From: Methanobacteriota archaeon
Lineage (GTDB): Archaea; Thermoplasmatota; E2; DHVEG-1
DNA: 64,000 nucleotides
Direction of reading: 5' to 3'
NCBI GenBank assembly: GCA_963769885.1
Contig: CAVYNH010000007.1
Coordinates: 352,001-416,000, forward strand
Shown: positions 1 through 64,000 of the stretch, piece by piece
Layout: each line of letters starts with the position of its first letter
How positions within the stretch are numbered: position 1 is the stretch's first letter
The notes under the pieces: generated by a model
Databases searched by the model: none
Told to the model about the DNA's origin: nothing
Seen by the model: the letters and a program-made list of their open reading frames with translations, nothing else
Made by a program: the position numbers and the translations under genes

Positions 1-313
1 TTGAGGGCACCACGCTGGGATGAGGTGGCCCCCAAATAAATCTTCTGAAGCCGCAGTTGTTTTCAGAACTCCTCTATCGCTCGGCATCAAGGACAAGAAC
101 TGTTCGTCATCGGTTCTTTCGTTTTTTTACAATATTTTTTTGTTATATAATATTATGGATATTATTATTTAAATTCTGAAAAATATGTGGGATAGTGAAA
201 AGAATCTCGTGTGTGGCAAGGATGGGGATTTTAATTTATTGCTGGAAACATTTAAATGAACCGGGGTCCTTACTTAAGGTAGACAAGGTTCTTATTTAGA
301 AGGAGGAAATTGA

Positions 314-1369
314 ATGTACAATGACTTGATTAGGAAAAGCCTGGTCGTCGGTCTCCTCGTCCTCTTCGTGGGGGCGAGCGCCGGCACAGCGATGACTATT
401 CCCCGCTCTGAAACCCCTAAGAATCTGGGAAACGTCCTAACTGTCGGTTCAGGACCAGGGAACTATACCACCATCCAAAAAGCAATCGATAACTCGAGCA
501 ACGGCGACACTATTTTCGTCTATAGCGGCACCTACAGCGAGAATGTGGACACGAAGCTAAAGAAGATCACGCTCCAAGGCCAGGACATGGCCACGACCAT
601 CATCAATGGGCCTGTCGCGACCAACCCTGTTGTGAAGATCCAGACAAGCCAGGTCAACCTCACCGGGTTCACCATTGCGGGGACCACGAACCAAGACGTC
701 GTCCGGATTATGTCCCTCGCAGAGAACGTCCTGATTTCAAATAACCTGATCAAGGACGGCGGCTACGGGGTTGTCCTGCTCCCAGGCAGCGGCAGAATCA
801 CCATCACGCACAATACCATCCGCACTATTGGGTTCGAGGGCATCCAGCTCCAGACCTCAACCTATAACGTCATCAGCTTCAACCGCATCGAGAACGGGGC
901 CGGCCAGGGCATCACCTTGTCCCTGAGTAGTAACCACAACTACATTCAGAACAACTCGGTCGTCAACAACGCCAAGGAAGGTATTATGTGTAACGGTGCC
1001 GGCTGCACGGAGAACTCCATCACCGGCAACAATGTCTCCGGCAACGAGGTTGGTCTCCGGTTCTCCAGCGCGGGCTCAAACACCGTTCGGTCGAACAACA
1101 TCCAAGGTAACACTATGGAAGGGATTCTGCTATCGTTGTCTAGCGAGAACACCTTCAAGGTAAACAACTTCATCGCGAACAAGCGCCAGGCGGCGTTCAA
1201 GCTCTCCTCGCGGAACACGTGGGATGCGAACTACTGGAGCAACTGGATCGGGTTCAAGACGACCAAGCCCTTCTTCCAGAAGCTGCCCAAGGTCGTCCAT
1301 GGAATCGTCTTCTTTACCTTCGATTGGCACCCAGCTCAGACGCCGTACAACCTCACCGGGTTCCCGTAA
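314..1369 (+). CDS. Secreted right-handed parallel beta-helix (NosD/pectin-lyase-fold) protein
   Basis: Signal peptide, 'YTTIQKAID..GDTIFVYSGTY.E' N-cap, repeated N-x-I-x-x-N-x-I rungs, C-terminal 'NYWSNW...FDWHPA'; SD AGGAGG upstream. Confidence 0.85.
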   Translation: MYNDLIRKSLVVGLLVLFVGASAGTAMTIPRSETPKNLGNVLTVGSGPGNYTTIQKAIDNSSNGDTIFVYSGTYSENVDTKLKKITLQGQDMATTIINGPVATNPVVKIQTSQVNLTGFTIAGTTNQDVVRIMSLAENVLISNNLIKDGGYGVVLLPGSGRITITHNTIRTIGFEGIQLQTSTYNVISFNRIENGAGQGITLSLSSNHNYIQNNSVVNNAKEGIMCNGAGCTENSITGNNVSGNEVGLRFSSAGSNTVRSNNIQGNTMEGILLSLSSENTFKVNNFIANKRQAAFKLSSRNTWDANYWSNWIGFKTTKPFFQKLPKVVHGIVFFTFDWHPAQTPYNLTGFP

Positions 1370-1382
1370 GACCAATCTCCCC

Positions 1383-1397
1383 TTTTTTTCTTTTTTT
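1383..1397 (+). terminator. Oligo-T archaeal terminator
   Basis: T7-C-T7 just after the stop codon. Confidence 0.6.
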
Positions 1398-1581
1398 CTA
1401 CATCTAATAATTGAAAAAGAGTACCTATAAAGTGAGCCTCACCCGCGTTCTTCCTCCTTTTATGAATTCAGCCTCCATACCTCAAGAGGGTGAATCCACC
1501 ATCACCACAAGAAAAGTGCTTTCACGAACATTAAAGAAACAAAGACCGATGACAACACTGACAAAGAGGAGAGGGACCAGA

Positions 1582-2439
1582 GTGGAAAAACAAGTCCAGT
1601 GTCCTCAGTGTAAAACCATTCAAACCATCAGAGGCCTACCCGGCGACACTATTGTCGTCACCTGCCTCGACTGTGGATTCACCGGGAAAATCACCTTCCC
1701 CGTACCTCCCTCAACGCAACCCGTCATCCAGATTCATGATCTGACCAAGACCTTCGGCCGATTCACCGCCGTCAAACACCTGAACCTGACGGTCTACAAA
1801 GGCGAGACCTATGGGCTCCTCGGCCCCAATGGATCAGGCAAGACCACGACCATTAAGATCCTCTGCGGACTGCTCAAGCCAACGACGGGCAGAGCCATCA
1901 TCCTCGATAAACCCGTACCATGCAAGACACTCATGCAGCACATAGGCTACATGCCCCAAGAAACAGCGTTGTACCAGGATAACACCGTCCATGAGAATCT
2001 CGCCTTCTTCGCCGGCGTCTACGGCCTTCCCCACGATCGGTTCCTCGCCCAGGAGCAGACCATGTTGCGCTTCGTCGACCTCGAATCATGGCGTGATGCC
2101 CTCGTCTCGACCCTCAGCGGCGGCATGCGGCATCGACTGAGCCTCGCCTGCGCTCTGCTCCATGACCCACAGGTCATCTTCCTCGACGAGCCCACGGTGG
2201 GCGTCGACCCAGAGCTGCGGGCGACCTTCTGGGGATTCTTCAAAACCTTGACGAAAAAAGATCGAACCGTGATTATCACAACTCATTACATGGACGAGGC
2301 GGACCGATGCGGACGTGTCGGGTTACTCCGCACTGGTCGATTGATAGCCGAGGGCAGCCCTGTGGAACTCAAGCAGCGAACCGGGACGACGTCGCTTGAG
2401 GATGCGTTCCTTCGCCTCGGTGGGAGGAGAATGGCATGA
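1582..2439 (+). CDS. ABC-2 type transporter ATP-binding protein with N-terminal Zn-ribbon
   Basis: Walker A GPNGSGKTT, signature LSGGM, Walker B IFLDEP, TTHYM; N-terminal CPQC-x19-CLDC. Start probably GTG 1582 (purine-rich SD) or ATG 1549, not 1411. Confidence 0.92.
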   Translation: MEKQVQCPQCKTIQTIRGLPGDTIVVTCLDCGFTGKITFPVPPSTQPVIQIHDLTKTFGRFTAVKHLNLTVYKGETYGLLGPNGSGKTTTIKILCGLLKPTTGRAIILDKPVPCKTLMQHIGYMPQETALYQDNTVHENLAFFAGVYGLPHDRFLAQEQTMLRFVDLESWRDALVSTLSGGMRHRLSLACALLHDPQVIFLDEPTVGVDPELRATFWGFFKTLTKKDRTVIITTHYMDEADRCGRVGLLRTGRLIAEGSPVELKQRTGTTSLEDAFLRLGGRRMA

Positions 2440-3602
2440 ATACGCGGCGGATGCTCTCGTTTACTAGGCGTACGCTGCTGCAATTCCGCCATGATCGCCG
2501 AACCCTGGCCTTCGTCATCATCATGCCGCTGCTGATGATGCTCATCTTCGGCTATACCTTCGGTGGTGACGTCAAGGGCATCAATGTCCAATTAGTGAAT
2601 GATGATATCGGCGTGCCCGTGGGAATCCCCGGGTTTGCAGGCGTTAATCTTGGGGCAAACATCTCGTCGAGTCTCGACAACGAAACACTCCATATTCATA
2701 TTGCTACGAATGCGAGTATTGCACGGCAGCAGGTGAAAGAGGGGAAGGCGTGGGCTGCTATCCTGTTTCCCGTGAATTTTTCCCAGGATTTCACTTGGAG
2801 CATAAGTCATCCGCAATCGCCAGCCCGCTCCACTGTGGAGGTATACCTGGATGGATCCAATCCGACAATCGCTAGCGTAGTGATGCAGACAGTGTCAAAG
2901 GCGATCCAAAAAGTAATGACGGACCTGGCCGAATCCATGAACGTCTCTCAGGCGCATATTCCGTTTTCTGTGAACACCTCATATGCGTATGGCGGCGGGG
3001 ACACGCGGTTCATTGACTATTTCGGTCCCGGCGTGATTTCGTTTGCCATCATGATGGTTACAACGATGATCACCATTATCTTGTTTGTCAACGAGCGGCG
3101 AACGGGGACGTTGCAGCGGCTGTTGGCCTCGCCGGCGACCGAGGGTGAGATCGTACTTGGATATTCGCTGGCGTTTGCGGTCATCTGTTTGTTGCAGAGT
3201 ATCGTGGTGTTGGTCACTGCAATCTTGCTGTTTAATGTGACCGTCGTGGGAAATATTTTCTTGGCGTTGGTGGTTGTATTGATTCTGGGGTTCGGTCATC
3301 AGGGGCTTGGGATCTTGTTGTCGGCGGGGGCGAGGAATGAACTGCAGGCGGTGCAGTTCATCCCCTTGGTCTTGTTTCCCTCGATTTTGTTGGCAGGGTT
3401 GTTCTGGCCAGTAGAGTCGATTCCATCGTATCTGCAGCCGTTGTCATATGTGGTGCCGCTTCGGTATGGGATTGAGGCGGAGCGGTCGATCATGCTTCGG
3501 GGGTGGGGGCTAGGGGAGATCTGGGTAGACGTGATGGTGTTGGTGATATTTGCAGCCTTGACTTTGTCAGGAAGTGTGCTGCTTTTGAAGCGGAAGCAGT
3601 AG
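2436..3602 (+). CDS. ABC-2 family permease
   Basis: 'RDRRTLAFVIIMP', large extracellular loop, 'ERRTGTLQRL', multiple TM helices; ATGA overlap with the ATPase gene. Confidence 0.92.
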   Translation: MNTRRMLSFTRRTLLQFRHDRRTLAFVIIMPLLMMLIFGYTFGGDVKGINVQLVNDDIGVPVGIPGFAGVNLGANISSSLDNETLHIHIATNASIARQQVKEGKAWAAILFPVNFSQDFTWSISHPQSPARSTVEVYLDGSNPTIASVVMQTVSKAIQKVMTDLAESMNVSQAHIPFSVNTSYAYGGGDTRFIDYFGPGVISFAIMMVTTMITIILFVNERRTGTLQRLLASPATEGEIVLGYSLAFAVICLLQSIVVLVTAILLFNVTVVGNIFLALVVVLILGFGHQGLGILLSAGARNELQAVQFIPLVLFPSILLAGLFWPVESIPSYLQPLSYVVPLRYGIEAERSIMLRGWGLGEIWVDVMVLVIFAALTLSGSVLLLKRKQ

Positions 3603-3781
3603 CGTTTGCAGTCTTTTTGGAGACTGTCCTTTAAATTCAAAAGAGAAGAAAGAAAATCGGGGAAAGATACCGTCAGTTCCTTTTTGTGTTCGATTTATTT
3701 CAGGATGTTTTGACCAGCCAGAGGTTAATGCTGTTCAGGAACTGTGTGGCATACCCGCTGAGAATCAGGCGAAGACGACAA

Positions 3782-3855
3782 TGGGCCCGGAGAGATTTGA
3801 ACTCTCGACCTACCGGTTATCAGCCGGTTGCTCCACCGATCTAAGCTACGGGCCC
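3782..3855 (-). tRNA. tRNA-Ile(GAT)
   Basis: Reverse complement GGGCCCGTAGCTTAGATCGGTGGAGCAACCGGCTGATAACCGGTAGGTCGAGAGTTCAAATCTCTCCGGGCCCA folds as a cloverleaf with anticodon GAT; CCA not encoded. Confidence 0.96.
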
Positions 3856-3883
3856 GCAGCGAAAGGGGGATATGCAGTAATCC

Positions 3884-3891
3884 TATAAAAA
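3884..3891 (-). promoter_or_regulatory. TATA box of tRNA-Ile
   Basis: TTTTTATA about 30 nt upstream of the tRNA 5' end. Confidence 0.6.
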
Positions 3892-3970
3892 GGCTTATCC
3901 TTATCAACTGAAAACCGCTTTCGCAACTTGAGTTCGATTGGGAATGCGCTCCCCCTATATTCGACGGTCA

Positions 3971-4672
3971 ATGCAGAAAAGAATCCGGATTACGTACGGC
4001 GATATTCTATATAAACTCCCGCTCGTACTCCATCATATCTGGACCGATCTTTCATCCTGGGCTCTCGTTCTCACAAATCTGATAACAATCACGGTCGCTT
4101 ACCTGCAGCACTGGCCCTTCTCGACCATCATCTGGGTCTATTGGTGCCAGACCCTGATCATCGGCTTCTTCGCGTTTCTCCGCGCCATCTCACTCACCGA
4201 CCTCTCACCAACCCGTATCGACCAGATTCGACTCCGCTTCAAGCATACAGGAAATCTACGTGCTGGCGCCTTCTTCCTGGCGCATTTTACCGTCGCCCAG
4301 GCATGTCTCACGTTCGTCCTCTGGATGCTCATCGGGCCTGTCACAAGCGTCAACGCTATCGTGCTCCTTTCAAGCGCTACGCTCTTCTTCGGCAACCACT
4401 GCTTCTCATATATTTATCATCAAAAACGCGATCGTATCCTCCCAAAAAGTATCGGCTTGGCGCTCCTCCAGCCGTACCTTCGGCTGTTCCCCATCCTGGT
4501 CTCCTTGCTGTTCGCAGGGATGACCATCGGCGCCTTCTTCCTCACCCAAGCCCAGCAGCTCGTCCCCGTTGCCTTCCTCGTCCTCTTCGTCCTCAAAACC
4601 GGCGCGGACGTGACCGCCCATACCTTCGAGCATGGGATGCCACCGACCCGCAAACGGCCGAAGAACGCTTAA
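3971..4672 (+). CDS. Integral membrane protein, DUF6498-like
   Basis: 'W....IIWVYW.QTLIIGFF', 'FFLAHF', 'PYLRLFP', 'LKTGADV.AH' pattern; start uncertain (3938 or 3971). Confidence 0.65.
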   Translation: MQKRIRITYGDILYKLPLVLHHIWTDLSSWALVLTNLITITVAYLQHWPFSTIIWVYWCQTLIIGFFAFLRAISLTDLSPTRIDQIRLRFKHTGNLRAGAFFLAHFTVAQACLTFVLWMLIGPVTSVNAIVLLSSATLFFGNHCFSYIYHQKRDRILPKSIGLALLQPYLRLFPILVSLLFAGMTIGAFFLTQAQQLVPVAFLVLFVLKTGADVTAHTFEHGMPPTRKRPKNA

Positions 4673-5073
4673 TCAAGTAGCCGCTTCTCACCAGTCAATT
4701 TTTGCAGCGGCCCAATGTTCTGCGAGCACTCCGCGACCCCAAGGTACTCCCCCCTCTCGTTGCGCAGCGCATAATACTCAATGAGGATCTTCTGCTTCTC
4801 CGCCTTGGGACCGATCGGCAAGTCGATGTAGAACTGGGCTTTGTCCCGCTTCCCCGCCTTCATCTCCGAGATAATCGTCTCGACCTTCATCAGGCTCTTC
4901 TTCGGATGACACTGCCGCACATTCCGTCCGACCACACCCTCTGGCCGTTTGAAGATCCGCGTCGCATGCTTGTTCCACGCCAGGACCTTGTCATCCTTAT
5001 CCAGCACCGAAAACTCGATAGGAACAGTCTCTAACAGGGCCTGCAACACATCGTCAGGGAGTCGTCCAATCAT
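4669..5073 (-). CDS. Stand-alone PAS domain protein (DUF438/PAS_10-like)
   Basis: 'LETVPIEFSVLDKDDKV', 'RIFKRP..VVGRNVRQCHP', 'YYALRNERGEYLGVAE..QNI'. Confidence 0.8.
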   Translation of the reverse strand: MIGRLPDDVLQALLETVPIEFSVLDKDDKVLAWNKHATRIFKRPEGVVGRNVRQCHPKKSLMKVETIISEMKAGKRDKAQFYIDLPIGPKAEKQKILIEYYALRNERGEYLGVAECSQNIGPLQKLTGEKRLLD

Positions 5074-5184
5074 ATTCCTTCAAACCTCACTAGGTCCGAA
5101 AACCATTCCCTATAAAATACCTTTCCACAAGCCCTATTGAGAGTAATGTTAATAGGGGGCAACCAAATTCCTGCACGCTAGAGT

Positions 5185-6702
5185 ATGGACCCTACGAAAA
5201 CCATCGCCGAGCTTTCCTACAACGAAAAAAAAGTCCTACTCACATTACAGAAGCTCAACGGCCACGGCACCATCAAGGAAATCACTGAGAAAGGCGACTT
5301 CAGCCAAGACGTCGAGGTCGCCAACGCCGCTTCCTGGCTCCAGTCAAAACACCTCGTCATCCTCCAAACTACCATGACGACCGTCTACTCCCTCGGCAAA
5401 GACGGACGTCACTTCCTCGAGAAAGGCCTGCCAGAGAAACGGGCACTCAAATACCTGGCCGACCACGGGAGCAGCGCCCCCCTTACCAACCTCTCCAAAA
5501 TCCTCGCCCCTGAAGAGGTCCCCATCGCGGTCGGCTGGCTGCGCACCAATGGTTGGGCGACCATCCAGAAAGGCAAAGAAACCATCCTACGCATCACCCC
5601 CGCCGGCTCCCAGGCTGTTTCCCAGATCACGGACGTAGAGGCGCTCCTGCGTGAGCTGCACGAACACCCCGAAACGCCCCAGGAGAAGGCCCGCGTCGGG
5701 CCACTCCTCGCCCGCAAGAACGTCCTGAAGGAAAAAGAACTCATCAAAACTGTCATCACCCTCACGGACGAAGGACGGGCCATCCTGCAGCACGGCCTCG
5801 ACCTCAAAGAGGAAATCTCCCAAGTCACTACCGGCATTATCAAATCCCATGAATGGGCCCACAAGACGATCCGCCCCTACGACATCCATACGTTTGCCCC
5901 CGCGACCTATGGCGGCGGTCCACACCCCCTCATCCACCTCATCGGACAGATCCGCCAGATCTTCCTCGAGATGGGGTTCCAGGAAGTAGAGGGCAATTAC
6001 TTGGAGTCCTCGTTTTGGAACATGGACGTCCTCTTCATCCCCCAGGACCATCCCGCCCGAGAGATGCAGGATACCCTCTACTGCACGACACCCAAGACAC
6101 TCGCGATCACCGATCTGGCCTTATACAAGAAGATCGCCGAGGTCCATGAGAACGGTAACGCGACTGGGTCCACAGGCTGGGGCTACACCCTCTCCAAGCC
6201 GGAGGCGGAGCGTGCCCTCCTCCGGACGCACACCACGGTTAACACCATCCGCTACCTGTACTTCAACCCGATCCCGCCGGCGAAGGTCTTCAGCATCGGC
6301 CGGGTCTTCAGAAAAGAAAGCATCGATACGACGCACCTGCCAGAGTTCCATCAGATCGAGGGCATCGTCCACGAGGAACATGCCACCTTCCGACAGCTGT
6401 TGGGCATCATCAAGGAGTTTTACACCCGGATGGGGTTTGAGAAGATCCGGTTCCGCCCCGGCTACTTCCCCTACACCGAGCCTTCCATGGAAGTCGAGGT
6501 GTTCTGGAACGGAAAATGGATGGAGCTTGGGGGCAGTGGGGTCTTCCGCCCCGAGGTCACCATCCCAGTCGGAGTGACAAGCCCGGTGCTCGCCTGGGGA
6601 CTTGGCCTCGAACGCCTGGCCATGCTGAAGTTCGGCCTCTCCGACATGCGCCGCCTCTACGTCAGCGACCTGGAATGGATCCAGACGACACCACTCCTCT
6701 GA
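5185..6702 (+). CDS. pheS: Phenylalanine--tRNA ligase alpha subunit
   Basis: FWNMDVLFIPQDHPAREMQDT, LRTHTT, RVFRKESIDTTHLPEFHQIEG, YFPYTEPS, WGLGLERLAM; archaeal winged-helix N-terminus. Confidence 0.98.
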   Translation: MDPTKTIAELSYNEKKVLLTLQKLNGHGTIKEITEKGDFSQDVEVANAASWLQSKHLVILQTTMTTVYSLGKDGRHFLEKGLPEKRALKYLADHGSSAPLTNLSKILAPEEVPIAVGWLRTNGWATIQKGKETILRITPAGSQAVSQITDVEALLRELHEHPETPQEKARVGPLLARKNVLKEKELIKTVITLTDEGRAILQHGLDLKEEISQVTTGIIKSHEWAHKTIRPYDIHTFAPATYGGGPHPLIHLIGQIRQIFLEMGFQEVEGNYLESSFWNMDVLFIPQDHPAREMQDTLYCTTPKTLAITDLALYKKIAEVHENGNATGSTGWGYTLSKPEAERALLRTHTTVNTIRYLYFNPIPPAKVFSIGRVFRKESIDTTHLPEFHQIEGIVHEEHATFRQLLGIIKEFYTRMGFEKIRFRPGYFPYTEPSMEVEVFWNGKWMELGGSGVFRPEVTIPVGVTSPVLAWGLGLERLAMLKFGLSDMRRLYVSDLEWIQTTPLL

Positions 6703-6864
6703 TCCCGACTTCTATGCAGCTTCCCTCCCCCGATGTATCTCTAATCCCTGAGCCATAAACCTTAAATATAAAACATATTTTATTTTAGAGGATAAATGAT
6801 AACGGCTGTAAACAAAGACTTAAATAATCACGCGGACACCTAAGGTATACATGAGGTTGAGATC

Positions 6865-9738
6865 CTGAGCCACTTCTCCCGGAAACTCTCTGGACTTCTG
6901 CTCGTCAGTCTCCTCCTGACTTCGGGCCTGATGACTCTAGGACTTACCCCCACCGTCCGCGGGGCCACCAGCAAGTCAACCACCCTTTATTTCACAGACT
7001 ACCTGCCCTTCCTTGCCTCGAACGAATCCGACTACGGCCTCGAAGTCGTCAACTTCGCCCCCCTCGCCCCAACCCCACCCATGAAGACCAAGGACGCCGA
7101 ATACCCACCCCCCCTCTTCATCGAGAACACCAGCGGCGGCAGGCTCCCCAGCCTCAACGGCAACAACATCTCCCTCTGGGTCGTCACCTCCTGGGTCGCC
7201 TACTTCCTCGAAGACTACGGCTTCAACTTCAGCGACTACAGCGACCTCCTCCCCCCTGGCGTCTCCATTGAAGACCTCAAACTCTACTTCCCCAACCCCC
7301 TCCGCATCGTCGAACAATACAAATACACTGGCACTGAGCCCCTCACCATCACCGGCGACGTCCCCTTCACCGCCTACTTCGACGGCTTCCGCCACGGCCC
7401 CTTCGTCCACGACAACCTCACCGTCTCCCTCTACCTCTACAACGAAAACGCCACCATCCCCATCCCCCGCAAAATCCAAAGCACCAGCGTCGACGTCAGC
7501 ACACACCTCACCACCGTCCCCAAAACCACCATCGCTCTCAAGAACGTCTCCTTCACTATCAAACCCGATGAAAGCCTCCTCGCCTCCATCGAAATCCAAC
7601 CCGGAAACCGCTCCAACCTCATCCTCAAACGCCTCGACCTCGAAAAACTCGCCGCCCGCGCCCAAAAAATCGGCGACCGACTCGCCAACTCCTCCCACGC
7701 GCGCTTCCAAACCATCGGCGAATTCTTCCAAGAACTCATCCCCCTCGTCCAAGAATTCAACTTCACCACCGATGACCTTCTCAACATCATCAACACCCTC
7801 AAAGCCCCCCACTTCCTCTACGACTCCATCCAACACCCCACCTCCCTCACCATCCCCGCCGCCCTCCCTGGCCCCGCCGAGATCATCACCTATTATCTCC
7901 ACGCGGACCAGAACATGAGCAGCACACCGCCCGCCAAGAACTCCTCTACCAGCCTCGTCCTCGGCACCAGTACCTGGAAGGCGACCACCCTACCCCGCAA
8001 CAAGATCATCCACAACGCCACCGCCACCCTCTACCTCCGTCACCTCTTGGTCCCCACTCGATTCTCGGTCATGGCCACCCTTTACGACAACAACGTCTCC
8101 ATCGCCAACGTCAGTGTCCGCCTGCCCAGCAAACTCCCCGGCCGCTTCGGACTAAGCCCTGCCCTCATCCTCTTCCCCAACCTCAACCATGAGCTCCCCT
8201 ACGGACACCAACTCCGCCTCGGAGTCTCCATGCCAAAGACGCCTTTCGTGAAAATCCTGCGCCGGACCATCCTCCTCTACGACTCCTCAGCCGCCCCATC
8301 ATCGATCACGGTCACCTACACCGACACCAAGAACATCAATATCAGCTATACAGCTGACCCCACCTCGCAGACCATCCTGCCAGGCGGCAGCATCATCTAC
8401 ACCCTTGCGATTACCGGCAGGCTCGCAGATACCATCACCCTAACAGTTGTGAACAAGAGCCAAGGCCATTGGCGACTCGACATCCCGCAAACGACGGCCA
8501 CGCTCACCGCAGGCGGCACCGCCACCCTCAACGTCACCGCCGTCTCCACCGACGACACCAAAGCCGCATACAACAGCACCATCGACCTCACTTTCCAAGT
8601 GACCGGCCATACGGGCATCGCCCAGGCCACGGCCAGCGCGCGAATCTCCCAAGAAGCCATCAAATACGCCGTCACAATCATCGGCTACCCTGAAAGCCTC
8701 AACATCTCCAAAGGAGAAAACCGCAGCTTCTACATCATCGTCGCCAACAACAACACCGGCGCGGTCGACGATACCGATAGCTACACAGTCACCGCCACCT
8801 CGGACAACCAGTGGGTCATGGCCAACGAAAATATCCCCGACGTCGTCCGCGGCAACACCTCGACCCCGACCTTGGTCATCGAATCAGTCCCTCAGAACAC
8901 CAGCCTCAATTCGGATACCATCAGGATTACGGTGACCTCTGTACGCAGCCCGACGACCTCTAGCACCGTCACAATCCTCGTCAAAGTCAACAGCCCCAAC
9001 TCCATCGAAAACGTCTATGACTGGTTCAAGAGCCTCGCCCAGAACCTTGGCCTCACCGGACCGTTCGGCGACTACGCCCCCATCGTCCTCGTCGCCATCC
9101 TCATGATAATCATCATATTCATCATCATAATCCTCACCCTTGTACTCACCCACAGGGTCGGCCGACTCATCGCCCCGGATCGCATCCGAGAAATCGACAG
9201 CACGGGCGAAGCCCAGTTCCCAATCACAATCAAAAACAACACCCGTAAACCACGGACCTATACCGTAACCGCGACCCAAACCCGGCCTGAGATGCCTTGG
9301 GCCGTCACAATCACCCCACAGAATATCACCATCGAGGGACGGCAACAGGCAATCGCCACTGTCTCCATCCGGCCACCCGCAGGCGCAGCCCCCAAAGACT
9401 GGTGCGAACTGAACCTCACCGTCAAAGCCCACGGTGCCCGAGCCGAACGCCTCTCTCTTCTAACCCTTATTAAGGAAGGAACGACGATCCTGCAAGTCCA
9501 AAACGTCACCCACAATCCCGCCTCTTTCATGGCCGGAGACCGCGTCGTCACCTCGTTCACCGTCGCTAATGAAGGGACGGTCAACGCCCCGAAGGCATCC
9601 ATCCTCTTCTACCTTAACCGAAAGAAGGTCGCCAGCCTCGACTGCGCCATCCCCGCAGGAGGGGCCGCCGACATCCAAGTCCCCTGGATCGCTACGAAAG
9701 GCAAAAACACAGTAAAAGTCCAGGTGAAGACGCCATAA
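6865..9738 (+). CDS. Large single-pass membrane protein with Ig-like domains and C-terminal CARDB-like domain
   Basis: 935+ aa ORF with many N-x-S/T sequons and one long TM near 9075-9150, followed by basic Ig-like domains; in-frame signal peptide extends upstream of ATG 6931 to CTG 6865. Confidence 0.75.
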   Translation: MSHFSRKLSGLLLVSLLLTSGLMTLGLTPTVRGATSKSTTLYFTDYLPFLASNESDYGLEVVNFAPLAPTPPMKTKDAEYPPPLFIENTSGGRLPSLNGNNISLWVVTSWVAYFLEDYGFNFSDYSDLLPPGVSIEDLKLYFPNPLRIVEQYKYTGTEPLTITGDVPFTAYFDGFRHGPFVHDNLTVSLYLYNENATIPIPRKIQSTSVDVSTHLTTVPKTTIALKNVSFTIKPDESLLASIEIQPGNRSNLILKRLDLEKLAARAQKIGDRLANSSHARFQTIGEFFQELIPLVQEFNFTTDDLLNIINTLKAPHFLYDSIQHPTSLTIPAALPGPAEIITYYLHADQNMSSTPPAKNSSTSLVLGTSTWKATTLPRNKIIHNATATLYLRHLLVPTRFSVMATLYDNNVSIANVSVRLPSKLPGRFGLSPALILFPNLNHELPYGHQLRLGVSMPKTPFVKILRRTILLYDSSAAPSSITVTYTDTKNINISYTADPTSQTILPGGSIIYTLAITGRLADTITLTVVNKSQGHWRLDIPQTTATLTAGGTATLNVTAVSTDDTKAAYNSTIDLTFQVTGHTGIAQATASARISQEAIKYAVTIIGYPESLNISKGENRSFYIIVANNNTGAVDDTDSYTVTATSDNQWVMANENIPDVVRGNTSTPTLVIESVPQNTSLNSDTIRITVTSVRSPTTSSTVTILVKVNSPNSIENVYDWFKSLAQNLGLTGPFGDYAPIVLVAILMIIIIFIIIILTLVLTHRVGRLIAPDRIREIDSTGEAQFPITIKNNTRKPRTYTVTATQTRPEMPWAVTITPQNITIEGRQQAIATVSIRPPAGAAPKDWCELNLTVKAHGARAERLSLLTLIKEGTTILQVQNVTHNPASFMAGDRVVTSFTVANEGTVNAPKASILFYLNRKKVASLDCAIPAGGAADIQVPWIATKGKNTVKVQVKTP

Positions 9739-9777
9739 ACCTTAATAACTGAGATTCTTTCGCTCCCTTGAGAAAAG

Positions 9778-10671
9778 GTGTATCTGGTGTCAGAGAGCCC
9801 GCCCAAAAAAAAGGAAGACCTCGAGCAAATCAAGAATGCGGAGAAGAAGTACCAAGCTCTCATCGACAAACGAAACGAACTCAACGCCTTAGCGAAACTC
9901 TCCCGCGACGAACGCGACATGCTCAACCAAAAACGCAAGGAACTCCGCGACGCCATGGACGTCTGCAAGACCGAGCGCGACAAGCTCGTCAAACAAATGA
10001 AGGAACATAAGGAGAAACGCACCCGGTACCAACAGCAAGCAAAAGACCTCATCACCGCGAAACGCAAGAAAAAAGGCGACGTCATCAAGAACCTCCCACT
10101 TCAAGCCGAGGAACTCAAAGCCGACATCCAGCTCCTCGAATACGAGCAAGAAACCACACCTATGGACACCCGCGCCGAGAACAAGCTCATCGACAAAATC
10201 AAGCTAAAACGCCGCGAATACAAAGCCCTCAAAGTGCAACTCGAAAAACAGCACCTCATCGAAACCGACCTCTCCGACGTCGACAAGGCTATCACCGACC
10301 TCTTCAAGAAGGCAGACGAAGAGCACAAACAAGTCGTCCACTTCTACGAAGCAAGCCAAAAGAAGCACGAGGAGTTCCTCAAAGTCGTCAACGAAATCGC
10401 CACCCTCATCACCGAATCCAACAAGAAACACAAACAATACATGGAAATCAAAGACGAGGCGCAAAGCAACCACGACAAAGCCTTCGAGATGCGCTCCAAA
10501 ATCATCGGGGCCAAGAAAGAGCGGATGCAGCGCTTCCAGGAGGCCAGGGAGATCCTCCGAAACCAAAACATCCTGGCAAAAAAGGCGCTCACCGACGAAA
10601 CCAAACTCGACAAGGCCGCCGAAGACTCCGTCACAGCCCTCAAGAACGGCAAAAAGATCTCCCTCACGTAA
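9778..10671 (+). CDS. Archaeal coiled-coil protein (COG1340-like), paralog 1
   Basis: K/E-rich heptads, 'KRNELN...ERDMLN', 'LEYEQETTPM', C-terminal 'LKNGKKISL'; start may be GTG 9787. Confidence 0.8.
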   Translation: MYLVSESPPKKKEDLEQIKNAEKKYQALIDKRNELNALAKLSRDERDMLNQKRKELRDAMDVCKTERDKLVKQMKEHKEKRTRYQQQAKDLITAKRKKKGDVIKNLPLQAEELKADIQLLEYEQETTPMDTRAENKLIDKIKLKRREYKALKVQLEKQHLIETDLSDVDKAITDLFKKADEEHKQVVHFYEASQKKHEEFLKVVNEIATLITESNKKHKQYMEIKDEAQSNHDKAFEMRSKIIGAKKERMQRFQEAREILRNQNILAKKALTDETKLDKAAEDSVTALKNGKKISLT

Positions 10672-10755
10672 TCTCCCCCCTTCTTTTATCGACAGTTGCC
10701 GAATCCTGAGCGGTACCTTTAAGTACTATTTTTTATTTGCCAATCAAGGTTCAAT

Positions 10756-11805
10756 ATGGAAAAAATCGGAATTGTCAGTTATGGAGCCTACATCCCCCGC
10801 TATCGGATCAAAGCCGAGGTCATCGCCTCGGTCTGGGGCAAAGACGGCCAGGCCATCAGCAAAGGCCTCGGCGTCAACGAAAAATCCGTCCCCTCCATAG
10901 ACGAGGATACCGCAACCATCAGCGTCGAGGCAGCCCGAGCTGCCCTCCGACGCTGCCAGATCAACCCCCAAGACATCGGCGCAATCTACGTCGGCAGCGA
11001 ATCACACCCTTATGCAGTCAAACCCACCGGCACCATCGTCGCCGAAGCCATCAGCGCGACCCCGATGGTCATGGTCGCGGACTACGAGTTCGCCTGCAAG
11101 GCAGGGACCGCTGCAATCCAAACCTGCGCCGGTTTCGTCGCCGCTGGCATGATTGATTACGGGTTCGCCATCGGGGCAGACACTTCTCAGGCCGCGCCCG
11201 GCGATGCCCTCGAATATACCGCATCCGCGGGCGGTGCAGCATTCCTTATTGGAAAGAAAAATGTGATCACGACGATAAATCATACGCTCTCGTACACTAC
11301 GGATACTCCTGATTTCTGGCGTCGCGCTGAAATGAAATACCCTTCCCATGGTGGTCGATTCACCGGCGAGCCCGCCTACTTCAAACACATCACGAACTGC
11401 GCCATAGCCCTGATGCAGAAAGCAAAGACCCGCCCAGAGGACTACACCTATGCGGTATTCCATCAGCCCAATGGTAAGTTCCCCCTCAATGTCGCAAAGA
11501 AACTCGGGTTCACCCCCGAACAGGTCAAACAAGGCCTCCTTGTCCCCTATATTGGGAACACCTATTCCGGGGCATCTATGGTCGGGCTCGCCTCCGTCCT
11601 GGATGTCGCCAAACCAGGGGATCGGATTTTCATGACCAGCTATGGATCGGGAGCCGGCAGCGATGGATTCGATTTCACGGTCACTGACGAGATCTCCTCC
11701 CTCGCCCGTCACAAGGCGCCGACCGTAGCGGAATTGGTTGAGCATAAGAAGTACATCGATTACGGTACATATTCAAAAATCACCAAATTGCTCTTTTTGG
11801 AGTGA
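10756..11805 (+). CDS. Archaeal hydroxymethylglutaryl-CoA synthase
   Basis: [29 protein letters not shown] (catalytic Cys), [15 protein letters not shown]. Confidence 0.95.
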
Positions 11806-11812
11806 TGCAAAT

Positions 11813-12979
11813 ATGAGAGATGTAGTAGTTATCGGAGTCGGGTTGACGAAATTCGGAGAACACTGGGACCGCAGTTTCCGTCAGCTCATCGCAGAAGCCG
11901 GCTCGAAGGCAATCCTTGACGCCGGCATCGAAGGCAAAGACATCGACGCCATGTATGTTGGGTCTATGAGCTCCGGTCGGTTCGTCGATCAGGAACACGT
12001 CGGAGCATTGGTCGCAGAGGTCTCCGGCTTCTCCCAAATGCATATCCCCGCAACTCGAGTCGAAGGCGCCTGTGCCTCAGGTGGTCTCGCGGTCCGAGAG
12101 GGATTCCTGTCGATCGCCTCCGGGATGAATGACGTGGTTGTCGTCGGCGGCATCGAGAAAATGAGTGATGTCGGCGGCACCGCTGCAACCGAGACCCTCG
12201 CCACCGCCGCTGACCAAGAATGGGAGGCATTCTTCGGGGCGACATTTCCGGGGATTTACGCGATGATCGCCACGCGCCATATGCATGAATATGGGACGAC
12301 CCGGGAGCAGCTCGCGCAAGTCGCGGTGAAGAACCATGCCAACGGGGCGCTGAACCCCTATGCCCAGTATCAATCCCCAATCAGCTTGGAATCGGTGCTC
12401 CGGGCGACGATGGTGGCTTATCCGTTGGGTTTGATGGATTGCTCTCCGGTCAGCGACGGGGCGGCTTCGATTGTGTTGTGCGCTGCGGAGAAGGCGAAGA
12501 AGTACACAGACAAACTCGTGCGCATCGCTGCATCGGGACAGGCCTCTGATACCCTCGCGCTCCATGCGCGACGGGATTTATGCACGCTTGATGCAACTGT
12601 GCACGCGGCCCGAATGGCGTACAAGCAGGCGAAGGTCACGGCTAAGCAGATTGATTTCGCTGAGGTCCATGATTGCTTCACCATCGCGGAGATCTGCGCG
12701 GTCGAGGATCTCGGCTTCGTAGAGAAAGGCCAGGGAGGTCATGCGATTGAGAACGAGATCACGACGTTGAAAGGGTCCCTGCCAGTGAACACCAGCGGAG
12801 GCTTGAAAGCGAAGGGCCACCCCGTCGGCGCAACAGGCGTCGCTCAGATCGTGGAGGTGGTGTTGCAGCTGCGCGGCGACGCCGGCAAGCGGCAAGTAAA
12901 GGATGCGAAACGAGGCTTGGCCCATAACGTCGGCGGCTCAGGTGCCACCTGCGCCGTTCATATCCTGGAGGCGATGTAG
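11813..12979 (+). CDS. Acetoacetyl-CoA thiolase
   Basis: [38 protein letters not shown]; start ATG 11813. Confidence 0.95.
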
Positions 12980-12980
12980 A

Positions 12981-13388
12981 ATGAAAGAAGGCGTTGCCCG
13001 GTTCTGGCGAGAGATCCCCCAGCGGTACAACTTCATAGCGAATACCTGTAGCTCCTGCGAGCGAATATTCTTCCCACCCCGTGAGTCGTGCCCCTATTGC
13101 CGGCGTAAGAGCATGGGGAAGATGAAGGAATGCCAGCTCTCCGGCCGCGGAGAGGTTGTCTCTTATACAGTGATCCATGTGGGTCCGGAGGATTTTGAAG
13201 AACAGGTCCCGTACCCGATCGCGATCATTCAGCTCGAGGAAGGCCCGCGAGTCACAGGGCAGATCGTGGACTGTGAGCCCGATGATGTTAAGATTGGCCT
13301 GAAAGTCGAGAGCACCTTCCGCAAGATCCAGCAGGACGGCCTCACCGGCGCCATCTATTACGGCTATAAATTCAAAAAAGCAAGATAA
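12981..13388 (+). CDS. DUF35 Zn-ribbon/OB-fold scaffold of the thiolase-HMGS complex
   Basis: CSSC..FFPPRESCPYC plus OB fold, 'IYYGYKF'; canonical archaeal operon context. Confidence 0.92.
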   Translation: MKEGVARFWREIPQRYNFIANTCSSCERIFFPPRESCPYCRRKSMGKMKECQLSGRGEVVSYTVIHVGPEDFEEQVPYPIAIIQLEEGPRVTGQIVDCEPDDVKIGLKVESTFRKIQQDGLTGAIYYGYKFKKAR

Positions 13389-13395
13389 GACCGTC

Positions 13396-13460
13396 TTTTT
13401 TTCCTTTTTTTATTCTTTCTTAACTCTGTTTTATAGCTGAGAAAAAGGAAAAAGAAAAAA
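13396..13460. terminator. Bidirectional oligo-T terminator region
   Basis: T-tracts at 13396-13421 and A-tracts at 13442-13460 between convergent genes. Confidence 0.6.
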
Positions 13461-13478
13461 GGGGGGGACGCCTGGTTG

Positions 13479-16400
13479 TTAGGCGTCAATGGGGACTGGT
13501 GAGCTCCACTCGGGGCTGTAGACGACGAGGCTTGGGTCGCCGTAGATGACCTGGATGGAGGAGACCGTCATGCTTGCGGGGCCATACATCGAGGTTGGGT
13601 CACCGGTCGTGAAGTCACGGTAGTGGAGCCAGACTTGGTCAGCGAAGGCTTCACCGATAGAAACGCCGTGTAACAGCGTGAGTTTGAAGACTTCGTCGTC
13701 TCCAATGTCTGCTTCTGGACACAGGCCGGTGTTCCCGTTCCCATACCAGATGGCTGCCCCATGATCCATGAAGACCAGAGGCCCATCACCGTCACCAGTC
13801 GTACAGGACATATAGAAGACCACGTTGCTGTGGAGGTTGTCGAAGTACTGGTCCACCCATTTGTAGTGGATGAGGTCGTAGAGCTCAGGTGGCTCCGGGT
13901 TGAACCAGGTCCAGCCGCCGTCTCGTGGGGTCTTCCACGCATCATACATGTAGCCGCGCCAGCCATCCCACCAGACTTGGTCCGGGTAGGTCGAGTAGTT
14001 GGTCTGGGGATACATCGAGGACATGCCACTACCGCCAGTCCCATGGCCGGAGTAATAATACACGCTGGCGCCGTTGTTCATTAGGGCGATGAAGGGAGCC
14101 CAGAAGCTGTGTCCTTCATAGGTCCTGAGGTGGGAGGCGAAGGTGTTTTTCACCACTCGAGAGGAGTATGCCGGATAGCTATGATGGTCGTTGAGTGTGA
14201 AGGATGTCCCATCGGGGAAGTTCATGAGTGTGGTTGTTGTGGTGTTTCTTCCTGGGTTCGCGTAGATCAGTGCGGGGTAAAGGATGTCTCTGACGACGAT
14301 GTCGCTGGAGTAGGCGGGGGTGATGCCAGGGATGTCTCCCGCGTAGGAGTTGTTGCCCATGAGCAAGGAGTGCAGCTCCATGTTGATGTCGTTGCGTGGG
14401 GCGACCACGGCGTACGCTTCTTTGCCGGTGCGGTCAAGCCCAAGGCTTGTTATATAGCCATGGGTTTCGTTGAACATCTCCTCGTTCCAGTAGCGTTTTG
14501 CGTCCATGCCGAGTGGCGGCAGGGAACTGAAGTTAGTCTTGTTGAGAAGGAACTTCAGGAAGGTGAACATCAACTTCAGGCGGTTCTGATCAACTGGCGC
14601 GGAGGCTTCAGGCATGTGGCCGTTGGCGCGGGAACCGTGGTAGTAGTCCCCGTCCCAGCGCTGCCAGGCTTCGATCCGCTCCGCGATTGCGGCGGGGTCG
14701 CCGTCGGGGCAATCCTCGACGCGGATGACGGGGGCGCCGTGGTAGGCCGCGAGCATCGCCGCGGGGGCTGCGTATCCATCCCCCGTCTTTAACGAGGTCA
14801 CTACGATGTAGTTCTCAGAGGTGGCGGTGTTGCCCTTGATTTCGTCGACGATGTCCTTCATGATTTTGAGGTCCTTGTCGATTGGAAGACTGCCGCGGAC
14901 TCCGGCGCCGATGTTGTTGCGTTCCACGAAGATAACCTTCGTAACTCCAAGTGTGGTGAACGCGCTCGCGGTCGCCGCGGGGACGCTATTCTTTGTGACG
15001 TAGAGCAATGGGTAGTGATTCAGTGAGGCGATCACGGCGGCGTTCGCTGCGGAGATTGCGGCGTCAGCGCGGTCAGCGTTGATGGTCCGGACGGTGGTCG
15101 TGAGGGTATATTTTACGTTGGCACCGGTTGGGTTCCGTGGGACGACGATGACGGTCCACCGTCCCTTTTCAGGATGCAGGACTTGGGCGCTGAACTGGGT
15201 ATGGGGTGCGGGGTTCCAGCATCTCCATGGGTTCACCGCTGGGTTTTCCAGGCCGTTCCATACATGGACTGGGTTGACGGGCCCGTTCCAGGCTGGTGGG
15301 ATCGGCTGGCGCAGGTTTCCCTGTGGGTCAACGAGGAAGACCATCAGGTCAGCCGCCGTGTCGGTGGTGACGGTTGCGGTGAGGACAGCGTCATTGGGGC
15401 TGACTTTGACGTGGTAGCGGTCTCCTTCGAACTTGGTGACGGTAAGCTTGTCGTAGAGGGCGGTGTTGAGGCCGCTGAGGGCTGACCAGAAGCCAGCGCG
15501 AGTGATGGGCATGTAGATGTCGCTCGCGTCGCCGTGGCCGTCATAGGGGACGGGCCAGTCGTCTGAGGCAATAGAGATATACTTGGGGAACACCTGGGTG
15601 AGCATCGCGCCGGCGTCGTTTCCGTTGGTGGTGATGATGCCGGAGCAGTTGACCGCAATGGCACCCCACTTGGGTCCAATGAACGCCATGTAGCCGAAGC
15701 CGCTCTTCAGGACTGGGTCATCGTTCTCGATAACCTTGACGTCAACATTCCTGGTGAGGGTCTTTGTCTTCTTCAGCACGGTGCGGGTCGTGTCTTTGTA
15801 GCCGCTCCCGTCGACGGCGACGACCGCGGTCTGCGAGGAGTTCCAGCCGTGGATAGCGATGTCGGCCGCTGCCTGGATGGGGTCTGAGAGGACCGTGTAC
15901 TGAGTCGCGTTCTTCCCATACAAAGCCAGGTAGGCGTTCCAGTCGTTGACGAGGTACTGAGTGGTGTCGTCGACGACGCCGAAGCTGGTCGTGTCGTCGT
16001 AGTAAGCGGTGGGGGTCTGATCACCGGAATAGACGATGGGGGCGACGTAGCGCATGCCACCGGAGATGTAGTTGCAGGCGGGGATTGATGCGAAGTAGCC
16101 GTATTCATCGCTGCTGCCAGAGGCGTTGTTGGGGATGATGAAGGTCTTAGCGATCGGCGTAATTTGAGGCTCAGGAATTGATGAGTATGGCGGCGTCCCT
16201 GAGGATTTGAGGGTGAGGGTGAGGTTGTAGGGCCCGGAGCCGTAGGAGTAGTATTTCCATTCGGTTGGGTGGGGGCAGTCGACCCAGCCGGGGAAGATGT
16301 CGATGCGGGCGTACCAGTAGCCGGTCTCGTTGGCTTGGTAGTCGAAGGCGTCGTCAAGATATGCACGGCTGTAGTAGACGAGGGCGCCGGTGGTGTTATA

Positions 16401-17201
16401 GAGGCTGGCGTCGAAATCGGTGAGGTAGGCGAGGGTTTTCATGGTGAGGCTGAGGTTGATGTACTGCCCGGAGGTGACCTGGAATTTGTACCAGTCGTAG
16501 GAGTCATTCATATCCAGCCAGCCGTTGATGGTGCCGGGGGTAATAGGCCAAGCGCCGCTGCGGATGTTGCTGACGTCGCCGTTGCTGTTAGCATCGTTTT
16601 GGGTTAGCATATTGGCGCTAAAGTGGTATTGTCCCTGTCCGGTGCCGTTGATAAAGCGGAAGATCACGTAGATCTTCGAGACCTGGGGCGCGGTGTAGAG
16701 GAGGTCTTCTGTCGCGGACCCAGGGAGGGTGGAGTTCTGGAGGAGATTGCCGCTAGCGTCGTAGAGGCCGGCGTCGAAGTTGAAGCTGCTGGGCGGCGTC
16801 ATGGTGATGTGGATTTGCTGGCCTTTTGCGATACGGATGGAGTAGCAATCGGCGAGGTCTGTGGGGGATAGTTTCCCGCTACGGCCGCGGCCTGAGGTAT
16901 TGTCGATGAGTTCGCCCACATAGATGACTGTGGCGTGGGCAATGTCATTTCCGGCGTCGCGTTTCCATCCGGCGTCGTCGTTGTCCCCGGTGTTGGTGGA
17001 GGCGGGGTTATCGTCGCGCAGGATATAGCTGCGGTCGAGGACGAATGGTCCGTCGCTGTCAAAGCTATAATAAGGCCCGTTGGTGGTTGAGGGCGTGGCG
17101 TGGTGTGATCCTGCGGGCATGATGAATCCGGTGCCCAGCAGGATGAAACAAAGCATAGCTGCTTCTATTATTGTTTTTATGGAATTGCGTTTATAAACCA
17201 T
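13479..17201 (-). CDS. Secreted gingipain-like (peptidase C25, clan CD) protein with PPC-like domains and cell-wall-binding-2-like segments
   Basis: Signal peptide; PPC-like 'DxxDxY...G..I.I.M.PP..FNFD..LY' repeats; 'YYYSGHG' and 'YMSCTTG' His/Cys dyad; terminal 'IYGDPSL'. Confidence 0.75.
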   Translation of the reverse strand: MVYKRNSIKTIIEAAMLCFILLGTGFIMPAGSHHATPSTTNGPYYSFDSDGPFVLDRSYILRDDNPASTNTGDNDDAGWKRDAGNDIAHATVIYVGELIDNTSGRGRSGKLSPTDLADCYSIRIAKGQQIHITMTPPSSFNFDAGLYDASGNLLQNSTLPGSATEDLLYTAPQVSKIYVIFRFINGTGQGQYHFSANMLTQNDANSNGDVSNIRSGAWPITPGTINGWLDMNDSYDWYKFQVTSGQYINLSLTMKTLAYLTDFDASLYNTTGALVYYSRAYLDDAFDYQANETGYWYARIDIFPGWVDCPHPTEWKYYSYGSGPYNLTLTLKSSGTPPYSSIPEPQITPIAKTFIIPNNASGSSDEYGYFASIPACNYISGGMRYVAPIVYSGDQTPTAYYDDTTSFGVVDDTTQYLVNDWNAYLALYGKNATQYTVLSDPIQAAADIAIHGWNSSQTAVVAVDGSGYKDTTRTVLKKTKTLTRNVDVKVIENDDPVLKSGFGYMAFIGPKWGAIAVNCSGIITTNGNDAGAMLTQVFPKYISIASDDWPVPYDGHGDASDIYMPITRAGFWSALSGLNTALYDKLTVTKFEGDRYHVKVSPNDAVLTATVTTDTAADLMVFLVDPQGNLRQPIPPAWNGPVNPVHVWNGLENPAVNPWRCWNPAPHTQFSAQVLHPEKGRWTVIVVPRNPTGANVKYTLTTTVRTINADRADAAISAANAAVIASLNHYPLLYVTKNSVPAATASAFTTLGVTKVIFVERNNIGAGVRGSLPIDKDLKIMKDIVDEIKGNTATSENYIVVTSLKTGDGYAAPAAMLAAYHGAPVIRVEDCPDGDPAAIAERIEAWQRWDGDYYHGSRANGHMPEASAPVDQNRLKLMFTFLKFLLNKTNFSSLPPLGMDAKRYWNEEMFNETHGYITSLGLDRTGKEAYAVVAPRNDINMELHSLLMGNNSYAGDIPGITPAYSSDIVVRDILYPALIYANPGRNTTTTTLMNFPDGTSFTLNDHHSYPAYSSRVVKNTFASHLRTYEGHSFWAPFIALMNNGASVYYYSGHGTGGSGMSSMYPQTNYSTYPDQVWWDGWRGYMYDAWKTPRDGGWTWFNPEPPELYDLIHYKWVDQYFDNLHSNVVFYMSCTTGDGDGPLVFMDHGAAIWYGNGNTGLCPEADIGDDEVFKLTLLHGVSIGEAFADQVWLHYRDFTTGDPTSMYGPASMTVSSIQVIYGDPSLVVYSPEWSSPVPIDA

Positions 17202-17353
17202 GGTTGACCCCCTTTTTATTCATAATATATGTAACGACTATATATAAATTTCTATGTGTTTTTTTGTACGTTTTCGTGGAGGATGGCTGGGGCAATTATG
17301 TTTATTAATCCATGAGAGTTTGAAGGTTGTCACTGGTGCTGGAGGGATGTCGG

Positions 17354-18052
17354 ATGGCTGCGGCGTGGGCGTCGTTGGCGGTGTTGGTCGGTTTTTTTGT
17401 GGCGGTCGCGTATCTCATGTTCTTGATTGTGCGGCGAGCGTTTCGGTCGATGGGGTTTACGACGCTAGAGGCAGTGATGATCGTCGGGGCGTCGTTTCTT
17501 TTGGGGTATGGGATCTTGGATGGGGTGGTGGGGGTGCCGTTGTCGGCGTTGCCGTTGTTCTCGTATGGGTCGTCGTGGGTGGTCGCGGTGAATGTGGGAG
17601 GCGCGGTGGTCCCGGTGGTGCTGAGCGGGTATTTGATTATTAAGTATCGGTTATCGGCGGGGCTGGTGGCGCTAGGCGTGATGCTGGTGGGTGTGGCCGC
17701 GTTTGTGGTGACGGCGCCGGATCCGCAGCGGGGGATCGTGGCGGGGTTCCCGTGGTGGCTGGCGCCGGTAGTGGTGGCGAGCCTCGGCTCAGTGGTGTTG
17801 ATGCGTGGGAGGGAGGAGCGGGCGGCGCCGTTGGCGTACGTAATCGGGGTCTGTGGGGTGTTGGTGGGGGCGGACGTGGTGCATCTGGTGAGTCTGCTGC
17901 AGATGCCGGTGGAGGGGGTGCGGACGGCGGTAATCGGGGGGGCGAGTGTGTTTGATATGGTGTTTACGACGGGGTTGTTGGCGGTCCTGCTGGATGGTCT
18001 ATTGGTGGTGCAGCGGGGGAAGAAGAAGGAGGAAGAGGTGGGGTCTGGTTAG
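17354..18052 (+). CDS. DUF1614 family membrane protein
   Basis: 'AVNVGGAVVP', 'APLAYVIGVCGVLVGAD', 'IGGASVFD'; SD GGAGG at 17341. Confidence 0.8.
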   Translation: MAAAWASLAVLVGFFVAVAYLMFLIVRRAFRSMGFTTLEAVMIVGASFLLGYGILDGVVGVPLSALPLFSYGSSWVVAVNVGGAVVPVVLSGYLIIKYRLSAGLVALGVMLVGVAAFVVTAPDPQRGIVAGFPWWLAPVVVASLGSVVLMRGREERAAPLAYVIGVCGVLVGADVVHLVSLLQMPVEGVRTAVIGGASVFDMVFTTGLLAVLLDGLLVVQRGKKKEEEVGSG

Positions 18053-18525
18053 TGGTGGTGTGGCCCGTGTCTCATGCCCCAGGGGGCCCACATGGCGCCC
18101 ATGATGCCGCCGAAGAGAAGGATGGCGATGATGAGGATCGCGATGTTTTGGTAGATTGAGTAGCCGCCAGCGTAGAAGAAGAACCAGTAGATGAGGCCGA
18201 CGAGGATGGCGACGACGATGACCCCGGAGGCCCAGGTGCGCCAGCGGAACCCGGACTGCATCCATTGGTCGCGGTCTTTGTCTCTCCAGAAGCGTCTACT
18301 CCATATCGCCCAGGGGACGCCGAGGATAAAGAAGAGGACTAGGAGGGAGGCGAGGATGATGGCCACGTTCTGGTAGCCGTTGTATTTGGTGGCGTAGAAG
18401 AACAGCCAGATGATGATGAAGATGAGCCAGCCGACGGCGACAGCGATCGAAAGGGAAACCCGCCAGCCCATGCCTTCCATGGGTGGGGGTGTGATGGCAG
18501 CCTTGGGCTCCTCTGAGGGTTGCAT
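18049..18525 (-). CDS. 4-TM membrane protein with an internal duplication
   Basis: Two copies of WR..S....WxFFYA..Y..YQN.AI....W..W. Confidence 0.75.
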   Translation of the reverse strand: MQPSEEPKAAITPPPMEGMGWRVSLSIAVAVGWLIFIIIWLFFYATKYNGYQNVAIILASLLVLFFILGVPWAIWSRRFWRDKDRDQWMQSGFRWRTWASGVIVVAILVGLIYWFFFYAGGYSIYQNIAILIIAILLFGGIMGAMWAPWGMRHGPHHH

Positions 18526-18735
18526 GGTTCTGACCTCACCAGGCCTCCCTCATGGCCATGCCGGTATTTAAATCTACCATGCGGGATGATGCCAGGGTGG
18601 ATGCCGGCGGGGTGGCCGGGGGAGGTTCGAGGGTTGGAGCCGGGAGGCTCAGCGGCGGCGTCTTCTGGGGTCGAGCCAACAAACTTTTTAAATAACCGGT
18701 ATATTTTACCCGTCAAGTTTTTCCTGAGGCAGACA

Positions 18736-19773
18736 ATGGACGAAGAACCTACTGAGCCCGCCGAACCCGTTGAACCGACCGCGCCTCCCGAGGCTACGGA
18801 GGCCAGCGACCAGCCTGATGAATCGACCGAGTCTTCTGAAGAGCCCACGGAGCAGACCGAGCCAGAATCCCCAGAGGCCGAAGTGGAGGCGGAGGCCGCG
18901 GAGCCGACCGAGAGCATCGAGTCGATGCTCAAGACCAAGGACGAGCTGCAGGTCCGCGCCAACGAGCTGAAACGCAGCCGCGACGAGCTCCACGAGAAAT
19001 CCAAGAAGATGGCCAAGGAACGCGACGAGATCAACGCCAAAGTCCGCCAACTGCGCAACGAGATCAACGACCATAAGAAGAAGCGCGACGAGTACAACGA
19101 GCGCGTCAAGCACGCCAAGGAACAACGCACCGAGTTCACCAAAGGCCACATCGACCTGAAAAAACAGATCAAGGAGCTGGAGAAAGACCGGGTTCAAAGC
19201 TCCGGCGTCAACCTCAACGAACTCAAACAACAACTCAGGAAGATGGAAAACGAGCACATGACCCAGCCGATGACGCCCCAGAAGGAGAAAAAGTTCATCG
19301 ACACCATGAAGGAGCTGCACCACAAGATCAAGTCCCAGGAGGAGACCCTCAACAAGGACCCCAAGCTCAAAAAGGCAATCGACGAGGAAAAACTCCTCAA
19401 ACAAAAAGCCGAAAAAGCCCACGATACCGTCGAGAAGCTCGCCAAGAAAGCCCAGGAAGAACACCAGGCCATGATCGACCTGCTCCAACAACTCGACAAA
19501 TACGTCAAACGCACCACCGAAATCCAGGAGAACATCGTCATCAGCAAGATCGAGGCCGACAAGATCCACAAAGACTTCATCGACCACGTCAACCGGATTC
19601 ACGAACTAGAAAAAACCATTTCCACCACCGAAAAGAAAAAAGAAAAAAAGAAAAAACTCGCGGACGTCACCGCCGCCCAACGCGAGGCGGACAAGATCTT
19701 CGAACGCTTCAAGCGCGGCGAAAAACTCAGCACCGAAGACCTCATGGTCCTCCAAAAAGCAGGACTACTCTAA
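18736..19773 (+). CDS. Archaeal coiled-coil protein (COG1340-like), paralog 2, with acidic E/P-rich N-tail
   Basis: 'RDEL...RDEIN...RDEYN', 'IFERFKRGEKLSTEDLMVLQKAG'; start ATG 18736. Confidence 0.85.
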   Translation: MDEEPTEPAEPVEPTAPPEATEASDQPDESTESSEEPTEQTEPESPEAEVEAEAAEPTESIESMLKTKDELQVRANELKRSRDELHEKSKKMAKERDEINAKVRQLRNEINDHKKKRDEYNERVKHAKEQRTEFTKGHIDLKKQIKELEKDRVQSSGVNLNELKQQLRKMENEHMTQPMTPQKEKKFIDTMKELHHKIKSQEETLNKDPKLKKAIDEEKLLKQKAEKAHDTVEKLAKKAQEEHQAMIDLLQQLDKYVKRTTEIQENIVISKIEADKIHKDFIDHVNRIHELEKTISTTEKKKEKKKKLADVTAAQREADKIFERFKRGEKLSTEDLMVLQKAGLL

Positions 19774-19832
19774 CCCCACCACCCACTCCCCGCCATTTCC
19801 CCTTTCACAATCACCGGTAAGAGGAGAACCGC

Positions 19833-20318
19833 ATGCCCTGCGAACTCTGCGGAAAAGAAACCAAAGGCTGCAAACTCGCCATCATCGACGGCGCCAAGAT
19901 CCGCGTCTGCCCCGACTGCCTCAAATACGCCGAAGGCGTCCCCGAAGAAGCCAAACCCACCCCACCACCAGTCCAACGCTTCATCACCCACCGAACCCGC
20001 CAGACCAAACCCCGCGACATCTACAAAGACATCAACAAAGACCTCATCCCCGGCTGGAACCACAAAATCGAAGACGCCCGCAAACGCAAAGGCCTCACCC
20101 GCCAAGAACTCGGCTTCCGCATCGGCGAACGCACCGTCACCATCCAAAAAATCGAAAACGGCGACCTCCGACCCAGCGACCAAACCATCACCAAACTCGA
20201 AAAAGAACTCCAAATCAAACTCCTCGAAGAACCCACCGCCGACGACAAGACCACCACCCCCGCCACCACACCAACCAGCACCTACACCCTCGGCGACTTC
20301 ATCAAAACCAAAGACTAA
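19833..20318 (+). CDS. mbf1: Archaeal multiprotein bridging factor aMBF1 (Zn-ribbon plus HTH)
   Basis: CELCG...VCPDC, HTH 'RKGLTRQELG..IGE', C-terminal TLGD. Confidence 0.93.
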   Translation: MPCELCGKETKGCKLAIIDGAKIRVCPDCLKYAEGVPEEAKPTPPPVQRFITHRTRQTKPRDIYKDINKDLIPGWNHKIEDARKRKGLTRQELGFRIGERTVTIQKIENGDLRPSDQTITKLEKELQIKLLEEPTADDKTTTPATTPTSTYTLGDFIKTKD

Positions 20319-20322
20319 AAAA

Positions 20323-20913
20323 ATGACCGAAGCAGACCTCGCCGAAACCCTCACCGCCCTCAAAAACGGAGCCGTCATCATCTACCCCACCGACACCCTC
20401 TACGCCCTCGGCGCCGACATCTTCAACAAAACCGCCATCGAAACCGTCTTCTCCCTCAAACACCGCCCCAGCCTCCAACCCCTCCCCATCGCCGTCGACT
20501 CCCTCCCCACCATGACCACCCTCGCCGACATGACCCCCCTCGCCACCCGACTCGCCACCCGCTTCCTCCCCGGCCCCCTCACCCTCATCCTCCACAAAAA
20601 ACCCACCATCCCCCCCATCATCACCAGCGGACATGAAACCATCGCCATCCGCATCCCCCGCGACCCCACCGCCCTCACCCTCCTCCACGCCGCCGGCCCC
20701 CTCACCGCCACCAGCGCCAACATCCACAACCACCCCACCCCCGCCACCGTCCCCGAAATCAAAAAACACCTTAACGCAGACCTCCCCGCCCTCGACCGCG
20801 GCCCCCGCACCCAAACCGCATCCACCATCATCGACCTCACTACCACCCCACCTCGCATCCTCCGCCACGGCCCCATCCCCGCCGATGAACTCCACGAGGC
20901 CCTCCATGGATGA
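20323..20913 (+). CDS. tsaC: L-threonylcarbamoyladenylate synthase (YrdC/TsaC domain only)
   Basis: YPTDTLYAL, KxR (LKHRP), PGPLT, IRIP, TSAN, STIID. Confidence 0.92.
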   Translation: MTEADLAETLTALKNGAVIIYPTDTLYALGADIFNKTAIETVFSLKHRPSLQPLPIAVDSLPTMTTLADMTPLATRLATRFLPGPLTLILHKKPTIPPIITSGHETIAIRIPRDPTALTLLHAAGPLTATSANIHNHPTPATVPEIKKHLNADLPALDRGPRTQTASTIIDLTTTPPRILRHGPIPADELHEALHG

Positions 20914-21808
20914 AACCATCTACCAAGCCTACAAACATGCCGGCGCCATCGCCCGTGAAGCCCGAGACTACGGCGCCACCCTCCTCAAACCTAACACCAC
21001 CTACCTCTCCATCGCCACTGCCGTCGAACAACGCATCCATGACCGCGGCGGCAAACCCGCATTCCCCGTCAACATCGCCCCCAACGCGATCGCCGCACAC
21101 TACACTCCCACAGCCACCGACACCCGCGTGCTCAATGCCGGCGACGTCATCAAACTCGACGTCGGCGTCCACATCAACGGCTACATCGCAGACACCGCCG
21201 TCACCTGCGAAGTCGCCACCACCACCCACAGCTCACTCATCCAAGCCACTAGCGACGCCCTAGACCAAGCAATCCGGACCATGAAACCAGGGATTCCCCC
21301 CTCGGAAATCGGTTCGATTGTCGAAGCCACCATCCGAGATCGAGGCTTCAGACCCATCGAGAACCTCATGGGCCACAGCGTCACCCAATACGAGCTGCAC
21401 TCCGGCCTCTCCATCCCCAACATCAGCACTTACACCAGCCGCCGCAAACCCCAAGAAGACGACGTGATCGCCATCGAACCCTTCGCCACAACCGGCGCCG
21501 GCCGAGTGACCTCCGGGGAAGGAAGCAATATCTACATCTGCGCGGATTCTTTCAAGAGCCACCTCATCCGCGACCGCGGCCTTAAACAGACCTACGAGCA
21601 TATCAGAGCAGCGTTCACGACCCTACCGTTTGCCTCCCGCTGGTGCCGCCCATTCCTGCCACCAGGCAGCGACCTGCCGCTCCGACGGCTCGCACGACTC
21701 GGGGTCATCCGAGAATATCCCCAACTCCGCGAAGAACGCAGCGGTATGGTCTCCCAAAAAGAGCACACCGTCATCGTCACCGCTGACGGCTGTGAGGTGA
21801 TTACTTGA
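20906..21808 (+). CDS. map: Type II methionine aminopeptidase
   Basis: AFPVN, AAHYTP, KLDVGVHINGYIADTA, NLMGH, AIEPFAT, QKEHT; start ATG 20906. Confidence 0.95.
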   Translation: MDETIYQAYKHAGAIAREARDYGATLLKPNTTYLSIATAVEQRIHDRGGKPAFPVNIAPNAIAAHYTPTATDTRVLNAGDVIKLDVGVHINGYIADTAVTCEVATTTHSSLIQATSDALDQAIRTMKPGIPPSEIGSIVEATIRDRGFRPIENLMGHSVTQYELHSGLSIPNISTYTSRRKPQEDDVIAIEPFATTGAGRVTSGEGSNIYICADSFKSHLIRDRGLKQTYEHIRAAFTTLPFASRWCRPFLPPGSDLPLRRLARLGVIREYPQLREERSGMVSQKEHTVIVTADGCEVIT

Positions 21809-22668
21809 AGCCCGCCAAATCAACGCCTAAAGAAAACGAGAAAATCCAGCAGCTGACGGAGCTAACCTGGAAGCAGCTTGAAGCACTGAACCGGGACAAG
21901 ACCGTCATCTTTATTCCCATAAGCCCCTTGGAGGAACACGGCCCTCACCTGCCAGTTGGCACCGATCTGCTCATCGCCATGGACACAAGCAAGGAGGCGA
22001 TGAAGTTGGTGATAAAAAAGAGACCGGACGTTCTCCCGTTGCTCTACCCGGCAATCCCTTTCGGCCATACCGGGATGGCGCAAGGGTTTCCTGGCAGCGT
22101 GTCCGTCCCGGTCAAGACTGTCGCCACTATCGTGCAGAATTCCGTGTCGTCTTTCGCCGATTATGGGTTCCGTTTTTTTGTCATCTGCACTTTTCATATG
22201 GATCTCGGACATCTGAAAGGCATCTATGCGGGGATGAAAAAAACTCGGAAAATGTACCCTATCCAGATCATCGAGCCGTGGGGCCCTTATTTCTACGGTC
22301 ATGATGTCGAACGCCGCGAACCAAAAGCAAATTTCGACACCCATCTAGAGATCCACGGCTGCTACCGGGAGACCTCATTGATGGCCTACCAATATCCGTA
22401 CCTCGTCGACCCGGTGTACAAGACCCTTCCGCCGTACACGTATGATGTGTACTCCCCCAAGGCCCTTGGGAAGACGTTTAAGGACGTCGGGGCAAACGAA
22501 GGCTACATCGGCAACCCTGCCCAAGCCTCCAGTGACTACGGCCGCTGGTTTTTCCAGGAAATCGTAGAGACCATCGCGACGGCCACACTCGACATGATGG
22601 AGGGGCATAAGCCACGTGATTTGCCAGCTAAGACGAAGCTAGCGATGCGCAGCATGTTTTGGCTGTAA
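21805..22668 (+). CDS. Creatininase/amidohydrolase family protein
   Basis: 'ELTW', 'EEHGPHLPVGTD', 'FPGSVS', 'HG...ETS', 'GYIGNP'; TTG start after SD GAGGTGA. Confidence 0.85.
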   Translation: MKPAKSTPKENEKIQQLTELTWKQLEALNRDKTVIFIPISPLEEHGPHLPVGTDLLIAMDTSKEAMKLVIKKRPDVLPLLYPAIPFGHTGMAQGFPGSVSVPVKTVATIVQNSVSSFADYGFRFFVICTFHMDLGHLKGIYAGMKKTRKMYPIQIIEPWGPYFYGHDVERREPKANFDTHLEIHGCYRETSLMAYQYPYLVDPVYKTLPPYTYDVYSPKALGKTFKDVGANEGYIGNPAQASSDYGRWFFQEIVETIATATLDMMEGHKPRDLPAKTKLAMRSMFWL

Positions 22669-22790
22669 CCTGGATTCTTGGCAAGGCTCGCCACATCGAT
22701 TATCTCCGTAATCGAAGGTCCTATCATTAAGTAGCTCCTGTTCAAGAAAAAGTATATTAACAAACAATGAGTTTCGATTCCTTGGTTGGG

Positions 22791-23111
22791 ATGGGTATGA
22801 AGAAACCGGAGAACATCTTCGTCTCACTGCAGTTGCGAAAGGACCAGACGTCTGGTGGCCTTCTGTTGGATATTCACTTTAACAAGGAAGCGCCGAACTT
22901 CAGCATCGATCAAGAAACGGCGACTTGGTGTCCAACGATCGAGGAGTTGGATTTTATAGGCGAGGTTTTCGACATGATCGCCAAGGGCAAGCGGGCGGAG
23001 AATCCGACACGGTCCACTTCGTCCACATCGCGTCAGGTGGATGAGACGACCCTGCTGGACCGAGTCATGGATAAAAAGGACCGACGAACGGCCGCTACAG
23101 ACGATCGATAA
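22791..23111 (+). CDS. Hypothetical protein
   Basis: Normal-composition ORF downstream of a TATA-like AAGTATATTAA; start 22791 or 22797. Confidence 0.65.
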   Translation: MGMKKPENIFVSLQLRKDQTSGGLLLDIHFNKEAPNFSIDQETATWCPTIEELDFIGEVFDMIAKGKRAENPTRSTSSTSRQVDETTLLDRVMDKKDRRTAATDDR

Positions 23112-24036
23112 GCGCGCCGACCATGAGGGGGAGCAGGACCGTAGCGTCGCCTTCTATGGTGACGTTCTGCGCCCGTTCCGCGATTTTTCCCCAGGAGATA
23201 GCCTCCCGGGTCCTAGCCCCTGAGAGGCTGCCATCCCATTCGACAGCGGTGGTAATGTAAACGGCGTAATCCAGGCCCCCCTTGAACTGGTTCCACCAGA
23301 TGGTATGGTGTTTGGAGATGCCGCCACCGATGATGAAAGCACCGGTCTGTTTGGCGTCGAAGACGAGGTCAGAGAGGTCTTGCTCATCTTGGAACAGGTC
23401 GATGGTGAGGGCACGATGGTCCTGGTAGTACATCCAGAGTTGGCAGCCGATGGCGCCATCGGTAATGCCGGGGACGTATATGGGGATCTTGTTCTTCCAG
23501 GCCCAGTAGACGACTGACTCCTCTTTTTTTTTCTCCTTGTCGAGTTGCTTGCCGATGGCCCAGACGAGGTCTTTTGTTGACCATTTCTGTTTTTGTTGGT
23601 AGAGAGTATTGATGAGGGGCTGGAGTTTTTGTTCGAGGATAGTGCCGTAGCTGGCGATGGGGATGAAGACATTGCCGAGGCGGTTGATGCCCTGGCGGTG
23701 GAGGCTGGCGTCGTCGGCCATGAACGTGCCTTGGTAGTAGGGTTTCCAGAGTCTGGCGAGGTCGTGGTCGAGGGTGCCGGCGGTGGTAATGACGGCGTCG
23801 AAGAGTTTTCGACGGAGGAGTTCTTTGATGATGCCGCGAGTGCCGGTGGCTATGATGCAGGCGGGAAAGGAGAGGATTTTGGTGCAGTCTTTGGCGTGCA
23901 TCATCGCGTCGAGGATGTCGACGCCGGTGGCGACGTGTTTGGCGCTGAATCCTCCGGCTGCGGCATAGCCTTGGATGAGTTGATCGAGGGTCGTGTGGTT
24001 GTCGAGGGTGAGGTCTTGGACTGGCTGTTTTTTCAT
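23095..24036 (-). CDS. dys: Deoxyhypusine synthase
   Basis: GINRLGNVFIP, PGITDG, GGGISKHH, DGSLSGARTREAISWGK, GDATV; start ATG 24036. Confidence 0.96.
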   Translation of the reverse strand: MKKQPVQDLTLDNHTTLDQLIQGYAAAGGFSAKHVATGVDILDAMMHAKDCTKILSFPACIIATGTRGIIKELLRRKLFDAVITTAGTLDHDLARLWKPYYQGTFMADDASLHRQGINRLGNVFIPIASYGTILEQKLQPLINTLYQQKQKWSTKDLVWAIGKQLDKEKKKEESVVYWAWKNKIPIYVPGITDGAIGCQLWMYYQDHRALTIDLFQDEQDLSDLVFDAKQTGAFIIGGGISKHHTIWWNQFKGGLDYAVYITTAVEWDGSLSGARTREAISWGKIAERAQNVTIEGDATVLLPLMVGALIDRL

Positions 24037-24938
24037 TTGAGGGCTCCTGAGTAGACGGCGAGGGCGCCGTAGCCGACGCATGAGGTGTTTGGGTGGACCT
24101 CGTACGAGGTTCCGTATTTTAAGAGTTCCGCTTTGGCGGCCCCGAGTTTTTTGGCGGCGTAGAGCATGGCGGCGACGGGGCCGTAGCCGCACATGGTGAT
24201 GTGGTGATTTTCGACGGTGGTGATGAGACCGGCGGGGTCGAGGGCGGTGATTTTGTCGATGGCGAGATGGTCTTGTCGGCGGGCGTAGTCGTCGACGCGG
24301 GTGCCTTCGGGTGGGGTGGACATGTAGTTGAAGCCGACGTGGGAGAAGTCTGAGCTGGCGATGACTGCAATTTTTTTGGTGGGGTGTTTGTGGATGGCGT
24401 TGGCGATGAGGGTGCCGACGTCTTCGGCGGTCTGGGTATCTTGCATCATCATGCAGATGGGAACGAAATCGATGGGGTGGTCTTTGGCGAGGAATTGGAG
24501 AAAGGGGAGCTGGACTTCGATGCTGTGTTCGTAGCGGTGGGCGGTGTCGTCGGCGTCGATGATTCCCTGGTGGAGGCTGGTGGCGAGGGGTTCGTTGATG
24601 GGGGTGATGCCGAGGGGGGTGCGCCAGGCGCCATGGGTCATGAGGGCGACGCCGGAGCCGTAACCGGTGTGGTTGGGGCCGAGGATGATGAAGGTGTCTG
24701 CGAAGCCGTGGGTGGCGAGGGCGGTGTAGGCGTGGGTGGCGATGGGGCCGGAGAAGATGTAGCCGGCGTGGGGGACGACGATGCCGATGACGCGTGGTGG
24801 TCGGTTGGCGGGTGTGGGGATGGTGCCGGCGCCTCGGGGGTCGTTGAAGCAGTCGGTGAGTTGCTGGCGGAGGGGGGTTTCGCCGCCGGGGTAAAATTGG
24901 CCGGCGACGGCGGGTGGTCTAATGAGTTTGGTTACCAT
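24033..24938 (-). CDS. MEMO1 family protein (AmmeMemoRadiSam protein B)
   Basis: RPPAVAGQFYP, PHAGYIFSG, GPNHTG, EHSIEVQLPFLQ, ASSDFSH, MCGYGP. Confidence 0.94.
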   Translation of the reverse strand: MVTKLIRPPAVAGQFYPGGETPLRQQLTDCFNDPRGAGTIPTPANRPPRVIGIVVPHAGYIFSGPIATHAYTALATHGFADTFIILGPNHTGYGSGVALMTHGAWRTPLGITPINEPLATSLHQGIIDADDTAHRYEHSIEVQLPFLQFLAKDHPIDFVPICMMMQDTQTAEDVGTLIANAIHKHPTKKIAVIASSDFSHVGFNYMSTPPEGTRVDDYARRQDHLAIDKITALDPAGLITTVENHHITMCGYGPVAAMLYAAKKLGAAKAELLKYGTSYEVHPNTSCVGYGALAVYSGALK

Positions 24939-25050
24939 GCGTGTGTCCTCTCTTCGGTGTACGGATGGGGGCGAATTTGATAAGTTTTGCGTACAATAAA
25001 TTATATATAGAGTAGAAGGATTGCGGGGTAAAATAGCGGCATGGGAGACT

Positions 25051-25209
25051 ATGGAGACCGTTTGCCACATTGAGATTCTGAAGGATGGCCGTGATTTCGT
25101 GGCTCGGGCGCATCTCGCGAATGGGTCGGTGAAGGAGTACCGGCATCAGATTTTTGAGGATGTGCTGACTGAGATGGTGATCGATCTCCAGGAAGAGTTG
25201 AGTGAGTAG
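25051..25209 (+). CDS. Small acidic hypothetical protein (52 aa)
   Basis: SD GGGAG before ATG, AT-rich promoter at about 25000, beta-beta-beta-alpha-like sequence. Confidence 0.65.
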   Translation: METVCHIEILKDGRDFVARAHLANGSVKEYRHQIFEDVLTEMVIDLQEELSE

Positions 25210-25308
25210 GCCGGTTTAACGTCCCCTCCTTGGTTCTTTTCTTGGTCTTTTCGTTATTTGCAAGATATTTAGAATGGGGAAGAAGAATGGAGGGTGGGGG
25301 GTGAGTTT

Positions 25309-25503
25309 TTAGAGTCTGAAGGAGGAGAGGACGATGACGATGATGATGAAGACCATGAGGGCGTACATGACGTAGACCCAGAGGCGGTTGCGTTTTTTCA
25401 TGGCTTCGTATTGGGTCCTGCATTCTTCTGAGCAGAAGGGTTCTTGGCTGGTGGTGGCTTTGCGGCAGATTTGGCAGTGGGTGTGTTGTGGGATGTCGAC
25501 CAT
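25309..25503 (-). CDS. DUF2116 family Zn-ribbon membrane protein
   Basis: 'IPQHTHCQIC....FCSEEC' plus C-terminal TM. Confidence 0.88.
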   Translation of the reverse strand: MVDIPQHTHCQICRKATTSQEPFCSEECRTQYEAMKKRNRLWVYVMYALMVFIIIVIVLSSFRL

Positions 25504-25561
25504 AGTGAGTCTATGGGCGAATCATGTGATGGGAGAAATACTTTGTGTTTTTTCGGTGCGG

Positions 25562-26641
25562 TTAGGGTTGGAGCAGGGGGAGTTCTCCGGGGTAGTCGTC
25601 GCAGATGTTCGCCTGGTTTATCCCGGGATAGCCGTACATTTGTGGGAGAATCTTTTGAAGAATGATTAGGACGAATAGAAGATTTATTGTCGCTAGGATC
25701 GAGAGGAGAATCGGGCCGTTGATGAGCGGGTGCATGATATCTTCGATGATGTAGCCGTAGATCCAGACGCCTATCCAGAAGACAATGGTTTCTGCGTTGA
25801 AGATTGGTTTCGCCCATCGGAACAGCTTTTCCGCGGAAATCGTGCCGTGGGGGTGGAGGATGGTTTGGATTTTGCAGGCTGCCCCCAGTGCGTTGTTGAG
25901 GGGATACCCATAGCGTGTTCCTCGTTCGAGGCAGTCCGGTGGTGTTGCCATCATGACGATGCGGTTGGTGCCGTTGACGTCGAGGGAGTGTGGCCCCTGG
26001 ACGGTCCAAGAATCTTGTGTGCTGATTGCCTGGTTCGTTTGATTGGTGGCGTCGACGAGGCTGCCGCTGAGGCAGCAGTCAAAGATGAGGACCATGCCTT
26101 TACAGGTGATGTTGGAGAAGAGCTGGCCGAGCTCGTCGTCAGTGATCACGTTCGTGTAGTTGTCTTCACTGTATTTTTCGACGTCATAGGGGCAGATGGC
26201 TTCATCATAGATATCGCCAGGGGTATGTCGGGCCTCGTCGCCGTCGGTGTCGTTGACGTTGGTGCCGTGGCCGCACCATTGAAAGAGGAAGAAGTCGTCG
26301 GGGCCGAGTGTTGCGGCTATTGTGTGAAGGGCGTTAACGATGTTGGCCTTGGTCGCGTTCTGATTGAGCAGGAGGGTGATGTGGTCAGGCTGCCAGTTCT
26401 GTGCTAGGAGGAGGCCGTGATAGGTTCGAGAGAGTGCCTGGTCTGAGTAGGGAATTACTTTTGGCACATTATGGGAAGCGTTTTGATAGCGTGTGCAGGC
26501 AGCGATAACGGCATAGTAGGAGCCGGTAGAGGTGGCCTGTGGTTCGGCTTGATTTAGCATGGTTTGTTGGGATGTGGCCATGAGCGTGGGTATAATTAAG
26601 AGCATGATGGTGAGAAAAACGCTGATGATGGCTTTCTTCAT
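25562..26641 (-). CDS. Secreted caspase-family (peptidase C14) protease
   Basis: Signal peptide; 'LLNQNATKANI', 'FQWCGHG', 'DEAICPYD', 'ITDDEL', 'IFDCCLSG'. Confidence 0.88.
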   Translation of the reverse strand: MKKAIISVFLTIMLLIIPTLMATSQQTMLNQAEPQATSTGSYYAVIAACTRYQNASHNVPKVIPYSDQALSRTYHGLLLAQNWQPDHITLLLNQNATKANIVNALHTIAATLGPDDFFLFQWCGHGTNVNDTDGDEARHTPGDIYDEAICPYDVEKYSEDNYTNVITDDELGQLFSNITCKGMVLIFDCCLSGSLVDATNQTNQAISTQDSWTVQGPHSLDVNGTNRIVMMATPPDCLERGTRYGYPLNNALGAACKIQTILHPHGTISAEKLFRWAKPIFNAETIVFWIGVWIYGYIIEDIMHPLINGPILLSILATINLLFVLIILQKILPQMYGYPGINQANICDDYPGELPLLQP

Positions 26642-26743
26642 GGAAACTCCCTCGTTGACTGTAATATTTTATCTGTTATAATTAATTTATGGATTTACTA
26701 CCGGGGTCTTTATAAAAAGAGGGGGGATCGACGAGATATGACC

Positions 26744-27004
26744 TTAGGTTTCTCTTGTCTTGCGTTTGGTGATTTTTTCGACGATGTGCACGGAGATGAT
26801 GATGCTTGTGATACAGGCGAGGATGCTGAGGTAGAGGCAGAGGTGGTAGATGGTGAGGGGCGATTGGATGTTGAAGCCATTGGATAGAATGGCGTCTGGG
26901 GCCGTGAGCATCGCCGAGACGGAGACATCGATGCCCCAAAAGCAGAGGATTTGGACGATGCCGATGCTGAAGAGGATGAGGAGCCATTCGAAGCGAGAAA
27001 TCAT
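26744..27004 (-). CDS. Small 2-TM hypothetical protein
   Basis: Two hydrophobic segments and a basic tail; 'WGIDVSVSAM'. Confidence 0.65.
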   Translation of the reverse strand: MISRFEWLLILFSIGIVQILCFWGIDVSVSAMLTAPDAILSNGFNIQSPLTIYHLCLYLSILACITSIIISVHIVEKITKRKTRET

Positions 27005-27099
27005 GACCTATTTTCCCCTGGCTTTACTCGTGAGCTATAAATAGTGTGGGCGTGGACCGTATTTATATTTTGTTATCATTATTTTTACATCGTTGTCTG

Positions 27100-28110
27100 T
27101 TACTGGTTATCCAGCGATGGCTCTTGGACGTCCAGCATGCCATGGAAGTCCGTCGGTGCAGGGACGCGAATCCCGGGGGTAGATTTTACGTAGGGATTCA
27201 CATCTATATAGATTAATGACACGATTACTTTGAAAAGGAACGAGTGTGCTTTCAAGGTAAATTTCCAAGTGCCGGTTTCGTTGCCGATGTAGCTATAGAC
27301 CATGATCTTCGGGTTCTTTGAATGGAAGACTTCACCATCTGGTTTGATGACGTTCATGGTCCCTTTCCTGTGGCCTGCGATGTCGAAAATGATGATTGAA
27401 CCATTCCTGGTTGTTACTTCCTTTTCGATATTGCAAAAGCTACACCCAAAGGAGGCAATCTTCACACCAAAATATCTCCCTAATTGGTTCGATGAAAGGA
27501 CTCCAACGTTGTTCGTTATTCCTAAATCGATGACTTCCATTGATTTTGAATCAGCCAGGAATCGAATTGAGAGATTGCCTCTTGATAAGGTCGAAGGGAT
27601 AGCCAATGTCAAGTACCATGATGTTCCTTTGGTCACTTGAAACTCTTTTTTTTCCGACCAATAGAGGCCAAAGGTGATGATGTTCCTTTTGTCCAAGAAT
27701 GACATCAGCCAATGTCTGCCGATTGAAAAAGTCCGTCTTGGCGTCGTAATGCTAACCGTTCTCTCCGGATAATACACCAGGTACCTCGCAGGCAATACAT
27801 AGCTTGTTCCGTTCGTCAACAGAAGATATTCGGAAGTGACGGTGTTATCAGTATATCGGTTTAACATTTGCAGGGATACATTGATAATCGCATCTTCGTG
27901 GAATATGATTCGATATTGTCTGGCTGCATGCTCCATCATGAGAGTGTCTTGACTGAACTCAATATTGTCACTAAAGACTACTGAAGCCTTGCCAGTTTCT
28001 TCTATTCCTTGTTGATTGAAAAACGGCTTTTCTTGACCAAACATCAGTAGGGTTAAGGCCGATGACAATGCAATAATCATAACAACTATAACTACGTTTT
28101 TTCTTTTCAA
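27100..28110 (-). CDS. Hypothetical secreted or membrane-anchored beta-rich protein
   Basis: Long ORF; likely TTG start at 28110 gives a K/R plus hydrophobic leader; lower GC. Confidence 0.65.
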   Translation of the reverse strand: MKRKNVVIVVMIIALSSALTLLMFGQEKPFFNQQGIEETGKASVVFSDNIEFSQDTLMMEHAARQYRIIFHEDAIINVSLQMLNRYTDNTVTSEYLLLTNGTSYVLPARYLVYYPERTVSITTPRRTFSIGRHWLMSFLDKRNIITFGLYWSEKKEFQVTKGTSWYLTLAIPSTLSRGNLSIRFLADSKSMEVIDLGITNNVGVLSSNQLGRYFGVKIASFGCSFCNIEKEVTTRNGSIIIFDIAGHRKGTMNVIKPDGEVFHSKNPKIMVYSYIGNETGTWKFTLKAHSFLFKVIVSLIYIDVNPYVKSTPGIRVPAPTDFHGMLDVQEPSLDNQ

Positions 28111-28141
28111 GAAAAAAGAGAGAAGAGAGGATTCAGGTTGC

Positions 28142-28975
28142 TTACATGCCGATTGCAACGAAACCACCGCAAAGACCGGTTAAGAAGTAGGGCCCAATCA
28201 TGATTCCAGGTGTACAGAGAATCACACCTACGAAACCAACCCAGACTTCAAACCCGAGGGCTGACGTTGTTCCACCGCCCAAACCAACGCTCTTTGCAAT
28301 ACCGCTATAGCAATACGTGGCAAATAAATCTGCGCCAATTGTCGGGATCAAGGTGTGTGTTCCAGCGATGAACCCTATACATTCACCGACTTCGAATAAT
28401 CCGCACATGGTATTTCCCCATATTGGGGTCGGGACTCCATTCCAAAATCCAAGCGAATTTGCGGGAGGCGCTCTGTTATCTTTACGTGGTTCGCGAACCC
28501 TCTCTCGGATAGAGTTGAAAAAGGCGGTCAACTCACTGACGTTCTTTGAAGTGAATTTTTCGTCACCCAATCTTTGGAAAAATGGTTGTAGGTTATCGAA
28601 GGCTACGGCGACTTCTTCGTTGGACGCTCTCTTGTTGTAGATCGTCATAAAATCATCCTCGAACGTTGCAGCGTAATTCACGAAATCCTTGACTTCGCTG
28701 AGTGGTAACTGAGTTTTCACCTTTTCCCTTCCGACAATAATCATACAAGTCGTCAGGTTTTCGTTGGACGTTGGAATCGTCTTGGTAGTCGGTATAGCGG
28801 CACCTGCGAGCGGGATCGTTAAAAGAAGTGCCACAATCCCTGTTGTGACTAATCCTTTTCTTATTCTTTTCTCGTCCTTCTTCACTTGCCGAGGGAACGA
28901 CAGACGAATGGCCACCCGATCGAGCCACTTACGATGTTGTAGACCTAGCTTCAAAAACGCGTTTCGTGTTTTCAT
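28142..28975 (-). CDS. Hypothetical protein with hydrophobic leader and Gly/aromatic-rich C-terminal domain
   Basis: SD GGAGG, 277 aa ORF, lower GC. Confidence 0.65.
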   Translation of the reverse strand: MKTRNAFLKLGLQHRKWLDRVAIRLSFPRQVKKDEKRIRKGLVTTGIVALLLTIPLAGAAIPTTKTIPTSNENLTTCMIIVGREKVKTQLPLSEVKDFVNYAATFEDDFMTIYNKRASNEEVAVAFDNLQPFFQRLGDEKFTSKNVSELTAFFNSIRERVREPRKDNRAPPANSLGFWNGVPTPIWGNTMCGLFEVGECIGFIAGTHTLIPTIGADLFATYCYSGIAKSVGLGGGTTSALGFEVWVGFVGVILCTPGIMIGPYFLTGLCGGFVAIGM

Positions 28976-29116
28976 GGTTACCTCCGACCATAGAAAGTAC
29001 CCTGATTCTATTTAAATTTTTTTATATTAATTTAAAATGTTTAAAAAGAGGCGAGGGAAAATCCCCTAAAGACGAGGAGATGAAGAAAAAAGGGAGAAGA
29101 GGAATCTTGCGCAGAA

Positions 29117-29683
29117 TCAACGTTCAACAACTAGGTTCCCATTTGGGATGGCGATTTTGATCAGCGATGTCAGCTCGACCCGGAACGAGGAGCAGATCTC
29201 CTCCCGGCACTCCCCCTTATCGATGGCAATGAAGATTCCTTTGACGACCACGCCGATTTTCTCCAAAACGGTCAATACCGCGCGCAAGGTCCCGCCCGTG
29301 CTGAGCACATCGTCGACGATGACCACGCGGTCGCCTTTCTTCAATCCGTTGATGTACATCTTCGCCTTCGAATACCCAGTCACCTGCTCGACCGACACCT
29401 CACCAGGCAACCCGTACTCCCGTTTCCTGATAATCGTAAATGGAATCCCCAGCTCCAAGGAAAGCACCGACGCCAGCGGAATCCCCATCGCCTCCATCGT
29501 GACGATACGGTCGATCTTCCCCACCTTCTGGACCCGCTTCTTCATCTCCTCCGTGACCTCTTTCAACAACTCAGGGGTGATCATCGGCACGCCATCCGTG
29601 ATTGGATGAATGATGTAATAGTAGTCTCCTTTCTTGATAATCGGGGCCTCATACAACGACTTTCGTAACACGTCCAGGCTCAC
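29117..29683 (-). CDS. hpt: Archaeal purine phosphoribosyltransferase (Hpt/Apt family)
   Basis: 'YYIIHPITDGVP', 'EAMGIP', 'IRKREYGLPGE', PRPP motif VIVDDVLSTGGT. Confidence 0.88.
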   Translation of the reverse strand: MSLDVLRKSLYEAPIIKKGDYYYIIHPITDGVPMITPELLKEVTEEMKKRVQKVGKIDRIVTMEAMGIPLASVLSLELGIPFTIIRKREYGLPGEVSVEQVTGYSKAKMYINGLKKGDRVVIVDDVLSTGGTLRAVLTVLEKIGVVVKGIFIAIDKGECREEICSSFRVELTSLIKIAIPNGNLVVER

Positions 29684-30840
29684 AGCTCGCCGACCTCCTC
29701 ACACGTCTTCTTCAACACCGGAATAAACTCATCGATAACCTTCTTTGTGATGTGCGGCATGCACACGATCCGGATGCAGGACAGCCGCTCGACCTTGTTC
29801 ACCCGCCACCCCTTCTCCGAGAGCCGTTTGACCAGGGTCGCCGGCTTCTTCACCCGCACCCCCAGCACGTTCATCGTCGGCTCCATCACCAGGCTCAACC
29901 CCAGCCCCGTGATTCGCCGCTGCGCATACCGCGTGACCTCCATGCAGGAGCGCACCACCTCGATGTATCCCTCATGCCCAAGGTACCGCGACACCGCATA
30001 TGCTGCGGCCACCGGCGCCCCGGAGCGGGTCCCCAGGATCCCCGCCTGCCGCTCGCTACTGATATATGGGGACTCCACAGAGATCTCCTTCAACCAGGAG
30101 GACTCCCGAAGCATCAGTGCCCCCAAGGGGATTGTCGAGTACCCCATCTTGTGAGAATCCAGAGAAATCGAACTCACGCCCTGGCACTGGAAATCAAACG
30201 CAGGGACATCATACCCCAACTCACGAAGGAACGGGATGACGAACCCGCCGAAGGCGGCATCCACATGGAGGAACAGGTGCTCATCCGCACACACCTCACC
30301 TAGCTCCTTGATTGGATCGATCGTGCCAAGCTCCGTCGACCCCGCGACCCCAACGACCCCCGCGGTGGTGTTCCGGATATTCTTCTTTAGCCCATGGAGA
30401 TCAAGGGTATATTCCTTGGTCAGCGGCACCTCGACCAGCTTCAGGTTCATCAACGACGCGATCTTCGCAAACGAGAAATGCGCACTCCTCGGAAGGATGA
30501 CCTCCTTCTTCCCGGTCAGCTGCTTCGCCAGCCACATGGCCGTGATGTTCCCCTCGGTCCCACCACTGACGATCAGCCCTGTCCCAGACTTTGGGACATG
30601 CAGCAGCCCGCGGAGGAACACAATGAACCGCTCCTCGATCGCCTTCGTCCCTGGACACAACTCAGGATCCCCAAGGTTCGTCTCAAGAAACCGGATGTAT
30701 GCCTCTCGGGCGATGGGATGCGGTTGCGCGCACATCGACCCCAGGATTCGGCCGCTGGCAAAACTAAAATCACGCTGCTGGAAATCCTCAAGCTCACGCA
30801 AGACCGCTTGATACCACCCGTTCTGCACGCGTTGTCCCAT
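29680..30840 (-). CDS. mfnA: PLP-dependent L-tyrosine/L-aspartate decarboxylase
   Basis: ILGSMC, TNLGDP, SGGTEGN, HVDAAFGGF, DSHK (PLP Lys), GTRSG. Confidence 0.93.
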   Translation of the reverse strand: MGQRVQNGWYQAVLRELEDFQQRDFSFASGRILGSMCAQPHPIAREAYIRFLETNLGDPELCPGTKAIEERFIVFLRGLLHVPKSGTGLIVSGGTEGNITAMWLAKQLTGKKEVILPRSAHFSFAKIASLMNLKLVEVPLTKEYTLDLHGLKKNIRNTTAGVVGVAGSTELGTIDPIKELGEVCADEHLFLHVDAAFGGFVIPFLRELGYDVPAFDFQCQGVSSISLDSHKMGYSTIPLGALMLRESSWLKEISVESPYISSERQAGILGTRSGAPVAAAYAVSRYLGHEGYIEVVRSCMEVTRYAQRRITGLGLSLVMEPTMNVLGVRVKKPATLVKRLSEKGWRVNKVERLSCIRIVCMPHITKKVIDEFIPVLKKTCEEVGEL

Positions 30841-30971
30841 ACCGAAGGAGGGTAATTCACTTCCCCCTCAAAAAAGTTCGCCAAAGAATGATCCCCCATA
30901 TGGGAGGAGCCGGCAGGGCTAAAATAAGGCTTGTACAATAAAATATAAGAACCTCGATTCCTCTTGGGTAC

Positions 30972-31313
30972 ATGATGCCCGCACGAAAGAAGCGATCACC
31001 ACGGGAAAACACCCCGGTTCCCCCAGAACCCATCCTCGAGACACAACAGACACGCCCGACCATCGTAAAGATCATCCCTACCGCTCCTACCCCTGAAAAA
31101 AAGAACCCGAGGATTAAGTTCCCATCCCTCAACATCGTATCAGTGTCTGCCCTGCAGAAGCTTCGCTACCTGGTCGCCCTCATCTTCCTACTCAGCACCC
31201 TGGCCTTTGCCTTGGCCTTCGTCAACTTCCCCATCGCCCTAATCTTCATTCTCATCAGCTACGTCCTTCTCCTGGGACTTCTGTTCAAACTCTTCACGAT
31301 CAAGCATCTATAA
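30972..31313 (+). CDS. Hypothetical membrane protein
   Basis: Pro/Lys-rich N-terminus and two C-terminal TM helices. Confidence 0.7.
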   Translation: MMPARKKRSPRENTPVPPEPILETQQTRPTIVKIIPTAPTPEKKNPRIKFPSLNIVSVSALQKLRYLVALIFLLSTLAFALAFVNFPIALIFILISYVLLLGLLFKLFTIKHL

Positions 31314-31377
31314 AAAATGGACGATATCAAAAATAAAAACCATCACATTTTAATAATGGCTAACGTATGCTTGGTCC

Positions 31378-31713
31378 ATGCAAAAGGAGAACCTGTCGAA
31401 GCCCGAAGAGGTTACCTCTTTTCTTAAACTCCCGGTCTACACCCGCGAAGGACTCTACGTGGGACACGTCAAGAACGTCTTCTTGGAAATCGAGGAAAAA
31501 CGCGTCGGAAGCCTCCTTGTCACCAACACCAACCCGTCCCTCGTCGAAGGTAGCGTCGACATCGCCGTCCCCTACCGCTGGGTCAACTCCGTCGGCGATA
31601 TCATCATCCTCTCAAACTTCCCTGGGAAGATCGTCACCAAGAAAAAAGATAAAGAACCCAGGAAGAAAGAGGGACAACCCGAGGGCGAAGCGAAAATCGA
31701 CCAAATCGAATAA
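31378..31713 (+). CDS. PRC-barrel domain protein (CdpB-like candidate)
   Basis: 'LPVYTREGLYVGHVKNV', 'VPYRWVNSVGDIIIL'. Confidence 0.88.
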   Translation: MQKENLSKPEEVTSFLKLPVYTREGLYVGHVKNVFLEIEEKRVGSLLVTNTNPSLVEGSVDIAVPYRWVNSVGDIIILSNFPGKIVTKKKDKEPRKKEGQPEGEAKIDQIE

Positions 31714-31927
31714 AACACCGCATCTCACCTCATTCAATTCCTCTGTTTTTTCCTTTATATCCTTGATTAAGGGAAAACATTTTTATAGCCACAAAGATAT
31801 TTTATACGATAGATAGATAGAAAAGGAAAAGGATTTGATAGAGGGAAAAAACAAGAATTGTACAACAAACCTTAAATACTCTGAAGGGTAAAATAAACCC
31901 TGAACAAGAAGTAAACCTGGTGGAAAA

Positions 31928-32881
31928 ATGAACCGTCCGAAGACAATCAAAGCAAGCGTCGTGACCGCCATCCTCCTTGGAAGCTTTCTCTTCAGCATCG
32001 CCATGGTCCCCACGACGTCCGCCCTCTTCAACGTCTCCAGCCTCGTCACGGTCCAATGGTCAGGAACTAACGCCTCAAAACCTATTGTCCCCCGAGGAGA
32101 ACTCCGGTCCCTCGAGCTAACTGTCAGCTACCTCACCCAGCGCGGAAACTTCTTCGGCAAAGGACTTGTCGCCGCCTACACCGGCAGACCAGTCACAGTA
32201 GACCTCAGAATCATCAGCACTCCAACATGGTGCTCCGCCAGCATCTCCCAAGGAACCTTCTCATTCACAATTCAAGACTCACTCACCCCACAGACCCAAA
32301 AAACGCCTCTTTCACTTACGATCGACGAGGATGCACCAGCCTTCGGTCTCGGCAGCATCATACTTGAAGCCACCGCCCACAAGGCAGGACTCATCGACGG
32401 ATATACCGCGCAATTCACCCTCGACTTCATCCCCGACTACAAACCACTCATCGATGTCTCCCTCCCCGATACAAACACGAAGGAAATCGGACCGATGGAC
32501 ACTGCCACATTCAGGATTAACATCCAGAACCTAGGGAACGCCGCAACCAAAGTCCTGCTCCAAGTCGTGGACGTCCCCAAGGACTGGACCGCCGTGGTCA
32601 CCAACGAAGTCCTCCTCGCAGAAGGAAGCACGGGTACAGCAACCGGATACCTCGTCATCAAGGCTCCAAAAGGCATCGGCTACCATTACGATGAAAAGAC
32701 CATAACAATATCAGTCCAACCAGTCAAAGCCGACGACACCTCGAAGAAAGGCGACCTGCAATACGTGTCGTTCCTGGTTCAAAGCCGCGGATTCTCAACC
32801 CCTGGATTCGAACCCATCATCTTCATCGGAGCCCTCGGCCTCGTCCTACTCATCTTCAAGGTCACACGGAAAAAGAAATAA
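31928..32881 (+). CDS. Surface protein with two Ig-like domains and a PGF-CTERM archaeosortase signal
   Basis: Signal peptide; C-terminus TPGFE-hydrophobic-TRKKK; strong upstream promoter AAACCTTAAATA. Confidence 0.85.
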   Translation: MNRPKTIKASVVTAILLGSFLFSIAMVPTTSALFNVSSLVTVQWSGTNASKPIVPRGELRSLELTVSYLTQRGNFFGKGLVAAYTGRPVTVDLRIISTPTWCSASISQGTFSFTIQDSLTPQTQKTPLSLTIDEDAPAFGLGSIILEATAHKAGLIDGYTAQFTLDFIPDYKPLIDVSLPDTNTKEIGPMDTATFRINIQNLGNAATKVLLQVVDVPKDWTAVVTNEVLLAEGSTGTATGYLVIKAPKGIGYHYDEKTITISVQPVKADDTSKKGDLQYVSFLVQSRGFSTPGFEPIIFIGALGLVLLIFKVTRKKK

Positions 32882-32918
32882 AAATAATAAATCAATATAA
32901 TAAACGGGGTGGATCAGA

Positions 32919-34439
32919 ATTCACCACCAAAGACTAGCTGCGACCCTACTCGGCCTTCTCATTTTTCTCCCTATCTTTAGCGTAGCCTCTACATCCGCAG
33001 CAGCCGCCGACTCCTCAGGAACCCTCCGGCCCCATTTAATCTCGAATCTCATCTCCTTCATCATAGGAAAACTCACCGCACCCGTAAGCTTCGCAGAGGG
33101 ATTCAGGGTCAACGAGTCAAATATTACTATCGGCTACAATGAAAATACATCCGTGATGGTCGGCACCTACGACATCGAGACCGGTACCATGGGCACCAGC
33201 CCCATCCGATTCTTCCTCAACATGCGCATGATTACCTACGCCGCCGAATTCCCAGACGGCAACCCCGGCAACGCATGGTCTGTCTTCTTTGAACCATCAC
33301 AAAATATCCAAACCGCATCCGGCGGACAAACAATCTCAAAAGCCATCATCACCCTTCGCCCATCCCAAGACCTGACAAAACCAATTCAAAGCACACGGAT
33401 CCGATTTAAAATCTCCGATTCCTGGGCCTTCCAAAACACCCGATGGCCCTGGGCCCACATCATACAAAGCGATACTGTCAATAACAAAACCAAAACAATA
33501 GTTGACAAATTCATGTGGCTCCTAGCCTCCGTCGTCGGCAGATGGGGCAGATACAGCGGCCAAGTCCTCACTGACGAATACAACATCGAAACCGTCGTCA
33601 AAGTCAAACCCTTCCACCTTGTCACCTTCCAAGCACAACTCCTCCAAGACCTCCGACCCAACGAAATCACCAGCCTGCCCATCATCGTCACCAACCGCGG
33701 CAACTACAACGACACCATCGGCTTCCGCGCCGTCACCGCAGGCGGCTTCAGCATCCAGACCACTGGCAACAACACCATCACCCTCGCCCCCGGCGAACAA
33801 GGCAATGCCCTCATCGGCGTCGCCGTCCCCCCCAACCTCCTCGATACCGGCACCCTGCACTCTATCACCATCCAGGCCTACTCCGCCGAACAGCCTAGCA
33901 TCCCCATCGGCGAACAAATCCTCCCCCTCGAAACCCAGGGTATCTTCATCTCCATGGTTACCGGCGCCTCCATCATCGGCATCCTTGCCGTCATCGTCCT
34001 CTTCATCCTACTCCTCTTCCTCCTCCGCCGACGTATCGCCGGCCGCTCCCTCCAAGCCCCACAAAAACCCTGGACCATCCCCGAAGAACAGGAACACCTC
34101 GCAGCACTCAAACGCACCAACAAAGACGCCTACGACAAAGAACGCGCCATGATGAACGACGAATACCGCTCCGCCATGCTCTGGTACGACGACTACAAAA
34201 AAACCATCCGTATCCAACGACGTATCTCAAAAGAGACCAAAGGCCCCAGCAAAATCAGCATCACGAAAAAAATCACCACGCGCTTCACCCGCCTCACCAC
34301 GAGACGACCCAAGAAGGCAAAACCCAAACGCGTCAAGACACCGAGCCCAGAACCCACAACCAACGTCGATACCGAACGGGACCGCACCCTCAGACGCATC
34401 CTCAAGGAACAAAAACGACAGGCCCGCTCCACAAAATAA
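32919..34439 (+). CDS. Single-pass surface protein with Ig-like domain and basic cytoplasmic tail
   Basis: Frame is open from 32904 and encodes a signal peptide (IHHQRLAATLLGLLIFLPIFSVAS) upstream of GTG 33153; 'VTNRGNYNDT' Ig motif; TM followed by a K/R-rich tail. Confidence 0.75.
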   Translation: MHHQRLAATLLGLLIFLPIFSVASTSAAAADSSGTLRPHLISNLISFIIGKLTAPVSFAEGFRVNESNITIGYNENTSVMVGTYDIETGTMGTSPIRFFLNMRMITYAAEFPDGNPGNAWSVFFEPSQNIQTASGGQTISKAIITLRPSQDLTKPIQSTRIRFKISDSWAFQNTRWPWAHIIQSDTVNNKTKTIVDKFMWLLASVVGRWGRYSGQVLTDEYNIETVVKVKPFHLVTFQAQLLQDLRPNEITSLPIIVTNRGNYNDTIGFRAVTAGGFSIQTTGNNTITLAPGEQGNALIGVAVPPNLLDTGTLHSITIQAYSAEQPSIPIGEQILPLETQGIFISMVTGASIIGILAVIVLFILLLFLLRRRIAGRSLQAPQKPWTIPEEQEHLAALKRTNKDAYDKERAMMNDEYRSAMLWYDDYKKTIRIQRRISKETKGPSKISITKKITTRFTRLTTRRPKKAKPKRVKTPSPEPTTNVDTERDRTLRRILKEQKRQARSTK

Positions 34440-34441
34440 CC

Positions 34442-37400
34442 TCACCACGCCTGCTTCCGTTCTTTTCTTAACACGACCAGCATCCCCACACCAGAGACCA
34501 CAAGGGCCCCGAGAAAAAGGATGCAACCAAGCCCCAGCCCCCAGGTAGAGGGGATGTTTTGCAGCCCCTCACCCGGAATTATCGCCTGAAAACCGCCGCT
34601 ACCCATCATCCCCCCCACGCTCACCTCAGACACAACCGAGATGCTCACCAGGACCATGACTAGCACCGCACCCATTACCAGCAACGACGCCAACCACAGC
34701 ACCAAAGCCAGCCTCCAAGCCTTCCTGCAAAGGCAAATTGAACTGACCAACAACCCGCAGCCAACCATGCAGCTGAGTAAAAACACAGTCATCACGAACG
34801 AAAACTGGTCAGGAAGCGATGCCATCTCCCCAGAAAGCACCTGAGGCGATTGCACGGTTGAGACAAGAGATCCTGGCAGGACATAAAGCTGTGACCGGAC
34901 CAGGGTCTCACCCGAAGATCCCAAGATACCCCACCAGGGGTACCAAAAAGAGCCGATGACCAGAGCGATAACTGATCCCGCAATCAGGAACGCCCATCGT
35001 TTTTTCCAATAGCCAATCACTACAGTACCAACTAGGACGCCCAGGCTTCCGATTAGGAAACCGAGAGCACCTGGATCCTGCGCGGAGACAACCACCACTT
35101 CACGGGGACCGACAACCTGAAGCGACCGACTCGCCACAACACCTGACCCTGAAGAAACCTCGAGATGATATCCTCCTGGTGGGAGACTGACATTCAATAC
35201 GTTACTCTTGGATGACTGATTCATCGACTTGCTTCCTCTACTTACTTGAAGCGAAAGACCGGAGAGGGGGAATCCGCGGGCGTCCAGGAATCGGACCTTG
35301 ACATGGTACTCCGCTGGAAAGAGGATCTCGGCTGGGGATGCACTGGGGAGGGAAATGGAGGCATTGACCATGAATGATTGATAGCGGATGCGAAGATCGT
35401 AGGGGGCCGCGGGTAACGCCTGGATCTCGTAGCGACCGGGATTTGTAGGCTGAAGACTGAGATTCTGCCTCAAATACATCTGAGGACTAGATACCTGGGG
35501 ATTCAGGGTGATCTCTGGAGGGAGATGCCAGGTGTCAAGGACCACGATGCGTAAACTAGAAAGATTCGTGGTCACCGTACGGGAGACCAATGCCCTCCCT
35601 ATGCGGGGGAGTCTCAAGCTCTCGTGCGAAAGTAAGAACCCTTTGTACATGACGCTAGAGTTGTACCGTTCATTTCCAGTTGGTACAGAGAGGCTGACTT
35701 TTCCGTCTGAGTCCGTCAATCCCCAAGAGACAGGCGTGTTGTCAGTAGCGAGGCAGACGGTGACCTTCGAGATGCCTTGGTCGTTCTGGTCGAGAACCTG
35801 ATAACGAACGGTAGCAGGTCTTGTGCAACGGACCTTGATCGTGGTATTGGCTTCGAGACTAATGGTGGCGTATCCGATGGCTTGAGTCCGGGTACTTCCG
35901 AACGGATGGTTCCGATAGATTTTGACGAGGTACTCGCCTTGGGGGAGCCGAGGGAAGGTGCTGGTTTTAAGTCTGGAGGTGTTTTGGAGGTCGAGGATTT
36001 CTCTTAGTTTTGTACTGTTCCCTGTGGTTTGTCGCAGAGGGATGTGGACGGCGGCGCCGGAGCAGACGAGGGTCGTGCCCTGATAGACCTCGGTGGTGAT
36101 GTAGCTGTGGTTTTTGCCGCGGAGGATGCTGAGGGCTTCCCCGAAGGGCATGCTGGGGGCATGGGAGACTAGGACTTTGAGGGTGTATAGTGGCTCGGGT
36201 TTCTCCGAGGTCGTTGGTCCTCCGCTGGCAGTGGGAAGGATACTGGCTAAGAGGGGGTAGCAGGCGGCCTCGGTCTCGACCGCGGGGAAGCCGCCGGTTT
36301 GGCTGGTGAAGAACTCAGAGTCGTAGCTGGCGTGGAAGTCGGCGGGGATTTGGAGATCTTGGATCCCGGAGGCGTCCGCGGAGTTGCGGTTGCACTGGAG
36401 GACGGCGATGGTGTTGTGGAAGCCGGGGAGGTTGGGGCTGGTGGACTCGTAGAGGTTAGTCTGGATGCCGTCGTGTTCGTTGTCGCCGTGTTGGAGGACG
36501 TTGGTGGTGGCGAAAAGGAGGGCGTGGGCGGTGCCGTTGGGGCCGTCGTCGAAGCTGGCCCAGGCGGGGGCGTCGAGGTCGATATTGTCGGTGGGGGCGA
36601 AGAGGCGGGTGATGGTGTCGCCGGCGTAGTCGGGGGTGGGGTCGAGGCGGTATTCTTCGCGGCCGGTGGCGGTGTGGAGGTGGGTGTAGGGGTAGAGGCA
36701 GTCGATGGTGAGTTCGGGGAGGGTGCTGCAGTGGATGCCGCCGCATTGGAGTTGGGCGTAGGTGCCGTCAGTGCTGGCGCCGGGGCAGACGGTGCAGTCT
36801 TTCTGGGCGGTGTGGTCGACGTGGGCGCGGATGCGGGTCTGTGGGGTGGTGGTGTGGTAGTAGGTGTAGGTGGCGGTGGTGTGGAGGTTTTGGTCGTGGG
36901 AGGCGCTGGTGATTTGGATGGTGGCGGAGAGGGTGCCGTCGTGGAGGATGGTGTGGGCGGTGGCGTGGTCTGCGGTGGTGGCGAATTGGTCGTTTGCTTC
37001 GTTGTAGTAGTATTTGAATTCGAAGTCGGCGAGCATGTCGGTGGTGGTGGGGAGGACGGTGGTGGCGTTGGGGCGGAGTTTGGTGATGTATTGGGCGGTG
37101 GTGGTGTAAAGGAATTGGCCGGCGTAGGAGATGGCGTAGGTGGAGCGGGTGTCGTCGGTGATGAGGTAGTAGCTGGACTGGACGGCGTAGCCGGGGATGG
37201 GTTCGAGGTAGTAGGTGGAGGTGGTGATGGTGATGTGGTCGGGGTAGGCGGTGGGTGGTGTGGGGTGGTCGTCGTAGTAGACGGCGAGGGTGTCATCTTT
37301 CGAAAGGTCGGTGGGGAGGAGGAAGACGAGGCGGCAGCTGGCGAGCTGGTCGGGGGCGGTGTAGGTGAAGTTGGAGATCTCGGATTCGAGTTCGGTGGGG

Positions 37401-37654
37401 TCGCCGTTGTGGGTGTGGATGACGCGGATGCTGGTGTGGGTCTCATCTTGGGTCCAGCAGGGGTGTTGGAGGGTGAGGCGGAGGTCGATGGGCTGTCCCG
37501 GGGCGCCGGGGGTGGAGAGGCTGAGGGGGAGGGTGAGGTTTTGGCGGTAGGACCAGGCCTGGTTCCACCAGGGGTCCTGGGCGTGTGTTGGCGGGAGGAG
37601 TCCGGGGGCGGTGAGCAGGAGGAGGGTGAGGAGAATGATGGGGGTGGTGCGCAT
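34442..37654 (-). CDS. Large secreted-domain protein (DUF2341-like N-terminus, carboxypeptidase-regulatory-like beta-sandwiches) with C-terminal TM bundle
   Basis: Signal peptide, 'WWNQAWSYRQ.L.L', 'TDSDGKVSL', about 4 C-terminal TM helices. Confidence 0.72.
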   Translation of the reverse strand: MRTTPIILLTLLLLTAPGLLPPTHAQDPWWNQAWSYRQNLTLPLSLSTPGAPGQPIDLRLTLQHPCWTQDETHTSIRVIHTHNGDPTELESEISNFTYTAPDQLASCRLVFLLPTDLSKDDTLAVYYDDHPTPPTAYPDHITITTSTYYLEPIPGYAVQSSYYLITDDTRSTYAISYAGQFLYTTTAQYITKLRPNATTVLPTTTDMLADFEFKYYYNEANDQFATTADHATAHTILHDGTLSATIQITSASHDQNLHTTATYTYYHTTTPQTRIRAHVDHTAQKDCTVCPGASTDGTYAQLQCGGIHCSTLPELTIDCLYPYTHLHTATGREEYRLDPTPDYAGDTITRLFAPTDNIDLDAPAWASFDDGPNGTAHALLFATTNVLQHGDNEHDGIQTNLYESTSPNLPGFHNTIAVLQCNRNSADASGIQDLQIPADFHASYDSEFFTSQTGGFPAVETEAACYPLLASILPTASGGPTTSEKPEPLYTLKVLVSHAPSMPFGEALSILRGKNHSYITTEVYQGTTLVCSGAAVHIPLRQTTGNSTKLREILDLQNTSRLKTSTFPRLPQGEYLVKIYRNHPFGSTRTQAIGYATISLEANTTIKVRCTRPATVRYQVLDQNDQGISKVTVCLATDNTPVSWGLTDSDGKVSLSVPTGNERYNSSVMYKGFLLSHESLRLPRIGRALVSRTVTTNLSSLRIVVLDTWHLPPEITLNPQVSSPQMYLRQNLSLQPTNPGRYEIQALPAAPYDLRIRYQSFMVNASISLPSASPAEILFPAEYHVKVRFLDARGFPLSGLSLQVSRGSKSMNQSSKSNVLNVSLPPGGYHLEVSSGSGVVASRSLQVVGPREVVVVSAQDPGALGFLIGSLGVLVGTVVIGYWKKRWAFLIAGSVIALVIGSFWYPWWGILGSSGETLVRSQLYVLPGSLVSTVQSPQVLSGEMASLPDQFSFVMTVFLLSCMVGCGLLVSSICLCRKAWRLALVLWLASLLVMGAVLVMVLVSISVVSEVSVGGMMGSGGFQAIIPGEGLQNIPSTWGLGLGCILFLGALVVSGVGMLVVLRKERKQAW

Positions 37655-37848
37655 CGGGGTCTGTATTTAGATAATGATGGTCTTATAATATAAAGCTACG
37701 GTCGGTTGGGGGCGTTATTTTCTCCTGTAGTTTGATTTTATTGGTTTCATTTTAGTTTTGAAATCCGCTTCCGTGAAGTCTGGTTTGCTCTGATAGCCCG
37801 CTGGTTCATGGTGCCATCGACATGTTGTGGTATGAATAAGGAAAGGGA

Positions 37849-38712
37849 TTAGGGGTAGCTCGTGGACGTGAGTTCAGCGTGTAGCTCGCCGTTGGGAAGC
37901 GCCACATCGATTTTCACGATATTCCCGGCGACTGGGGCGTAGTAGTACTCGAAATAGTTGCCAATCAGTGAGTCGATTTTATAGGCGCTGAAGGTCCCAG
38001 CGGCGACGGTGACGTCTTCTTTCCCAAATGTGTAAAAGGCCAGAGGCGTCCACGAGTAATGGACGGTCACGGTGAAGGGAATCTGGATGAGCCCAAAAAT
38101 CCCTCCGAAGGTCGAACTCATTGTCAGTGTTAAATCAGGCAGGTTCCAGAATTCAACCGCAGACAATGGGAAATCGAACAAGGGGAAATCGACGGTGAGG
38201 CTGCCTTCTGACACGAGCTTGAATGGGAACGGGAGGTTGAAGGGGAGGGAGTTTATCTTCGTCATCGTGATGCCGACAAGCTGCAACGACACGTGGTGGA
38301 CTTGGAGATCGGATTTCGTCAGCTGGAGTGTTCCTTTCAACCGCGTCAAGGTCGGTTTGAACGACCCGACGAAATGGATGGTTGTCGTCTGCGAGGTGAG
38401 GAGAATATCATAGGTTGCATTTACTTTTCCAGTGAGTGCTAGAGTGTAGTAGTCTCCAGTGGTATTTGTGACCGTCCATGTAAAATCAGCGATATCCCCA
38501 TTCATGTGGATCTGCTGTCCGCCTGAACTGTAATTCACGATAATACTGTGTACCGCATACGTCCAGGTGTCATCTACGTTCCACACAGGAACGTCATCAC
38601 TAAACGTGGTTGCTTTGGAGGATGGATGGATGGTTTGATTCGCAGATACAACTGCTCCTATGCTGCTGAGGCAAAAAACACCAACAACCAATATTGAAAA
38701 GATCTTCTTCAT
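37849..38712 (-). CDS. Secreted beta-rich hypothetical protein
   Basis: MKKIF signal peptide, 'VPVWNVDDTWTY', 'VTVAAGTFSAYKI..YYYAPVAGNIVK'. Confidence 0.78.
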   Translation of the reverse strand: MKKIFSILVVGVFCLSSIGAVVSANQTIHPSSKATTFSDDVPVWNVDDTWTYAVHSIIVNYSSGGQQIHMNGDIADFTWTVTNTTGDYYTLALTGKVNATYDILLTSQTTTIHFVGSFKPTLTRLKGTLQLTKSDLQVHHVSLQLVGITMTKINSLPFNLPFPFKLVSEGSLTVDFPLFDFPLSAVEFWNLPDLTLTMSSTFGGIFGLIQIPFTVTVHYSWTPLAFYTFGKEDVTVAAGTFSAYKIDSLIGNYFEYYYAPVAGNIVKIDVALPNGELHAELTSTSYP

Positions 38713-38826
38713 ATTCCGACTCCCTGGAGGCATATTCCTCAGAATTATTATCTCCTATGTTATTTAAATATTCTTTCACTCCCTGGTGCATCAAGGAAAA
38801 GGAGATCGAAGACTCCATCGGAGTGG

Positions 38827-40059
38827 CTATTCCTGGGGCGTAACGACGATTTTTCCACTTTTAACGACAGTATGAACGTGGTTGACGCCGAAGTGGTAGG
38901 CGAGGTGGAGGTGGCTAGGGCAGTCGAGGACGAGGAGGTCTGCTTGTTTGCCGGGCTCGATGCTGCCAATCCTGGTGTTCTGTCCGATGGCGCAGGCGGC
39001 GTTGTAGGTCGCAGCCATGATCGCCTCCGCCGGCGTCATCCGCATCTGGTAGCAGGCAAGCTGGATGACGAACTGCATGTTCTCGGTGTAGCAGTTGGGG
39101 TTGAGGTCGGTAGCGAGGGCGACAGGGACTCCAAGGGCGATCATCTTCCGCGCCGGGGCGTACTGATATTGCATGAGGCTGAAGGGCGTGCCAGGGAGGA
39201 GGACGCCGATGACTTGGGACAGCGCCATGGCTTTGAGGTTCTTTTCCGAGGACTTGAGCAGATGGTCAGCGCTGATCGCATGCAGCTCCGCAGCGAGGCC
39301 TGCGGCCCCGGTGTTGGCGAGCTCATCCGCATGGAGTTTGGGGCGGAGGCCGAGCTTCATGCCGGCTTGGAGGATATGACGGGATTGCGCGAGAGAGAAA
39401 AACCCGCGGTCGCAGAACACGTCACAAAACCTAGCGAGCGGCGCGACCTTCGGCAACATCTTGTCCACAACAGTGTCAACATACTCCTGGTGACTGAGGT
39501 CTCTTGGGAAGGCATGCGCACCGAGGAACGTCGACACGATATCGACCGGCTGTCGCTTGGCAAGCTCGTACTGAACCTGGAGAATCTTAACCTCGGTGGC
39601 AGTATCGAGCCCATACCCGCTCTTCGCCTCACACGTGGTCGTCCCATACGCAAGCATCCGCGAAAGCCGACCACTCGCTTCCTGTTCGAGCGTCTCGGGC
39701 GAAGCACGCCGGGTCGCGTCAACGGTATACTGAATGCCCCCACCCCCACGCAGGATCTCCTCATAGGTCTTCCCCTTGAGCTTCATGTCGAGCTCGAACT
39801 CACGCGAGCCAGAGAACACCACATGCGTATGCGGATCCACGAACCCAGGTAAGACGGTCTTCCCCGCAGCATCAATGACCTCCCTCGCCATGAAATGAAG
39901 GGTGCGACCGACCTCAACAATCCTCCCCTCATCAATGGCGACCGAGCCGCCAGGCAGAATCGCAAGATGATCCAACTGCTGCCTCGTACGAGGAACCGGC
40001 GCCCCCTGCAACGTCAGCAACTCCCCTGCATTCTTGATGAGAAGGTCCACAGTCTCCAT
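38827..40059 (-). CDS. hutI: Imidazolonepropionase
   Basis: PGFVDPHTH, GGGI..TV, EAKSGYGL, DVFC, KLHADEL, SADHL, ALATDLNP. Confidence 0.96.
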   Translation of the reverse strand: METVDLLIKNAGELLTLQGAPVPRTRQQLDHLAILPGGSVAIDEGRIVEVGRTLHFMAREVIDAAGKTVLPGFVDPHTHVVFSGSREFELDMKLKGKTYEEILRGGGGIQYTVDATRRASPETLEQEASGRLSRMLAYGTTTCEAKSGYGLDTATEVKILQVQYELAKRQPVDIVSTFLGAHAFPRDLSHQEYVDTVVDKMLPKVAPLARFCDVFCDRGFFSLAQSRHILQAGMKLGLRPKLHADELANTGAAGLAAELHAISADHLLKSSEKNLKAMALSQVIGVLLPGTPFSLMQYQYAPARKMIALGVPVALATDLNPNCYTENMQFVIQLACYQMRMTPAEAIMAATYNAACAIGQNTRIGSIEPGKQADLLVLDCPSHLHLAYHFGVNHVHTVVKSGKIVVTPQE

Positions 40060-40117
40060 AACGAACGTCCCAAATCGTTAAATGACGCGGCTTGATTAAG
40101 GTTTAGGTGAGCCCGCC

Positions 40118-41026
40118 ATGGGAAAACTCGTGGAATGCGTCCCCAACTTCAGCGAAGGACGAAACAAAGACACCATAGAGACAATCCGGTCCCTGATTCT
40201 GCACCACCCCGAAGTCAGCCTCCTCGATTTCTCCCCCAACACCGACCATAACCGCACCGACGTCACCATCATCGGCGCCCCAGAAGACGTCAAAAACGTC
40301 GCCTTAGAAATCGCAGAACACTGCGTCAACCTTATCGACATGAACACCCACAAAGGCGAACACCCACGGATGGGCGCCATCGACGTCGTCCCCTTCATCC
40401 CCCTCACCGACGTCACCATGGACGACTGCATCCGACTCGCCAACGACTTCGCCAAAGAATTCAGCCAAAAAACCCAGGTCCCCTGCTTCCTCTACGAAGA
40501 AGCCGCCAAAACACCCTCCCGCAAAAACCTCGCCGACGTCCGCCGCGGCGAATACGAAGCCATCAAAACCGAACTCGGCAAAAACCCGGACCGCATCCCA
40601 GACTACGGCCCCAACAAAGCCCACCCCACCGCCGGCGCCACCGCCGTCGGCGCCCGCTTCTTCCTCATCGCCTTCAACGTCAACCTCGACACCACAGACC
40701 TCACCGTCGCCAAGAACATCGCCAAAGCCGTCCGCGCCAGTAGCGGCGGCTACCAAGCAGTCAAAGCCATGGGATTCGACATCAAAGAACGCGGCATCGT
40801 TCAAGTCTCCATGAACCTCACCAACTACCAAAAAACACCCATCTTCCGCGTCTTCGAAACCATCAAAAACGAGGCAGACCGCTACGGCGTCCCCATCATC
40901 GGCAGCGAGGTCGTCGGCCTCATCCCCCTCGAAGCCCTCGTCATGAACAACGACCACTACCTAAAGCTCGAAAACTTCAAGATTGACCAGATCATCGAAA
41001 AAAAACTCCTCGACCTCAAAAAGTGA
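40118..41026 (+). CDS. ftcD: Glutamate formiminotransferase
   Basis: ECVPNFSEGR, DHNRT, HKGEHPRMGAIDVVPF, QVSMNL, SEVVGL. Confidence 0.95.
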   Translation: MGKLVECVPNFSEGRNKDTIETIRSLILHHPEVSLLDFSPNTDHNRTDVTIIGAPEDVKNVALEIAEHCVNLIDMNTHKGEHPRMGAIDVVPFIPLTDVTMDDCIRLANDFAKEFSQKTQVPCFLYEEAAKTPSRKNLADVRRGEYEAIKTELGKNPDRIPDYGPNKAHPTAGATAVGARFFLIAFNVNLDTTDLTVAKNIAKAVRASSGGYQAVKAMGFDIKERGIVQVSMNLTNYQKTPIFRVFETIKNEADRYGVPIIGSEVVGLIPLEALVMNNDHYLKLENFKIDQIIEKKLLDLKK

Positions 41027-41664
41027 ACAAAACCATGACCAAGCTCATCGATATGACCCTCACAGGCTTTCTGGACGAACTCGCATCGGAATCGCCCGCA
41101 CCAGGCGGCGGCAGCGTCGCAGCCCTCAGCGGCGCCCTCGGCGCCGCCCTCACCGCCATGGTCTGCCACCTCACCGAACACAAACCAGGCTACGAACCCG
41201 TCCAGGCAGAGCTACCCCGGCTTGTCGAACATGCCGAGCGCCTCCGCACAGAGTTCACCAAGCTCATCGACGAAGACACCATCGCCTATACCACGGTCGT
41301 CGACGCCCTCAAACTCCCCAAGACCACGGACGAGGAGAAGGCCCGACGCCGAGACACCCTGCAAAAAGCCTTCATCGCCGCCGCTAACGTTCCTCTGCAG
41401 ACCGCCCGCCTCTGCGGCGACCTCCTCCAGCTCGCCGCCGACGTCGCCCACAAGGGCAACAAGAACTCGATCACCGATGCGGCGGTCGCCGCGCTCATGG
41501 CCCAAGCGGCATCCGAGGCCGCCATCCTCAACGTCCGCATCAACCTCACCTCAATCAAAGACACTGACTACGTCACTCAGACCTCCATGGAGATCATCGA
41601 CCTGCAACAGAAGGCCGAAACACAGGCAAAGGCTATCTACGAGTACGTCACTTCCACCTTGTGA
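41023..41664 (+). CDS. Formiminotetrahydrofolate cyclodeaminase
   Basis: 'FLDELAS.SPAPGGGSVAA', 'GNKNSITD', 'LNVRINL'. Confidence 0.92.
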   Translation: MNKTMTKLIDMTLTGFLDELASESPAPGGGSVAALSGALGAALTAMVCHLTEHKPGYEPVQAELPRLVEHAERLRTEFTKLIDEDTIAYTTVVDALKLPKTTDEEKARRRDTLQKAFIAAANVPLQTARLCGDLLQLAADVAHKGNKNSITDAAVAALMAQAASEAAILNVRINLTSIKDTDYVTQTSMEIIDLQQKAETQAKAIYEYVTSTL

Positions 41665-42416
41665 AGTCTACCCGAACACAGCCGCTAACCGTCTCAGAAC
41701 TCTACCAGACCCTCCTGAATTTTTTCGGTCATCAAGAGTGGTGGCCGATGGACCGGATGTACCATCGTGAAAACGGAACCGACCCCCGAGAAGAGGTGAT
41801 CATCGGCGCTATCCTCACCCAGAACACGGCATGGACGAACGTCGAGAAAGCCCTGGCGAACCTGAAGATTGCCCATACCCTGTCATTCTCCGCGATCCTT
41901 ACCTTAGATGAAGATCAGCTCCGCCGCCTCATTCAGCCCACCGGATTCTTCAACCAAAAGGCAGTTCGCCTCCGCCTGCTTGCCCAAGCCATGAACGGGG
42001 GCCTCGATGCGTTCTTTCATCAGGACTTCGCCCAGGCACGTGATCAGTTGCTCTCTTTGAACGGCGTCGGACCGGAGACCGCGGACTCCATCCTCCTCTA
42101 TGCAGGAGACTTGCCCAGCTTCGTTGTTGACGCATACACAAGACGCCTCTGCACCCGACTGCCACTGCCCATCCAAAATATTTCTTATGATACAGTCAAG
42201 AAGTACTTCGAGACAGAACTCAGAAAAGCCTTCCCAATGCAAGAAGTGATGGTCTACAAAGAGCTGCATGCACTCATCGTCGAATGCGCAAAGACCTACT
42301 GCCGGTCTACCCCCATCTGCACAGGCTGCCCCCTATTCGGACGCTGCCAGCAGGCCCTCAAGTTTAGCGCGCAGCGCCTCCGCCGGGATATCCGGCAGGG
42401 AAATCAACTGCGTTGA
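41661..42416 (+). CDS. Endonuclease III-related HhH-GPD protein (COG2231-like) with Fe-S motif
   Basis: WWP, GAILTQNTAWTNV, GVGPETADSILLYA, VVDAYT, C-x6-C-x2-C-x5-C. Confidence 0.9.
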   Translation: MKSTRTQPLTVSELYQTLLNFFGHQEWWPMDRMYHRENGTDPREEVIIGAILTQNTAWTNVEKALANLKIAHTLSFSAILTLDEDQLRRLIQPTGFFNQKAVRLRLLAQAMNGGLDAFFHQDFAQARDQLLSLNGVGPETADSILLYAGDLPSFVVDAYTRRLCTRLPLPIQNISYDTVKKYFETELRKAFPMQEVMVYKELHALIVECAKTYCRSTPICTGCPLFGRCQQALKFSAQRLRRDIRQGNQLR

Positions 42417-43515
42417 ACCCACATGCCCCTTCCCCGAGAGCTTCAATACAATGAACCCAGCAAGCTCAATATCTTTTAAATAGGTCCAAAACGCGGTGTG
42501 CGCCCGGGGCTGCTCATGATACTCCTCGCACGTAATCGCATAGGTTTTCTCGACCTCACCGGTGACCGCGTAGGCGGTGCCGTCCTTTTGCAGCCGCTTG
42601 GCGACGGAGAGGAGAGCGAGGAGCTGGTGCTTATCGAGGTTCTTTAATTTCGTCTCCGTAACAACCGAGTAGGTCTCCGCCTTAGCAGACCGGACATGCT
42701 CGGGGACGACCTGCAGAGATCGGCGCTCATCCGCGGCGATGCCGGCTTTCCAGAGGATCTCGATGGCGAAGCGGGCGTCGCCCCATTCACTGGCGATGTC
42801 CGCGATCAAATCCAGGCTTTCCTCGAGGACGCAATGAGGATGGAAGGCGAGGTCGACACGCTGGCGGACGATATCATGGAGCTCGTCCCGCGTGTACTCT
42901 ATCACAGAGGAGGACGTTCCGTCGGAAGGTACTGAGCGTAGCCTCATCGAGCTTATCGAGGACATCATGCTGGGAGACGAGGATAAGGGAGACAGGGCTC
43001 GTAGGCTTCTGTGCTTCGTCGGAGAACCGGGTGAGGCTGTAGATGAGGTTGGGACCGCTTTTTTTCAGGAGGGCGTCAACCTCGTCGAGGATAAGGAGCA
43101 GCTGGGCGTCACGGCGCTGCAGGTTCGTCCGGAGGATTTGCAGCATCTCTTGGACGGAGAAGCCGCGGTCGGGGAACCGAGGATCGAAATGGGTCAGGAT
43201 CGCGATGAGGACGAGGGAATCAGTGGATCGCTGGCGGCAGTTGATGTGGACGTATTCGACGTGGCGGCCCTGCTGTCGGGCGACGCTGGAGAGAGAATGG
43301 GAAAAGAACTTGGCCATGGCAGTCTTCCCTGTGCCGACGGGGCCGCGGATGACCGCGTTCTGGGGGATGCCGCTAAGGAGGGGTTTGAAGAGCTGGGCGA
43401 GCCTGCGGAGCTGGTCCGTGCGGTGGGGGAGGTCTGCGGGGACGTAGTCGAAGTCCAGCGGTCGGTGGTCTTTGAAGACGGAGGTTGAGGAGAGTTCATC
43501 CTCGATGATACCCAT
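42333..43515 (-). CDS. cdc6: Orc1/Cdc6 replication initiation protein (frameshifted near 42898; probable sequence error)
   Basis: 'LDFDYVP..LPHR', GPVGTGKT, YVHINC, ILDEVD in ORF 42874-43515; YT.DEL, GDARFAI and winged helix in ORF 42333-42968; one extra base joins them. Confidence 0.92.
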
Positions 43516-43602
43516 GGTTTCCTGGTAAGTGGTCTGAGGATAATAACGTTATCTTCCCTGGGGGATAAAAGTTAAGAGTCGGGTTGTCATTGCGAAGTCG
43601 GT

Positions 43603-44805
43603 ATGACGGGGGGTGACGATTCGCCGCGGACAGTTGAGTTCGTCCGGGATGCGTTTGCGGAGTTCTATCGGGATCATCCGGTGGAACTGCCGGACCGGTT
43701 CACGCGCCGGGAGTTCGCGTTCCTCTTGTTTGGCGGTCATGGGATGCTGCGGCATCTGGCGTTTGACCGCCGGGAGCGGTTCCAGTCGTTTTTTGAGGAG
43801 CGGACGCCGCAGCATGCATATTATTCCTCGGCGTACTATCAAGTGCCTTCGGCGCCGAAGATGCAGGAGAAGAAGTGGATGGGGGCGGAGCTGATCTTCG
43901 ATTTGGACTCGGATCATCTCCCCGGCGCTGAGAAGATGTCGTTTGAGGAGTCGCTTGCGGTGGTGAAGACGGAGTTCGAGAAGCTGGTCGTGGAGTTCCT
44001 CTTGGGGGATTTTGGGTTCTCTGAGAAGTCGATCTCGTTGTATTTCTCGGGGGGGCGGGGGTATCATTGTCACGTGAAGGACACTTCGGTGTTGGATTTG
44101 GATAGCAGCGAGCGTCGGGAGCTGGTGGATTATATCACGGCGCGGGACCTGAAGGATTCTGTGATCTTCCATGAGCGAGCGACGGGGCGGCGTACGTATG
44201 GAGGGCAGGAGTATGCAAGCGGGACGAGCCTGTGGATGCCGTCGCCGGAGGAATCCGGGTGGAAGGGGCGGATCAGCCGGGGCATCATCGAGATCGTTGA
44301 TGAGATCACGGCAAGCGAGGATCCCGTTGAGCGGCTCAAGGCGTATGGGGTGAAAGAGAAGGATGCTTTGCGGTTGGTCCAGGACCTCTCTGAGGATCGG
44401 GTGCGTCGGATCCGTGGGGGGATGCTGGATCAGTCGAAGACCATCCGTCGGTTCTTCCTTAACAGTGCATTGCGGAAGACTGCGGTGTCGTTAAGTGCCG
44501 GGGAGACGGATGAGCCGGTGACGTGCGATGTGAAGCGGCTGATTCGCCTGCCGGGCTCCTTGCATGGGAAGACGGGGCTGCGGGTGGTGCCGATCACGGT
44601 CGACGGCCTGGAGCGGTTCGAACCGCTGCGTGATGCGGTGGCGCTGCCGGATACACCGGTCTCCATCGAGGTTGTTTCAGCAGCGTCCGTGACCATGAAG
44701 GGCGAGCAGTTCAGCCTGCTGCCGGGGGGGGTTGAGGTGCCGGAGTACCTGGCAGTGTTCTTGTGCGGTCGGCAGCTCGCGGTTCTCCCTGAGAAGGACC
44801 CATAG
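43603..44805 (+). CDS. priS: DNA primase catalytic (small) subunit
   Basis: REFAF, YYSSAYY, ELIFDLDSDHL, FSGGRGYH, DEPVT.DVKRLIRLPGSLHGKTG. Confidence 0.96.
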   Translation: MTGGDDSPRTVEFVRDAFAEFYRDHPVELPDRFTRREFAFLLFGGHGMLRHLAFDRRERFQSFFEERTPQHAYYSSAYYQVPSAPKMQEKKWMGAELIFDLDSDHLPGAEKMSFEESLAVVKTEFEKLVVEFLLGDFGFSEKSISLYFSGGRGYHCHVKDTSVLDLDSSERRELVDYITARDLKDSVIFHERATGRRTYGGQEYASGTSLWMPSPEESGWKGRISRGIIEIVDEITASEDPVERLKAYGVKEKDALRLVQDLSEDRVRRIRGGMLDQSKTIRRFFLNSALRKTAVSLSAGETDEPVTCDVKRLIRLPGSLHGKTGLRVVPITVDGLERFEPLRDAVALPDTPVSIEVVSAASVTMKGEQFSLLPGGVEVPEYLAVFLCGRQLAVLPEKDP

Positions 44806-44836
44806 CTTTATATGGTTCCAGGGATAGTAGGTAGGC

Positions 44837-45982
44837 ATGGGGGAACCCCTGGTGAAACCGTTGTTTCGACTCCTTACCCTTTTATCCCTGGCTTTCCTGT
44901 TGCTGAGCCCGTTCGCGGTCGCCCAGAAGACCGTTTCATCGACGGTGTCCAATAGCCTGGCATCTTCCGGTGCAGCTAGCGTGTATCGCACGTATGAGAA
45001 CATGACGGCGCTGCTGCAGAATCTGAGTGCGAGCCACCCAGACATCATGCAGGTGTTCAGCATCGGGACAACCTATGAGGGCCGTATGATCTGGGCTGTG
45101 AAGATCTCCGATCATGTAGAGACTAGTGAAGGCGAAGCCCAGGTGTTGTTCATGGGTGCGCACCATGGCAACGAGAGGCCCAGCATGGAACTGTGCCTGC
45201 GGTTCGTGCAGTACGTCGTTGAGACGTACCATATGCCTGATACGGATAATGATCATGACGGGATGCTAAACGAGGACCCGATTGACGGGGTCGACAACGA
45301 CCATGATGGTCGCCTCGATGAGGATCCCTCGGAGTCATTCCTGAGCGGGTTGGTCAATGCGACGGAGATTTACGTAATCCCCCTGGTGAACCCGGATGGG
45401 TATGCCGCGGACCAGCGGAAGAACATGGAGCCGAACCATGGTCCCTTCGGCCTCGACCCTGATGTGACATCGGTCGGCGTAGACATCAACCGCAACTACG
45501 GCTACAAATGGTACCGGTATTTCTTCTTCCCCCGACTGTACTTCGGGGCCACCAAGTGGAAAGACTCTTCCTCGGAGTACCGAGGGCCCAAGCCCTTCAG
45601 CACTGCGGAGGCACAGGCCGTCAAGTCGTTCGTGGACAGCCATGAGATTAGCATCGCCATCAGCTATCATACCTATGGGGAGGATATCCTTTACCCCTGG
45701 GGGTACTCTCGGCTGCCGCCCCGAGGCATCCTAACATTCCTGTCGATTGGGGAGAACATCTCGCAGATCGACGGCTACTACCTCGAGCAGTCGATCCAGC
45801 TGTATCCGACGCTGGGGGACGCCTGTGACTGGATGTACGGCACGCATGGGATCTTGGCGTTCACCATCGAGCTAGGGACCAGCTATGCCCCTGAGAACCC
45901 GACGGTCCTGGATGCGATGTGCTGGCGGCATGTCGGCGTGAACCTCTACGCCTGCGCATGCGCCCGATCCATGGCTCAATAG
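44837..45982 (+). CDS. Secreted M14 zinc carboxypeptidase (carboxypeptidase T-like) with Asp-rich Ca-binding insertion
   Basis: HHGNE, NPDG, RKN, GVDINRNY, SYHTYGE, FTIEL; signal peptide. Confidence 0.92.
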   Translation: MGEPLVKPLFRLLTLLSLAFLLLSPFAVAQKTVSSTVSNSLASSGAASVYRTYENMTALLQNLSASHPDIMQVFSIGTTYEGRMIWAVKISDHVETSEGEAQVLFMGAHHGNERPSMELCLRFVQYVVETYHMPDTDNDHDGMLNEDPIDGVDNDHDGRLDEDPSESFLSGLVNATEIYVIPLVNPDGYAADQRKNMEPNHGPFGLDPDVTSVGVDINRNYGYKWYRYFFFPRLYFGATKWKDSSSEYRGPKPFSTAEAQAVKSFVDSHEISIAISYHTYGEDILYPWGYSRLPPRGILTFLSIGENISQIDGYYLEQSIQLYPTLGDACDWMYGTHGILAFTIELGTSYAPENPTVLDAMCWRHVGVNLYACACARSMAQ

Positions 45983-45985
45983 TGA

Positions 45986-46020
45986 TAAAAAAAAGGAAAA
46001 AAGGAGCCGGTTCTTTTTTA
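45986..46020. terminator. Bidirectional oligo-T terminator
   Basis: A-tracts then a T-tract between convergent genes. Confidence 0.55.
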
Positions 46021-47929
46021 GACGAACCGGATGCCTTCGAGGTTCATCGGCGCCGCGGTGTTCAGGTTCATCCGTTTGTGAATCGTGGAGGAGAGATCCA
46101 GGCATTTGGACTCCTCGCCATGCCCGAAGATGATGCGCTCGGGGCGGGGGGACATGTTGTTGATGAACCCGATGAGCTGGCGGCGGTCGCTGTGCCCGGA
46201 GAAGCCGTCGCAGGTCTCTACGGCCATGTCCACGGTGAGGGACACGATGCTGCCGCTGATGTTCATAGGGATTTCCTTGGCGCCGCGTTGGATGCGTCGG
46301 CCGATGGTGCCTTCCGCCTGGTAGCCGACGAAAACCAAGGTATTTTTGGCGTCGCCGGCCCAGTTCTTGAAGTACTCCATGACTGGGCCGCCGTTCATCA
46401 TCCCGCTGGTGGCAAGGACGACGCATGGATCCTTGTCCGAGAGAATCTCCTCGCGCATGTCGACGCTGTCGACCCGCTTGAAGATGTCAGAGAGCAACGG
46501 GTTGTCGCCTTGCTGGAAGATTTGGCTGCGGAGCTTGTTGTTGAGGGTACTCGGGGTATGCGGTGTGGATCGCGGTCGCCTCCCAGATCATTCCGTCGAG
46601 GTAGACGGGGATGGCGGGAATCTCCTGGGACTTAACGAGGTTCTCTAGGACGATCATGACTTCTTGACTACGTCCGACCGCGAAGACGGGGATGAGGACT
46701 TTGCCTTTCTTTTTCAGCGAGGTCCGGATGATGTCCTTGAGTCGGTCGGTGGCTTCTTTCCGGGAGGGTTGGAAGTCGTCCCGGCCGCCGTAGGTGGACT
46801 CGATGATGAGCGCCTCAGCGCGGGGGAAGTGGTTCACGGCTGGGTTGAACAGCCAGGTCCGCTCGTACTTGATGTCACCAGTAAACGCGAGGTTGTAGAG
46901 CCCTTCGCCGATGTGAAAGTGGCAGACAGAGGAGCCCAGGATATGTCCGGCATTGTGGAACGTGAGGCGCATGTCCGGGGTGATGTCGGTGGTGTCGCCG
47001 TAGCCGAGCGGGATGCAGTGCTTGATGACGCTGCGGATGTCCTCGGAGGAGTAGGGGATCTTCTTGGCGTCTGCGGCCGCGACCTTGATGTAGTCCATTT
47101 GCAGGAGCGTCATGAGGTCCCGGGTGGGTGGCGTGCAGTAGGTGGGGCCGTCGTAGCCGTATTTGTAGACGAGGGGGAGCAGGCCGCTGTGATCGAGATG
47201 CGCGTGGGTGATGACGATGGCGTCGAGCTTCTCCAGGGGGAGGACCTCGGGGAGGTGGATATAGGGTGACCCGTTGGTCTCGGAGGAGACGTCGATGCCG
47301 CAGTCGATGAGGACTTTGCTGTCCTGGGTGTGGAGCATGGAGCAGGAGCGGCCGACTTCTCGGAAGCCGCCGAGGGCGATGATTCGGACGAATTTTTCTC
47401 CGGTCGAGGCGCCGCGGTGGATCTTGCGGCCGATCTTTCGCAGGATGTCCTTGCGTTCGTCGCTCATGGAGCGGAGGTAGCCGCGGACTTCCTGGACGAT
47501 CTTGGATTGGATGGGGGGTGCGCGGACGATGCTGGGGGCCCAGTTGATTTTTCGGCGGACTTCGTTGAGCAGCTGGCCTTCTTTGCCGATGGCTGCGCCG
47601 GGTTTGAGGGCCTCGATGGTGACTTCGCCGACGTCGGGCTGGAAGTAGATGTTGGTGATCTCCGCGTCTTTGGGGATGATCTGGCGGATCTTCTTCTCTG
47701 CGACGTCAATGTCCGTGAGCACTGAGGGATCAGGGCGGACCACGATGCGTTTCTGCAGGGTCTTTGCGAGGTTCTTGATGAGGTCTTTGTTGTGGGCGAA
47801 CTTATCCGGGGTCTTGGTGTAGATAACTAAGAGAGCTCCCTCGAATTCGATGGCTGAGACATCGATGCTAGGGGGTACGCTTCCTCGGATTTTGCCGCGT
47901 ATGTCGCTGAGTACGTCGTCGACTGTCAT
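46018..47929 (-). CDS. fttA: aCPSF1/FttA beta-CASP ribonuclease (frameshifted at 46545-46547; probable sequence error)
   Basis: N-terminal KH domains, GGFREVGRS, THAHLDH, AGHILGS, ESTYGG, FSGHSD; removing one C restores PEYLNNKLRSQIF. Confidence 0.95.
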
Positions 47930-48023
47930 GGTTCTAACCTTTTTTTGTCTTCTTGTGAAAAGTAACTCTGAATAATGGTTTCATTGCTGTTGTATGGTGT
48001 GGTGTCCCCGAGGGATGGCTGGT

Positions 48024-48653
48024 TTATTTGCCGAGTTTCTGGAGTCGTTTCTTGACTTCGTCGTCGGGGAGGGTCTTGAATTCTTTTTCGTTGATGATTG
48101 CCACGTCGATGCCGTTGCCGGAGGCGGAGTCTCGGCCCATGGCCGCGTTGACGGCCCGGATGGCGAGGTCGACGCCTTCGTTGGCGGTCATGTCGTCGCG
48201 GAAGGAATCCTCAAGGACTCCGAACACGTACGGGGACCCGGAGCCCCCGGAGGTGTACTTATCGGGGATCGCGCCACCCGCCGCATCTAACGAGAAGACG
48301 TGTCCTCCCTGGGAATCCCAGCCGGCTATGATGAGCTGGACGTAGTAAGGGTAGAATTTGCGTTGGTTAAGGATGTTTGACATCAGGGTGGCTGCGCTCT
48401 GAACTGGGATGTTGGTGTCGCGTTTCAGGCGGTAGAGGTTGGCCTCGGCGCTGAGGTACCGGGCGAGGATTTGCAGGTCGCCGACCAGCCCGGCGGTGGC
48501 CATGGCGAGGTGATCATCGATTTTGTAGAGTTTTTTAGTGGATTTATGCGCGATGAGGGTCCCCATGGTTGCTCTGCGCTCGGTTGCGATGACGACTCCG
48601 TCCTTGCACACGAGCCCAAGTATCGTTGTCCCTGTTTTGACATCTTCTGCCAT
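48024..48653 (-). CDS. psmB: Proteasome beta subunit
   Basis: KTG|TTILG, ERRATMG, AGLVGD, GSGSPY, RDSASG. Confidence 0.97.
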
Positions 48654-48767
48654 AAGTCAATGCTCCAATAATCCTTGGAAAAACACCGAGGGTATGAATC
48701 ATACAGCTTTTATTTATAGTTTGTGTCACACCCTCGTTTCTTTCCTGGTTTCTCAGAGATTTGTGGT

Positions 48768-49967
48768 TTAGATGATGGCGAGCTTCTTGCCGAGTGTCTC
48801 GAATTTGCCTAAGGCGAAGTCCAGGTCTTTTCTGGTCAGTCCGGCGTTCATCATGATGCGGATGCGGGCTCTGTCGCGGGCGACCATCGGGAAGACGATG
48901 GGTAGGGCGAAGATGCCTTCGTCGAAGAGGCCGTTGCTGAAGTCTTTCGCCTTCGCGGAGTCCCCGATCATGACCGGGATGATAGGCGTCTCGCTGTTGC
49001 CGGTGTTGAAGCCGAGGCTTGAGATTTCTTTCTTGAAGTAGCGGGTGTTCTCCCAGAGGTTGCGGACGTGCTGAGGTTCAGTCTCCAGGACTTGGATGGC
49101 GGCGAGCTGAGCGCCGGCGACGGCGGGTGGGTGAGAGCCGGAGAGCAGCCAGGTGCGGGATTTGTTATAGGCGAAGTTGACGAGGTCGCGGCTGCCGGCG
49201 ATGAGGCCGCCGACGACGCCGTACGCCTTGCTGAACGTGCCCATCTCGACATCAATCTTACCTTCAATGCCGTAATGGGCGCCGATGCCGCGGCCATCCG
49301 GTCCGATGACGCCTTCTCCATGCGCGTCATCAACGTACGTCATGGCGCCGTATTCGTTGGCGAGCTTGACGATCTTGTCCATGGGGGCGATGTCGCCGTC
49401 CATGCTGAAGACACCATCGGAGATGATGAGGATGCGGCGGTATTTTTTGTCGGCTTCCTTGAGGACTTTTTCCAGGTCGCTCATGTCCCGGTGTTTGAAG
49501 ATGGCACGGTCAGCCTTGGTAAGCCGTACGCCGTCGATGATGCTGCCGTGGTTGAGCTCGTCGCTGATCGCGACGTCGTCTTCGCCGACGAGCTGCGGGA
49601 TGAGGCCAGCGTTCGCGGCGAACCCGGTCTGGTAGATGAGGGCGGCCTCGGTGTGCTTGAAGCGGGCGACGGCCTCCTCGACGTCGAAGTGGAGCTTCAT
49701 GGTGCCCGCGATGGGGCGGACAGATCCGGAGCCGGCGCCGTATTGCTTGGCTGCCTGCATGGCTGCTTTGATGATTTTCGGATGGTTGCTGAGGTTGAGG
49801 TAGTTGTTGGAGCATAGCATGATGACTTTCTTGCCGTCGACGATTGAATGGGGTAGGGACCCGGAGTCGAGTCGGTGCAGGTTCCAGTTAATACTTTTTG
49901 AGACAAGGTCTTGATACTCTTCCCTGAGGAATGCATTGGGGTTTCGTTTGGTGGTAACTTGTGCCAT
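48768..49967 (-). CDS. Class II PLP acyltransferase (2-amino-3-ketobutyrate CoA ligase / 8-amino-7-oxononanoate synthase family)
   Basis: SNNYLNL, SDELNHGSIIDG, DGVFSMDGD, DDAHG, GTFSKA. Confidence 0.88.
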   Translation of the reverse strand: MAQVTTKRNPNAFLREEYQDLVSKSINWNLHRLDSGSLPHSIVDGKKVIMLCSNNYLNLSNHPKIIKAAMQAAKQYGAGSGSVRPIAGTMKLHFDVEEAVARFKHTEAALIYQTGFAANAGLIPQLVGEDDVAISDELNHGSIIDGVRLTKADRAIFKHRDMSDLEKVLKEADKKYRRILIISDGVFSMDGDIAPMDKIVKLANEYGAMTYVDDAHGEGVIGPDGRGIGAHYGIEGKIDVEMGTFSKAYGVVGGLIAGSRDLVNFAYNKSRTWLLSGSHPPAVAGAQLAAIQVLETEPQHVRNLWENTRYFKKEISSLGFNTGNSETPIIPVMIGDSAKAKDFSNGLFDEGIFALPIVFPMVARDRARIRIMMNAGLTRKDLDFALGKFETLGKKLAII

Positions 49968-50084
49968 AAGTGGTACCCTCCCGTGGGTTCCGTTTGGGCA
50001 TGAATCAAATTCGATTATTAAAAGGTTTAGTTAAAGGAGAAGGTGAAGAATCCTCTTATTTTTATTTATTAATAGTCTCCGCCG

Positions 50085-51245
50085 TTAAGACGTGGTCGTC
50101 TGGAGCTTCACGACCCGGCTCAGGCGATAGCCGATGACGACCAGGAAATATTCCTTCTTGACGAACAGGGCGTCGAGCATTGGGTCGCCGGTGTCGACCC
50201 GCAAGAGCGGGGTCTCCGCCAGCTTGGCGGGGGTCGAGACGATGACTATGTTCTCGATGCCGATCTTTCGAATGACTTCGGGACTGAGCTGCAGGTTGCC
50301 TCGGCCAAGGATGAACCCTTGGGCGCCGATCGGGCTGAGGACGAGTTTCACCGAAGGATACTGTTGAAGAAGGGAGAGGAGGCCAGCCTCGTTCAGGTCC
50401 GAGGCGACCACGTTCCCGTGGTACACCGCGTCGATGCCGAGCAGGGTATGTCTGAGGCCGAGCCGTGTGGCGATATAGTCAATCGTGCCGCCCGGTCCGA
50501 GAAGGAACAGCGACCGGGGATTCTTCGTCATCTCATCCTTGATATGGTCAGCCAACTCATCTTTTACGGCGTCATCGGAGACGGACTCATAGGTGGCCTT
50601 ACCCACCTGGACAAAGGTCGGTTCGACTACGCCTTTGGCGACGCCGTAGAGACGGACCCGCCATTCCCCATGCCGATAGGCCGCCTCGTCCACATCGAGG
50701 ATATCCGCGTCGCCGATGGTGAGGCTCCCTTGAAGATAGGCCGCCAGGCATTTCGCGGTCGCCTCGACGGAGACCCCGAACAGGCCTGAGTGCATCTTGA
50801 CGCCGGACGGGATGCCCAGGATTGGAATCGTGGTTCCAAGAACGTTGAAAACATCGCGCGCCGTCCCATCCCCACCACAGAAGAGAACAAGATCCAGCTT
50901 TTCTGCGAGGAATTGATTACAGGCGCGAGTCGTATCCTCAGCTGTTGTTTCCTTCCTCGGGGTGTACACGACGGTGACAGCCGATTCGTGAAGCCCGATG
51001 AGGGTCGCCTCACCCATGGGTCCGGCACAGGTGTACCAATGAATCCTGACATCGGGGATGAGCACGCGGAGATGACGGATGGCGTCAACTGCCTTGTGTT
51101 CGGCAATCGGCGTGGCCCCGCGGGCCTTCGCCTCGGTGATCACATGGTCCGTCCCCTTCAACCCGACGCGACCCCCCATGCCCGCGATAGGATTGACGAG
51201 GAAACCGATACGACACGTCTTCGCAGCAGACTGAGTCTTCTTCAT
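50085..51245 (-). CDS. ATP-NAD kinase family protein (COG3199-like)
   Basis: NPIAGMGG.VGLKGTD, GGDGTARD, GVKMHSG, GFILGRGNLQLS, VDTGD; start probably ATG 51245. Confidence 0.88.
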   Translation of the reverse strand: MKKTQSAAKTCRIGFLVNPIAGMGGRVGLKGTDHVITEAKARGATPIAEHKAVDAIRHLRVLIPDVRIHWYTCAGPMGEATLIGLHESAVTVVYTPRKETTAEDTTRACNQFLAEKLDLVLFCGGDGTARDVFNVLGTTIPILGIPSGVKMHSGLFGVSVEATAKCLAAYLQGSLTIGDADILDVDEAAYRHGEWRVRLYGVAKGVVEPTFVQVGKATYESVSDDAVKDELADHIKDEMTKNPRSLFLLGPGGTIDYIATRLGLRHTLLGIDAVYHGNVVASDLNEAGLLSLLQQYPSVKLVLSPIGAQGFILGRGNLQLSPEVIRKIGIENIVIVSTPAKLAETPLLRVDTGDPMLDALFVKKEYFLVVIGYRLSRVVKLQTTTS

Positions 51246-51465
51246 AGCCCTGATTTTCCTAGGCATCACCCAACAAGGTTTAAAGGTAATCCCAAGAGAA
51301 ATGCAGATGACCCCCTGGCTCCCATCCTCTAGAGACAGTTGGCCCCCAAGAAAACACCTATCAGGCATTACAATATTACCTTCGTGGACCACCAGAGGGA
51401 GATAAATCTATTTTTGCGAATAAGATTAAATAATACTTCCCTGATAGTACATGGAGGGAGGTTAT

Positions 51466-54400
51466 ATGAAGAAAACAGACCCGATTCAAAGATGCGTAGT
51501 GGCAGCTACGTTTATATTCCTCATTTTCGCCAGCACTACCCAGGCCCTCATCCAACCAATCGCCTGGACCACACCCCAACAACCCATGCCCCTGAACCGC
51601 GGAAACCCGACCGGGCTTTGGGAAGACTTGTTCGACAACGCCTCCAAAATCGACCCCACGCCACCCGGCGCCGGCGCCAGCGACAACTACCTCGTCAGCG
51701 GCGGACACGCCAGCATGACCGGCACCTATACCATCTGGACCGACCCCTCCTTCACCCGCATGAAACCCATCACTCTCACCAACGCCGGCTCCGCTAAAAC
51801 CAACTACGTCCTCAAGCTCACCATCGCCTATGACTCCGACATGGCCAGCGACTACCACAACCTCCGATTCAAACACGAAAGCACCCCTGGCGCCTGGCTC
51901 CCCTACTGGATTGAATTCTACAACACCACCCAAGCCGTCGTCTGGGTCAAACTCACCAGCATCCCCGCCAGCGTCAGCATGCTGTACCTCTTCTACGGCA
52001 ACCCCTTAGCCCCTGCCGCCTCCAACTTCGTCAACACCTTTGGCACCGCATGGACAAAAACATGGGCATCGGACACCCAAATCTCCAGCCAGCCCTCCCT
52101 TCAAAACGCCGTCGACCCCGACTTCGCCTTCGGCAACAACAAATTCCTCGCCACCTGGGAGGAAGGCACCCTCGGCCCCCTTCTCTACTACCGAGGCATC
52201 GAAGGCAAGATTTACGATAGCTCGGGCACCATCATCGTCCCAACTTTTGTCATCCAAGAGAACCCTCCATCCACTTATCGTTATGAGAACCCCTCCGCCG
52301 CCTACGGCGGCAGCAACTTCTTCGTCGCCTACAATTACTACGATACGCCTACTCAGGCTGCCACTGAAGACGTCCACGCTAAAATCGTTCACCAGGACGG
52401 CACCCTCGGCAGCGAGATCATCGTCTGCAACGCTCTCGACACCACAAACGAGCCAGTCGTCGTCTTCGACCCCGTCCACAGCCGGTTCACCGTCGTCTGG
52501 CAGGATGCCAGGTCCGGCGAGACCAACTTCAACATCTACGCCCGACAATACGACACCTCCGGCGGCCCCTTCACAGAACACGCAATCTGCACCGCCTCCA
52601 ACAGCCAGCTCGACCCCTGGATCGCCTACGACAAACTCCACGGCCGCTACCTCGTCGCCTGGGAAGACTGCACCGACACCAGTGATGGACCCTTCAGCCT
52701 GTACGCCCAACTCCTCGACTACAACCTCAACGCCATCGGCAGCTCCTGGCTCGTCGCCAGCGGCTCCGACAGCCTCGACTGCGTCTGGCCCTGCGTGATG
52801 TTCTCCGAACTCTCCCAACGGTTCCTCATCACCTGGAACAACGGCGACTTCAGCGCCGGCGACAACTACGGCAACATTAACGGCCGACTCTATTCCTGGG
52901 ACGGAACCGCCTACCTCAGCACCTTCACCATCGACACCGGAGACTTCCACGTCACCCAAATCAAACCCTACCTCGCCGGCTCCTACCTCGTCACCTACAA
53001 CAGCGTCTTCGGCGTCTACTGCAAGCTCGTCGGACCCGACGGCACCATCCTTGACGGGCAAGTCCAACTCTCCTCCAACAGCGCCTTAACCCCCAATACG
53101 GCCGCCGCCGCGGTCGGCGCCAACAAGCTCTTCGTCGGCTGGGAAGACAAACGAATCAGCACCACCTACGCTTACGTCTTCGGCAACCTCGAAGTCCTCA
53201 GCCTCCTCCCCCTCGACACCGACGTCACCGGCTCCATCGGAGCAGAACAAGCCATCATCCTCACCGCCCACATCACCTCCATCGCCATCACTCCGACCAT
53301 CCTCACCTCATGGCTACTCTTCCGCGCCCTCTACTCTGGCACCGTCACCTTCGACATCCTCGACGGCACCACCGGCGCCCTCCTCATCCCCAACATCCCC
53401 ACCGGCGGCTCCCTCGCAGCCCTGAGCACCACCAGCATCAGACTCAAAGCCACGCTCACCAGAACCACCCCCGCGACGTCCCCATACCTCGACAGCTGGA
53501 ACGTCACCTGGAACCAAAACCAACCACCAGCCGCACCCAGCAACCCCTCCCCAGCCAACAACACCAACGGAACAAACCCCAACTGCCTCCTCTCCTGGAC
53601 CGACTCAGACCCCGACGGTGACAGCCTCACCTACGACGTCTACCTCGAGAACACCAGCACCCCAGGAAAGGTCGCTGCGAACATCACCACCACCAACTAC
53701 ACCCACTCAACCCTGCCGTTCCAACAAACCTACTACTGGCGCATCGTCGCCTGGGACGAGCACGGCAGCCGAACCCAAGGCCCCCTCTGGCGGTTCAAAA
53801 CCGACGCCTACCCCAACGTCCCCTCAAGCCCAATACCAGCGAACCACGCCACCTGGGTCGAGATCAACCAAACCCTCTCGTGGACCGGCGGCGATCCTGA
53901 CGCAGCCGACATCGTCGTCTACGATGTCTACTTCGGGACAAATACATCCCCACCGCTCTTTAGCGTCCACCAATACGCCACCATCTTAAACCCCGGACTT
54001 ATGAACTACCTCACGACCTACTACTGGAAGATTGTTGCCATTGACCGATACAACGCATCAACTACAGGGCCTATCTGGAACTTCACAACAGTCTACGCCC
54101 CCAACAACCCCCCCTACGTCCCCAGCTCCCCCTCACCCACGAACGGATCGACCAACATCTCCGTGAACACCAACCTCACCTGGGTCGGCGGCGACCCCAA
54201 CCCCATGGACACAGTGACGTACGACATTTACTTCGGGACCACGAACCCGCCACCGCTCTGCGTTACCGCCTATCCGACCACAAACTACCACCCCACGAAC
54301 GTCACCTACCTAACGCACTACTACTGGCGCATCATCGCCTGGGACAACCGAGGAGCCTCTACTACAGGCCCCCTCTGGCATTTCTGGACCGCGGCAGAGG

Positions 54401-55320
54401 TCAACTACCCACCGTACGCCCCCTCTGACCCGACCCCCGCGAACCATGCAACCAATGTCTCAATCTCAACGAACCTCTCTTGGAACGGAGGCGACCCCAA
54501 CCAGGGAGACATGGTGCACTATGATGTGTACTTCGGGACAAGTGCGACCCCGCCTCTCGTGGTCCATAATCAATCGGCGCTTGTGTACATCCCAGGAACC
54601 CTTGAGTATGAGACCACGTACCACTGGAAGATCGTCGCCTGGGACCCCCATAACCTGTCCACCGCGGGATCAATCTGGGACTTCAGGACCGAGAAAGAGT
54701 TCAACTACCCCCCCATTGTCCCCCATGACCCCGTCCCGGCCAACGGGTCAACCAACCAAAGCCCGACCGTGCATGTCTCGTGGCTCTCTGGCGATCCGAA
54801 CCCGCATGACATCGTGACGTTCGATGTTTACTTCGGGAACACCTCGTCACCGCCGCTTATCTCAGCGAACCAGACGGCCAACTCGTACAACCCGGGCCGC
54901 CTACAGTGGAACATGACCTACTACTGGCATATCGTCGCCTGGGATAACCATGGGAATTTCAGCGAGGGGCCGCTCTGGCAGTTCACGGTAATGCCAGTGC
55001 CGCCGGACTCCATCCCGCCGACGGTGTCAATCGTGAAGCCGGAAAAGGCGCTGTACTTCAGGAATATCAAAGTCTGCCGGTTCTTCGCCGCAGTGGCGAT
55101 CAGTTATATCGATGTGACTGCGAACGCCTCGGACAACGAGACTGGAGTGAACCGGGTGCAGTTCTCCATCGACGGAGTCCCAAAGAACACGGTGACCACA
55201 GCGCCGTACACCTGGCAGTGGACCGAGAGCGGATTCTTCTTCTACACCTTGACGGTCACATGCTGGGACAACGCCGACAACAAGGCTGAAGCCTCTATGC
55301 GGGTCTGGAAGTTCCTATAA
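51466..55320 (+). CDS. Large secreted protein: DUF2341, beta-propeller-like region, five FN3-like repeats, C-terminal Ig domain ending VWKFL
   Basis: Signal peptide; 'LRF...LPYWIE...VWVK...LYLFYGNP'; repeats 'SW.GGDP....YDVYFG...YYW.IVAWD..GP.W.F.T'. Confidence 0.85.
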   Translation: MKKTDPIQRCVVAATFIFLIFASTTQALIQPIAWTTPQQPMPLNRGNPTGLWEDLFDNASKIDPTPPGAGASDNYLVSGGHASMTGTYTIWTDPSFTRMKPITLTNAGSAKTNYVLKLTIAYDSDMASDYHNLRFKHESTPGAWLPYWIEFYNTTQAVVWVKLTSIPASVSMLYLFYGNPLAPAASNFVNTFGTAWTKTWASDTQISSQPSLQNAVDPDFAFGNNKFLATWEEGTLGPLLYYRGIEGKIYDSSGTIIVPTFVIQENPPSTYRYENPSAAYGGSNFFVAYNYYDTPTQAATEDVHAKIVHQDGTLGSEIIVCNALDTTNEPVVVFDPVHSRFTVVWQDARSGETNFNIYARQYDTSGGPFTEHAICTASNSQLDPWIAYDKLHGRYLVAWEDCTDTSDGPFSLYAQLLDYNLNAIGSSWLVASGSDSLDCVWPCVMFSELSQRFLITWNNGDFSAGDNYGNINGRLYSWDGTAYLSTFTIDTGDFHVTQIKPYLAGSYLVTYNSVFGVYCKLVGPDGTILDGQVQLSSNSALTPNTAAAAVGANKLFVGWEDKRISTTYAYVFGNLEVLSLLPLDTDVTGSIGAEQAIILTAHITSIAITPTILTSWLLFRALYSGTVTFDILDGTTGALLIPNIPTGGSLAALSTTSIRLKATLTRTTPATSPYLDSWNVTWNQNQPPAAPSNPSPANNTNGTNPNCLLSWTDSDPDGDSLTYDVYLENTSTPGKVAANITTTNYTHSTLPFQQTYYWRIVAWDEHGSRTQGPLWRFKTDAYPNVPSSPIPANHATWVEINQTLSWTGGDPDAADIVVYDVYFGTNTSPPLFSVHQYATILNPGLMNYLTTYYWKIVAIDRYNASTTGPIWNFTTVYAPNNPPYVPSSPSPTNGSTNISVNTNLTWVGGDPNPMDTVTYDIYFGTTNPPPLCVTAYPTTNYHPTNVTYLTHYYWRIIAWDNRGASTTGPLWHFWTAAEVNYPPYAPSDPTPANHATNVSISTNLSWNGGDPNQGDMVHYDVYFGTSATPPLVVHNQSALVYIPGTLEYETTYHWKIVAWDPHNLSTAGSIWDFRTEKEFNYPPIVPHDPVPANGSTNQSPTVHVSWLSGDPNPHDIVTFDVYFGNTSSPPLISANQTANSYNPGRLQWNMTYYWHIVAWDNHGNFSEGPLWQFTVMPVPPDSIPPTVSIVKPEKALYFRNIKVCRFFAAVAISYIDVTANASDNETGVNRVQFSIDGVPKNTVTTAPYTWQWTESGFFFYTLTVTCWDNADNKAEASMRVWKFL
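53518..54990 (+). repeat. Five tandem FN3-like coding repeats of about 300 nt
   Basis: Units start at about 53518, 53803, 54103, 54403 and 54703. Confidence 0.85.
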
Positions 55321-55595
55321 GGCCTCCCCCCCTCATTCCTTTTTTCTGTTTTCGGCAGCAGTATTAACGCATTTTTTTCGACGGTTGGCGGTTTTGGTGA
55401 TTTCCCCACGACAGCTATTTAAGGGATGACCGAGAAAAGAGAGATTGGTGAGGAAGGACGCTGTTCGCCTCTGATCTTCGGCCTTCCTGAGCTTGCGCTC
55501 CTGCGCTGGTCGCGCGGGGTGTGGTGGCCTCTCGCGGTCCGCGTGGTCGGTGTGCTCGCGTCTCCGCTGTCTTAGGGGGTCTCCCTAAGCCTCCC

Positions 55596-56171
55596 TCACC
55601 TTTGCGGGAGATGGGGGTGCGTTTTTGAGAGCTTATCGAGATCGACGCAGCCGTTATCGTATATTCTGAGGAAGGTATCGGCGTTCAGGCTGTAGAGGTC
55701 TGAGGTGCAGAGCTGGTGGTACTCTAAGCAGGCCTCGTGTTTGACATCATTAATGACGCTGGAGGTGAGCGGGCTGGTGAAGTGGTAGTCTTCGCTGAGG
55801 AAGAGGTTGACACCGTTCTTGAGAGTGGTGATCATGATGTGGCAGTCGTTGACGACATGGTCTGCGGAGACGCCGAGGTGATGTTCCATGGATCGGGCGC
55901 AGGCTTGGCCGAAGGCGTCGGCGAGGAGTCGGTTTTTGAAGTCGATGACGGTGGCGTGGGAGGTGCGGATCCGTTTCATAGCCATGTTATAGGTGGTGAG
56001 GGTGATGCGCCCCCAGATTTTGAGTTGTTCGAGTTCGGAGAGGACGGTGGCGGTGATGAAAGAGGGGATGTGGTGGTGGGCGATGGTTTTGATGATGGCG
56101 TCGACGGTTTGGGTGTCGCGGAGGAGGAAGGAGGTGTCGAAGGAGACGCTGCGGATGGGGGTGGCAGTCAT
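55596..56171 (-). CDS. PIN-domain nuclease (solo)
   Basis: 'VSFDTSFL', 'TVLSEL', 'NDCHI', 'FLSEDYHF' acidic PIN motifs; start ATG 56171. Confidence 0.8.
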   Translation of the reverse strand: MTATPIRSVSFDTSFLLRDTQTVDAIIKTIAHHHIPSFITATVLSELEQLKIWGRITLTTYNMAMKRIRTSHATVIDFKNRLLADAFGQACARSMEHHLGVSADHVVNDCHIMITTLKNGVNLFLSEDYHFTSPLTSSVINDVKHEACLEYHQLCTSDLYSLNADTFLRIYDNGCVDLDKLSKTHPHLPQR

Positions 56172-56305
56172 GGGTGGTGACAAGAGTTGATGTGGGTTTT
56201 TATTGATTTTCATTGGGTTTTTGTTTGGCTGAGGTTGTATAATAATAAAGTTTGGAGGATAGTTTTTTATAGCTTCAGGGGAATACTTTTCCTGAAGGGA
56301 GGCTT

Positions 56306-58279
56306 ATGCAAGCGCGGATGATCGGGAAACTGGCATGTCTTTGTGTCTCAGGTTTGCTTTTCTGTACGGGGATGCCGATGCTGTCTGCTGTGATGTCGAA
56401 GGGTCCGGTGGGGACCGGGGATTTCACAGCGGGTATTCTGTGGTGGCATGATTTGAATGCGCCGTCGTTTGGGTCGGCGTCGGTGGGGGATATCGACGAG
56501 GATGGGCGCCCTGAGGTTGTGTTTGGGACGTATTTCAATGACGAGCATGTGTATGCCTTGAATGCTGAGGATGGCAGCCTGTTATGGTGGTATGATACGG
56601 GTGGGTGTAATGATGCGTCGTCCGCGATCGCTGATGTGGATGGTGATGGGCATTTGGAAGTGGTTGTGCCGGGGTCGTCAGCGTGTGTGGTGTTTTGTTT
56701 CAATGGGGCGACGGGGGCGGTGAAGTGGTCTCGGTCGTTGGGGTATAGTCTTGATTCGCCGCCGGCGGTGGCGGATGTGGATGGTGATGGGCGTCCTGAG
56801 GTGCTCCTCGGGTCGTATGGGGGGTACATCTTTTGCTTGAAGGGTGAGGATGGGACGGTGCAGTGGCAGCGGAATGTCGGGACGAATAGCTATATTCAGT
56901 CGTGTCCGACGGTGCTGGATTTGAATGGGGACGGATTGCTGGAGGTGGTGGTGGCGCAGTGGGCTGGGGATGATCGGGTGTATGCCCTGCGTGGGTCGAA
57001 TGGGTCGACGGTGTGGTTTTCGGATCTGCCGAATGATTATATGTATCATGGGCCGTCGTTTGGGGATGTTGATGGGGATGGGTTGCCGGAGTTGGCGATT
57101 GGGTGTTATGATAATCATGTGTATGTGTTGAATGGTGAGGATGGGAGTCTGTGTTGGGCGTATGCGGCGTCGTGGTATGTCGGGGCGCCGACGTGTCTTG
57201 GTGATTTGAATAATGATGGGTTTTTGGAGGTCGTGTTCGTGGCGTATAACATGGTCGGGGTGTTGTCGCATACGGGGTCGTTGCTGTGGAGTTATGCGAC
57301 TGGGGGGAATGTGTTCCGTGGGGTGGCGATCGCGGATGTGGATGGGAACGGGGTCCTGGACGTGGCGTTTGGGTGTGATGATGGGATTGTGCGTGTCTTG
57401 CGCGGTGATTCCGGGGCAGTGGTGTGGACGTATGATCTACAGGCGCATTATGGGCAGGTGTTTGAGATGGATCATGCGCCGGTGCTGGCGGACCTGAATG
57501 GGGATGGGATGTTGGATTTGTTTGTGGTGGGTGGTCATGGTGAGTCGTCTCCTCATCCGGAGAATAATCATGGGCGGGCGTATGCGTTGTCCGCCGGGGT
57601 TGGGACTGGTGCTGGGTGGAGGATGTTCCATCATGATCTGGTGCATAGCGGGCGGTATCAGGTTGGGGAGAATCAGCCGCCGGTGCCTGGTGGTGGTTCG
57701 GGACCGTGGATGGGGCGTCCCGGGGTGAATTATACGTTTTGTGTGAATATTACTGATCCTGATGGGGATGCAGTGTTTTGTGACTGGAATTTCGGTGATG
57801 GGTCGACGAGCGGCTGGTTGGGGCCGTATCCGTCCGGGTCGTCGTGCTGTGTGATGCATGCGTGGGCCACTGAGGGCGTCTTTGAGGTGCGGGTGCGGCT
57901 GCGTGATGACGAGGGAGCGGTGAGCGGGTGGTACGTGGTGTGTAATATCACGATTGATGGGAGTGCGCCGGCGCTGAGTCTGGTGCGGCCGGATGGGCGG
58001 CGGGTGTATCTCGGTGACAGGTTGTCGTTTCCGTTTATTCTGACCGTGTTGGTGGGTTCGGTGACGGTGGAGGCGACGGCGCAGGATCCGGTGAGCGGGG
58101 TGGCGCGGGTGGAGTTCTTGGTGGATGGGGTGGTGGCGAGCATCGATGAGAGTGCGCCGTATGAGATGGTCTGGGAACATGGATGGATGGAGGGCCGGCA
58201 TAAGTTGAGGGTGGCGGCGTATGATACGGTGGGGAACTGGGGAGAGCTGGAGGATGTGGTGGTCTGGAAATTGTTGTAG
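56306..58279 (+). CDS. Secreted FG-GAP/PQQ-like beta-propeller, PKD domain and C-terminal Ig domain ending VWKLL
   Basis: Repeated DxDGDG..EVV / ALNG.DG..LW blades, 'WNFGDG', signal peptide. Confidence 0.88.
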   Translation: MQARMIGKLACLCVSGLLFCTGMPMLSAVMSKGPVGTGDFTAGILWWHDLNAPSFGSASVGDIDEDGRPEVVFGTYFNDEHVYALNAEDGSLLWWYDTGGCNDASSAIADVDGDGHLEVVVPGSSACVVFCFNGATGAVKWSRSLGYSLDSPPAVADVDGDGRPEVLLGSYGGYIFCLKGEDGTVQWQRNVGTNSYIQSCPTVLDLNGDGLLEVVVAQWAGDDRVYALRGSNGSTVWFSDLPNDYMYHGPSFGDVDGDGLPELAIGCYDNHVYVLNGEDGSLCWAYAASWYVGAPTCLGDLNNDGFLEVVFVAYNMVGVLSHTGSLLWSYATGGNVFRGVAIADVDGNGVLDVAFGCDDGIVRVLRGDSGAVVWTYDLQAHYGQVFEMDHAPVLADLNGDGMLDLFVVGGHGESSPHPENNHGRAYALSAGVGTGAGWRMFHHDLVHSGRYQVGENQPPVPGGGSGPWMGRPGVNYTFCVNITDPDGDAVFCDWNFGDGSTSGWLGPYPSGSSCCVMHAWATEGVFEVRVRLRDDEGAVSGWYVVCNITIDGSAPALSLVRPDGRRVYLGDRLSFPFILTVLVGSVTVEATAQDPVSGVARVEFLVDGVVASIDESAPYEMVWEHGWMEGRHKLRVAAYDTVGNWGELEDVVVWKLL

Positions 58280-58420
58280 CTGATTCTTCACATTTAAGAT
58301 AGAAAAAAACACAAAGGCTCTTTCTTCACTTTCCTCTCTGACTATGCCAAATATGATGATGTGATATTTGATATAAGACCTTCTTTTGCCTCTTTTTCCG
58401 CTGGAACATTTACTCGTAGT

Positions 58421-59106
58421 CTATCTAAGGAAGATCAGTATTACTTTCATTTGTCGTGTTTTCTGGATTTCATTTGCCTTGACAGTCACAGTTGTCGTGC
58501 CGAAATCAATGACGAAGTCTTGCAGGGTGGCCGATTCTCCGGCTTGGATATCCTCGATGTCGGCCTTGTGTTTTCCAAGGAAGATGATGCCGCCCGAAAG
58601 TTGGATGTCGAGGACGACACCAGTCAGGTTCTCAGATTCCGTATTGTTGACCGTTGCTGTGATTCCAAATCCGCCAGCAATGGCAATTTCGATCGGAGAG
58701 ACATAGATAATGAGGAAGGTCATTGTCTTCGTGGTCTCAACGTTCCCAAACAAGTCGACGAGGTAGTACGCGACGGTGTGCGGGCCATTGCCCCTCACAA
58801 TTTTCGTCCACGGGGCGCGAGACCCATTATTCAAAGGATAACAGGTACTGCCAAGGTTCGCCGTCGACCTTGATCTCAACGTAGCGGACATCGTTGGCTG
58901 TTACGACGATCGTTACGTTAGAAGTGAAATGGCTTCCGCTCCAATTCCCTAACAGGGTGCAATTGACATACGAGAAAAGTCGTTCATTCCGAGAGGATGG
59001 ATCCGCAAGTGTATCTAGGCGAATATTACCTACTTTAATTGGGGCGATAGCGATGCCCGCCAGGACTATCATCAAACAGAAAAGAATGCAAAAGTCTAGT
59101 CCTCAT
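58421..59106 (-). pseudogene. Truncated paralog of 59314-60729 (Ig-like plus C-terminal domain) with two frameshifts (about 59090 and 58844); pseudogene or assembly errors
   Basis: SD GGAGG then ATG 59106; three frames join into MRTRL-CILFCLMIV...VDGEPWQY-CYPL...MKVILIFLR, co-linear with the neighbour's C-terminus. Confidence 0.72.
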
Positions 59107-59313
59107 TTCTTGCCTCCTCTGCCCCTATTTCAATATGATTTTATGAAATATGAGCATGATTAAAATGTTATGGAAAACGCTGACAAGAATATCCTAGTCT
59201 TAAGCAAAGAAGCAAAACTATCAGACAAGGTCAAACTCACAATGACTCGATAGCATCGAGGCTAGGCCTGCAGAAAAGAAAGAAAAAAAGAAGGGAGAGG
59301 AGGGGGTCTCCTC

Positions 59314-60729
59314 TTAATGGACGAAGATCAGGATGACCTTCATCTGTTGGACTTTCGTCACGTCGTTGGCCTTGGCCGTCACCGAGATGGTGCCGAATCC
59401 GAGGACGAAGAGCTTGAGGGTGGCTGTGGCGTTTGCTGCGATGTCCTGGGTGTCGGTCTTCCCCTTCTTCCCAATGAGGAGAATGCCGCCGCTCGGCATG
59501 ATGCTGAGGGCCACACCAGACAGGGTCGCGTTGCCGGTGTTCTTGAAGCTCGCCTTTATTCCGATGCCGCCCGCGATGGTGATGGTAATCGGAGACGGGT
59601 ACTGGATGGTGAAGGTCGTCGTCTTCGTGGTCTCAACGTTCGGCGGAACTGCTTTGTCCACAGAGTAGTACTGGATTGTGTGCAGGCCGTTTCCGGAAAC
59701 CATGACATAAGTGGTGTATTCCGTCCAGTTGGCGCTGTCAACCTTGATGTAGGTGTGGTTGACACCAGTGCCAGTGTCGACAGCCGTCAGGGTGACTTTG
59801 ACATCTGTGATATAATTGCTGCCGCTCATGTTCCCCTCAAGCGTGCAGTTCGTGGTTGGTGCGATCACATCGCCGGCGGCGCCGAGTTCCATTACGAAAA
59901 GCTTATCATCAGGCGTTCCTTGGACAACGCCACCTAATGTTGCTGTTCCGGGGAAACAGGTTGTCGTGTAGAAAGCACCACCTGCTATTTGAGCGGTTAA
60001 ACCGCCTAGTAATGGAACTGTCCATTGCTTTCCAGTCAAGGCATGGGTATGGTAGTTATATTCGTAGAAGATGGTCCCTGGCGTTCCTATCTGATCGAAG
60101 ACCCATATCGTGTCATTTATGCTATCGTAGGCCATTCCATACTCGCCGGTTAATCCTGGGTTTGCCACTGGTGTTATTGGTGAACCACTTGCTGGAAATG
60201 TATACCAACTTGCACCGAAACTTGCGCTGTAGAACAAACTCTCGGATGGAACATAGGCGCATGCACGAATACAGGTCATTGGAGAAATGCTTGAAAACAA
60301 CTGGGTGAATACACCAGTTGCAGGGTCAATCTTCCAGAAACCATATTCACAGCCACCATAGAGAAAAGTGCCATCAAATGCGAGATCACGAATCCCCCAT
60401 CCTGTGGTTGCAGCAGGTTGATCATAGGTTGCTAAGAGCGCGCCAGCAATGCTGAATTTATACAATTTATTTGGTTCCAAAGCATTATTTCCGCTAGTAA
60501 CCCAGAAATAGGTACCATCCCATTCTCCACCTAACATTTGAATATCATGAGCGGTTGCATTAATATTCAAATCAAGAAGAATATCACCTGGTGCAGATAG
60601 TGGTTGGTTATTCGGGGTGATAGATGCAACGCGTTCGGTGGCATCATTGCTCTTTTCGGGTTGAGCTACCGCAAAAGCGGTAGCGCACATCAGCATACAA
60701 ATTACTATGCCAAACAATTGCTTTCTCAT
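59314..60729 (-). CDS. Secreted protein: beta-propeller-like N-domain, Ig-like domain, C-terminal domain ending MKVILIFVH
   Basis: MRKQLF signal peptide after SD GGAGG; 'WDGTYFW', 'DLAFDG', 'GMAYD' blades; 'G.HTIQYYSVDKA..NVET'. Confidence 0.8.
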   Translation of the reverse strand: MRKQLFGIVICMLMCATAFAVAQPEKSNDATERVASITPNNQPLSAPGDILLDLNINATAHDIQMLGGEWDGTYFWVTSGNNALEPNKLYKFSIAGALLATYDQPAATTGWGIRDLAFDGTFLYGGCEYGFWKIDPATGVFTQLFSSISPMTCIRACAYVPSESLFYSASFGASWYTFPASGSPITPVANPGLTGEYGMAYDSINDTIWVFDQIGTPGTIFYEYNYHTHALTGKQWTVPLLGGLTAQIAGGAFYTTTCFPGTATLGGVVQGTPDDKLFVMELGAAGDVIAPTTNCTLEGNMSGSNYITDVKVTLTAVDTGTGVNHTYIKVDSANWTEYTTYVMVSGNGLHTIQYYSVDKAVPPNVETTKTTTFTIQYPSPITITIAGGIGIKASFKNTGNATLSGVALSIMPSGGILLIGKKGKTDTQDIAANATATLKLFVLGFGTISVTAKANDVTKVQQMKVILIFVH

Positions 60730-61277
60730 GTTTTGCCTCCTTTTTCCCTTTGTATTTAATATCTTGTTCGGATATATAAAGATTTTCAAGAGAAGGACAT
60801 ATATAGTGCTTAATAAAATAATAAACAAAAAAATCCTCAAAACTAAGGAGAGAATCATCTAGTGCTATCATACATAATAGGAAAATAATTTGTGCATCTC
60901 TATTCCCACCTAGAGAGACGATCGTTCAGCCAGACACAAGGCCGTATCAAAGACTACAGAACCCGGCCTACAATAGGGGCGGATGAAGCAACCGCTCCCT
61001 CCAAGCGAGACCCTCACGCAAAATCGATGCCATTTGCGCGTCTGAGTTCACCAAATTGAGTAAGAAAACCATCGACAGGCCAACCTCCGCACAAGATTTT
61101 TCATACAACAACCGTGCTCTCTTGCCATACGATGCACGGAACGAATCAATAACCTCGCGATTCCGATGAAGTCTCGGCCATGTAGACTTTTACCATCGTC
61201 GCAATCTTCTTCATGCAATCAAATCAAAGAACAAACCACCATACTCTACAAGAAAACCAAAAAAAGTGATGGGTGAA

Positions 61278-61351
61278 CGGACCTGTGGGGATTCGAACCC
61301 CAGTAACCGGCTCCGAAGGCCGGTAGGATATCCAGACTACCTCACAGGCCC
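61278..61351 (-). tRNA. tRNA-Arg(TCG)
   Basis: Reverse complement GGGCCTGTGAGGTAGTCTGGATATCCTACCGGCCTTCGGAGCCGGTTACTGGGGTTCGAATCCCCACAGGTCCG; anticodon TCG; TATA (TTTTATA) about 30 nt upstream. Confidence 0.96.
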
Positions 61352-61470
61352 AAACCTAGACCACGGAATACCCAGGCCACTATAAAACATCGAGCGTCAA
61401 CAAACATAAAACAAAATAAAAAATGATGTGGCTACGACCACAGTCCAGCCGTAGCCAAACGTAGTAGTGT

Positions 61471-62601
61471 TTATCGGACGAAGTCGATAGCGCCGACCTT
61501 GGGGTTGCTGAGGACCTTCCGCGGCTGCACCGTCATCGGCAACGGGTTCATCCGCTTGTCCGGCTTGGAGCTCAGGATGTTCGGCGACTGCACCCCAGTC
61601 ATGAGCGCCATGACGCGGCACTTACCCTCGAAGGCAGGATCCACACGGGCGCCAAGGATGACGTTCGCATAGCAGTCCATGTCCTGCGTCAGGGTCTTCG
61701 CGACGTCCTGGACGTACTTCAGGCTCATGTTCGGCCCGCCTGTGATGTGCACGAGCGCGCTGTGCGCCCCATGGTAGTCGACATTGAGCAGCGGGTGGTT
61801 CAACGCTTCCTTAACGATGGCGTCCACGCCGGCCTCCTCGTCGGCCTCGCCCCAAAGCATGACCGACAGCCCGCCGGAGTCCATGACCGCCTTCATGTCC
61901 GCGAAGTCCAGGTTGATGAGCGAGGGCATGGTGATGGTCTCGGAAATGCCCTTGACGGTCTCGGCGACGAGCTGGTCCATGACGCTGAACGCCTGGTTAA
62001 TCGGCAGGTTCGGGACGAATTCGAGGAGCCGGTTGTTGTCCAACACGACGGTGCTGTCCGCAGCGGTCCGCAGTTTGTCGAGGCCCTCGTCCGCCTTAAC
62101 AAGCCGTGCCCGCTCGACATTGAAGGGGGTAGAAACCATGGCGGTGACAATTGCGCCGTTCTTCTTGGCGATCTCCGCGATAACGGGTGCGGATCCGGTG
62201 CCGGTGCCGCCGCCCATGCCGGCGCAGACGAAAACCAAGTCAGCGTCAGAGAGGAGCTCTTCGATCTCGCGGGACGATTCGCGGGCCGCGCGTTCGCCGA
62301 CTTCGGGGAAGCCGCCGGCGCCGAGGCCGCGGGTCAGGTTCTTGCCGATGAGTAGTTTGAAATCTGATTCCATGAGGTCAAGGGCCATTTTGTCGGTGTT
62401 GACGCAGATGGTCTTGGCTCCCTTGACGCCGAGTTTGTGTAAGCGGGTGATGGTGTTGCCTCCAGCGCCACCGCAGCCAACGATACTGATGCGGGGGGTG
62501 CCGAAGAGGCCATCATCGACTTTTTGTTTGCTCTCCTCATCCAGTTTATTTCCTATAGCAGTCTCGATGAAGGACTGCATGTTGTTTTTGCTCTCAGCCA
62601 T
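61471..62601 (-). CDS. ftsZ: Cell division protein FtsZ (FtsZ2-type by context)
   Basis: [39 protein letters not shown]. Confidence 0.97.
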
Positions 62602-62717
62602 TTTCCTATTCCTCCTAACTCTCCATCTTCAGTCTTTTACTGGTAGTTGGGAAGGACGCCTCTTAATCGAGCGTCCTTCCTCCTGAGGGGTGCATCCCAT
62701 CCCCTTCTTGAACCAGA

Positions 62718-62945
62718 TTATTTTTTCGTGTAAGGTTCCATGGCAGCGACCGCAGCCTCGAGTTCCTGGACTTTCTTTATTTTGTCTGCTTTCTCCAGGA
62801 TTTCTTCCGCTTTGTTTTTTATGAATTCATTGACAGCGTGGCGGATCACCTCGGAGCGTGTTTGGTACTCTCCGGCTCTGATGAATAGGTCGATTTGCCG
62901 GAGGTAGATGTCCGGGAGTCGTAGGGTGATGCGGTCGTTGTCCAT
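62718..62945 (-). CDS. cdrS: Ribbon-helix-helix regulator of cell division (CdrS-like)
   Basis: 'RITLRLP...IDLFI..GEY.TRSEVIRHAV'; directly upstream of ftsZ; start ATG 62945. Confidence 0.85.
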   Translation of the reverse strand: MDNDRITLRLPDIYLRQIDLFIRAGEYQTRSEVIRHAVNEFIKNKAEEILEKADKIKKVQELEAAVAAMEPYTKK

Positions 62946-62964
62946 TCTCTCCTCACACGTGGTG

Positions 62965-63086
62965 GTGTCAGGTTTTTTGATGTCTTGTGCGTGTCTGGGG
63001 GACGGTTTTTTGACATCCATCAGACGACAAAAGACATCATTTGTCTGACGAACGACGAATAGGCGGCACCGTTTAAATATCTTTCT
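62965..63086 (-). promoter_or_regulatory. cdrS-ftsZ promoter (BRE/TATA at 63072-63086) and putative RHH operator array
   Basis: AGAAAGATATTTAAA on the minus strand; repeated GTC/GAC elements including AGACA-n5-TGTCT. Confidence 0.6.
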
Positions 63087-63418
63087 ATTTATGCCGATTT
63101 TCCCGGCGGCGTAAGACCGCGTAACTATTGCGTCTATTTCTCCTTAGGTTTGGGGAGCGGAATGCACCTACGTATGCAGCTGGATTAGCGGATGAGGCAG
63201 GTATGGCTTGCGGTGCGGCTCTGGCACGAACCGTTGGGAGCGCTGCAATCGTAATAAGTCGTTTTTTTAATTAAATATTTTTATTATTTCTTATCAATAA
63301 TTTTTAGGTAGGGGCTCTGGAACGTTGGTGAGGATTGCAGAACAAGGTGTCTTTTTTTAACATACTGGACCTCCTCCTGCTTCTACAAACCCACTTCCCT
63401 TCTCCTGATGATCGTGGG

Positions 63419-64000
63419 TTAAGCGAGTCGGGCAAAGGCCATGGTGCCAGAGATTTTTTCGATCTTGACTTTGACGGTGCTGCCTTTGACGGCACCGGGG
63501 ATGTAGATGATATATTTGTCGTAGAAGGCGACGCCGTCCCCGCGTTTGCCGATGTCCTTGATCGTCAGCTCATACTCCTCGCCTTCCTTCAGCGAGGGGG
63601 TGGCGGTGCTGACCTTTTTCTTGCGCATGGATTTGATGGAGCGGATTGCGCCACAGGCGTCGCAGCGCAGCATGAGCGTGCGGTCTTTTTTGACAAGATG
63701 GGTGTCCGGGCGCGTACACTCCTGGCAGATGACGTAGGTCTCGACGTACTCGTCGAGTCTGTCCTGCAGGGTCTTCATGGGAATCTTGCCTTGGAAGATG
63801 ACGCGACCACCGGAAATCTCCCCGGCGGTGCCGACGGAGCCGAGCAGAAACTTGAGGAAATGGTTAGGATCCCGGTTGAGGATATCGACGATTTTATCGA
63901 AGTTGCGGATGACCGTGGTGTTGCCCTCATAAAAAACGTCGACCTTAGGGACTTTAAGGCGTTCGTCAACGATACGTTCCTTTGAAGTGAGGCTTTGCAA
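63419..64000 (-). CDS. eif2b: Translation initiation factor 2 beta subunit with C-terminal TRAM domain (5' truncated by the window edge)
   Basis: 'TVIRNF..I...LNRD..H', CQECTRPDT, CDACGA, TRAM 'IKDIGKRGDGVA'. Confidence 0.95.
   Translation of the reverse strand: MQSLTSKERIVDERLKVPKVDVFYEGNTTVIRNFDKIVDILNRDPNHFLKFLLGSVGTAGEISGGRVIFQGKIPMKTLQDRLDEYVETYVICQECTRPDTHLVKKDRTLMLRCDACGAIRSIKSMRKKKVSTATPSLKEGEEYELTIKDIGKRGDGVAFYDKYIIYIPGAVKGSTVKVKIEKISGTMAFARLA

Follow-up and report, generated by a model that had tools for sequence, protein, structure and literature searches.

A kilobase-scale sawtooth of keto skew across the genome of an uncultured Thermoplasmatota archaeon, with NucS-filtered strand replacement as a candidate cause

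Results

Skew domains in the analysed locus

The window is the whole 64-kb stretch that was analysed. Its genes include those for aMBF1, Sua5/TsaC, MEMO1, hpt, an mfnA-like protein, hutI, orc1/cdc6, priS, a DUF1614 protein and an FG-GAP/PKD protein. The plus strand alternates between C/A-rich and G/T-rich domains (Table 1). When comparing the computed domains with the C/A-rich and G/T-rich blocks listed in an initial annotation of this DNA, we find that they match, and its three hand counts are exact (C37/G9 at 20521-20580, G35/C2 at 36841-36900 and G26/C4 at 57061-57120). G/T-rich coding strands were found for all genes for which they had been claimed, namely DUF1614 (+0.71), priS (+0.58), FG-GAP (+0.76), hpt (+0.23), the mfnA-like gene (+0.36) and the 5' half of hutI. 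The domains had also been described as running across five divergent promoters. This holds at 17.3, 40.1, 43.6 and 56.2 kb, whereas at 51.4 kb promoter and switch coincide, the skew going from +0.06 at 50.6 kb to -0.71 at 51.8 kb.

Table 1. Skew domains, switches and selected genes of the window.
Feature	Position	Strand	Limits (kb)	Details
G/T-rich domain, + strand (C/A-rich strand is -)	2760..3752		2.8-3.8	peak four-fold +0.44; ends at tRNA 3782-3855
C/A-rich domain, + strand	4090..11836		4.1-11.8	extreme -0.74 smoothed, -0.90 local; holds minus-strand gene 4669-5073 with G/T-rich coding strand
G/T-rich domain	13907..18599		13.9-18.6	spans divergent promoter at 17.3 kb, reaching DUF1614
Downward switch at intergenic gap	18525..18736			+0.58 at 18.2 kb to -0.65 at 19.4 kb
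C/A-rich domain	18966..21775		19.0-21.8	aMBF1: G/T at 0/77 four-fold sites; Sua5/TsaC: 3/126
G/T-rich domain	23069..27234		23.1-27.2	MEMO1 gene (-): C at 144/168 four-fold sites
C/A-rich domain	28995..35017		29.0-35.0	hpt and mfnA-like genes on - strand
1070-aa gene across upward switch	34442..37654	-		+ strand four-fold skew -0.54 to +0.96 within gene
G/T-rich domain	35784..38001		35.8-38.0	peak +0.83 smoothed
C/A-rich domain	39478..42259		39.5-42.3	begins within hutI; spans divergent promoter at 40.1 kb
G/T-rich domain	42982..50179		43.0-50.2	dip at 45.5-45.9 kb; spans orc1/cdc6-priS divergent promoter
C/A-rich domain	51197..54421		51.2-54.4	begins at divergent promoter, 51.4 kb
G/T-rich domain	55219..58561		55.2-58.6	FG-GAP/PKD gene (+): G at 261/355 four-fold sites

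The skew is genome-wide and follows position

The sawtooth of keto skew extends over the whole 2.09-Mb genome of this uncultured sediment archaeon (Thermoplasmatota, DHVEG-1-like). At four-fold sites the keto skew rises and falls smoothly, from about -1 to +0.96 and back, and the median length of a cycle is 10.9 kb. One strand is nearly without G and T at silent sites for a few kilobases, then the opposite strand, and this recurs about 160 times per genome. The standard deviation of the skew per kb is 0.16-0.21 on all seven contigs, compared to 0.032 for independent bases, and that of the four-fold skew per gene is 0.44, compared to a binomial 0.09. Over 35% of the genome, single-copy genes have an absolute skew above 0.5; genes were called with our own caller, which missed some strongly skewed ones. 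GC skew and TA skew correlate positively (Spearman 0.62 per gene at four-fold sites), and 1-kb windows reach GC skews of -0.55 and +0.56 and AT skews of +0.55 and -0.36.

The skew of intergenic DNA tracks that of its flanks (r=0.79-0.88), and neighbouring genes in opposite orientation have skews that correlate at +0.41 in plus-strand coordinates. Within one ribosomal operon (rps13-rps4-rps11-rpoD) the skew runs through -0.84, -0.15 and -0.05 to +0.32. Since the sign flips inside single genes and operons and intergenic DNA follows its flanks, the skew follows position. The genome-wide calculation at four-fold sites, which the initial annotation had proposed, agrees: position predicts the sign, and the true coding-strand step is small (+0.11±0.035 at tight convergent junctions). 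Gene orientation thus does not determine the skew, as had been claimed, but it is not irrelevant. Coding strands have a mean skew of -0.25, and in this genome (G000) divergent junctions are enriched at downward switches (43-56% vs 16%, with coding corrections of up to -0.1).

There are about 160 switches of each kind, downward (G/T to C/A) and upward (the opposite). The downward switches are located at intergenic gaps, where steps are steeper, with ramps within operons. Four-fold-site G+C is lower at both kinds. Replichore-scale skew is absent: means over 100 kb stay within ±0.04, and no replichore carries one sign. The proposed shift in amino-acid composition is present genome-wide and at aligned orthologous positions (T x1.44 and H x1.40 vs V x1.31 and R x1.46).

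An oriented motif at the domain boundaries had been suggested as a search target; none was found among k-mers of 4-9 and gapped words compared with the local step, which returned only TATA-like or AT-rich words at downward switches. After matching for intergenic status and G+C, no strong motif remained at switches; the effect of CCCGGG at upward switches is small (0.08), and ORB-like words are not distributed over the switches. The suggestion of a local, oriented process at the kilobase scale is supported, but not its variant in which repair starts at an oriented motif. The canonical oriC lies on contig 6, upstream of orc1/cdc6, and consists of two ORBs and an AT-rich stretch. In G000 and in the relatives G003, G050 and G018 it coincides with a downward switch between co-directional genes. 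In G037 and G058 the switch at oriC goes upward, most other relatives are flat there, and with this inconsistent sign oriC fails as an anchor for the skew across the family.

Assembly and selection do not account for the pattern

That an assembly artefact or recent inversions produce the pattern is hardly conceivable. The assembly carries some single-base frameshifts; however, contigs assembled from short reads of the same strain have 99.96% identity over 10 kb, and 43 kb of a second strain align colinearly with the assembly at 96.3% identity. These two comparisons exclude recent inversion and misassembly, which the initial annotation had named as grounds for rejection. Furthermore, G003 reproduces the profile (r=0.83-0.98), and the transitions are smooth ramps within intact genes. 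Selection acting on codon usage, on RNA structure or on the composition of proteins is very improbable. It would fit the small coding-strand step, but the intergenic and within-gene results, together with the correlated skews of oppositely oriented neighbours, largely refute it, and orthologues in different relatives have opposite skews. The data thus support that position sets the sign of the skew and that the coding strand, the amino-acid content, inversion and misassembly do not account for it.

Repair genes across the family

The genome encodes a full-length NucS/EndoMS with both domains (NCBIfam NF003270 at 249 bits, cut-off 216; PF21003 and PF01939). MutL was found in none of 61 family genomes, and neither MutS nor a Y-family polymerase in any of five. 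Histone, NurA and DprA families were likewise found in none of five genomes, skewed or flat; without a NurA or DprA hit, no standard route for resection or for uptake is apparent. Skew amplitude varies across the family, with a median of 0.16 in genomes with nucS and 0.08 where nucS was not found (PGLS slope 0.079±0.034, p=0.025), with exceptions. G035 (90% complete) is strongly skewed (0.31) and nucS was not found in it, whereas G046, G012 and G032 are flat despite nucS, so that NucS is not sufficient. Also encoded are a polymerase of the PolB2 type and a RadA-like partner; as a cause of the skew PolB2 was rejected, since amplitude does not vary with its presence (PGLS p=0.77).

In strongly skewed relatives, the purged strand retains G at 0.04-0.10 (0.15 in G003) and T at 0.07-0.18. 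It is dominated by A or C according to G+C, the partition is keto/amino in every such relative, and the correlation of GC and TA skews recurs. EndoMS cleaves only G/T, G/G and T/T and spares C/A, C/C and A/A mismatches (PMC6159521). With single-stranded donors in M. smegmatis, C-C, A-A, C-A, A-C, G-A and A-G pass and G-T and G-G do not, with repair patches of ~6 nt (PMC11551744). Haloferax gene conversion requires nucS (PMC11276520). By analogy with these organisms, the substrate set of NucS would coincide exactly with the keto/amino split of the purged bases.

Differences between strains have patchy polarity

When comparing the genome to the 96%-identical strain, we observed that SNPs form patches of ~0.5 kb in which the A/C alleles belong to one of the two strains (z about 8). 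These patches are shorter than the skew domains (~5 kb). The amino/keto polarity of SNPs is coupled at r=0.10 for distances of 4-100 bp, 0.08 at 101-300 bp, 0.03 at 301-600 bp and 0 beyond. The coupling persists with synonymous SNPs alone and is weak across gene junctions. In amino sign, C/T SNPs couple with A/G, C/G and A/T SNPs; for A/C and G/T SNPs no clear coupling is seen. An HMM assigns half of the SNPs to tracts of ~460 bp with 73% purity, and the polarity is also patchy where divergence is below 3%. Pairs of other archaea that share 92-97% identity, taken as controls, give a coupling of about 0, and sister-clade pairs one of up to 0.07. Changes within tracts are co-oriented, as in biased gene conversion, and other causes of patches are possible. 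The patchy polarity points to tract-wise conversion or clustered change rather than independent point mutation, an option absent from the initial annotation. It could also stem from donor imports with another local skew or from clustered mutagenesis.

Divergence per kb is a mosaic that ranges over 0.5-11.5% (variance 520, mean 37), which is what one would expect if recombination were frequent. Four-fold divergence is not raised in skewed zones (0.063-0.088). On the purged strand, A/C differences are about three times the flat-zone expectation, with 44 of them compared to 4 G/T differences. Outgroup polarisation gave T as ancestral at C/T sites in 0.36 (CI 0.06-0.71); as four-fold sites are nearly saturated at 80% identity, it does not separate fixation bias from mutation bias.

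Discussion

A filter on strand replacement and its rivals

The explanation we favour, tentatively and at somewhat short of even confidence, is that the sawtooth is the fixation footprint of directional strand invasion or replacement filtered by NucS/EndoMS. In recombination between strains or between chromosome copies, heteroduplexes would form in which, at each locus, one strand is preferentially the one that comes in or is newly synthesised; it would extend 5'->3' over a few kilobases, leading away from intergenic gaps. NucS, if its specificity is that known from other organisms, would remove G/T, T/G, G/G and T/T in short patches and ignore C/A, A/C, C/C and A/A. T->C, G->A, G->C and T->A changes on the incoming strand would thus pass, and the reverse changes would be rejected. 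The incoming strand would lose G and T at free sites and the opposite strand C and A, the pattern seen here. Where opposed tracts meet, the skew would ramp through zero, and the A:C ratio of the purged strand would follow genome G+C. In favour of this explanation are the keto/amino partition of the purged strand, the presence of nucS where MutS and MutL were not found, the EndoMS specificity known from other organisms, the patchy SNP polarity, the mosaic divergence and the higher amplitude with nucS. The excess of A/C differences on the purged strand is not predicted by a pure NucS filter and counts against this explanation, as do the skewed G035, the flat genomes that have nucS, the weak coupling across gene junctions, the lack of NurA and DprA hits and SNP patches that are shorter than the domains. 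A further-reaching version, which we regard as possible but doubtful, takes the sawtooth as a fossil map of about 160 intergenic starts of strand invasion, perhaps of origin-independent replication, with a NucS-filtered conversion bias that would also explain GRINS.

The profile might instead be a map of fork direction, like mammalian N-domains at about 1/100 of their scale, with about 160 intergenic replication starts (or stops), spaced by ~11 kb, and a strong difference in uncorrected errors between leading and lagging strands. The steep steps at intergenic gaps, the ramps in operons, the missing skew in 100-kb bins and the downward oriC of four genomes fit such forks. We nevertheless consider them unlikely, as oriC is upward or flat elsewhere, the switches carry neither ORB-like words nor another motif, four-fold G+C dips at both switch kinds, and independent point mutations do not produce patchy SNP polarity; skews of about ±0.95 would presumably also need a nearly 100% fixed fork direction at a range of 5 kb. 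Patchy polarity and raised A/C differences are what would be expected of error-prone repair or restart patches running 5'->3' from intergenic gaps, in which NucS removes G/T errors and leaves C/A, a mutation bias rather than a conversion bias. PolB2 and its RadA-like partner could serve such patches, but amplitude does not go with PolB2 presence, the five genomes searched yielded no Y-family polymerase, skewed zones are not more divergent, and runs of 10-20 same-sign SNPs in 500 bp would imply an error rate of 2-4% within a single event, which makes this account improbable. A general 'C-writing' (Rev1-like) cause, derived from reversible rate estimates, was rejected because AT-rich relatives are A-rich and a Y-family polymerase was not found in the five genomes. 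Six rate models fitted to the composition curve gave no discrimination.

Least probable among the strand-specific processes, in our view, is transcription (with read-through and antisense), in which the non-template strand gains C/A via transcription-coupled damage or repair. The negative mean of coding strands and the divergent junctions at downward switches speak for it, as does the termination factor aCPSF1, which is frameshifted in the assembly. However, the sign is not fixed by the coding strand within a transcription unit, as the flips within the ribosomal operon and within single genes demonstrate, and the sense strand downstream of tRNAs is not C/A-rich. Moreover, 15 strongly skewed relatives lack a link to divergent or convergent junctions and have mean coding skews of -0.30 to +0.15. 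A broken aCPSF1 was rejected as the cause, since G003 is skewed with aCPSF1 intact. The dominant direction of transcription, offered as a cause by the initial annotation, is thus disfavoured.

Implications and comparison with known systems

Skew at this scale is averaged away in cumulative skew plots. The bias shifts protein composition by position, at orthologous sites towards T or V, and can mislead methods for codon bias, dN/dS, binning and trees. If the filter model is true, one could read from sequence alone where strand exchange or replication begins in uncultured archaea and in which direction, a matter of relevance to archaeal replication without origins. If the sawtooth is indeed a map of NucS-filtered conversion at about 160 sites, it would reflect a genome-wide evolutionary force distinct from GC-biased conversion that rewrites proteins.

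Replication-associated keto skew is known from bacterial replichores and mammalian N-domains, with G+T and C+A on opposite strands. The sawtooth resembles it in that its steps and ramps follow position coordinates whatever the coding strand, but differs in its 11-kb cycle, its amplitude near 1, the missing replichore signal and the variable sign at oriC in the family. GC-biased gene conversion is a bias in heteroduplex repair that acts like selection and changes proteins; here, the bias is strand-specific, amino over keto on one strand, and not GC over AT. Our literature search, which left most subscription papers outside, returned no description of a kilobase-scale sawtooth. Archaea have been reported with greatly reduced strand-specific bias (PMC12999951; 4096-bp windows) and described with little strand-specific mutation or repair, yet strand purging is nearly complete in this lineage. 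The likeness to NucS/EndoMS repair (PMC6159521, PMC11551744) lies in the gene being present, MutS and MutL not being found and the substrates matching the purged bases; in C. glutamicum, however, NucS is linked only to weak replichore skew (PMC6159521), and we found no paper linking NucS to kilobase skew domains.

A further close likeness is to GRINS (2021, PMC8256042), with intense and positively correlated GC and TA skews that are strongest at third positions and switch sign within ~1 kb, and with amino-acid shifts of Gly and Val up and Pro, Thr and His down. Both the skew correlation and the amino-acid shift of GRINS are found here, and absolute GC and TA skews exceed the GRINS threshold of 0.15 in 1-kb windows, where the paper uses 150 nt. 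GRINS are defined on duplicated regions >500 bp and >80% identical (PMC8256042), whereas self-BLAST found 0 bp of duplicated DNA in the window and a duplicated share of 0.12% in strongly skewed DNA. GRINS have been tied to gene conversion, with the mechanism left open (PMC8256042), and the NucS-filtered strand replacement that we tentatively favour would, if true, provide a testable cause for them.

Extent and reality of the skew domains

The initial annotation had described multi-kilobase blocks that are alternately rich in C/A and in G/T on the + strand. Our recomputation reproduced its hand counts exactly, and the computed domains match its positions. The 2.09-Mb genome shows the pattern on each of its seven contigs, with a standard deviation (SD) of the keto skew (G+T versus C+A on one strand) per kb of 0.16–0.21 compared to 0.032 expected with independent bases. 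The autocorrelation of the skew per kb is negative at 4–8 kb; genome-wide there are about 160 downward switches (from G/T-rich to C/A-rich along the + strand) and about 160 upward switches, with a median cycle of 10.9 kb. An artefact was ruled out as the source of the domains, since contigs assembled from short reads of this strain match the genome at 99.96% identity across 10 kb, a second strain is colinear across 43 kb at 96.3% identity, and the congeneric genome G003 has the same profile with a weaker amplitude (r=0.83–0.98). We conclude that the strand asymmetry is real, extreme and genome-wide. It is apparently undescribed in the literature, where our search found no published account of kb-scale strand-skew domains like these.

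Position, not coding strand, governs the skew. At four-fold sites, the skew per gene has an SD of 0.44 compared to a binomial 0.09, and neighbours in opposite orientation are correlated at +0.41 in + strand coordinates. The profile runs smoothly over gene ends, spans -0.54 to +0.96 within one gene and changes sign within the rps13-rps4-rps11-rpoD operon, while intergenic DNA tracks its flanks (r=0.79–0.88). These data bear out the earlier claim that gene orientation does not set the sign. The true coding-strand step, estimated at tight convergent junctions, is small (+0.11±0.035). The mean coding-strand skew of this genome is -0.25, as its domains correlate with its gene layout; no such correlation was found in 15 other strongly skewed relatives.

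Spread across the family and effect on proteins

The nearest named relatives are the Thermoplasmata archaea M11B2D, SG8-52-3 and MFD00709, which we take to be members of DHVEG-1/Thermoprofundales. Amplitude, measured as the excess SD of skew per gene, forms a gradient between 0 and 0.43 over 54 family genomes and carries phylogenetic signal; loci of other Thermoplasmata and methanogens mostly lie below 0.13, a few reaching 0.21. All strong cases have little G and T on the purged (C/A-rich) strand, with A or C dominant according to genome G+C (A 0.35, C 0.47, G 0.06, T 0.12 in the relative G014; A 0.68, C 0.12, G 0.04, T 0.17 in the relative G037). Four-fold G+C is 0.75 in the genus studied here and 0.11–0.49 in the remaining family; AT-rich islands of the genome are unskewed.

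The bias also shifts amino-acid composition, as had been proposed from the sequence. At positions aligned with weakly skewed relatives, C/A-coded stretches are enriched in Thr (×1.44), His (×1.40) and Pro (×1.25), and G/T-coded stretches in Val (×1.31), Arg (×1.46) and Gly (×1.12).

Switches and the replication origin

Under any coding correction, 67–86% of downward switches lie at most 400 bp from an intergenic gap of at least 80 bp, compared to 45% by chance; upward switches have no such association with these gaps. Slopes within operons are upward. Taken together, the 5'→3' direction of the C/A-rich strand thus leads away from intergenic gaps. Equivalently, the G/T-rich strand runs towards them, and the sequence fits a source and a barrier alike. 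An oriented motif had been suggested for the domain boundaries, but our search at both kinds of switch found none that marks them. Many genomes of the family have the ORB elements of the canonical oriC at identical offsets. The origin coincides with a downward switch in the genome studied and in G003, G050 and G018, and with an upward switch in G037 and G058.

Around the 60 tRNA genes called genome-wide, several of which may be false, sense-strand skew reaches +0.33 just upstream and is about +0.1 downstream, i.e. the step is polar.

Coordinates of individual features (G000, genome under study, with contigs C3, C6 and C7; L329–L331, loci cut from it; G042, a family relative)
Feature	Location	Strand	Observation
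Canonical oriC	L331:6630-7040 (G000:C6:261630-262040)		Two ORB elements with G-strings flank an AT-rich stretch; upstream of orc1/cdc6, with nucS directly behind orc1/cdc6
Second orc1/cdc6 paralogue	window 42333-43515	-	Divergent from priS; an additional base near 42901 splits the gene, probably through a long-read error (the short-read contigs do not reach this site); intact in G003 (418 aa)
aCPSF1 (FttA) termination factor	window 46018-47929	-	An additional G in a short run at 46547 splits the gene, probably through a sequencing error; G003 and cluster members carry an intact version (636 aa)
RadA-like ATPase, small protein, PolB2-type polymerase	L329:5975-9214 (G000:C3:57975-61214)		One cluster; the polymerase is patchy (25 of 61 family genomes)
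Family-shared PolB (956 aa)	L330:7458-10328 (G000:C6:605458-608328)		Very divergent, under all NCBIfam cut-offs; motif C is YGDTDG
Partial, weak NucS match	G042:C138:18306-18485		Lies in a frame of 86 aa; may be the remnant of a nucS; moderate skew persists in this genus
tRNA genes	window 3782-3855, 61278-61351
ARAGORN 'tRNA-Stop' call	G000:C7:545852

SNP polarity between strains

Between the two strains, 1320 of 1608 SNPs are amino/keto swaps. Nearby SNPs tend to have the amino base in the same strain, with a correlation of 0.10 at 4–100 bp, 0.08 at 101–300 bp and 0.03 at 301–600 bp that falls to zero at larger distances (z about 8); the effect is also present in synonymous SNPs alone and at less than 3% divergence. 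The coupling by amino sign involves C/T, A/G, C/G and A/T SNPs, with no clear coupling for A/C and G/T SNPs, and it is weak across gene junctions. A hidden Markov model yields tracts of about 460 bp with a purity of 73% that cover half of the SNPs. Divergence itself is a mosaic of 0.5–11.5% per kb. In control pairs from other archaea at 92–97% identity, the correlation was about zero.

Mechanism and alternative explanations

EndoMS cuts G/T, G/G and T/T only (PMC6159521), and in M. smegmatis only NucS-blind mismatches pass from single-stranded donors, with short-patch repair (PMC11551744). Together, these results partition the deliverable changes into amino and keto. NucS also has an established role in archaeal gene conversion. 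We propose, tentatively, that the sawtooth stems from strand conversion filtered by NucS/EndoMS, a concrete and testable mechanism that is not proven. One strand would be the incoming strand at each locus; this incoming or newly made strand would deliver T→C, G→A, G→C and T→A, and the reverse changes would be blocked. Patchy SNP polarity is the trace expected from such filtered imports, but donors whose local skew differs, or clustered mutation, could leave it as well. On the purged strand, A/C differences exceed the prediction of a pure filter. Median amplitude is 0.16 in genomes with nucS compared to 0.08 where it was not found (PGLS, p=0.025). This association is weak. It has real exceptions: the relative G035 is skewed with nucS not found there, and some nucS genomes are flat.

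Many local fork starts are an unlikely origin of the domains, error-prone repair patches are a still less probable one, and transcription is the least probable. Filtered conversion, fork starts and repair patches are not exclusive because recombination-dependent replication would combine all three. No MutL was found in 61 family genomes, and no MutS, Y-family polymerase or DprA in the five family genomes searched for them. Searches for NurA and histone (PF00808) likewise found neither in five genomes (G000, G014, G037, G046 and G025), and chromatin and end resection may be unusual in this archaeal family.

Comparison with known systems

A 2026 survey reports that strand-specific bias is greatly reduced in archaea (PMC12999951). 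The pattern described here differs from replichore skew and from ordinary transcription skew. In how the skew works, it resembles GRINS, which are duplicated regions with intense correlated GC and TA skews; however, almost none of the strongly skewed DNA of this genome is duplicated in the way that defines GRINS. The domains are a GRINS-like skew without repeats.
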